The notes under the pieces: generated by a model
The model's database searches: none
Told to the model about the DNA's origin: nothing
Seen by the model: only the letters and a program-made list of their open reading frames with translations
Virus record (IMG/VR): IMGVR_UViG_3300049182_000102
Coordinates: 1-25,896 of that record
DNA: 25,896 nucleotides
Direction: 5' to 3' (one strand)
DNA from: a virus
Taxonomy: Duplodnaviria > Caudoviricetes
Shown: in pieces, positions 1 through 25,896 of the stretch
How the letters are laid out: the number at the start of each line of letters is the position of its first letter
Position numbering within the stretch: the stretch's first letter is position 1
Made by a program: the position numbers and the translations under genes

Positions 1-848
1 GCAGTACCGTTGAGCACAAGTGCGCCATTAGCAGCAGCTAAGATTGCTCCAGTGCTTGCAGCAGCAGGGCTGGAAATTTGAGCAGACGTACTTGTCGCCA
101 TGCTCAGACCCATGATATTGAAGTTTGCCGTTGCAAGACCGCTGGCGGGCAAAGTGATGCCCATTTCGGAAATGACGCAATCGCGGTACAGTTCGGACTG
201 TGCAATATCCGAATAGATATGCTCAATCAGATAGTAGTCACGCGTCTGGCCTGTTTGAGGAACGTAAGTGTGTTTGCCAGTGGATGTCAACGTGACAGTG
301 TTGGTAGTTTCGCTGCTAGTTGCCCAAGTACCACCATCCAAACGCAAGACGTTCAAAGTCTTGCCGTTCGAAGCAATGCCTGTAATAAGCAGATTGGTGG
401 AGTTGTTGCCGCTCGTTGTGAAACCATTAGAACCAGTACCAGCACGAATCACCATGCCTGGACGGAAGCCAGACGTGACAAAGTTGCCTGCTGTGCAAAC
501 AATCGTACCTGCAGGGCCTGTGCCTGCTACAGCATCATAGTCACCTGCGGCAGCAGTTGCAGTCACAGCCGTTTGTGCAGCCTGACGGCAAATCGATTCC
601 ATAAAGTTCTGGTAGCCACCAACGGAAAGCTCACCGTTAATAGAACCATCGACGCTAACCACACCATGGCGGAAGTCAGAGACTTGCTGCGACGGACGAA
701 TTTCGTTCGACTGGTAAGTGGCCTTCTTAAAGTCCACGTTGGAAGTGACGCGACGCAAATATTTTGCGCCTGTCGGGCTGCCGTACGTGGCAAGTGCAGT
801 CTGTTTTGCAATTGCCAGTTTTTTGTTTACGCCTGTTGCGATAGTCAT
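1..848 (-). CDS. Major tail (tail tube) protein, truncated at the left window edge
   Basis: Not in the ORF track because it has no stop in the window. ATG at 848 follows an AGGAG SD. Translates MTIATGVNKKLAIAKQT...LRRVTSNVDFKKATYQSNEIRPSQQVSDFRHG...GSINGELS, the S-x-E-I-R..D-F-R-H-G pattern of siphovirus tail tube proteins. Lies directly after the tail terminator. Confidence 0.85.
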   Translation of the reverse strand, partial: MTIATGVNKKLAIAKQTALATYGSPTGAKYLRRVTSNVDFKKATYQSNEIRPSQQVSDFRHGVVSVDGSINGELSVGGYQNFMESICRQAAQTAVTATAAAGDYDAVAGTGPAGTIVCTAGNFVTSGFRPGMVIRAGTGSNGFTTSGNNSTNLLITGIASNGKTLNVLRLDGGTWATSSETTNTVTLTSTGKHTYVPQTGQTRDYYLIEHIYSDIAQSELYRDCVISEMGITLPASGLATANFNIMGLSMATSTSAQISSPAAASTGAILAAANGALVLNGT

Positions 849-856
849 GATAACTC

Positions 857-1489
857 CTAATTAAAAATGTCTGCGTAGTAAGAAACCCTGACCGGAAGCT
901 GGTAAGCTTCGTCGTCAATCATTGCAGGTCGAATTTCAGGGGTCTTAATAATGTTTACTGTCACACCGCCATTACTGAACGACGAACCCCTTGGGAACGT
1001 CTGCCTAATCAACTCAGCTCTTGTGAAGGCATCGCCTGTACCGAGCTGAAGAGGATAAACCAAAGTTATTTGAAAAATTCCTACTTCTCGATAAAACCCA
1101 TCACCCATAGTTGGGTTCTCAGGAGTTGCAGGCAACAAATTGATTTTCTGGTAAGGGACGCGATTTGCTGCCGTTGGGAAGTACATATTTTCCCAAGCTA
1201 TCAATTCTGCAATGACGGTTCCACCTGTTCCGTTGCTGACTACTTCAGTTCCTGTTACAGGGTCATCCAATAAAAAAGTAGTGCTTGTTGGGACATCCGA
1301 AACGATATAAGTCCCGTTAGCCCCGCCTGTGTGGTTAGAAACAGTTGCTTGTAATCCTACGACCAAATTGTGCGGAGCAGAAGTTGTAAAGACGTCGCTA
1401 ACCGAAGAGACAATTGTAGCTGCCGGAATGATGCCAGGCATGCTATTAAGCGCAGACTCCAATGCAGATCTAATCTTAACCAGAGACAT
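857..1489 (-). CDS. Tail terminator-like protein (DUF4128-like) with an inserted beta-rich domain
   Basis: IRSALE..., IAWEN..F.P, G.FQITLVYP...G....RAE.I...F.RG and PVRVSY motifs; position just before the tail tube gene. Confidence 0.75.
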   Translation of the reverse strand: MSLVKIRSALESALNSMPGIIPAATIVSSVSDVFTTSAPHNLVVGLQATVSNHTGGANGTYIVSDVPTSTTFLLDDPVTGTEVVSNGTGGTVIAELIAWENMYFPTAANRVPYQKINLLPATPENPTMGDGFYREVGIFQITLVYPLQLGTGDAFTRAELIRQTFPRGSSFSNGGVTVNIIKTPEIRPAMIDDEAYQLPVRVSYYADIFN

Positions 1490-1952
1490 TTCCGCTCCTA
1501 ACCCTAGCTGCTACTTCTTCTGCAATCTGAGTGAACTCTGCAACAGTAAGCCCAACCATGCCGTGAGGGGCTTGCTTAGACCATCCGTATTCCAAAGCTC
1601 GAGCGTAAGGCAAATTGTTCACAAAGTAATACGTGTGACCTACTTGCCAACGTCCAAGGTGGCTAAGACGTTCTAGCGAACCGTGTCCTGTAGCATCTAC
1701 CGTTGGGATCGTTCCCGTTGGAATCTTATCAATACCAACTTGCCAATTGTTAATAAAGTGACCGGGTACATATCCTTTAGGCCAATACGGCTTTTTCCAA
1801 GTTGTCGGATCACCTACAGGCGATCTAAGCACTAATCTACGACCAACTTCTAACAAACATTCTTTTGTAAGCTGCTGAATCCTAGCTTTGCCTTTTTCAG
1901 CAAAGCGAAACATATCAGATACAGCTTTAGCATTTATAGAATGCGTGTCCAC
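1476..1952 (-). CDS. HK97 gp10-like neck/tail-completion protein
   Basis: RSPVG...GHFINNWQVG...YFVNNLPYARALEYGWSKQAPHGMV motifs. The GTG start overlaps the upstream TAG. Confidence 0.8.
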   Translation of the reverse strand: MDTHSINAKAVSDMFRFAEKGKARIQQLTKECLLEVGRRLVLRSPVGDPTTWKKPYWPKGYVPGHFINNWQVGIDKIPTGTIPTVDATGHGSLERLSHLGRWQVGHTYYFVNNLPYARALEYGWSKQAPHGMVGLTVAEFTQIAEEVAARVRSGNVSG

Positions 1953-2353
1953 TATGCACGTAAGACCAAAAGATACAACAAATCTGTTCCACCAGGACTA
2001 ATTGCCTGGACATCGTAAATCTTGTACTGCACGCTACCCAAAAGCACAAAGTCTTGAATGCGTGGAGCATCACCATTTGCGTCCATATACATCCACTTAT
2101 TGTGATCTTGGATTAGCGTATTTGTCTTAAAGTTTTCACCGTATTCCGGGCCAATGCGCTTTCCAGGAGCATCAACAACCACGGCATAACGCGTTGTGTC
2201 TTGTTGAGAGGTTTGAGCGTTTGCTACAGCTTTACCTGTACTTGGGTCGTACTTATTGCCACCTCCTGGCGTATAGCGGCGCAAGGTGACAGGTCGCCCG
2301 AATCTTTTCAAAAGATCCAGGGCCCTAGCCGCTATATCAGAGTAAAAGCTCAT
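1952..2353 (-). CDS. Head-closure / head-tail joining protein
   Basis: A..LL.RFG.PVTLR...YDP.TG N-terminus and I.PGG..LLY.L.LR C-terminus; neck-module position. Confidence 0.7.
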   Translation of the reverse strand: MSFYSDIAARALDLLKRFGRPVTLRRYTPGGGNKYDPSTGKAVANAQTSQQDTTRYAVVVDAPGKRIGPEYGENFKTNTLIQDHNKWMYMDANGDAPRIQDFVLLGSVQYKIYDVQAISPGGTDLLYLLVLRA

Positions 2354-2896
2354 TTAGCATCTTCCCAAACGCACACAAGGACCAGCTGAAGCTAAGAATG
2401 GTCGCACCATATTCTCTACTTGAACATACTCCGTTTGCTGCGGAGAATCTTTATCATAGACAATAGTAATTGGCCCAACTGTCTCGCTAACGATACCTTG
2501 GGTCTGGTCCTTGACTAATGCTTGAATATTAGCACGTAAAGCAAGTTCAGCGCAAGCATTTTTTATTTCTGTTGGGACTGTTGTGTAATCAAGCTGGTAA
2601 AGGCCATACGAACCTCTAAGCTGTGGCCCAAGTGCGCCAGCAATATCGTCAATAACCACACCAATGCGCGGCCAGTCAAGTGCTTGAGTCGGTTTGACGC
2701 GAGCACCTTTCCAAGCATTGCGATAGCGACCAACCATGAACTGAGTAGCTCGACGCAAGTAAGCTTCTTTATCAACAGTTTGAATAGACGACCAAGTATG
2801 ATTGCCCATATTGGTGTGATAAGTATCTGCATCCGCAACGCTAATGTAAGACTCGGAATTAGACATTGCGCTACCATCTTCAACAATGATTGTCAT
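2354..2896 (-). CDS. Head-tail adaptor (family often labelled DnaT-like)
   Basis: MTIIVEDGS...NSESYISVADADTY...L.RAT...WKG.R...QALDWPR...VP.EIK.A..ELA...ETVGPI...Y. Start moved to ATG 2896 (GGAG upstream). Confidence 0.8.
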   Translation of the reverse strand: MTIIVEDGSAMSNSESYISVADADTYHTNMGNHTWSSIQTVDKEAYLRRATQFMVGRYRNAWKGARVKPTQALDWPRIGVVIDDIAGALGPQLRGSYGLYQLDYTTVPTEIKNACAELALRANIQALVKDQTQGIVSETVGPITIVYDKDSPQQTEYVQVENMVRPFLASAGPCVRLGRC

Positions 2897-2897
2897 T

Positions 2898-3209
2898 TTA
2901 ACGCTCCACAATATTAACAAAGAAAGTACGATCGTCGATACGTCCGCCCGTTGTGGTTATGCGAACTGTAACACTTCCAGTCAATCCTGCTGTACCACCA
3001 CCAAGCCATAATGTCACGGATGTGGAAGTAACTGTTGCGGAAGTTGGCTGGGTTAAACCGGAAGATCCGTCTAAAACAACTACTGCACTTGCGATAGTAT
3101 CGCTAATTGGTGCAAGATAATTTGTCCAATCTGTCGTGTAATCCAGGACAGCATTTGGGTCTTTATCAATATACCAAGCATTTCCGCGGGCTGAAAAAGT
3201 ATCAGACAT
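2898..3209 (-). CDS. Small Ig-like virion protein (fibre adaptor-like)
   Basis: KDPNAVLDY..DW...V.LWL.GG..G....VT.RITT..GR.DDRT motif, recalled from fibre-associated phage proteins; GAGG SD. Confidence 0.6.
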   Translation of the reverse strand: MSDTFSARGNAWYIDKDPNAVLDYTTDWTNYLAPISDTIASAVVVLDGSSGLTQPTSATVTSTSVTLWLGGGTAGLTGSVTVRITTTGGRIDDRTFFVNIVER

Positions 3210-3217
3210 TTTAACCT

Positions 3218-4255
3218 CTAATTAGAATAATCAAAAGCAACAAGCCGTTTAGGAACAGAATCAACTTGAACAATTCGTAAAGGTTGTAAATCGACAAAAA
3301 ACTTTCTATCAACTGGATCAATTGCAATTGTTCGTTTTGGCAATGCGTCTATAGCTAAATGGCGCAATGTTGTATCAATTGTAATGGACCTTATTGCAAC
3401 AGGATCTATTACAATATGTCTATCTGCAGAATCAATTCTAGCAATTCTAAATCTGAGTACAAAATTAGATGTAGCGCTACAAGTTGATGTGCCTACTGAA
3501 GCAGCAACAGCAAAAACTGGAATACGAGAAGAAGCTAAGGCTGAAGAAGAACCTGCAGAAGAACCTGCTCCTGAAGCATTAGCTGTACCTATTCCAGATA
3601 CTGTACTTGAACCTGCTGCTGACCCAACTGCAGATGAAGAAGAAGGGGTAGTACCTAATACGCTTGAAACGCCAGAAGAAGATCCTATTGCACTAGAATT
3701 AGCTGCACCTACAACAGAGCTAGTTGCTACACCAGATGCTGCAAATGCAGAGCTTGCAGTTGAAGATCCAACAACAGAACTAGATGCTGTACCAGAAGAT
3801 GTTGCTACAGAAGCTGCGGTAGAACTAGAAGATGCTGATACAACAGAAGTTCCAGAAGATGAAGCACTTGAACTGGCGTTAGAAGTACCAACGCTTGCAA
3901 CCGTAGAAGTTCCAGAAGCAGATCCTGTAGCTGCTGCGGTTTCTGTGCCTGAGCCAGATACTGTTGCAACTCCTGATGAAGATGCAACAGAGGCTGCTGT
4001 TGATGAACCTACTCCTGAAGATGCTCCCGTCCCAGTAGAACTTCCAGACGAAGCTGCTGTTGATGCTCCGACAAAAGAAACAGTAGCTAATCCTGATGAT
4101 GAACCTACAGCTTGAGCAGTTTCCGATCCTGAATAAATGACAAAGGGTTCACCCTTAAACGCATAGCCTAATGTGAGCGTGTCTAAAGATCCCGCCTGCG
4201 TATAACAGAACGGGGAACCTTTAAAAGCGTAGCCTAACGTTTTAAGATCAGCCAT
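3218..4255 (-). CDS. Ser/Ala/Gly/Thr repeat protein, putative fibre shaft
   Basis: Duplicated N-terminal TLGYAFKG(S/E)PF, about a dozen ~20-aa repeats (e.g. SSTAASVASSSGVATVSGSG), and C-terminal R-x-I-x-I-D repeats. Abuts the upstream gene. Confidence 0.65.
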   Translation of the reverse strand: MADLKTLGYAFKGSPFCYTQAGSLDTLTLGYAFKGEPFVIYSGSETAQAVGSSSGLATVSFVGASTAASSGSSTGTGASSGVGSSTAASVASSSGVATVSGSGTETAAATGSASGTSTVASVGTSNASSSASSSGTSVVSASSSSTAASVATSSGTASSSVVGSSTASSAFAASGVATSSVVGAANSSAIGSSSGVSSVLGTTPSSSSAVGSAAGSSTVSGIGTANASGAGSSAGSSSALASSRIPVFAVAASVGTSTCSATSNFVLRFRIARIDSADRHIVIDPVAIRSITIDTTLRHLAIDALPKRTIAIDPVDRKFFVDLQPLRIVQVDSVPKRLVAFDYSN

Positions 4256-6271
4256 TTAAGTTATTGAAAGATCATCAAACCAACCGTTAAGATTTGTCGC
4301 AGTTGTAGAGTAAGCATAACCAAATAACTCAATTACACCGTCCTCTGTTGGAGTAATTGTCAAAGAAATTTGTTGCCAAGTATTTGCTGAAGCACTTACT
4401 GTCGCAGTCATATCACTTGAAACTCCAGCAATTTGCCCTCCGCGAATCTTTATGCCAACTGTTATATTTGTGCTATCCCGTCTTGCATATACATTGATTG
4501 TCTTAGATACATTTGCAGCCATTAAAAGATTTGCCAATACAAATTCGCACTGTGGATTGTCCACACTAAGGGCTGTACTTAACGGCGATAGTTTCCAAGA
4601 AAAATCTGAAGCAGTGTTCCTTACACTTGTATCACTTTTAATCTGATAAGATGCATTAATAAGGCGGTGATCAGTTGCGCTTCCTCCGTACTTATGGATA
4701 CGAAGAGTGTCACAGAGCGTTCCGCTACTTTCAATCGGTGTTGTTGAACTTAAAGTACAATTGTATAAAGTCGTTCCTTTTCCACCACTTGAAACAACTA
4801 TATCAGCCGTCACGTTATTGGCAAGGGTTGTATTGTAGTATGTCGTCTCACCGGCAGAATCAGAGCTTGTAGCAATTCCATATCCAGCGTTATTGTCAAT
4901 CTTGTCAATATTTGCATCTACTCGAGCTCCTGAAACACAAGGTAATGCACAAGCCAGACCGCCAGTGCCACCAAGAATTCCTGAAATTCTTCTAGCAGTA
5001 AGTTTAACTCTTTGAAGAGCTGTAGCTGCTGGAACAACTAAACCGGCTCCACAAGACATTACATTTCCTAAATCCAGAACAAGAGATGTTCCAGCATTAA
5101 AAGTTAAAGAAGAACATGCTGCAACACCTGTCAAAGAAATATTACAATTGACATTTGAAGAAGTCACTGTTATAGGCGCCCCGTTAGCATGAGCTACTCC
5201 AACCTTTTCAATTTTAATGTAGTCCTGCCCGTTTAAATCAATAGCTGCACCAGCCCAATAAGAACATGTCAACCAAGAGACACCGGATTGCGTGCTCATG
5301 TTTGTACGATCCCAACCTCCAGAAAAAGTAATAGGACTTCCGTTTGTCCCACTATCTTGGACAGTTCGACTTGAACTTTGGAATTGAGGTGAGCTTCCTC
5401 CGTAATTCACTCCATCGATAGGTTGAATTTTATATGTTGTGACACTTTCACTTGTACCTGAATAAGTCCTAGGAGTAAGCGAAGCAGAATTTAAATCTGT
5501 ACTTTGGCTATTTCCCAAAGTTACAGATGTTCCATTAATTCCTAAAACAGGATACCATTCAGGTTCTCCAACTGTGTTTTTACCAATCAAAGATAAATGA
5601 GTTAAAGAAGCTGCATTGCTAGACGCTTTACAAGCAATGATGTTATCAAGCAAAAACGTCCCTGCACCAAAATCGGAAATTACATATAGCGCTACAGACT
5701 TAATAGAGCTATTTAAATTTGAACCAAAATCCTTAGTGACCACAGTCCAGCCGGAGTTGAAGGCCCTGTCTATTGTAATTGCATGTGCAGAGGTAGCACC
5801 AGAAGTATCTGTGCAAAGACGAAGCTCAAGTGCTCCTGCTGGGACGTTATCAATACTTGAATTAATCCAAAAGCTAACTTGTTGATACCCTGAAAGATCT
5901 AATGTCCCAGTGGCTTTAAATGCCGCTTTCCCTGTGGTAAAAGTCGAACCAATGGCAATGCTTGCAGAATTTGTGCCTTCTTTATGACTTACACTTGTCG
6001 TTGTTGTAATATTTGTAGATGCAGTCCAAGCACTTTCACCGTTATCGATTGTCTGTGTGCAAGCCGCAGCAAGAGTAATTGTGCTACTTGAATTCGTCCA
6101 AGTAGCACTTCCAAGAGATGATGCATCTGGAGAAGCTATAATACGAACAATATCACCAGGAGCAATTCTAGCTGCTGTAGCTCCGCCCGCAATGGTTTTC
6201 CAACGATTTGCAAATGTTGTACCATCGTTGGCGTCGTTTCCACCAATTGGATCTAAAAAGAAATTACTCAC
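4256..6271 (-). CDS. Large beta-rich virion protein, putative receptor-binding/appendage protein
   Basis: 671 aa. N-terminal FFLDPIGGNDANDG...RWKTI motif typical of beta-helix proteins; jelly-roll-like segments ending ...FLLDNI and ...WFDDLSIT. Confidence 0.6.
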   Translation of the reverse strand: MSNFFLDPIGGNDANDGTTFANRWKTIAGGATAARIAPGDIVRIIASPDASSLGSATWTNSSSTITLAAACTQTIDNGESAWTASTNITTTTSVSHKEGTNSASIAIGSTFTTGKAAFKATGTLDLSGYQQVSFWINSSIDNVPAGALELRLCTDTSGATSAHAITIDRAFNSGWTVVTKDFGSNLNSSIKSVALYVISDFGAGTFLLDNIIACKASSNAASLTHLSLIGKNTVGEPEWYPVLGINGTSVTLGNSQSTDLNSASLTPRTYSGTSESVTTYKIQPIDGVNYGGSSPQFQSSSRTVQDSGTNGSPITFSGGWDRTNMSTQSGVSWLTCSYWAGAAIDLNGQDYIKIEKVGVAHANGAPITVTSSNVNCNISLTGVAACSSLTFNAGTSLVLDLGNVMSCGAGLVVPAATALQRVKLTARRISGILGGTGGLACALPCVSGARVDANIDKIDNNAGYGIATSSDSAGETTYYNTTLANNVTADIVVSSGGKGTTLYNCTLSSTTPIESSGTLCDTLRIHKYGGSATDHRLINASYQIKSDTSVRNTASDFSWKLSPLSTALSVDNPQCEFVLANLLMAANVSKTINVYARRDSTNITVGIKIRGGQIAGVSSDMTATVSASANTWQQISLTITPTEDGVIELFGYAYSTTATNLNGWFDDLSIT

Positions 6272-6288
6272 ATTACACCTTACTTTTA

Positions 6289-6717
6289 TTAATCTTCGCT
6301 GATCGTGCTTGAAGTTGTAAGAATTGGCGTAATACCATTACCAGTCACAATGTTTGGCGTGACTGTACCAGAATACAAGATTTTTCCAGTTCCGGAAGAA
6401 GCAGTTCCGACGCTGAAATGAGTAACCGTACCGGATCCGCCTGACCCTGTCGGAAATGAAATATTTGAAGCAGGAACGACGCTTCCAGAAGAAACTGTCC
6501 AGCCACCTGTAGTTCTTGCGACTGCAACTCTTGTATAGCCTGTATAAGTTGCTTCACTGGTTGTCTGATTTCCCGCTTCACCAGGATCAGCCGTGTGCAA
6601 TGCAACATACAGATTTGTAAGAGGGCTTGTAGCTGCATTGTCTGCTATATTTGCGATTGCTGTGGCATTGAAAATAAGTTTCAGCAGATCGTCTTCGAAA
6701 GTGTTTCCTTTTGACAT
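6289..6717 (-). CDS. Small virion structural protein (fibre-base-like)
   Basis: LYVALHTADPGEAG...EATYTGYTRVAV and ISFP...VTHF.VG....G.ILY.G motifs recalled from phage structural proteins; GGAG SD. Confidence 0.7.
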   Translation of the reverse strand: MSKGNTFEDDLLKLIFNATAIANIADNAATSPLTNLYVALHTADPGEAGNQTTSEATYTGYTRVAVARTTGGWTVSSGSVVPASNISFPTGSGGSGTVTHFSVGTASSGTGKILYSGTVTPNIVTGNGITPILTTSSTISED

Positions 6718-6741
6718 ACATGCTCCGTAATTTAGTTAAAA

Positions 6742-6770
6742 TAAAACCCGGACTTTTGGCCCGGGTTTTA
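6742..6770 (-). terminator. Intrinsic terminator after the major capsid gene
   Basis: Perfect inverted repeat TAAAACCCGG (6742-6751) / CCGGGTTTTA (6761-6770), with a T-rich tail on the minus strand. Confidence 0.85.
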
Positions 6771-6788
6771 AGACACAACAGGCTTGGA

Positions 6789-8045
6789 TTAGCCCAGCAG
6801 GATGGCGCAATGGTTAGGCTTGATGCCCTTGCAACCCCAAGCTGCCGAGATTTCGTACTGCATTTGGCGGTATTGAGCGTACATTGCAACTTCGAACGCG
6901 ATACCGGAACGCGGATCAACGATCATAGTACGGTCAACTGCCATGTCGCCACCTTCCGGCAGAGCAGGAGCACGAGTTGCCAGAATCAGCGAAGATTGGC
7001 TGAAAGCAACGTTCGGAGTGAAGTTACCACCGACAGTCACCGCAGTTGCGGAAGTCGGGATAGCTTGGCGCAGACCAGGAGCACCGATCGTTACAACACC
7101 GCCGGACAGGGCACCAGTCACAACGTACTTGTTGCTATCACCGTTGAAGGTAATGATGTCACCTGCCAGGATAGTGCCGCTACCAGTGATCAGCGTGATT
7201 GCGGTTGCACCCACTGCATAACCTGCAGTGTTCGTCGTATAAGACGTGCCAGTGCCCTTGGTGACAGCAGTCACTTGAGCCGACTCGTGGAACGACATAC
7301 CGTGGATGTTCAGCAGCTCACCGTCACGCAGAGTCATGGTGGTGCCAGCTTCGTTTGCTTTGGTCAGTTGACCCAAAGTACGCATCGCGGCGCCTGCAGT
7401 GGTGTCGATAACCACACAACGATCGGATGGCGGAGCGCCGTTATCGTCCAGGATCTTGCGGATCTGGGCCGGGTCAGCCAGGTTGGTTGCGAAAGGCGTA
7501 GTACCAGCAGTGCCGTATGCACGCGATGCAGCAACGCGAGCAGCAGTAACGACATCCGATTCCATTTCGTTCACAAGAGTGCGGATAGCTTGTTGGAGCT
7601 GCGCATTCTTGATAGGACGAGCACCGGAACCGTTGTTGTTCAGACCCAGCTCTTCTTCACCGTTCCAACGGAAAGGAACACGACGCGACTTGGTGATGGT
7701 CAGACCCACGTTACCGATCGTTTGGTCACCATCGTTCGGCGGCGTGACACCAGGAGTGATATCAGTAGCAGCAGCGGATGGAGTGATGAACGACGTAACC
7801 GTTTGACCTACAGCGGCGCGACTAACCGACGCATCCAGTGTTGCGCAAGGAATGGCGCCAACCAGTTCACGAGACACAATATCCAGCGCTTCGTAAAGCG
7901 AAGGAATCAGAGAGGTCAGGGTGTTTGCACCAAGCATCAGGCCATTACGGGCCATCCAATTGGTGAGGCGCACCTGTTCGATGTACAGAATGGCCAAAGC
8001 AAAAAGCTTGACCTGCGCAAAAACATTTTTCAAAACAGATTTCAT
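6789..8045 (-). CDS. Major capsid protein, P22 coat-protein-like, with N-terminal extension
   Basis: ANTLTSLIPSLYEALDIVSRELVG...QAIRTLVNEME...RKILDDNGAP...YAQYRQ..YEISAAWG. High-expression codon bias, GGAG SD before ATG 8045, downstream terminator. Confidence 0.9.
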   Translation of the reverse strand: MKSVLKNVFAQVKLFALAILYIEQVRLTNWMARNGLMLGANTLTSLIPSLYEALDIVSRELVGAIPCATLDASVSRAAVGQTVTSFITPSAAATDITPGVTPPNDGDQTIGNVGLTITKSRRVPFRWNGEEELGLNNNGSGARPIKNAQLQQAIRTLVNEMESDVVTAARVAASRAYGTAGTTPFATNLADPAQIRKILDDNGAPPSDRCVVIDTTAGAAMRTLGQLTKANEAGTTMTLRDGELLNIHGMSFHESAQVTAVTKGTGTSYTTNTAGYAVGATAITLITGSGTILAGDIITFNGDSNKYVVTGALSGGVVTIGAPGLRQAIPTSATAVTVGGNFTPNVAFSQSSLILATRAPALPEGGDMAVDRTMIVDPRSGIAFEVAMYAQYRQMQYEISAAWGCKGIKPNHCAILLG

Positions 8046-8060
8046 TTGAGACTCCGAAGT

Positions 8061-8849
8061 TTAATCGACGATCCTAATTCCGCTTCGGGCAACTTCAGCT
8101 TGTTTAAGCATTGGAAGTGCTTCGTAGTCGGAACGCTTAATGGTTTTACCTGAGGCATTGCTGCCACTTTGTCGAGCGTTGCTACTACCAGAACCCGAAG
8201 TGTTCGACGGGAACCAGTGAGGCTTCTTTTCCTTCTGCTGCTCGATCCACTCAGCAGGGCTAAATGGTGTTTTACCATTTTTGCCAAGTTCTGGATTGCC
8301 CTCGGCGTCCAGTTGTACTGCATTACCTTGATCATCCAAGGTAAAGATTTGACGTGCATGCAGGAGTGCGTCATCAACGGCTCCAGGATGCAAGTCTTTG
8401 CAAGCTGCCCTGATGTGGTTATCCAGAACAGCTTGTTGGTAACGCTTCGCACGTTCTTCAGCAGCAGCGATTTTCTGCTCGAAAGTCTTCAGTTCGTTCT
8501 GATGAGCTTCGCGCATACGTTCGGTGTACTTCTGAATTACCGATTCCTTCTTTCCTTCTGCAAACAACTTTGCATCTTCATCCTGATCCAAACGGCTTTG
8601 AAGTTCGGACAGCTTAACTGGATCCATTCCTTCAAAAGGCTTCAGCTTATCTTTCAGCTGACGTTGAATACCAAGCAGTTCATCGTTTTTCGATTTCAGA
8701 CCTTTGGTCGCTTCGGCAACGGCTGCGGCAATTTTTGCTTCAAGAGTTTCACCGCCTTGACCACCTTCACCGCCTTCACCGCCTTCACCTTCAAAGACAT
8801 ACAGGACAGTAGAAGAATGGTTTACTTGATATTGATTACGAAGTTGCAT
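8061..8849 (-). CDS. Capsid scaffolding protein
   Basis: Gly/Glu linker, GLKSKNDELL coiled coil, PHWFP..SGSGS tail; directly upstream of the capsid gene. Confidence 0.85.
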   Translation of the reverse strand: MQLRNQYQVNHSSTVLYVFEGEGGEGGEGGQGGETLEAKIAAAVAEATKGLKSKNDELLGIQRQLKDKLKPFEGMDPVKLSELQSRLDQDEDAKLFAEGKKESVIQKYTERMREAHQNELKTFEQKIAAAEERAKRYQQAVLDNHIRAACKDLHPGAVDDALLHARQIFTLDDQGNAVQLDAEGNPELGKNGKTPFSPAEWIEQQKEKKPHWFPSNTSGSGSSNARQSGSNASGKTIKRSDYEALPMLKQAEVARSGIRIVD

Positions 8850-8934
8850 AATTGTTCCCTTCGGGAGTTGAAAGAACGGCTTTGCCGATAAATAATCTGA
8901 TTTGACTGCTTGGCAGAAACCAGATCTAACGCTA

Positions 8935-8963
8935 ATTATATTGCTTCAATTTGCTAAAGGCAA
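8935..8963 (-). promoter_or_regulatory. Sigma70-like promoter for scaffold/capsid
   Basis: Minus strand TTGCCT-N17-TATAAT. Confidence 0.7.
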
Positions 8964-8977
8964 GGACTTTTAGCAAA

Positions 8978-9442
8978 TTATCCAATCAAAACTGCTCCAA
9001 CTGTTGCACTTACCGACGGACCTGTACCGCCGATTACAGCTTTTACGCGCCACGTCGTTGGCAGTATAGCATTGGCAGAAACGTTGGCAGTAACAGGTAA
9101 GCCGATTCCAACAGAAAGAACAGTGCCACCAGTAGCATTCAAAGCTGCAGATTGAAGAATTGTGTAATAGTTGCCCGAAACTTCGTCCCTTCCTTCAACA
9201 GTGATTGTCAAAGTTGGCGTAGTTCCGCTTATAGCAGAAATATTGACATACAGTCTTACTGCTGTAGAAGTCAAATTTGCTAAATCTGAACCGTTGACAG
9301 TTCCTAAACCTGCGGTGGTCAGTGTTAGGATGCTTCCTGCATTCGTATTTGTATTTGTCGGTTTTACAGGAAGAGGCTCGACGTCTGTCACCCTAACAAA
9401 AGTGTTGACTAAAGATTTGAAGAAGCCTAATGTATTGCTCAT
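8978..9442 (-). CDS. Hypothetical beta-rich protein, possibly virion-associated
   Basis: 154 aa, Thr/Gly/Val-rich, AAAGG SD, between portal and scaffold. Confidence 0.6.
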   Translation of the reverse strand: MSNTLGFFKSLVNTFVRVTDVEPLPVKPTNTNTNAGSILTLTTAGLGTVNGSDLANLTSTAVRLYVNISAISGTTPTLTITVEGRDEVSGNYYTILQSAALNATGGTVLSVGIGLPVTANVSANAILPTTWRVKAVIGGTGPSVSATVGAVLIG

Positions 9443-9456
9443 GATATACCTTTCAA

Positions 9457-10995
9457 TTATTTGCCGTTTTGCATTTGGGTACTACTTGGATTTGCGCCTT
9501 TTCCACCTACAGCCATTGAAGCTGAATGCGGAGTTGCGTTTGCGTTGCCTGGTGTCGTGCCATCAGTCTGCTGAAGTGGCGGAGGATTCTTTGCACGAGC
9601 AGCAGCTTCTTCTTCTACTGTCTTCTGAATATCAACAACTTCACCTTTCTGTAAGTTCTGAATAAGCGTCTCGTAGCTGATAGCACTATTCTGCCAAGCT
9701 GCAATAAGAGCGGTGATGGTAAGTGCATCCATCGGTGCAGGGAAGAAGTCCTTATTCAAAGCAATGTTGGCTTCAGTTTCGTCAGCTCCTGCAAATCTGC
9801 AGAACACTTTTAAAGCTTTTGTAAGTCCAATAGAAATTGCTTGACCCATACTTGCCAGCATGGACTGTTCACCGCTACGATGAATAGAAGCTGTATTGGC
9901 AGATTCCACACCATTACCACGCTGTACCTCGAGCATTCGAGCTCCGAGGATTGCCATTTGTGCTTCTTTACGTGCAAGGTTCTTTTCCAATGCGCCTAAG
10001 CCTTCACCTTTGAATTCCAAGAAGCTGGCTTTAGCATCGGGACGCGGGAAGACCCAAGCTGTCATAGAACCAATCATAAAGCTCTGACCTTCTTTTTCTA
10101 CGGTGTAACCGGAAATGACAGGCGTAGGCAGACCAGTAAAATGACAACCGTGTTCGTAATCTGCTGACACACGGTAATGCGCAAGGTTAAGATCAGCGAG
10201 GTCAATCAGCGGAGGTTCATCAACATCCCAAGTTACATCGTCAACACCAATGAATTGGAAAGGGATTTCGTTAAGCACTTTCCCATTTACCATAGGAAAG
10301 GACGTAGAGATTAACCTTTCAACTTCTTTACCTGTCTCCTTATCCTTTTCAATTTGAAAGACACGCACACGATAGCAATTCTGAATTCCTGTAGCGGTTG
10401 CAATGTCGACCAGATCCAAGACACGGTATTGCTCAATTGAAGCATCTTCAAATTCGTCAACTGCAACTGTAGCTTCTTCAGCCAAGACAACAAGTGACAA
10501 TTTAGTCACATTGTTAATAGTACGCGTCTTCCAATTAATAATTGAAAGTGCGCAATAGCTGCGCATAAGCGGACGATGGTTTTCAATCAATGCATCTGCC
10601 TTAGTAGCAGACGGATCGACTTCAGGGTAGTCAACAAAGACGCCTACGCGACCAAGCTTCAAGCATTCTTCTGCAATCTCCAATGCAAAGATGTGCATAG
10701 GAGTTCCGTCCATTGTTACGTTATCCATCATAGCTTTGACGGTATCAGGTAACGTAACAACAGGAGCTTTGCGGAACAGCATACCTTGCAAACCTACAAT
10801 CGTCCGCCAAAAGGCGTTAAAGAATGTGGTACGCTTTTTGTATGCTTCGTAATCTGCAGGCGTTTGATCGGAAAGCTGCGGAAGGTATAATGAGCCTTGC
10901 TCATGGATTCGATCTTGACCTGCTGCAACATCTTCGCAACGGTTCCATTTGTCAACCATTGCTTTGTAATCTGGATGAAGGGTCTTTACTGGCAT
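9457..10995 (-). CDS. Portal protein (DUF4055-like)
   Basis: HPDY...W...D...G...YLP...Y..Y..R..F.N, PPL.DLA.LN.AHYR.SADYE and QM..LGAR motifs; follows the large terminase. Confidence 0.9.
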   Translation of the reverse strand: MPVKTLHPDYKAMVDKWNRCEDVAAGQDRIHEQGSLYLPQLSDQTPADYEAYKKRTTFFNAFWRTIVGLQGMLFRKAPVVTLPDTVKAMMDNVTMDGTPMHIFALEIAEECLKLGRVGVFVDYPEVDPSATKADALIENHRPLMRSYCALSIINWKTRTINNVTKLSLVVLAEEATVAVDEFEDASIEQYRVLDLVDIATATGIQNCYRVRVFQIEKDKETGKEVERLISTSFPMVNGKVLNEIPFQFIGVDDVTWDVDEPPLIDLADLNLAHYRVSADYEHGCHFTGLPTPVISGYTVEKEGQSFMIGSMTAWVFPRPDAKASFLEFKGEGLGALEKNLARKEAQMAILGARMLEVQRGNGVESANTASIHRSGEQSMLASMGQAISIGLTKALKVFCRFAGADETEANIALNKDFFPAPMDALTITALIAAWQNSAISYETLIQNLQKGEVVDIQKTVEEEAAARAKNPPPLQQTDGTTPGNANATPHSASMAVGGKGANPSSTQMQNGK

Positions 10996-10996
10996 T

Positions 10997-12436
10997 TTAA
11001 ACTCCGCTAATTCTTGGTCGGTGAACTATATGATCTGCCGCAAGTACGCGATACCTTGTATCGTCTGCTGCATGGTCTTCTGCATCTGTATCTACATCAT
11101 CTGGATCTTTTTGATCACGTGGAATCGGTGGAACTGTACGGATCCAATCTCGGCAATTATTGAAGACATACAGGCCAGGCTTTTCCTCGTCATTAACCAC
11201 ACTAGCAAGGCGGTCGCGCATCAGCTCCCAACCATTCTTTCTGCTACCAGGCTTCTTATCGGCAGGTGTCCAAAATACACCTTCAGATTCCATGTTTTGA
11301 CCGATCGACGCTTCATCTGTAACTGCATAGATAGCAGAGTCAGCTGGACCGCTATTGACACGGTTTTCAATACCCATTTGACGTTCACGCGACAGGATGC
11401 CAATAGCAACCTGTTTTGCCGTCATGTAGCATCCTTGGTTAGGCTTACCATCAGACCCGTACCACTCTCCAATTCGGAATAATGTCTTAGGCGGAAACAC
11501 TCGTGTAGTTCCGTCCGCCATAACTGCCTCTGTCCCGTCAGACTGAGCCCACCAACCGACACTGAAAGGCTTACTTGAGCCCCAGTCAAAGGAACGGTCA
11601 ATCTTCCAACTGCTTGGGATCTTAAATGGCCGCAGGATGTGTTTATTTGCGTCCCAAAGATCATCGAACATACCACCGGATGTAATGTCCCAAGATCCTT
11701 CAAGCCACGCTTTGCGCTTGTTGGGATCTGTGATCGACTGGAGCGTCTTAACGTACTCTTCACCAAGGTAAGGGTTTTCTTTGATCGAACCAAAGAGGCA
11801 AACTCTTTTGTTTCCATCGGCATCCGTGATAATGTTCCCATAGGGCGCAGGATCAATAAAGTAGTTCTTAACCCAATTGTGTCCAACACCGTAAGGATTT
11901 GTGCTAGACCTAATTAAGCGAGGAATATCAGGTAAGTATGCATGTGGCTGAAAAGAAGATCGGTTGCAAGACTTCATTGATTCATAGCAAGCAATCGAAG
12001 CCCAACTTGTCAATTCTTCCCATCCAATAAAAGGATACTCATGGCCGTGGTAGCTCCAATAATCCTCTTCGTCTTCAAAAGCACGTAGCAGTAATTCTTC
12101 TCCGGTCGGCCACACCCATTTAAGCGAAGAATTTCCGGCAAGAAAGCGAGGCTTTTGTGCTGAACGATTAAACCAGCGCTTCGACTTAGAGATAATGTCA
12201 TCCAAGTGCTTGTAATTTCGTCGAAAAATAACGCCCCGCCAGTAGTCGCCATAACCCCTCCCGCAATATTGCGCAAAGGACATCAACATGCTGTCTGTCT
12301 TTCCAGGTCCACGAGTACCGGCAAAACAAACTTCTCTAATTGGGCTCTGAAGAAATAAGCTCTGGCTTCCAGGCAAAGCTTGCCACAAAGGCTTCGCAAT
12401 CCTTTGTGGTAGTTTATTGACTGGACGTACTAGCAT
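10997..12436 (-). CDS. terL: Terminase large subunit
   Basis: Walker A GTRGPGKT, Walker B FIGWEE, coupling motif STNP, RNase H-like nuclease SFDWG...EDHAADDTRY. Confidence 0.95.
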   Translation of the reverse strand: MLVRPVNKLPQRIAKPLWQALPGSQSLFLQSPIREVCFAGTRGPGKTDSMLMSFAQYCGRGYGDYWRGVIFRRNYKHLDDIISKSKRWFNRSAQKPRFLAGNSSLKWVWPTGEELLLRAFEDEEDYWSYHGHEYPFIGWEELTSWASIACYESMKSCNRSSFQPHAYLPDIPRLIRSSTNPYGVGHNWVKNYFIDPAPYGNIITDADGNKRVCLFGSIKENPYLGEEYVKTLQSITDPNKRKAWLEGSWDITSGGMFDDLWDANKHILRPFKIPSSWKIDRSFDWGSSKPFSVGWWAQSDGTEAVMADGTTRVFPPKTLFRIGEWYGSDGKPNQGCYMTAKQVAIGILSRERQMGIENRVNSGPADSAIYAVTDEASIGQNMESEGVFWTPADKKPGSRKNGWELMRDRLASVVNDEEKPGLYVFNNCRDWIRTVPPIPRDQKDPDDVDTDAEDHAADDTRYRVLAADHIVHRPRISGV

Positions 12437-12438
12437 AT

Positions 12439-12981
12439 TTAATTAATACTCGGAGGTGTGGGCATGACATTAACCACACCAGAGGTGAGTTCTTCTTGTT
12501 GCTTCTTGGCGGCAGCAGCCCACTGCTCAGGCGTCATAACACCAGGCACAACAAAGGCGCCTTCCAATTCGTTTTCAATAGGATCTTTAGTTTTGTCTTT
12601 TGGATCCATACCCATCAAGTTTGCAAGACGAGAAAGTGCAGCAACACGCGCAGCCTGGGAGGAGCCAGGACCACGATAATTCGCTTCGCGCTTTAAACCT
12701 GCTATAATACGTTTCTTTTCTGCTTCTGGATCATCTGCATCTAAACTGGTACTTCCTTCTCGTTTAGCAATCTCGCGTAAGACATACGGTTCGTTCATAA
12801 ATCTGCGGCCGTATTCCTTTGCATACGCCTTGCCATAGCCTACTCGAGTAGCGGCAGCAGTTTCGTCGTAATCAACTAAATATTCTTGGACAAAGAAATC
12901 TCGTAATGCTTTTTCCCGATATGAATAGACACGCTCTTCTTCAGGTTCCATAATGGGCTGATCATCCTGGATGTCGCTCAT
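12439..12981 (-). CDS. terS: Terminase small subunit
   Basis: FVQEYLVDYDETAAATRVGY HTH-type motif and RVAAL..L..L.GM; directly upstream of terL. Start placed at ATG 12981 (GAGGG SD). Confidence 0.85.
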   Translation of the reverse strand: MSDIQDDQPIMEPEEERVYSYREKALRDFFVQEYLVDYDETAAATRVGYGKAYAKEYGRRFMNEPYVLREIAKREGSTSLDADDPEAEKKRIIAGLKREANYRGPGSSQAARVAALSRLANLMGMDPKDKTKDPIENELEGAFVVPGVMTPEQWAAAAKKQQEELTSGVVNVMPTPPSIN

Positions 12982-13012
12982 TTTACCCTCTAGCAATGAT
13001 TAACTATTGCGG

Positions 13013-13042
13013 AGTATATACAGGTCTGTTTAAAGAACGCAA
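13013..13042 (-). promoter_or_regulatory. Sigma70-like promoter for the packaging operon
   Basis: Minus strand TTGCGT-N18-TATACT. Confidence 0.55.
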
Positions 13043-13142
13043 GGAATTTTTATAGGGACGTGCAAAATACACCCTAGGCGCTTGCGGCAAAGCACCTATG
13101 GGTCGTTGTTGCAGTATGGGAAGGGTGTAGGTAGGGTAAGGG

Positions 13143-13169
13143 AAAATAACGCGTTGCCCGCGTTATTTT
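13143..13169. terminator. Hairpin / probable terminator after the VRR-NUC gene
   Basis: Perfect 11-bp stem AAAATAACGCG-TTGCC-CGCGTTATTTT. Confidence 0.65.
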
Positions 13170-13178
13170 AAAGCGCAA

Positions 13179-13574
13179 TTATGCGTCAATAAGGGACATA
13201 TCACTGTCCATGTAGCGAGCGATATAGTCCGCTGCAATCGCCCAATGGTCGGCACATTTATACAAATAGCCTTGAGATACTACAAATTCACCAAACTGTT
13301 TTTGTTCTTTTGATTCTTTACCGCCGGGTTTTTTCATCTCCAAATAGAAACCAGCATACAAGCGTCTTACCGGAATGCAGATGTCTGATACACCAGCTTT
13401 GACACCTTCAGCTCTAAGCTTAGATGCAACAATGATATTCCGCTCACCGCCGTTTGGAATTGCAAACGCCCATTTCAATTCGGGCCAAATGTGGAAATGT
13501 TGAGCCATCCAACAAAACAATGCAGCTTGATGTGAATGCTCTGTGCCCGGTGCAGCAATTTGTTCTGGCGTCAT
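13179..13574 (-). CDS. VRR-NUC family PD-(D/E)xK nuclease
   Basis: EH..Q..LF.W...FAIPNGG.R...A.KL.AEGVKAGVSD...YLEMK...S.EQK.F. ATG 13574 overlaps the upstream TAA. Confidence 0.9.
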   Translation of the reverse strand: MTPEQIAAPGTEHSHQAALFCWMAQHFHIWPELKWAFAIPNGGERNIIVASKLRAEGVKAGVSDICIPVRRLYAGFYLEMKKPGGKESKEQKQFGEFVVSQGYLYKCADHWAIAADYIARYMDSDMSLIDA

Positions 13575-13834
13575 TAATGTTTCCTTGTTATTAGTTCTGG
13601 ACAAATACCAGGCTTAAGAATAATCCTAACTACACCTGTGATTGTGCCAATCTGCAGCTGACCGTCAACTAGCACCAAACCATCCTCGTCTTCTTCATAA
13701 TACATGACAAGATGCCGCTCTTCGTCAACGGTGACAATATTTGGTATTGGTACACCGTTGACAAGAACGGACACAACAACTTCTGTTGCTTCCGGAGAAT
13801 ATCCAGGATCGTCTGGAAAGATAGATAAACGCAT
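13574..13834 (-). CDS. Hypothetical acidic protein
   Basis: 86 aa, coupled to both neighbours; resembles 16651..16896. Confidence 0.7.
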   Translation of the reverse strand: MRLSIFPDDPGYSPEATEVVVSVLVNGVPIPNIVTVDEERHLVMYYEEDEDGLVLVDGQLQIGTITGVVRIILKPGICPELITRKH

Positions 13835-14181
13835 TACAGATTGGTCATAAAGAAAGGAGAGACGTACAAACCACCGTCGTAGAACTTGAGCTTTTTCTGA
13901 TTGTACAAATCAACAAAGCGCTTCATTTGATCTTCATCCAAATGCTGGAAGTAAAACTTGACTGGAAGGTTAGGACTGCCTTCTGTAGCACGGATGTAAA
14001 TTTTGTAGTTCTTGTCCGTACCGCTCATTTGCAAAGTGCCTTCTTCGACACGGCGCATAAATTCTTCACCGCTCAAACTACCACACCATGAACAGGTTTG
14101 ATTAGGGTGATAAAAATCTGCTCCCTGTCCAATTTTAAATACAGCGGAAAAATTTCCCTTTCGCGGGCAATCCATATTCAA
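13834..14181 (-). CDS. Hypothetical protein (CxxC)
   Basis: TCSWCGSL...TDKNYKIY...KFYFQHL; AGGAG SD. Confidence 0.75.
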   Translation of the reverse strand: MNMDCPRKGNFSAVFKIGQGADFYHPNQTCSWCGSLSGEEFMRRVEEGTLQMSGTDKNYKIYIRATEGSPNLPVKFYFQHLDEDQMKRFVDLYNQKKLKFYDGGLYVSPFFMTNL

Positions 14182-14184
14182 CTC

Positions 14185-14502
14185 CTAGCTGTGTAGTCCA
14201 TACGGGTCGTGTTCGACACCGCAATTTGGACAGTAAATAAAAACTTCGTCTTTAATTGTGCAGATGGAAAAATGCTTGTTTCCGCAATTGCAGACAAACT
14301 CTGAATCACCAAAGGCGAATGGGTGTTTCAATCGACCTTTATGTGTACTGCAAGAAGGGCATTCCAACCATCCGTCATTTTCGACATGTGAATCTTTTTG
14401 AACAACCGCAACCCATTCGTGTTTGCAATCAATACAGATTGCAGAACCACTGATGTGTGGGTCCGGTTCTTCTTTTCGCTTGAATGGTACAATATCAGCC
14501 AT
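14185..14502 (-). CDS. Zinc-finger protein
   Basis: CIDC, CPSC, CNC and CPNC. Start MADIVPF overlaps the TGA of the HNH gene. Confidence 0.7.
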   Translation of the reverse strand: MADIVPFKRKEEPDPHISGSAICIDCKHEWVAVVQKDSHVENDGWLECPSCSTHKGRLKHPFAFGDSEFVCNCGNKHFSICTIKDEVFIYCPNCGVEHDPYGLHS

Positions 14503-14813
14503 CAAGTCCTCTTTGCTTTGGTTGGATGCTTGCAATTAGGACTGGATCGCTCCCACTTGTCTTTTGCTTTAGCAGCTCTTTTTGTTTGCCACTGCATATT
14601 TGAAGGGTCGTCCTTACCTCCACAATCGAGCGGAGTAATGTGGTCAATTACATATCCAGGACAGGTTATCTTTTTTAGACCGGTCGACGGACAAGGAAAT
14701 GCATGGACAAAAGCAGACCTCGCTTTATAACTGCGCGTCGTTGCATCTGCTGTAAAGGTCAATGCAGCCAAAGATACAACCGAGATATAAAACAACAGTC
14801 TGCTTTTCATCAT
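14502..14813 (-). CDS. HNH-motif protein with N-terminal signal peptide
   Basis: Signal-like MMKSRLLFYISVVSLAALTFTADA, then PCPSTG...CPGYVIDHITPLDCGGKDDPSNMQWQ; AGGAG SD. Confidence 0.8.
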   Translation of the reverse strand: MMKSRLLFYISVVSLAALTFTADATTRSYKARSAFVHAFPCPSTGLKKITCPGYVIDHITPLDCGGKDDPSNMQWQTKRAAKAKDKWERSSPNCKHPTKAKRT

Positions 14814-14841
14814 GTCTCCTATCAGTTAGGTATTATTGCTT

Positions 14842-14870
14842 AGGGTAAACCAATTTAAAAAGAATTGCAA
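14842..14870 (-). promoter_or_regulatory. Possible promoter for the HNH gene
   Basis: Minus strand TTGCAA-N17-TACCCT in the intergenic gap. Confidence 0.35.
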
Positions 14871-14880
14871 GGTGAAAACT

Positions 14881-15081
14881 TTATCTATTTTCACGATATT
14901 GCAAAACAATCACTCCTTCATTATTCAAATAGAAACGGAATTCAATGCAATCACCTTTCTGCGTCCATACATATTGGACAATTTTCACAACTTGCCCGTA
15001 AAGTTCAAAACTTTGTTCTTTGATAAAACAGTCTCGCAAAACAGAAACGTAATGCTTGATTTTGACGGTGCTTTCAATCAC
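14881..15081 (-). CDS. Hypothetical protein
   Basis: 3' part of ORF 14881..15153. GTG 15081 overlaps the upstream TGA and has an AAGGA SD. Confidence 0.55.
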   Translation of the reverse strand: MIESTVKIKHYVSVLRDCFIKEQSFELYGQVVKIVQYVWTQKGDCIEFRFYLNNEGVIVLQYRENR

Positions 15082-15260
15082 TTTATTTCCTTTATTTCGG
15101 CACAAATGTAACCAGTTTGAGAACGGACAAGCTGCCCACCTTTCTTTTCGCATTCATTCTTTTGAATAACGCCGCAGACAACCAAGAAAGTAAGAAAGAC
15201 AACCGCCACAACAAGACACGCTATTGCTGCAATATTATCGATATGCATTTTTCGCCTCAA
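15078..15260 (-). CDS. Small membrane protein
   Basis: One hydrophobic helix followed by C..KGG.LV.....Y.C. Confidence 0.65.
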   Translation of the reverse strand: MRRKMHIDNIAAIACLVVAVVFLTFLVVCGVIQKNECEKKGGQLVRSQTGYICAEIKEIK

Positions 15261-15478
15261 TAAGGAATAAAGCTTGCTTTAAAATCTTTGATATCGCGTT
15301 CGTAAACAGTCTTATCTGTACCATTGAACTTGAGGTAGACAATGTTATCGACTTCCACCCACTTGGCGTCTTTCTTTGACATTTTAACATGCGCTATCAC
15401 AGTATAAACACCCTGAGACTTTTCGTGCATGTAATTACAACCAGGCTTGATTTCAAAATCAGGTTTATTAGCAGCCAT
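15257..15478 (-). CDS. DUF1653-like SH3-fold protein
   Basis: Y.H.K...Y.VI......IVY.......VY.R...DF pattern. Confidence 0.55.
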   Translation of the reverse strand: MAANKPDFEIKPGCNYMHEKSQGVYTVIAHVKMSKKDAKWVEVDNIVYLKFNGTDKTVYERDIKDFKASFIPY

Positions 15479-15771
15479 TATTGCCCCTGTTCTTTAGAGA
15501 TTTCAAGTGAACCGTAAACAATTGCCAAGTCTGCACTGGAACCAAACTTGGAACGAAGAAAGTTTAACCGTTCTCGGACATATCCAATTTCTTCTTGTTC
15601 CTTTTTAGGGAGTTGGGATATTGCTTCCCGCATTGCCTGGATCCGCAATTCCGCCGGTGTTGGCGTATGAGGCGGAACGAAATGCATCCTCACATTCTGT
15701 GCTTCGCCTACTTCCTTGTTGTCCACTAACAGTTTTGCGACTTGCGGAGGCTTCTCGCTTGGATTTGACAT
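15478..15771 (-). CDS. Hypothetical protein
   Basis: Start MSNPSEK with GAAGGA SD; stop overlaps the next start. Confidence 0.6.
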   Translation of the reverse strand: MSNPSEKPPQVAKLLVDNKEVGEAQNVRMHFVPPHTPTPAELRIQAMREAISQLPKKEQEEIGYVRERLNFLRSKFGSSADLAIVYGSLEISKEQGQ

Positions 15772-15863
15772 TTGATTTTCCTTCAATGTAAAGATTGATT
15801 TGATTGACAGCTAAGAGGAACAAGACAATAGAGACAACTGATTTGCTTGCTTCAAAGATAATT

Positions 15864-16160
15864 CTAAGGCTTTTCATTTTTAACGATAGTTACCTTACCA
15901 CCTGGATGGCGCAATGCAGGCATAGGTTTGCCATCAATGTAAGTAATAATTGGCTTCGGATATCTCAAAACGCGGCTGACACCAGCTACTTCCGGTCCCG
16001 CTGCACCAACGTCCGATAACCACACTCGTAGCGTGCGGCGGGCGACGCGGCGAGCTTCACGTCGTTCATCGTGGCTCATAGCGACGATACCTAGACTGAT
16101 TCGAATTGCTTCAACAACTTCCGGTGTAGCAATATATTGTTTTTTGATTTCTTCACTCAT
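15864..16160 (-). CDS. Hypothetical basic protein
   Basis: 98-aa ORF in operon orientation with an Arg-rich middle. Confidence 0.6.
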   Translation of the reverse strand: MSEEIKKQYIATPEVVEAIRISLGIVAMSHDERREARRVARRTLRVWLSDVGAAGPEVAGVSRVLRYPKPIITYIDGKPMPALRHPGGKVTIVKNEKP

Positions 16161-16169
16161 TTCATTCTT

Positions 16170-16544
16170 TCAAGAGTTATAAACCTTAATTCCACTATCT
16201 TTCAAAATGTCAAGGACTGCGCAAAGTACAGGATCTTCACCAGGCGCACTGGATTTGCTTGAATGCAAACGGTTCCTTAATGCAGTTAAAGAAAAAGACT
16301 TCTGTTCGACAGCAGGCTTAGGCCGTTTATCAACCTTCCATACAGCAGTCCAGCGGCAATCTTCACATATATCAATATGTCCACCGTTATGAACCTTTAC
16401 AGGGACAACGTCAATAGTTACTTCCACTGCAAGCAAAGAACGACCAGCTTGAAGCGCGACTTCTTCAGTCTTACCGCTTAGACGAGCTGTACCTTCACCA
16501 TATTGCATTTCTTTCCCGCAGCAATCACAAAATATGCGTTTCAT
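16170..16544 (-). CDS. Hypothetical Zn-binding protein
   Basis: MKRIFCDCCG...DICEDC; AAGGA SD before ATG 16544. Confidence 0.65.
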   Translation of the reverse strand: MKRIFCDCCGKEMQYGEGTARLSGKTEEVALQAGRSLLAVEVTIDVVPVKVHNGGHIDICEDCRWTAVWKVDKRPKPAVEQKSFSLTALRNRLHSSKSSAPGEDPVLCAVLDILKDSGIKVYNS

Positions 16545-16545
16545 T

Positions 16546-16650
16546 TTAATCCTTTGAAGTAAAGTGTAAAGATTTGAATAGCTTCTTAAACGGCAGATAA
16601 AACACATAGACAAGAGCAAGCACGCTCATAATGCCTAATACAGTTCTCAT
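16546..16650 (-). CDS. 34-aa membrane peptide (not in ORF track)
   Basis: MRTVLGIMSVLALVYVFYLPFKKLFKSLHFTSKD; GAGGA SD; fills the gap exactly. Confidence 0.55.
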   Translation of the reverse strand: MRTVLGIMSVLALVYVFYLPFKKLFKSLHFTSKD

Positions 16651-16896
16651 TTATTCCTCATCAGGATAGAAAATACATACATTGCCGTACTTCAATTCTC
16701 TTTCAAGCTTTCCGTCTTTAAAAGAATAGTTGCCTCCTCTGTCTCGCTTTACACGGATAACATATCCTTTCTGTGCATGTGCTTCGAAACAGTCCATTAT
16801 CTTATTGCCGTTGAAGTAAATCTCCACTTTAAACGGATCAATATCCGCCCTAAAGTACCGACTGTTTTTATCTACTGAAACAAACGGAAGGTTCAC
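16651..16896 (-). CDS. Hypothetical protein, probable paralog of 13574..13834
   Basis: 81 aa; GTG start overlaps the upstream TGA. Confidence 0.65.
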   Translation of the reverse strand: MNLPFVSVDKNSRYFRADIDPFKVEIYFNGNKIMDCFEAHAQKGYVIRVKRDRGGNYSFKDGKLERELKYGNVCIFYPDEE

Positions 16897-17096
16897 AACT
16901 GGCCTCTGTATTCGCAGATGTAAAATTCAGGTGGTTCTCCAACCCTTTCAGCTATTGTATAAGTCCAATCTGTAGAAACAAGTTCGAAAACAATAGCTTC
17001 CAGCATGGAGCGCGTTTGCTGCCACCTAGGCAGCTTATTAAAAGCTTCCCGCACTTTATCTTGCAATGCGCAAGCTCTTTTGTAATTAGGATCCAT
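16893..17096 (-). CDS. Hypothetical protein
   Basis: 67 aa, translationally coupled on both sides. Confidence 0.6.
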   Translation of the reverse strand: MDPNYKRACALQDKVREAFNKLPRWQQTRSMLEAIVFELVSTDWTYTIAERVGEPPEFYICEYRGQL

Positions 17097-17539
17097 TAGA
17101 AATCAACTTTAAAAGTTGGCAAGGTAGGACGTGTAAGAAATTTAGGTGTCCAACGAAGCATTGGATTTTCAAACCGCTTGAAACTTGAAAACCGATAGTC
17201 ATCTTTTTCAGCTAACCTTTCGTAAAGCGGAATAAGACAATCGTCCAACCATTCAAGACGCAACTCTATACGCCTTCGAACAACATTCCTAAATTTATAA
17301 TGGACGTATTCGTCCAAATAAGAATAAGGATTTAGCATCAACATTATTGTCTTTTTTATATCTTCTACAATGAAGCGTTGAAACCCGTAAAAGTGATAAG
17401 CTTTATCCAAAGCTGAACAGACGTAATTGCTTTCTCTTCTTTCAATTATCTGACGAGCAGCCTTCAAAGCGTCCACATGTTTTTGAGTCACAAGGTAAAC
17501 TTCAATGTAATAGACATTTTCATGCAAAGGATTAAACAT
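17096..17539 (-). CDS. Hypothetical protein
   Basis: 147 aa; GGAG SD; L..AR..I......YVC.AL and R.EWLD motifs. Confidence 0.65.
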   Translation of the reverse strand: MFNPLHENVYYIEVYLVTQKHVDALKAARQIIERRESNYVCSALDKAYHFYGFQRFIVEDIKKTIMLMLNPYSYLDEYVHYKFRNVVRRRIELRLEWLDDCLIPLYERLAEKDDYRFSSFKRFENPMLRWTPKFLTRPTLPTFKVDF

Positions 17540-17540
17540 A

Positions 17541-17735
17541 CTATTTGACTCCGCTCAGTATGCTATTGATAAAACCTTGCAGCGGGCTCGGTTCTTTTGC
17601 ATTCAAAGCTTTGCAAAACTGGTTGGCTTTTGTCTGCAAATGCATGGACGGATATTCGTTTACAAAGGACAACCGGCTTCTTGTAATCCAAGTCCAACGA
17701 CCGTTACGCTTAACAATATGAATTTTCGTTTTCAT
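17541..17735 (-). CDS. Hypothetical basic protein
   Basis: Start MKTKIHIVKRNGRW with GGAG SD. Confidence 0.55.
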   Translation of the reverse strand: MKTKIHIVKRNGRWTWITRSRLSFVNEYPSMHLQTKANQFCKALNAKEPSPLQGFINSILSGVK

Positions 17736-17736
17736 C

Positions 17737-18078
17737 TTACTTCTCCAGTTTACATTGCAGTTCTTGAAGTTCAAGCTGAGTTTTAATTTGCCTTGCTTTC
17801 ATGTCTACATAAGCTTGTGCAGGGACTTCATGGAAGCAATTGACGATGCGAGTCAGTGTTTCAAGATTGATTTCAATTTTACCTCCCTTTTCAAGGATAC
17901 CTTTTTCATATGAAGTAATGAACAATTCTTCTTTAAGGATCCCAGTAACTTCAAAAGAGGTCAACGGTTTATCTGTTACTTGGCGTTCGTGTCGTGTTCG
18001 CATACGTTTTTCCTTGTCTGGTGTGCCCGGTGGACGACCAAGCTTACGTTTCATTGAAGGTAGAGAAAGACTAGACAT
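17737..18078 (-). CDS. Hypothetical protein with AT-hook-like N-terminus
   Basis: KRKLGRPPG motif; AGGAGG SD. Confidence 0.7.
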   Translation of the reverse strand: MSSLSLPSMKRKLGRPPGTPDKEKRMRTRHERQVTDKPLTSFEVTGILKEELFITSYEKGILEKGGKIEINLETLTRIVNCFHEVPAQAYVDMKARQIKTQLELQELQCKLEK

Positions 18079-18089
18079 AGTGCCTCCTA

Positions 18090-18347
18090 TTAAGGAAATT
18101 GTTTACCCAATTTATCTTTCAACTTCTGCACATCCTTAGGATGACAGATAATAGTGCGTTCCAGTTTTAAGAAAAACACTTGACCTTCAGGCACTACGCA
18201 AGCATACCCAAAGAAATCTGCCATCCATGCATTAATTTCAGCACGAAATTCCGGTGTAACAGGAACCTTCTCAGATAACTGCATCTTAGGATACGTCTGG
18301 CCCGCGACAATTGAGTAGCCGTTTAAGACGAACGGTGGATTAAACAT
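18090..18347 (-). CDS. Hypothetical protein
   Basis: 85 aa; PKMQLS..VPVTPEFRAEINAWM..FFG. Confidence 0.7.
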   Translation of the reverse strand: MFNPPFVLNGYSIVAGQTYPKMQLSEKVPVTPEFRAEINAWMADFFGYACVVPEGQVFFLKLERTIICHPKDVQKLKDKLGKQFP

Positions 18348-18352
18348 TTTGA

Positions 18353-18562
18353 TTAAATGGTTGGTGAACGGCCTGGACGGTAAGGAATGTTAAGTGGCAA
18401 ATCTTGATGACCACACTGCATGCAGGTGAAGCCAACGCACCTCCATCCGTTCGGGTATTTGGTGCGGTGCTGGATGCTATAGTAAGTCTGCTCCATAATC
18501 AAGAAGAAATCTTGTGCCAATGGTTTGCGACAATAGTGGCAATTAGGTGCTTGTGTTGTCAT
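18353..18562 (-). CDS. Small zinc-ribbon protein
   Basis: MTTQAPNCHYC...CMQC, the 3' part of ORF 18353..18739. Confidence 0.55.
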   Translation of the reverse strand: MTTQAPNCHYCRKPLAQDFFLIMEQTYYSIQHRTKYPNGWRCVGFTCMQCGHQDLPLNIPYRPGRSPTI

Positions 18563-18642
18563 TTTTGTTTTGTGATCATGCAGCCAAATGCAAATCCAGT
18601 CCAGAATAGGGCCTGTACAGCTAGAAATATAAAGGTTGCCAT
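18559..18642 (-). CDS. 27-aa hydrophobic peptide (not in ORF track)
   Basis: MATFIFLAVQALFWTGFAFGCMITKQK; TAATG overlap upstream and ATGA overlap downstream. Confidence 0.5.
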   Translation of the reverse strand: MATFIFLAVQALFWTGFAFGCMITKQK

Positions 18643-19517
18643 TATTTATTCTCAAGATAAGCAAGCGGCTTAATTGTAAAGCCTTGTTTCTCCCACTTAT
18701 CTGCTTCTTCCTTACTGAATGTAGCATGCATCTCGCCACCGCACTTATAGGCCCATGCTACCGGAACTTTCGCTGCCTCTACCTGCTGCGCTGGTGCTTG
18801 CTCAGCCTGCTCTTTTAAAGCTTTGATCTCATCCTGCAAGTTGGTGGTAAACAATGCAATATCGTCTTCCCACTTACCGGAATCAGACTTGCAATTCATA
18901 CCAATAGCTTTACAATGGCTATAGAGCCACGATAGCTCTTTTGGAGGTAAGTGTTTTGCTTCAGGTTTAATCACTGTGGATACAGCGGATGTTGAGCGTC
19001 CATAGTTAAGACCGTTGAACCAAGCACCGCGCAAAGCGCCTCCAGGCTGCATGTCAGCAGGAGTGGAAGGTGTTTCTGCATAACTCTTATAGGCTGCTTC
19101 GTCCGCGCTTTGTTCATTCAACTTCAAAGCACCTTCAAAGTCGCCAGCGTTTACACAACGATTAATTGCCTTATCCAGTTGGTGTTGCGTAGGATAGCAC
19201 GGTTCGGAAAGTTCACATTCAGCTTTACCGCACACTTTGCACAGTCCAAGAACATGTTTGGCTGTCATATTCCTATTACACATATTAAATTCGGTGCAAT
19301 AATTAGGTGTATCGCAACCGGAGCATAGTTCAACGTTTGCTGAAAATTTTTGTCCAACTCGCGGCTGTGTGGTTATCTCACCTGTCTTTACATTAAGACG
19401 AACGCGAGTTGCACCACGGATCTCAACTGTATCAGGCGGCAAGTTGGGATCAACTGTGATTTGGAGTCCACCGAAGAAGCTGTGAGGTGGTATTTTAATT
19501 GAGTAAGCCTTGTCCAT
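18642..19517 (-). CDS. Hypothetical mosaic protein with Cys clusters
   Basis: 291 aa; CSGC, CKVC and C-terminal PVAW...IKPL motif. Confidence 0.7.
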   Translation of the reverse strand: MDKAYSIKIPPHSFFGGLQITVDPNLPPDTVEIRGATRVRLNVKTGEITTQPRVGQKFSANVELCSGCDTPNYCTEFNMCNRNMTAKHVLGLCKVCGKAECELSEPCYPTQHQLDKAINRCVNAGDFEGALKLNEQSADEAAYKSYAETPSTPADMQPGGALRGAWFNGLNYGRSTSAVSTVIKPEAKHLPPKELSWLYSHCKAIGMNCKSDSGKWEDDIALFTTNLQDEIKALKEQAEQAPAQQVEAAKVPVAWAYKCGGEMHATFSKEEADKWEKQGFTIKPLAYLENK

Positions 19518-20221
19518 TATTCACCTTTCAATTGCTTAAAGATGTTTTCTTCGATCTTGCGCACAATTTGGACTGCTTGGGCAAACGTTATTTCATAGTT
19601 GCCATTGTAGTTGAAGCAATTGCTTTTGAACAAAAAGAGAATATTGTTCTCATTCATCGGTTTGGAAGCTGCAAGCTTAATCTGTTCAGCTAATGGGTCA
19701 GCTTGCTTTGACTTAATTTCGTTTGTCAAGTCGCAAATTTGCTTTGACAAAGCATCTCTCATGTCCAGGATGTCGTGTGTAAGAGAGGTTAGGGTTGTTC
19801 GCCTGCTTTCTTCAATCCTTGTAACAAGATCGTTATGCACGCTGTGGATAACATGTCGAACTTCATTTGAAGTTGTATAGTCAGGTATCGAGCGAGTTGC
19901 AATACGAGCTTGGTCTTGGGCGTCTTGTTGCTTTTGGGCACGAAGGGCCTTGGGTGTCTTATTAACCACACTCACCAATGCCTTCATGTCGAAGTCGGTT
20001 GGTTGAATATGCTGTTCGTAAACATTGGTATGTACCGGCGTACCTTGCATCACACCGTTGTTGTTAAAGAAGCGATGAACTTCTGCAACGCGGATGCTGT
20101 AAGAGACAAGTTTGTAATTGCCATTAGGTTGTGGTGTTGGAGACTTTTGAGTTTCGTCAGTGATTCGACGGCTGTTTTCATCAGGTGTAATTTTAATGTT
20201 TGGCTTGTAGATGTTGTCCAT
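19517..20221 (-). CDS. Hypothetical protein
   Basis: 234 aa; AAGGAG SD; helical C-terminal half. Confidence 0.7.
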   Translation of the reverse strand: MDNIYKPNIKITPDENSRRITDETQKSPTPQPNGNYKLVSYSIRVAEVHRFFNNNGVMQGTPVHTNVYEQHIQPTDFDMKALVSVVNKTPKALRAQKQQDAQDQARIATRSIPDYTTSNEVRHVIHSVHNDLVTRIEESRRTTLTSLTHDILDMRDALSKQICDLTNEIKSKQADPLAEQIKLAASKPMNENNILFLFKSNCFNYNGNYEITFAQAVQIVRKIEENIFKQLKGE

Positions 20222-20243
20222 TTGATGCTCCTTATTAAGATTG

Positions 20244-20444
20244 TTAGTGAGTTACGGTAACGGTGATTGGGGAGATGTAGTATGCTGTACTGAAGCCTGC
20301 GATAGTGAGTATGATGAGGATAATTATAATTGCATAGTCCAACCAATTGGGCTTAAACACAATAGCCATTTGAAACATGATAAATATGGAAATAAGCGGC
20401 ACGAAGGACAACAGCAAGACTATGATGGCAATAAGTGTGGACAT
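20244..20444 (-). CDS. Small two-helix membrane protein
   Basis: Two long hydrophobic runs; GAGGA SD. Confidence 0.6.
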   Translation of the reverse strand: MSTLIAIIVLLLSFVPLISIFIMFQMAIVFKPNWLDYAIIIILIILTIAGFSTAYYISPITVTVTH

Positions 20445-20446
20445 AA

Positions 20447-20647
20447 TTATAGTTCCTCTACTTTGTAGGCGTAAACGTTGTGGTCTTTGAGACGTTGGGA
20501 CACAGGGAGTCGTACTTTGGTGATACGGTAGGACGGGAGAGGCAAGGGATTGCAGATAACCACACTATCGTTGAGTGTTGGTACAAGGTCGGTGAATTTG
20601 AGGATCTCTTGGCGGGTGTATGTACCAAGTTTGATGGTGATTAGCAT
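20447..20647 (-). CDS. Hypothetical protein, first gene of the left arm
   Basis: 66 aa; AAGGA upstream. Confidence 0.55.
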   Translation of the reverse strand: MLITIKLGTYTRQEILKFTDLVPTLNDSVVICNPLPLPSYRITKVRLPVSQRLKDHNVYAYKVEEL

Positions 20648-20721
20648 GTCTTACATTCCTTGGACAGGAGTTATTAAAACTTATCCTTGAGGTATAAGGT
20701 TTGGGTATTGCTGTAGGGTAT

Positions 20722-20750
20722 ATTATGCGCTGGAAAATTGTCTGTTGCAA
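20722..20750 (-). promoter_or_regulatory. Leftward sigma70-like promoter
   Basis: Minus strand TTGCAA-N17-CATAAT at the head of the left arm. Confidence 0.55.
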
Positions 20751-20839
20751 TAGAAATGTTGCATCTATTATGATTTGTTGGTGAGTAGATATTATAGGGT
20801 TGTATAAGTTGGGACATGATAGGTGATTTTAAAATTTAT

Positions 20840-20853
20840 GGGGGGGGGGGGGG
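20840..20853 (+). repeat. G14 homopolymer
   Basis: 14 consecutive G in the divergent intergenic region. Confidence 0.9.
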
Positions 20854-21024
20854 TAGGTATTAAAATAGAGGCTATAAGTTTTGCTCGGGCTCTTTATGAT
20901 AGCTGATGGGCAGAGGTGGAAAAGGTCGCTACGGTAGGCCGCGCTTACCTTAGAACAATGGCTTTGAGGCAATTCATTTACGCCCAGAAACATAAACATT
21001 ACCTGCCAGCAAGATGCATACAGT

Positions 21025-21053
21025 TTGCGCAAACGCAAACGCGATGCTATACT
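21025..21053 (+). promoter_or_regulatory. Rightward sigma70-like early promoter
   Basis: TTGCGC-N17-TATACT with an extended -10 TG. The -35 lies inside the palindrome GTTTGCG-CAAA-CGCAAAC. Confidence 0.7.
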
Positions 21054-21162
21054 ATACGCTATACTGTAGTTAAGCAGTAAGCAGTAGCAGTAAGTAACAG
21101 CAGCAAGTAGTAGCAGTACCGTAAAGCAACATTACCTTAACCCAACTTACATAGGTGCAATT

Positions 21163-21636
21163 ATGGCAAAGCAGCAAAACCAACAAGCTAACAACGTTAG
21201 CAACGAGCAAGTAGTTACCGCAGCACAAACCTTGCGTGCGCGCAGGGTAGCAGCAGTGCAACAAGCATTGTATGCACAACGCATTGCAGCAAAGCAAGCT
21301 AAGTACACTGCAGCAGTAGCAGCATATAATGACGCACAGCAAAAGCTTGCACAGCAGGCAGCATTTAATGCAGCAGTTGCTGAGCTGCATGCTAAGTTTG
21401 GTATTGCAGTACAACCCGTTGCACCGCGTGCTAACAGTGCTACTACTGCACCTAGTGCAAGCGCAATAAACGTAAATGGTGTGTTGCTTAAGCCGGTAGC
21501 AGCAGTGCATGCTATTTGCGCAGCTAACCCCAACGCTACACGCAAGCAAGTTATTGCAGCATGCATACAAGCTGGTATTAACCCTGCTACGGCTGCAACG
21601 CAATACGGTGTATACAAGCAAAAGCATGCACAGTAG
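21163..21636 (+). CDS. Ala/Gln-rich basic protein (coiled coil plus small helical, possibly DNA-binding, domain) encoded almost without GA/TC
   Basis: 157 aa; TAGGTG SD; upstream promoter; TAG-TAA stops; C-terminal KPVAAVHAIC...RKQVIAACIQAGINPATAATQY. Confidence 0.8.
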   Translation: MAKQQNQQANNVSNEQVVTAAQTLRARRVAAVQQALYAQRIAAKQAKYTAAVAAYNDAQQKLAQQAAFNAAVAELHAKFGIAVQPVAPRANSATTAPSASAINVNGVLLKPVAAVHAICAANPNATRKQVIAACIQAGINPATAATQYGVYKQKHAQ

Positions 21637-21652
21637 TAATGTGTAACGTATA

Positions 21653-21719
21653 GCACTAGCATACACTGCTAGTGCGTACGTATAAGCATGCTATACTGTA
21701 GTGTGCTTATACGTAGCAC
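21653..21719. other. Tandem hairpins downstream of the 157-aa gene
   Basis: GCACTAGCA/TGCTAGTGC (21653-21675) and TACGTATAAGCA/TGCTTATACGTA (21677-21715). Confidence 0.75.
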
Positions 21720-21748
21720 GTAGTAACCACTTAACTAGGAGGACAATA

Positions 21749-21877
21749 ATGTTTATTATTGACACGTCTGTCACATGGGAATTGCACCCGGAATTTGAAC
21801 GTTGGGCTGACGAAGCGGAACCGTGTTTTGACAATGCTGGTGCAAGGGACTACTTTGCAATGCAGTGCATGATGTAA
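21749..21877 (+). CDS. 42-aa acidic protein (not in ORF track)
   Basis: AGGAGG SD; MFIIDTSVTWELHPEFERWADEAEPCFDNAGARDYFAMQCMM. Confidence 0.7.
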   Translation: MFIIDTSVTWELHPEFERWADEAEPCFDNAGARDYFAMQCMM

Positions 21878-21884
21878 AGTACCG

Positions 21885-21916
21885 CTAATAACCACTTGGC
21901 AACAGGTGGTTATTGG
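21885..21916. other. Intergenic hairpin
   Basis: AATAACCACTTG-GCAA-CAGGTGGTTATT (GNRA loop). Confidence 0.7.
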
Positions 21917-21952
21917 ATGCGCTTTGCATCTACTCAACCATAGGGATTTATC

Positions 21953-22150
21953 ATGAGCAACACTACGAACAACGACGATCTGTACGCAAGCGACACAATA
22001 CCAGATAGCGAGACAGTAACTATTGCCTTCCGTGTACCGAAAGAACTTCGTACTAAATTCAACGAATTGTGCGAATCACGAAACGTTGAAGTTTCCAAAG
22101 TGCTCCGTCGCTTTATCGAGCGCGAAATTAAGGCTGCTCAACAAAGCTGA
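21953..22150 (+). CDS. Ribbon-helix-helix (CopG/Arc-like) DNA-binding protein
   Basis: TVTIAFRVPKELRTKFNELC....VSKVLRRFI pattern. Confidence 0.85.
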   Translation: MSNTTNNDDLYASDTIPDSETVTIAFRVPKELRTKFNELCESRNVEVSKVLRRFIEREIKAAQQS

Positions 22151-22189
22151 TAACCACACTACAGCGGCACTTGCCGCGGAGGAATAATC

Positions 22190-22339
22190 ATGTTTATTAC
22201 TCAACAATGCATACCAGAAACTGGCGATGGTTACAATCCAGATTTCTTCGATGCAATGCTCGCTCATGAATTGGACGAGTTTTGGCTGAACGGGATTAAT
22301 CTTTCCAACGACACGTTTTTCGTCTATCTCATGTTTTAA
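22190..22339 (+). CDS. 49-aa acidic protein (not in ORF track)
   Basis: GGAGGA SD; MFITQQCIPETGDGYNPDFFDAMLAHELDEFWLNGINLSNDTFFVYLMF; contains no Lys or Arg. Confidence 0.7.
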   Translation: MFITQQCIPETGDGYNPDFFDAMLAHELDEFWLNGINLSNDTFFVYLMF

Positions 22340-22348
22340 GGAATTATC

Positions 22349-22558
22349 ATGGCTCTTACTGAAAATCAACAGATACTCATTAAAGGTCTTATTGAGTATT
22401 ACTCAGATCCTTCCGAAGAAACTGGTGCAGGACCAGGCTACGAAACAGCCGAAGGTTGCCTTTCTGCAATCGCAGTTAAGTGCGAATATACAGCAAACAG
22501 CTTGTCTAACTTGCTTGAAATCATCGCACTGGCTCAATTGGCTATTAGCAAGATTTAA
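22349..22558 (+). CDS. Hypothetical acidic protein
   Basis: 69 aa; TAAGGA SD. Confidence 0.75.
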   Translation: MALTENQQILIKGLIEYYSDPSEETGAGPGYETAEGCLSAIAVKCEYTANSLSNLLEIIALAQLAISKI

Positions 22559-22567
22559 GGAACTATC

Positions 22568-22759
22568 ATGACAAAAGAGCAAGCAGATGAAATGTACGGT
22601 AAGAAAGTACACGAAGACAAAGAATTCGTTGTTCGTGTAAAAGTCGACCAGCAGGGTAAGCTTAAAGTTTATGCACATCGTGTCTATAATGGAACTGAGC
22701 TTCTCCCGCACGGATACATGTTGGGCATCAATGCTCTGATTATGGAATCGCAGAAGTGA
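22568..22759 (+). CDS. Hypothetical protein
   Basis: 63 aa; TAAGGA SD. Confidence 0.75.
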   Translation: MTKEQADEMYGKKVHEDKEFVVRVKVDQQGKLKVYAHRVYNGTELLPHGYMLGINALIMESQK

Positions 22760-22956
22760 TTGCAACCGTTTTAAAGCGTGGGCATTGCATTTAAACGCTA
22801 GGGTATAGCTAACCCTTACCCTAGCACCGCAAACGCAACCTAGCACCCTTGCCGTAAGTTTAAACCGCATTACCAGCAACACCAAAGCACAACAAACGCA
22901 CCAATGTATTCAAATTGTTGCTTCTTTAATAATTCAATCACGAATGGAGCAAAATC

Positions 22957-23115
22957 ATGCAATATAAGTTCAAACAAGCACCTTGGGCAACCTACCAAGC
23001 CAGCATTATCAAAGGCAAGTTTTACCTTGTCTGTCTCTTCCACATTGTCATACTTACACAGGATGAACTCAACTTCCTGTTGGCAGTAGGCAAGCTGGAT
23101 CGTGTTATTAACTAA
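22957..23115 (+). CDS. 52-aa hypothetical protein (not in ORF track)
   Basis: GGAG SD; MQYKFKQAPWATYQASIIKGKFYLVCLFHIVILTQDELNFLLAVGKLDRVIN. Confidence 0.6.
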   Translation: MQYKFKQAPWATYQASIIKGKFYLVCLFHIVILTQDELNFLLAVGKLDRVIN

Positions 23116-23148
23116 ATTGCTGACAAATACTAAGAAGGAGTTCACTTC

Positions 23149-23247
23149 ATGATCCCTATCATCGTTGGCTACCTTATCGCCTACATCCTTGTTGTCGCTT
23201 TTCTGCTTCTATTCATTAAAGGTGCAGGAACTTGCGAGCAAAGTTGA
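23149..23247 (+). CDS. 32-aa single-pass membrane peptide (not in ORF track)
   Basis: AAGGAG SD; MIPIIVGYLIAYILVVAFLLLFIKGAGTCEQS. Confidence 0.65.
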   Translation: MIPIIVGYLIAYILVVAFLLLFIKGAGTCEQS

Positions 23248-23390
23248 TGTTTGCGCTAACGCAAACCGTTAGCGCTAGATGTGCTATACAGTAAAGCTTG
23301 CAGTACCAGCTAAACAAAATCACCAGTGTTAGCATCTATCCGGGTGCTAACGCGGGTAATTTCGCCCGGCAACCTGTTAAGGAGTGACAA

Positions 23391-23774
23391 ATGATCAATA
23401 CTCGTACCGATGCTATCAACTTCCTCAAGTCCCAAGATGGTTTCAATGAGGCCATGGCGAAAGTTATCGTGAATGAGTGCTTCAACCTCGCACCCAACAC
23501 GGACAATGATGACAAAATGCGTCATCCCGACGGCACCATCGTGCAGATGGAAGAAAAAGAACTGCGCGAACTCTACGAGCACATGATTCTCGAAGAGATT
23601 GATGTCGAAGGTGACTACATCACCGTGCTGGACGAGCGCAAGTACAACCTCAACGGCGACATTGCGTTAATGCCCACACTCGAGCCTGAGCCTGTCGCAG
23701 CTGAGGGTGCAACTGGAACTGCTGAGCAGCCTGCAGCAACTGATGGTGCAGAAAAGAAAGAAAATTATGAATAA
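23391..23774 (+). CDS. Highly acidic protein
   Basis: TAAGGAG SD; about 29 D/E versus 11 K/R in 127 aa (hand count); high-expression codons. Confidence 0.8.
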   Translation: MINTRTDAINFLKSQDGFNEAMAKVIVNECFNLAPNTDNDDKMRHPDGTIVQMEEKELRELYEHMILEEIDVEGDYITVLDERKYNLNGDIALMPTLEPEPVAAEGATGTAEQPAATDGAEKKENYE

Positions 23775-23979
23775 CAAACTTGAAACAACTGATCTGGCAG
23801 CGCTTGTTGCTGGTCATATGAGCAAAGATCAATTGTTGAAATTGATTCGCGCACTTGAAGAAACAAGTGAACCAATTAGCGTTCAGACAGCAGGTGTCCT
23901 TTCTGATAATGCTAATCGCGAAGCAATTCGATTGCTCAAAGATGGCTTCTACAGTTGGACCGGCGAGCACTTGGAATAA
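23767..23979 (+). CDS. Hypothetical protein
   Basis: Start MNNKLETT overlaps the end of the previous gene. Confidence 0.65.
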   Translation: MNNKLETTDLAALVAGHMSKDQLLKLIRALEETSEPISVQTAGVLSDNANREAIRLLKDGFYSWTGEHLE

Positions 23980-24033
23980 TCACACTACGGCGTCGCTTGC
24001 TCTGCAGGTGGCGCCTACTTTAGGAGATTTATC

Positions 24034-24198
24034 ATGTCCAAAGAATACCAACTTGGTCTGCAACACGCTCTTGAAGGGACTTCGTTTATGAAGAACCAGA
24101 CACGCTATACGACACTGCGTGACCAAATCGAATACAACCACGGTTACATCGCCGGTCTGAGGAAGAAATTCGGGTTCGTGAAAAGAGCTGCAGTATGA
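24034..24198 (+). CDS. 54-aa hypothetical protein (not in ORF track)
   Basis: TAGGAG SD; MSKEYQLGLQHALEGTSFMKNQTRYTTLRDQIEYNHGYIAGLRKKFGFVKRAAV. Confidence 0.7.
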   Translation: MSKEYQLGLQHALEGTSFMKNQTRYTTLRDQIEYNHGYIAGLRKKFGFVKRAAV

Positions 24199-24255
24199 TG
24201 ACCACACTAATGCTCGGCTTCCACTACGTTCCTAACTATTTGTAGGAGATTGACG

Positions 24256-24447
24256 ATGAAAAAGCTAATTTTGATAGGTTGGTTAGCTGGATTTGCTGTG
24301 TATTTGCATCTGAAAGATGGGAAGCAAACTCAGGATGTAAATAAAGTCGTGAAGGAGCCTGTAAAAGAAGAAAAAGAAGAGTGCAAGTATGCGGAGATAC
24401 ATGCACCACCATACAAAAGTGTCGGTGACAGATGTAAAGGAGAATAA
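24256..24447 (+). CDS. Small protein with N-terminal signal/anchor
   Basis: TAGGAG SD; MKKLILIGWLAGFAVYL...; two C-terminal Cys. Confidence 0.65.
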   Translation: MKKLILIGWLAGFAVYLHLKDGKQTQDVNKVVKEPVKEEKEECKYAEIHAPPYKSVGDRCKGE

Positions 24448-24460
24448 CCACACTACACAA

Positions 24461-24490
24461 GCGGCGTCAACTTGGCGCCGTTTTTATTTT
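24461..24490 (+). terminator. Intrinsic terminator ending the early operon
   Basis: CGGCGTCAA-C-TTGGCGCCG followed by TTTTTATTTT. Confidence 0.8.
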
Positions 24491-24718
24491 GGGAGTGGTT
24501 TCGTGATAGTAATAGGGTCGTGAAGCGCAAAAATGCGTAAATTGTGAATTTACTGCATTAATTATCAGTGTAAACCGACAAATTTATGCGTTAAGAAAAT
24601 AAATATTGGGTTTTTGAGCGATTATTTGCACCGCATTACCTTATAAAACAAGGGTTTAAGTACATCTTCATACTGCTGTAGTAAATTAAAAGTTTAAACC
24701 AGACAATAATTGATAGAG

Positions 24719-24842
24719 GGGTAGTACCTATTGTCAAGTGCTAATTTTTTACCATGCGTGAAGACAAAATTAAACTCACGTGAAAATTAAATTGGTATAT
24801 GGCGCATAAAATATTAAAAGTTATTATATAGGGTAGTACCTA
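24719..24842 (+). repeat. Direct repeat GGGTAGTACCTA x2 in an AT-rich non-coding region
   Basis: Exact 12-mer at 24719-24730 and 24831-24842. Confidence 0.75.
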
Positions 24843-24892
24843 GACTCACTGGGTCCCTTCCCCCCACGGTTTCACGCAGCCAAAAAATTAGC

Positions 24893-24922
24893 TTGCAAGT
24901 TTTAAATACTTAGGTATATAAT
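24893..24922 (+). promoter_or_regulatory. Sigma70-like promoter
   Basis: TTGCAA-N18-TATAAT. Confidence 0.55.
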
Positions 24923-24996
24923 TGTTTTGCCGCATTAAACTGTACATCTGCACAACATTCTTATCTAAGATTTATATCAACTTTCAAACTACCACC

Positions 24997-25671
24997 ATGC
25001 TTAAAGTAGAACAAATTTTTAATCATTATTCCAAAGATACTGCATTCCTCGTCACTAGGTATCCCTCGCTGTTTGGGAAATATTGCAATATTCGTTATTG
25101 GGTGGAATCTCATCCCTATTTCGGCCAAAAACTGCGCCATCAAATACAAGATATTCAAACAAAAGAATGGTATGCTGCAAAAGACTCTTCTGAAGGCTAC
25201 AAAGACATCATTATCCTGCAACGTGTAATTGAAACCGACTACGAAAAGCACCCGTTCCTTGAGTGTGGTCATCTCAAACCGTTCTGCATTAATCTTTCCG
25301 ACCTCAGCTTGAACCATTTGGTTACATTCGCCGAATACTATGTTTTCTCAGAAGCTCAGAAACAAGTAATTATCAAACACTTTAAAAATCATAATGTTGA
25401 TGCTTCTTCTATTAACTGGAAAGATAATTCTATAATAGTTGAACCTGTTCAAGAGAAAAGGGTTCCCAACCCTGTCGGTCGGCCTAAGCTTACGCTTGAA
25501 CAACGGCAACTGAATGCAATCAAAAGAAGTGCGAAATACAAGGAAGATAGCTACTTCAATATCAGCAAAATGAAATTGGAAAATGTAAAAACTTACTTCT
25601 TGCAAATTATTGATTCAGGCGATGTCACGTATGCTGAAGTTTTGAAAAAGTTTCCTGAATTCTTTGAATAA
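24997..25671 (+). CDS. Hypothetical AT-rich gene with a GRP motif
   Basis: Long ORF. ATG 24997 chosen because the track's start overlaps the -10 box. Contains NPVGRPKL; no clear SD. Confidence 0.65.
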   Translation: MLKVEQIFNHYSKDTAFLVTRYPSLFGKYCNIRYWVESHPYFGQKLRHQIQDIQTKEWYAAKDSSEGYKDIIILQRVIETDYEKHPFLECGHLKPFCINLSDLSLNHLVTFAEYYVFSEAQKQVIIKHFKNHNVDASSINWKDNSIIVEPVQEKRVPNPVGRPKLTLEQRQLNAIKRSAKYKEDSYFNISKMKLENVKTYFLQIIDSGDVTYAEVLKKFPEFFE

Positions 25672-25689
25672 TCTTTATTAATAAACGAA

Positions 25690-25896
25690 ATGTCTAAAAT
25701 TTACCAAATCCACACTACGCTTAATTGTCCGAAAAGAAGGTTAGTTATTATAGATGGTGTTTTATGGAGCTTTAATAATGTTGGATGGATTCACTGGTTG
25801 TATGAGAGCCGGGATTGTAAAGGATGTGCTAACCCTGAACCGTTCGCCACAAAACTTGGAGATGCTAATGCAATATTTGATTTAAGCAACATAAAT
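25690..25896 (+). CDS. Hypothetical protein, truncated at the right edge
   Basis: MSKIYQIHTTLNCPKRRLVIIDG..., open to the end of the window. Confidence 0.5.
   Translation, partial: MSKIYQIHTTLNCPKRRLVIIDGVLWSFNNVGWIHWLYESRDCKGCANPEPFATKLGDANAIFDLSNIN

What the first reader, a model, noticed from the sequence alone, without database searches (positions are those of the whole stretch)
656..24453. Strand-biased dispersed 9-mer TAACCACAC, embedded even in core structural genes
Seen: at least 12 exact copies, where a naive uniform model expects about 0.2 on both strands of 26 kb. Ten are on the plus strand in both arms, so orientation follows the chromosome rather than transcription. Copies sit inside the tail tube, adaptor, capsid, terL and terS genes, mostly as GTG-GTT Val-Val. 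Near copies: 18408, 21696-21709 (reverse, TAAGCACACTACAG), 23977, 24199, 25707. Established analogies are Chi and KOPS polar motifs and mycobacteriophage stoperators. Inference: a genome-wide binding or polarity signal for a phage or host protein acting in recombination, packaging/ejection, or repression.
Basis: partly seen in the sequence, partly recalled or inferred. Interest (0 to 1): 0.7.

Follow-up and report, generated by a model that had tools for sequence, protein, structure and literature searches.

The report
Evenly spaced phage primase start signal
This phage, many related phages and some small elements integrated in bacterial chromosomes carry one eight-letter DNA word spread along both strands, and the word is likely the start signal their own primase needs to begin copying DNA.

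Summary
In detail: 12 exact copies against 0.1-0.3 expected under Markov nulls, and 10 in genes against 0.35 under a codon-preserving null. The 9-mer is the local form of 5'-TGTGG(T/G/C)(C/T)A-3', with 21 copies here, 14:7 by strand.

The window is a fragment of a Queuovirinae-like siphovirus. The word, or one overlapping it, is the top non-homopolymer 8-mer in 25 of 25 related genomes (9g, Seurat, NP1, PA73 and others). It lies on both strands and is more evenly spaced than chance on 35 of 50 strands. The strand bias is only about 1.5:1 and partly follows coding direction.

The word tracks an NrS-1-like primase domain, not terminase, DpdA, ligase, PolB, Cas4 or the RHH/157-aa proteins. Integrated elements sharing only that domain carry it inside their att boundaries (157 versus 25 sites in equal lengths), and the GGCA variant follows the domain's subclade. 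Thirteen of those 28 elements show no enrichment.

Most likely it is an extended GTG-core priming site; no biochemistry exists and this contig lacks the primase gene. I did not find it in print. This scan reached the same reading earlier on other DNA (e1-122260, e1-6321195).

The parts
656..663 (-). TGTGGTTA site in tail gene 3..848 (Val-Val)
1330..1337 (+). TGTGGTTA site in tail terminator gene
2653..2660 (-). TGTGGTTA site in head-tail adaptor Ad1 (Val-Val)
2952..2959 (+).
5737..5744 (-).
7409..7416 (-). TGTGGTTA site in major capsid gene (Val-Val)
8414..8421 (+).
11194..11201 (-). TGTGGTTA site in terL (residue 412); the same position is used in 4 of 27 relatives
12457..12464 (+).
12471..12478 (-). 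TGTGGTTA site in terS (Val-Val)
14639..14646 (+).
16017..16024 (-). TGTGGTTA site in 98-aa ORF (Val-Trp-Leu frame)
18408..18415 (-). TGTGGTCA site between ORFs 18090..18347 and 18642..19517
19368..19375 (+). TGTGGTTA site in 291-aa ORF
19963..19970 (-). TGTGGTTA site in 234-aa ORF (Val-Val)
20557..20564 (-). TGTGGTTA site in 66-aa ORF (Val-Val)
22151..22158 (-). TGTGGTTA site directly after the stop codon of the RHH-like ORF 21953..22150
23671..23678 (-).
24199..24206 (-). TGTGGTCA site directly after the stop codon of ORF 24034..24198
24445..24452 (-). TGTGGTTA site whose complement begins with the TAA stop of ORF 24256..24447
25264..25271 (+).
10997..12436 (-). terL, used to find relatives (66-85% identical in the 27 closest IMG/VR loci). 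The inferred reader, the primase-helicase gene, is not on this contig but is in the close relatives G001-G004 that cover that region.

Best explanation
The repeat is the 8-base word 5'-TGTGG(T/G/C)(C/T)A-3', kept on both strands of this phage group, and it is likely the template site at which the phage's own NrS-1-like primase-helicase starts primers. Shown: enrichment at the DNA level, both strands, even spacing, site turnover, and co-distribution with the primase's N-terminal catalytic plus helix-bundle domain. Inferred from NrS-1 and pRN1 enzymes: GTG is the uncopied core read on single-stranded DNA, the pyrimidine just 5' of it templates the first purine nucleotide, and the four bases 3' of GTG add specificity. 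Flanking host DNA carries such a word only about once per 11 kb on both strands together. Selection would therefore write sites into genes at 1-3 kb intervals (Okazaki-fragment scale) on the richer strand. Sites on both strands with no switch point would mean either strand can serve as lagging template. Why the site is so long (avoiding host DNA, setting fragment length) is untested.
For: (1) It is the top non-homopolymer 8-mer, or overlaps it, in 25 of 25 related genomes (exact word in 22). It is enriched at p<=0.01 in 76 of 80 viral loci found through this primase (some loci are near-duplicates). (2) The relatives' 787-848-aa primase hits NrS-1 N300 (7rr3, 6k9a; E about 5e-10) and 7ola (1e-16). 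It matches the Pfam NrS-1 HBD (above cut-off in 2 of 4) and keeps the DxD, H and E motif residues. (3) NrS-1 polymerase primes best at GTGG/GTGA and also at TTTGGTTA, one base from TGTGGTTA (PMC8718748). pRN1 primase starts opposite the base 5' of GTG (PMC2034472). (4) Single changes at positions 1-5 and 8 abolish enrichment (O/E <=1.4 against 8.5-13). The one clear exception, G011, switched position 1 from T to C, the other pyrimidine (CGTGGTCA 14/26, regularly spaced). (5) Integrated elements with the primase homolog but no PolB, clamp, SF2 helicase, Cas4, SSB or ligase hit: 157 sites in 278 kb inside att repeats versus 25 in 278 kb outside, backwards control 23 versus 40 (28 of 67 loci had an att pair). 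The primase N-domain is the only protein all 11 tested motif-positive elements share with the phages, and the variant matches the best-hit primase in 10 of 11 (tree). (6) Present without DpdA (Siara, PA73, R3, RcSpartan, Loki), without the ligase and with a different terL. Absent in Ab18 (shared terL), AchV4 and RcPacific (shared PolB), and H40/1 (Cas4 44%, SSB 43%, different Prim-Pol family). (7) More distant primases go with other GTGG words: Erebus CTGTGGA and RHEph05 CTGTGG[AT], both evenly spaced; BP63 CTTGTGGG. (8) Spacing is more even than random on 35 of 50 strands, while positions turn over among relatives.
Against: No enzyme of this clade has been assayed, and the contig does not contain the primase gene. 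13 of the 28 att-bounded elements have 3 or fewer sites although their primase motif residues look intact, and no substitute word was found for 18 low-count elements. NrS-1, phi105, PSA, T25 and VWB have homologous primases but no dispersed word, and NrS-1 holds TTTGGTTA only once. The Sasha/BU9 word CCCGTGG is regular on only one strand. Spacing in elements is significant on only 4 of 18 strands. L357 carries TCA sites but its best hit is a GGCA-type primase. Known HBD primases need only 3-4 bases. A lagging-strand signal would normally be one-sided or switch at an origin, and this does neither. The Erebus mosaic argument holds for PolB (p-AU 0.029) but not for the SF2 helicase (0.37). Genomes and elements are related, so counts are not independent.
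Confidence: 0.74

Rival explanations
1. The same primase-helicase reads the word, but as a loading, pausing or fork-restart mark rather than as the routine primer start.
For: All co-distribution results point to the protein, not to the reaction. Sites on both strands with no switch point fit restart; PMC8718748 proposes GTG sites for restart.
Against: Elements fuse the N-domain to a different helicase (AAA_25 in L390, L363, L350, L387) and keep the word, so the priming half is the shared part. The T-to-C switch at the predicted first-nucleotide position fits priming.
Confidence: 0.14
2. A Chi-like signal that stops or redirects the phage's Cas4-like exonuclease and SF2 helicase during recombination.
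For: Both genes sit beside the primase in most motif-positive phages. A GT-rich, evenly spaced word on both strands suits end resection. The SF2 tree does not reject a motif-positive clade (p-AU 0.37).
Against: Motif-positive integrated elements have no Cas4 or SF2 hit. H40/1 has Cas4 (44%) and SF2 (31%) and no word.
Confidence: 0.04
3. A packaging, ejection or virion-nick signal, or a stoperator-like repressor site read by the RHH or 157-aa protein.
For: Copies lie in structural genes; several sit between a stop codon and the next ribosome-binding site or hairpin; the richer strand is the structural sense strand in 25 of 25 genomes.
Against: Independent of terL type. RHH and 157-aa homologs are missing from most motif-positive genomes. 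Operator-like words in terL relatives G012, G014 and G015 are clustered (CV up to 2.6), not even. The complement begins with TAA or TGA, which may explain reuse of stop codons.
Confidence: 0.05
4. A site for a host factor, or a mutational by-product.
For: None specific.
Against: The same word occurs in phages of Escherichia, Pseudomonas, Vibrio, Sphingomonas, Stenotrophomonas and Klebsiella at 35-59% GC. Host DNA flanking the elements has 0.09 sites per kb. Codon-preserving null rejected.
Confidence: 0.03

Closest known systems
Phage NrS-1 primase-polymerase recognition sites, 5'-GTGG/GTGA-3' and 5'-TTTGGTTA-3' (PMC8718748, passages read)
   Same: Homologous catalytic and helix-bundle domains; the word contains GTGG and differs from TTTGGTTA by one base.
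   Different: NrS-1 needs 3-4 bases and its genome has no dispersed word (TTTGGTTA once; its top word is a cluster at 17062-17370). Here six positions are fixed, the word is spread genome-wide, the helicase half differs (DUF3987) and relatives carry a separate PolB and clamp.
Plasmid pRN1 ORF904 primase site 5'-GTG-3' (PMC2034472, PMC8076596, passages read)
   Same: Uncopied GTG core with the primer starting opposite the base 5' of it; T at that position fits an ATP start.
   Different: Archaeal plasmid enzyme of Pfam PF09250 with a three-base site; no genome-wide spacing was seen in the passages read.
T7 gp4 / DnaG primase sites (GTC, CTG; named in PMC2034472)
   Same: Dispersed template words for lagging-strand priming; TGTGGTCA contains GTC.
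   Different: DnaG-type enzymes; none was found among the 84 relatives' ORFs scanned. The GGCA, GCCA and GTTA variants lack GTC.
Chi and KOPS polar motifs; mycobacteriophage stoperators (recalled, no call)
   Same: Short dispersed asymmetric words inside genes.
   Different: Weak polarity (1.5:1) with no switch point, even spacing, and tied to a primase domain rather than a nuclease, translocase or repressor.

Membership tests
AEP/helix-bundle primase recognition site (NrS-1, pRN1 type) | Cognate AEP primase with helix-bundle domain encoded by the replicon | tested here: met
   In relatives G001-G005 and 14 cultured phages; not on the window's own fragment.
AEP/helix-bundle primase recognition site (NrS-1, pRN1 type) | Invariant GTG core on one strand | tested here: met
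   Changes at positions 2-4 give O/E 0.5-1.4 against 8.5-13.
AEP/helix-bundle primase recognition site (NrS-1, pRN1 type) | Base 5' of GTG templates the first nucleotide | tested here: inconclusive
   T fixed, with C in G011; consistent with a purine start, not shown.
AEP/helix-bundle primase recognition site (NrS-1, pRN1 type) | Sequence-dependent primer synthesis on single-stranded DNA | not testable with these tools
   Needs purified enzyme.
AEP/helix-bundle primase recognition site (NrS-1, pRN1 type) | Word travels with the primase domain | tested here: inconclusive
   Strong overall (157 vs 25; variant concordant in 10 of 11), but 13 of 28 elements and five phages with more distant primases show no enrichment.
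Chi/KOPS-type polar motif | Strong strand polarity tied to replication direction | tested here: not met
   767:492 overall, 267:234 in opposite-strand genes, no switch point.
Chi/KOPS-type polar motif | Requires the cognate nuclease/translocase | tested here: not met
   Word present in elements without Cas4/SF2 hits and absent in H40/1, which has them.
Stoperator/operator array | Cognate repressor co-occurs and sites are oriented with transcription | tested here: not met
   RHH hits in 3 of 45 other genomes; sites on both strands of genes.
Iteron origin | Clustered direct repeats at one locus | tested here: not met
   Sites are under-dispersed genome-wide, unlike the NrS-1 cluster.
Queuovirinae-like phage group (identity of the genome) | Shared terL/portal plus PolB, clamp, primase-helicase and deazaguanine genes | tested here: inconclusive
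   Close uncultured relatives have the module; cultured matches are only about 50% in terL; no formal taxonomy test was run.

The most novel reading that the evidence does not exclude
A clade of phage and satellite primases has evolved an 8-base, self-specific start code. The enzyme primes almost only its own replicon, the genome sets its own Okazaki-fragment map by writing sites into genes on both strands, and swapping the primase domain rewrites the word (TGTGGTYA, TGTGGGCA, CGTGGTCA, CTGTGGA). Primase specificity could then be read from genome sequence, and satellites sharing a helper's word could borrow or compete for its primase.
Probability: 0.45. Interest if true: 0.8.

Novelty: new variant of a known kind. 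Interest (0 to 1): 0.62.

Why it matters
The word marks well-studied cultured phages (9g, Seurat, NP1, PA73, Loki), and 258 phage records carry a near full-length homolog of the primase. I did not find the word in print. If it is the priming site, these phages offer a ready system for testing how priming-site spacing sets lagging-strand synthesis and why both strands need sites. It would also show how a helix-bundle domain extends specificity from 3 to 8 bases. Practically, recoding or inserting long site-free DNA in these phages could impair replication, and a site-specific primase could be a useful reagent.

Tried and rejected
Codon-pair bias: rejected.

Terminase, DpdA, ligase or PolB as reader: rejected by presence/absence. 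RHH and 157-aa proteins: rejected as universal readers (tblastn could miss short distant homologs).

I expected NrS-1's own genome to be rich in TTTGGTTA; it has one copy.

Fourfold-site skew follows coding sense in both gene directions, so it gave no fork direction.

A single-sequence AlphaFold model of the primase N-domain was unusable (pLDDT 37), so no fold search was run.

No residue clearly explains the word variants (inspected by eye only). A pooled search for a substitute word in 18 low-count elements found none (L395 dropped for a short ORF).

A scan with an alignment of distant primases could not run, so distant primase families are thinly sampled.

The -3/+7 kb element window (228 vs 51 sites) was chosen after seeing the data; the att-bounded count replaces it.

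Literature searches found no description of the word. Text searches of PMC10484667 and PMC7472734 found no TGTGG or CCACA. Supplements were not read, and subscription papers, including Zhu et al. 2017, are outside the library.
Full report
Observation. The window holds 12 exact TAACCACAC, 10 on + and 2 on -. Markov models of order 1-4 expect 0.11-0.32. Shuffling synonymous codons across 42 ORFs gives a mean of 0.35 (maximum 4 in 2000 rounds) against 10 observed in genes. Seven of the ten coding copies are GTG-GTT Val-Val and three use other frames or the other strand, so the signal is in the DNA. The window is the whole record: a siphovirus fragment with tail, connector, capsid, portal and terminase genes and small unknown ORFs, but no replication module.

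The real unit. TerL found 80 IMG/VR loci, 27 of them 66-85% identical. Word counts there and in whole records showed the unit is 5'-TGTGG(T/G/C)(C/T)A-3'; the extra G is a preference of this clade (66% at position -1). In 25 of 25 related genomes (window, G001-G010 and 14 cultured phages) the top non-homopolymer 8-mer is this word (22) or overlaps it (3). Ten cultured phages have 23-62 TGTGGTYA against 0-11 for the backwards control. The four 41-44-kb phages have 0-1 and use TGTGGGCA instead. Pooled over 21 genomes, any change at positions 1-5 or 8 drops observed/expected to 1.4 or less, against 13.1 and 8.5 for the two main words. The window has 21 sites, 14 on - and 7 on +.

Strands, spacing, turnover. 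Both strands carry sites throughout, with no switch point. The structural-gene sense strand is richer in 25 of 25 genomes (MiCath oriented by its primase). The ratio is 426:232 in genes of that direction, 267:234 (p 0.15) in opposite genes and 74:26 between genes, so chromosome polarity and coding direction both contribute. Gaps are more even than random on 22 of 25 richer and 13 of 25 poorer strands (p<0.05), with mean gaps of 1.1-2.9 kb on the richer strand in 22 genomes. For three of the 42-kb phages a looser word gives 2.4-3.1 kb. Positions turn over: terL has ten different site positions among 28 homologs and the window's is shared by four, although one portal position is kept in 11 of 27.

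Which protein. Close relatives carry a 9g-like module: primase-helicase, PolB, clamp, SF2 helicase, Cas4-like exonuclease, SSB, ligase and deazaguanine genes (84 ORFs scanned). The primase resembles NrS-1 polymerase and keeps its motif residues. The word persists without DpdA, without ligase and with other terminases. It is absent from Ab18 (same terL family), AchV4 and RcPacific (PolB homologs) and H40/1 (Cas4 44%, SSB 43%, but a PF09250-type primase). Of 80 viral loci found with the primase, 76 are enriched at p<=0.01. The one with no excess, G011, uses CGTGGTCA, 14/26 and regularly spaced. Erebus and RHEph05 sit among motif-positive phages in the PolB tree (monophyly rejected, p-AU 0.029) but outside them in the primase tree (support 92), and use evenly spaced CTGTGGA or CTGTGG[AT]; the same test on SF2 was not significant (0.37). 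This is a single lineage.

The sharpest test. A GTDB scan returned 80 loci; 55 matched only the primase's N-terminal domain. The five annotated are 8-9-kb elements with an integrase at tRNA genes, four of them with the domain fused to an AAA_25 helicase. Of 67 loci lacking the other replication genes, 28 had a flanking att repeat. These hold 157 sites in 278 kb inside and 25 in 278 kb outside; the backwards control gives 23 and 40. Fourteen elements have 6-15 sites, one has 5 and thirteen have 3 or fewer. In 11 motif-positive elements the primase domain was the only protein shared by all with the phages. The five GGCA-type elements hit PA73 best and five of six TYA-type elements hit NP1 best, and four GGCA elements group with PA73 and R3 at 97%. 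The low-count elements keep intact-looking primases and remain unexplained, as does the lack of a dispersed word in NrS-1, phi105, PSA, T25 and VWB.

Mechanism. NrS-1 polymerase primes best at GTGG/GTGA and also at TTTGGTTA, starting one base 5' of the site (PMC8718748; abstract start and passages). pRN1 primase starts opposite the base 5' of an uncopied GTG (PMC2034472 and PMC8076596; passages). Read that way, T-GTG-GYYA gives an A-started primer, G011's C a G-started one, and four downstream bases add specificity. Selection then has to plant and space the sites. These steps are inferred by homology and co-distribution; no enzyme of this clade was assayed, and the window's own primase is inferred from relatives. 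Confidence 0.74, with 0.14 for a non-priming use by the same protein.

Novelty. Six literature searches found no description, nor did text searches of two genome papers (PMC10484667, PMC7472734; passages). PMC12205980 (passages) concerns another primase, and PMC9371898 was seen only as a listing. Supplements and subscription papers were not seen. This scan reached the same reading for TGCCCACA and CTGTGGGCA on other genomes. My hypothesis was noted before that look-up, and those notes are not independent evidence. The short notes shown did not mention the element-confinement test or the C variant. Verdict: real, a new variant of a known kind of site, directly testable in cultured phages; interest 0.62.

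Noticed in passing
window 21000-21730: Only 5 GA and 0 TC dinucleotides in 731 bp (window median 34 per 300 bp), covering the 157-aa Ala/Gln-rich ORF and its upstream region. Similar holes occur in G002, G004, G010 and PBPA162. GA is the strict DpdA target in phage iggy (PMC10484667 abstract), so this gene may be kept free of deazaguanine; untested.
   Followed up: partly
window 22151, 23977, 24445, 25707, 21701-21709: Right-arm copies and near copies share a longer CACACTAC, and several are followed by a hairpin or a ribosome-binding site. CCACACTA is 7:0 by strand here and its complement 15:1 in G001, far more one-sided than the core word.
   Followed up: partly
window 3646, 24719, 24831: The 12-mer GGGTAGTACCTA occurs three times, twice in the AT-rich non-coding stretch 24460-24990.
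   Followed up: no
window 20650-21160: Non-coding divergence point between the two gene directions, with a long G run near 20841-20854 and strong local GC skew; a candidate genome end or control region.
   Followed up: no
L333, L350, L360, L363, L372, L387, L390 and others: A family of roughly 8-12-kb elements integrated at tRNA genes in Proteobacteria, with an integrase and an NrS-1-like primase fused to AAA_25 or DUF3987 helicases; satellite-like, not classified here.
   Followed up: partly
G012, G013, G014, G015, Ab18, Siara: Other over-represented words: clustered GTCCGATAA, ACTCTACCT and TGGGAGTCA (operator-like); TGGCCCTA in G013; CCTGGGC in G014, Ab18 and Siara, evenly spaced on one strand of G014 only.
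   Followed up: no
L129:17062-17370 (phage NrS-1): Eleven copies of AGTGTAAC in both orientations just after the primase gene; a likely iteron origin.
   Followed up: no

Follow-up and report, generated by a model that had tools for sequence, protein, structure and literature searches.

The purged transcription unit

What keeps a whole transcription unit of a tailed phage nearly free of the dinucleotides GA and TC? The DNA analysed here, hereafter called the window, is a 25,896-nt stretch of such a phage, in which leftward head and terminase genes are separated from rightward small genes by a divergence gap with a poly-G tract. The first rightward gene after this non-coding gap forms the purged unit together with its leader and trailer (Table 1). 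At positions 21045-21738 (694 bp), the composition-based expectation is 50.6 GA and 35.2 TC sites, and we counted 3 and 0, exactly the numbers that the first-pass annotation had given for about 690 bp; both words together amount to 3 sites, as compared to about 86 expected. Base composition provides no explanation, as had been claimed, since AG (71) and CT (35) are abundant. The three GA sites, at 21205, 21331, and 21382, lie in the only Glu, Glu, and Asp codons of the protein. Ser is encoded by AGY alone, Ile by ATT or ATA, and Phe by TTT, the SD sequence is indeed AGGTG, and the stop is a tandem TAG-TAA at 21634-21639. The avoidance covers the leader (0 sites versus 13.9 expected) and the trailer with its 3′ hairpins (0 versus 12.3), and it ends as abruptly as described: the first GA after the unit, at 21739, is located within the SD sequence AGGAGG of the next ORF. 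Among all 23,813 segments of 694 bp outside the unit in the 25.9-kb fragment, the lowest contains 48 GA/TC sites (median, 80).

Could these numbers simply follow from a basic protein rich in Ala and Gln and from a high-expression codon bias? The protein contains 28% Ala and has a pI of 10.3, the capsid gene of the window likewise prefers GCT and GCA, and among homologs the Asp/Glu content covaries only loosely with the purge of the DNA (rho 0.57, p 0.053, n=12). However, the 3 sites within the gene are the minimum reachable by any coding of this protein. Random synonymous coding yields 28.9 sites on average (sd 3.9) and shuffling of the gene's own codons yields 14.3±2.7, and under either null none of 5000 simulations reached 3 or fewer, so the depletion survives the modelling of amino-acid composition and codon usage. 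The junctions between codons are purged too, the observed/expected ratio of the gene is 0.08 against 0.8 for the next-lowest ORF of the window, and no avoidance of GGC or GCC is seen in capsid genes. This junction test and the non-coding flanks of the gene (220 bp; 0 sites versus 26 expected) rule out the by-product explanation, to which we assign practically no weight. The unit region is free of substitutions in contigs from four other soil runs, which cover parts of it; therefore, the purged unit is not an assembly artefact. It is a real, conserved, and strongly selected feature.

Table 1. Coordinates of the purged unit, its surroundings, and the GA-poor islands of the window
Feature	Position	Strand	Remarks
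Poly-G tract in divergent non-coding gap	20840..20853		similar tracts in relatives
Promoter-like region, TTGCGC-17-TATACT (21025-21053)	21025..21065	+	putative function
Leader without GA, TC, GGC, GCC	21045..21162	+	SD AGGTG at 21153-21157
Gene for 157-aa protein	21163..21636	+	first rightward gene; 3 Asp/Glu
Trailer without GA, TC, GGC, GCC	21637..21738	+	hairpins 21653-21676 and 21678-21716; no U-tract
Right boundary, SD AGGAGG of next ORF (ATG 21749)	21737..21742	+	normal GA/TC use resumes
GA-poor island upstream of terS	13040..13185		5 sites; one of the six highest gyrase-motif peaks in the window
151-bp island	22759..22909		0 GA/TC; dispersed element family TTTAAACGC...GGGTATAGC...CCCTTGCCG
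GA-poor AT-rich stretch upstream of ORF 24997	24780..24950		GA-free island at the same place in G001-G003

Elements within and around the unit

In the promoter-like region, a TG precedes the -10 box, a second TATACT follows at 21060, and TTGA is absent; a consensus promoter scan did not pick up this TTGCGC-17-TATACT region. The upstream sequence ATGCATACAGTTTG..CGCAAA is conserved in the relatives G001 and G004. (The terminases of G001-G004 are 81-84% identical to that of the window, and these four genomes are near-complete, with 69-72 kb.) The SD sequence of the gene differs with the strength of the purge: it is mostly AGGTA, AGGTG, or AGGGG in strongly purged relatives, and AGGAG in weakly purged ones. 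The trailer hairpins have a z-score of -3.35, Rfam gave no match in the trailer, and no intrinsic terminator was found after the gene. A third TATACT, at 21692 in the trailer, is a possible promoter for the downstream genes, and a ribbon-helix-helix (Arc-like) repressor is encoded two genes downstream (21953-22150). The sequence CTTTAACAA, which we take to be boxA-like, occurs with hairpins near the gene or in early regions of G001 (25445), G002 (13241 and 13947), G003 (65872), G005 (38209), and the window (20071, minus strand). Nus-type antitermination is one possible function of these elements.

G001, G004, and G005 have poly-G tracts similar to that of the window, at 300-670 bp upstream of the gene, and another lies in the largest GA-poor tract of phage iggy. 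In the relatives, the poly-G is followed by an ATTTACTTAC(A/G)G motif, present in single copy, that marks the left edge of the purge (G001 24710, G002 12922, G004 233, G005 37255, L017 9681, and L052 28), while the window has only a degenerate copy, at about 20973-20987. Together, poly-G and motif possibly constitute a terminus or packaging signal. G004 has a 159-bp overlap of its ends in the gene region, which may be an assembler overlap. This conserved left edge would suit a tract that is primarily a cis-acting DNA site required to remain unmodified, for terminal-repeat processing, packaging, ejection, or the start of replication, with the gene merely overlapping it, and so would iggy, where a 630-bp GA-poor tract occupies the same divergence point and the gene is absent. 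We nevertheless consider this explanation unlikely. The purge in the window begins at the promoter and stops exactly at the next SD sequence, it tracks the gene through homologs with identities of about 35-55% and lengths of 111-164 aa, and the unit (20988-21738) has no gyrase signature (z -0.8).

The purge among homologs

Does the depletion extend to the relatives of the gene? All eight full-length viral loci, the closest of 22 (L001-L006, L012, and L017), share it, with 3-30 sites versus about 62 per 500 bp. The 14 more distant viral loci, which mostly share the C-terminal domain only, are not depleted. The median Asp+Glu content is 0.7% in 62 full-length homologs, versus 10.9% in 98 other hits with the C-terminal domain. 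The degree of the purge differs: G001, G004, and G005 keep 20-27 GA/TC sites in the gene, the metagenome homologs L052-L054 have 0-2 versus 57-60 expected, and the metagenome loci L055 and L057-L059 have 45-65 (the counts cover seven of the 12 metagenome loci). Free sites on the coding strand number 17/105 for GA and 56/207 for TC (12 loci, among them a mis-called ORF of 35 aa); the purge of GA is no weaker than that of TC. The first-pass annotation had proposed selection on both DNA strands, and this view holds: GA is purged in all contexts on both strands, and the DNA upstream of the gene is included.

The avoided words are the targets of a phage DpdA

A third word, unnoticed in the first-pass annotation, points to the nature of the avoided sites. 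GGC and its complement GCC are also avoided in the unit, including its leader and trailer: GCC appears in none of the 44 Ala codons and GGC in none of the four Gly codons. Of 11 genes compared, the eight with the strongest purge contain 14 GGC/GCC versus 145 (about 10-fold, z -14) under a null constrained to avoid GA and TC, and this word is by far the lowest of the 24 trimer classes compared; in each of the 11 genes, none of 150 simulations was as low. With GA and TC barred in this manner, GGT/ACC shows a 1.3-fold enrichment, while GGG/CCC is neutral. The CAjan study states that the DpdA of this phage modifies GA and GGC, and not GGT (PMC7544227), and the iggy study reports an enzyme restricted to GA, with about 97% of the sites modified (PMC10484667). 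The avoided words, GA plus GGC, are the exact target pair mapped for the CAjan DpdA.

These two enzymes provide a dissociation test, in which we chose tracts on GA/TC alone and then counted GGC. The GA-free tracts of iggy contain 138 GGC versus 138 expected, while those of CAjan contain 8 versus 16.7±2.4. Accordingly, GA-free tracts keep GGC where the enzyme is GA-only, and lose it in CAjan. GGC is found 27 times versus 80 in three gene units, and 88 versus 229 in 23 short islands.

DpdA was detected in four of the five relatives searched (G001-G004), the miss being a 48%-complete fragment, and the fragments L002, L012, and L017 (15-35% completeness) gave no DpdA match. The same four genomes carry preQ0 genes in a Queuovirinae-type module (FolE, QueD, QueE, and QueC), with FolE confirmed by Pfam in G001 only and weak or absent by tblastn elsewhere. 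A phrog_20531 gene lies between queC and queD in G001 (L031:13259-14020) and G004, and an RtcB ligase gene directly follows dpdA in G001 (L031:18023-19210); the modification of the relatives may differ from plain dPreQ0. As for the window itself, the DpdA homolog P0182 is encoded on a 75,802-bp contig, and the window's gene, terS, capsid, and portal proteins are also recorded on 75,802 bp. This coincidence of length is the sole indication, indirect but specific, that the window's phage has DpdA, whose gene would lie outside the 25.9-kb window. P0182 is 67-75% identical to the G001-G004 enzymes and 58% identical to those of CAjan and iggy. In the DpdA tree, which leaves out P0182, G001-G004 group with CAjan, iggy, and VPv62 at 100/100. 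GA/TC-free runs of at least 70 bp occur in the window, in G005, and in seven of the seven genomes of the CAjan/iggy DpdA clade, versus none of four genomes with distant DpdA (three covered over about 50 kb only), in a comparison that represents a single tree branch and has no DpdA-free control. VPv64 was considered as such a control and rejected, as it proved to encode DpdA. All seven genomes reached through loci that share only the C-terminal domain have a DpdA-like match, and none has a GA/TC hole at that gene. A scan of 90 G001 proteins gave no match to an RNA polymerase or sigma factor.

The first-pass annotation had described the gene as a “stealth” gene that must work before or despite a GA/TC-targeting activity, either as an antidote to a host defence or by staying free of a phage-made modification. 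DarT2, CmdT, Dnd, and DddA-type deaminases have GA- or TC-containing targets, and CmdT acts on mRNA. If such an activity on unmodified nucleic acid were the agent, the slightly stronger purge of GA on the coding strand could include an mRNA-level component. However, this model predicts neither the loss of GGC nor the dissociation between iggy and CAjan, and GA is purged in all contexts rather than in one 4-mer. CmdT is further contradicted by the purge of coding-strand TC and of the DNA upstream of the gene. Nor do DarT2 and Dnd fit as agents, because their motifs are not depleted genome-wide in the window and four relatives: the observed/expected ratios are 0.86-0.95 for GATC and 0.98-1.12 for GAAC, and TNTC accounts for a fraction of TC that nearly equals the T frequency. 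We thus regard a toxin of this kind as very improbable. The other half of the “stealth” interpretation, a phage-made GA modification, is strongly supported by the match of the avoided words to the GA and GGC targets of DpdA and by the presence of DpdA in the lineage. Since the avoided words are DpdA targets and the loss of GGC is unpredicted by toxins, the phage's own modification is the most likely object of avoidance. On this sequence evidence, the unit very probably avoids the 7-deazaguanine, predicted to be dPreQ0, that the phage's DpdA would insert.

The encoded protein

The predicted structure consists of a long N-terminal helix (residues 12-79), a linker, a β-hairpin, and a three-helix HTH-like domain (residues 111-155), whose helices have pLDDT values of about 85-89. 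The nearest solved folds of the C-terminal domain are RecX, the MCM winged helix, and homeodomains, at non-significant Z-scores of 4-5 (best, 5.1), and Pfam HTH_23 is detected in one of 61 family members. From the model and the pI of 10.3, we predict that the product is a DNA-binding protein. For the whole protein, Pfam gave no family at the cut-off, PHROGs gave phrog_7864 as the sole match (E 0.002), and a sequence search of the PDB gave none. The model matched nothing in the PDB by Foldseek better than E 1.8, only unnamed phage proteins in BFVD, generic long helices in the VIA structure search (with Z up to 5.1 for the C-terminal domain), and only unnamed viral clusters, under 0.9, in the ESM Atlas. 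With no significant family or fold match, we refrained from naming the protein. The homodimer prediction scored 0.02 and plays no part in the interpretation.

The last 55 residues align with phrog_7864, to which the C-terminal domain is related (probability 96%, E 2e-9). This family, whose gene belongs to the replication module of Queuovirinae-type phages, shares these 55 residues with the purged family, and G001 carries both genes. In contrast, phrog_7864-type genes and other proteins with this domain have ordinary Asp/Glu contents and no gene-wide hole, and the purged family has its own N-terminal helix and the first rightward position. The same C-terminal domain also occurs in tandem within the much larger proteins P0088, P0104, and P0154, one of which appears by eye to be head-morphogenesis-like.

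Short GA/TC-free islands

Each relative contains several GA/TC-free islands of 100-190 bp, some within genes, with motifs in common. In G004, they lie at 2954, 8386, 14121, 25027, 30740, and 37792, often about 5.5-6 kb apart. Many islands retain one conserved TTGCCG, which is a modifiable GGC on the opposite strand. An in-frame island lies within the phrog_7864 gene (G001 49641-49779, G002 40224-40371, and G004 25027-25181), and iggy (39300) and VPv62 (25013) have similar tracts at the corresponding place. The AT-rich stretch at 24780-24950 of the window is possibly an origin or promoter. CAjan has a GA-poor, AT-rich, origin-like region at 50024-50378, with repeated ACCCTATA-like units.

Are these islands sites of DNA gyrase? 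We scored them with the published 130-bp E. coli Topo-Seq matrix (sheet DS10 of PMC6379681). A Mu control peaked at the annotated cut site, with a raw score of 12.5 versus 14.3 published. No other site of the window matches the gyrase motif as well as the 151-bp island at 22759-22909. Its GC-neutral score is 13.8 (z 3.1), a level reached by 0.2% of random windows, and it is likely, judging from its motif, a strong gyrase site. The CAjan island at 25.0 kb and the iggy island at 3.2 kb are the top gyrase-motif sites of their genomes; a further CAjan island lies at about 32.6 kb. In the clade, 16 of the 131 windows in the top 5% of gyrase peaks are GA-poor, versus 37 of 2498 others, an enrichment of about nine-fold whose p-value overstates the significance, as the genomes are related. 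Only 8 of 47 holes score at z of at least 3, and the AT periodicity of 24 islands shows a weak peak (power 2.4) at 11.25 bp, as compared to the gyrase period of about 10.75 bp. The islands suggest a general rule, by which sites handled by host proteins are kept unmodified.

A model for the first gene on modified DNA

We lean, by a modest degree, toward the view that the unit is a bootstrap gene for host RNA polymerase on modified incoming DNA, which would act as follows.

Entry: In the virion, almost every GA and GGC site of the DNA would be modified with dPreQ0.

First transcription: The unmodified promoter, leader, coding region, and trailer would allow fast transcription by host RNA polymerase.

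Opening of the genome: The basic helix-plus-HTH product, as an activator or coating protein, would then bind the phage DNA and open the modified remainder to the host machinery. The dispersed short islands would serve other host proteins alike, gyrase among them.

What could make the modification an obstacle? PMC4838386 reports that 7-ethynyl- and 7-vinyl-deazaguanine nearly abolish transcription by the E. coli and B. subtilis RNA polymerases; the block is at initiation, elongation is not visibly slowed, and the templates are synthetic, fully substituted, and do not contain preQ0. Considering this block and the GA in the consensus -35 sequence TTGACA, we propose that an unmodified first unit would be expressed at once. 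Genome-wide, the avoidance of TTGA in -35 boxes is a noisy signal. As elongation was not slowed in those experiments, the initiation block leaves the purge of the whole coding sequence unexplained. Moreover, the purge of GA on the coding strand is no weaker than that of TC, and a roadblock on the template strand therefore fits poorly. The 20-27 sites retained by G001, G004, and G005 also count against the model. The lack of an elongation block and the purge of coding-strand GA would both suit an agent that reads either strand, for example a modification-dependent nuclease.

This leads to the alternative that self-modification is avoided under pressure from a host modification-dependent type IV nuclease (GmrSD/GrwAB-like). 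The first-entering, unmodified block would survive, and its basic protein would mask the modified sites or inhibit the nuclease. GrwAB restricts Queuovirinae, deazaguanine phages whose escapers mutate dpdA, according to PMC12137116. The purge of both strands and of the whole coding sequence agrees with this alternative, as do the strength of the purge, which differs among relatives as under host-dependent pressure, and iggy, where terminal repeats of 1,091 bp are present and the largest of the GA-poor tracts, including the poly-G, lies at the record end. On the other hand, a length of about 700 bp is short protection against type IV nucleases. In addition, the scattered islands of 100-190 bp, some within genes, and the gyrase-motif enrichment are left unexplained. 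We consider the nuclease, with either mode of action of the protein, a minority explanation of appreciable weight, well behind the bootstrap model. Of the first-pass suggestion that the gene is an antidote to a host defence, modification-dependent restriction is the only form left.

Returning to the bootstrap model, the window (23250-23290) and G001 (24737 and 30492) contain a palindrome, TTTGCG-N4-CGCAAA, in GA-poor DNA, with a TATAC-like box about 20 bp behind it. By its sequence, this palindrome is a candidate site at which the gene product could act, as an operator or an activator site. More tentatively, the genome may be organized in two tiers, an armoured bulk and unmodified islands programmed by the sequence (a bootstrap gene, promoters, and landing sites for gyrase), with the product as a member of a new family of readers of 7-deazaguanine DNA that serves as an adaptor for RNA polymerase or hides the DNA from nucleases; we hold this at somewhat below even. 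With the same reserve, and as part of the two-tier organization, the product family may have dispensed with Asp and Glu so as to escape modification.

Studies of the deazaguanine armour have dealt with the advantage that it gives against nucleases. The present work turns to its cost and to how host enzymes read such DNA: the finding shows where this cost falls and names a candidate solution. A constraint of DNA chemistry appears to set the amino-acid composition of a protein family. Through the dissociation between iggy and CAjan, missing words become a validated read-out of DpdA specificity in uncultured phages, and if the two-tier organization is true, the modification motif of an uncultured phage could be read from its sequence alone. 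The islands can be tested directly, as CAjan deletion mutants of dpdA and queC exist, according to PMC7544227.

Comparison with known systems

The closest known systems are CAjan and iggy. The relatives of the window share with them the gene set and a module order of primase, Sak4, SSB, Cas4 nuclease, helicase, and HTH gene, which continues alike through QueE/C/D, FolE, DpdA, clamp, and polymerase. In the accessible portions of the CAjan and iggy papers, near-complete modification is described as anti-restriction armour, and term searches found no mention of depleted regions (PMC7544227 and PMC10484667). Searches of the available text of 10.1101/2023.04.13.536721 and PMC12210895 likewise gave nothing relevant on unmodifiable genes or islands, and a literature search lying mostly outside subscription papers found no modification-free genes or islands in deazaguanine phages. 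The modification system is known, and the architecture of an unmodifiable gene with islands was not found in this literature. By tblastn, CAjan and iggy gave no match to the purged gene, and DpdA phages can therefore do without it. In contrast, the present group has the whole gene, with a protein composition apparently shaped by motif avoidance, and genomes of 69-76 kb, as compared to about 60 kb in the CAjan/iggy-type Queuovirinae.

The second likeness, to the strong gyrase site (SGS) of phage Mu, holds for the short islands of 100-190 bp and not for the gene unit. These islands resemble the right arm of the SGS (TTTTTAAAACGCGC). However, the SGS contains GA and TC and is single, while the islands are multiple, GA-free, and known from sequence alone.

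Finally, the pre-early region of T5 and the 0.3 region of T7 are first-entering early regions that are free of restriction sites and carry anti-restriction genes. As in those phages, a gene predicted to be expressed first lies here in DNA purged of vulnerable motifs. Unlike in T5 and T7, the words purged here are the probable targets of the phage's own enzyme, and the product is basic and HTH-like, rather than an acidic DNA mimic.
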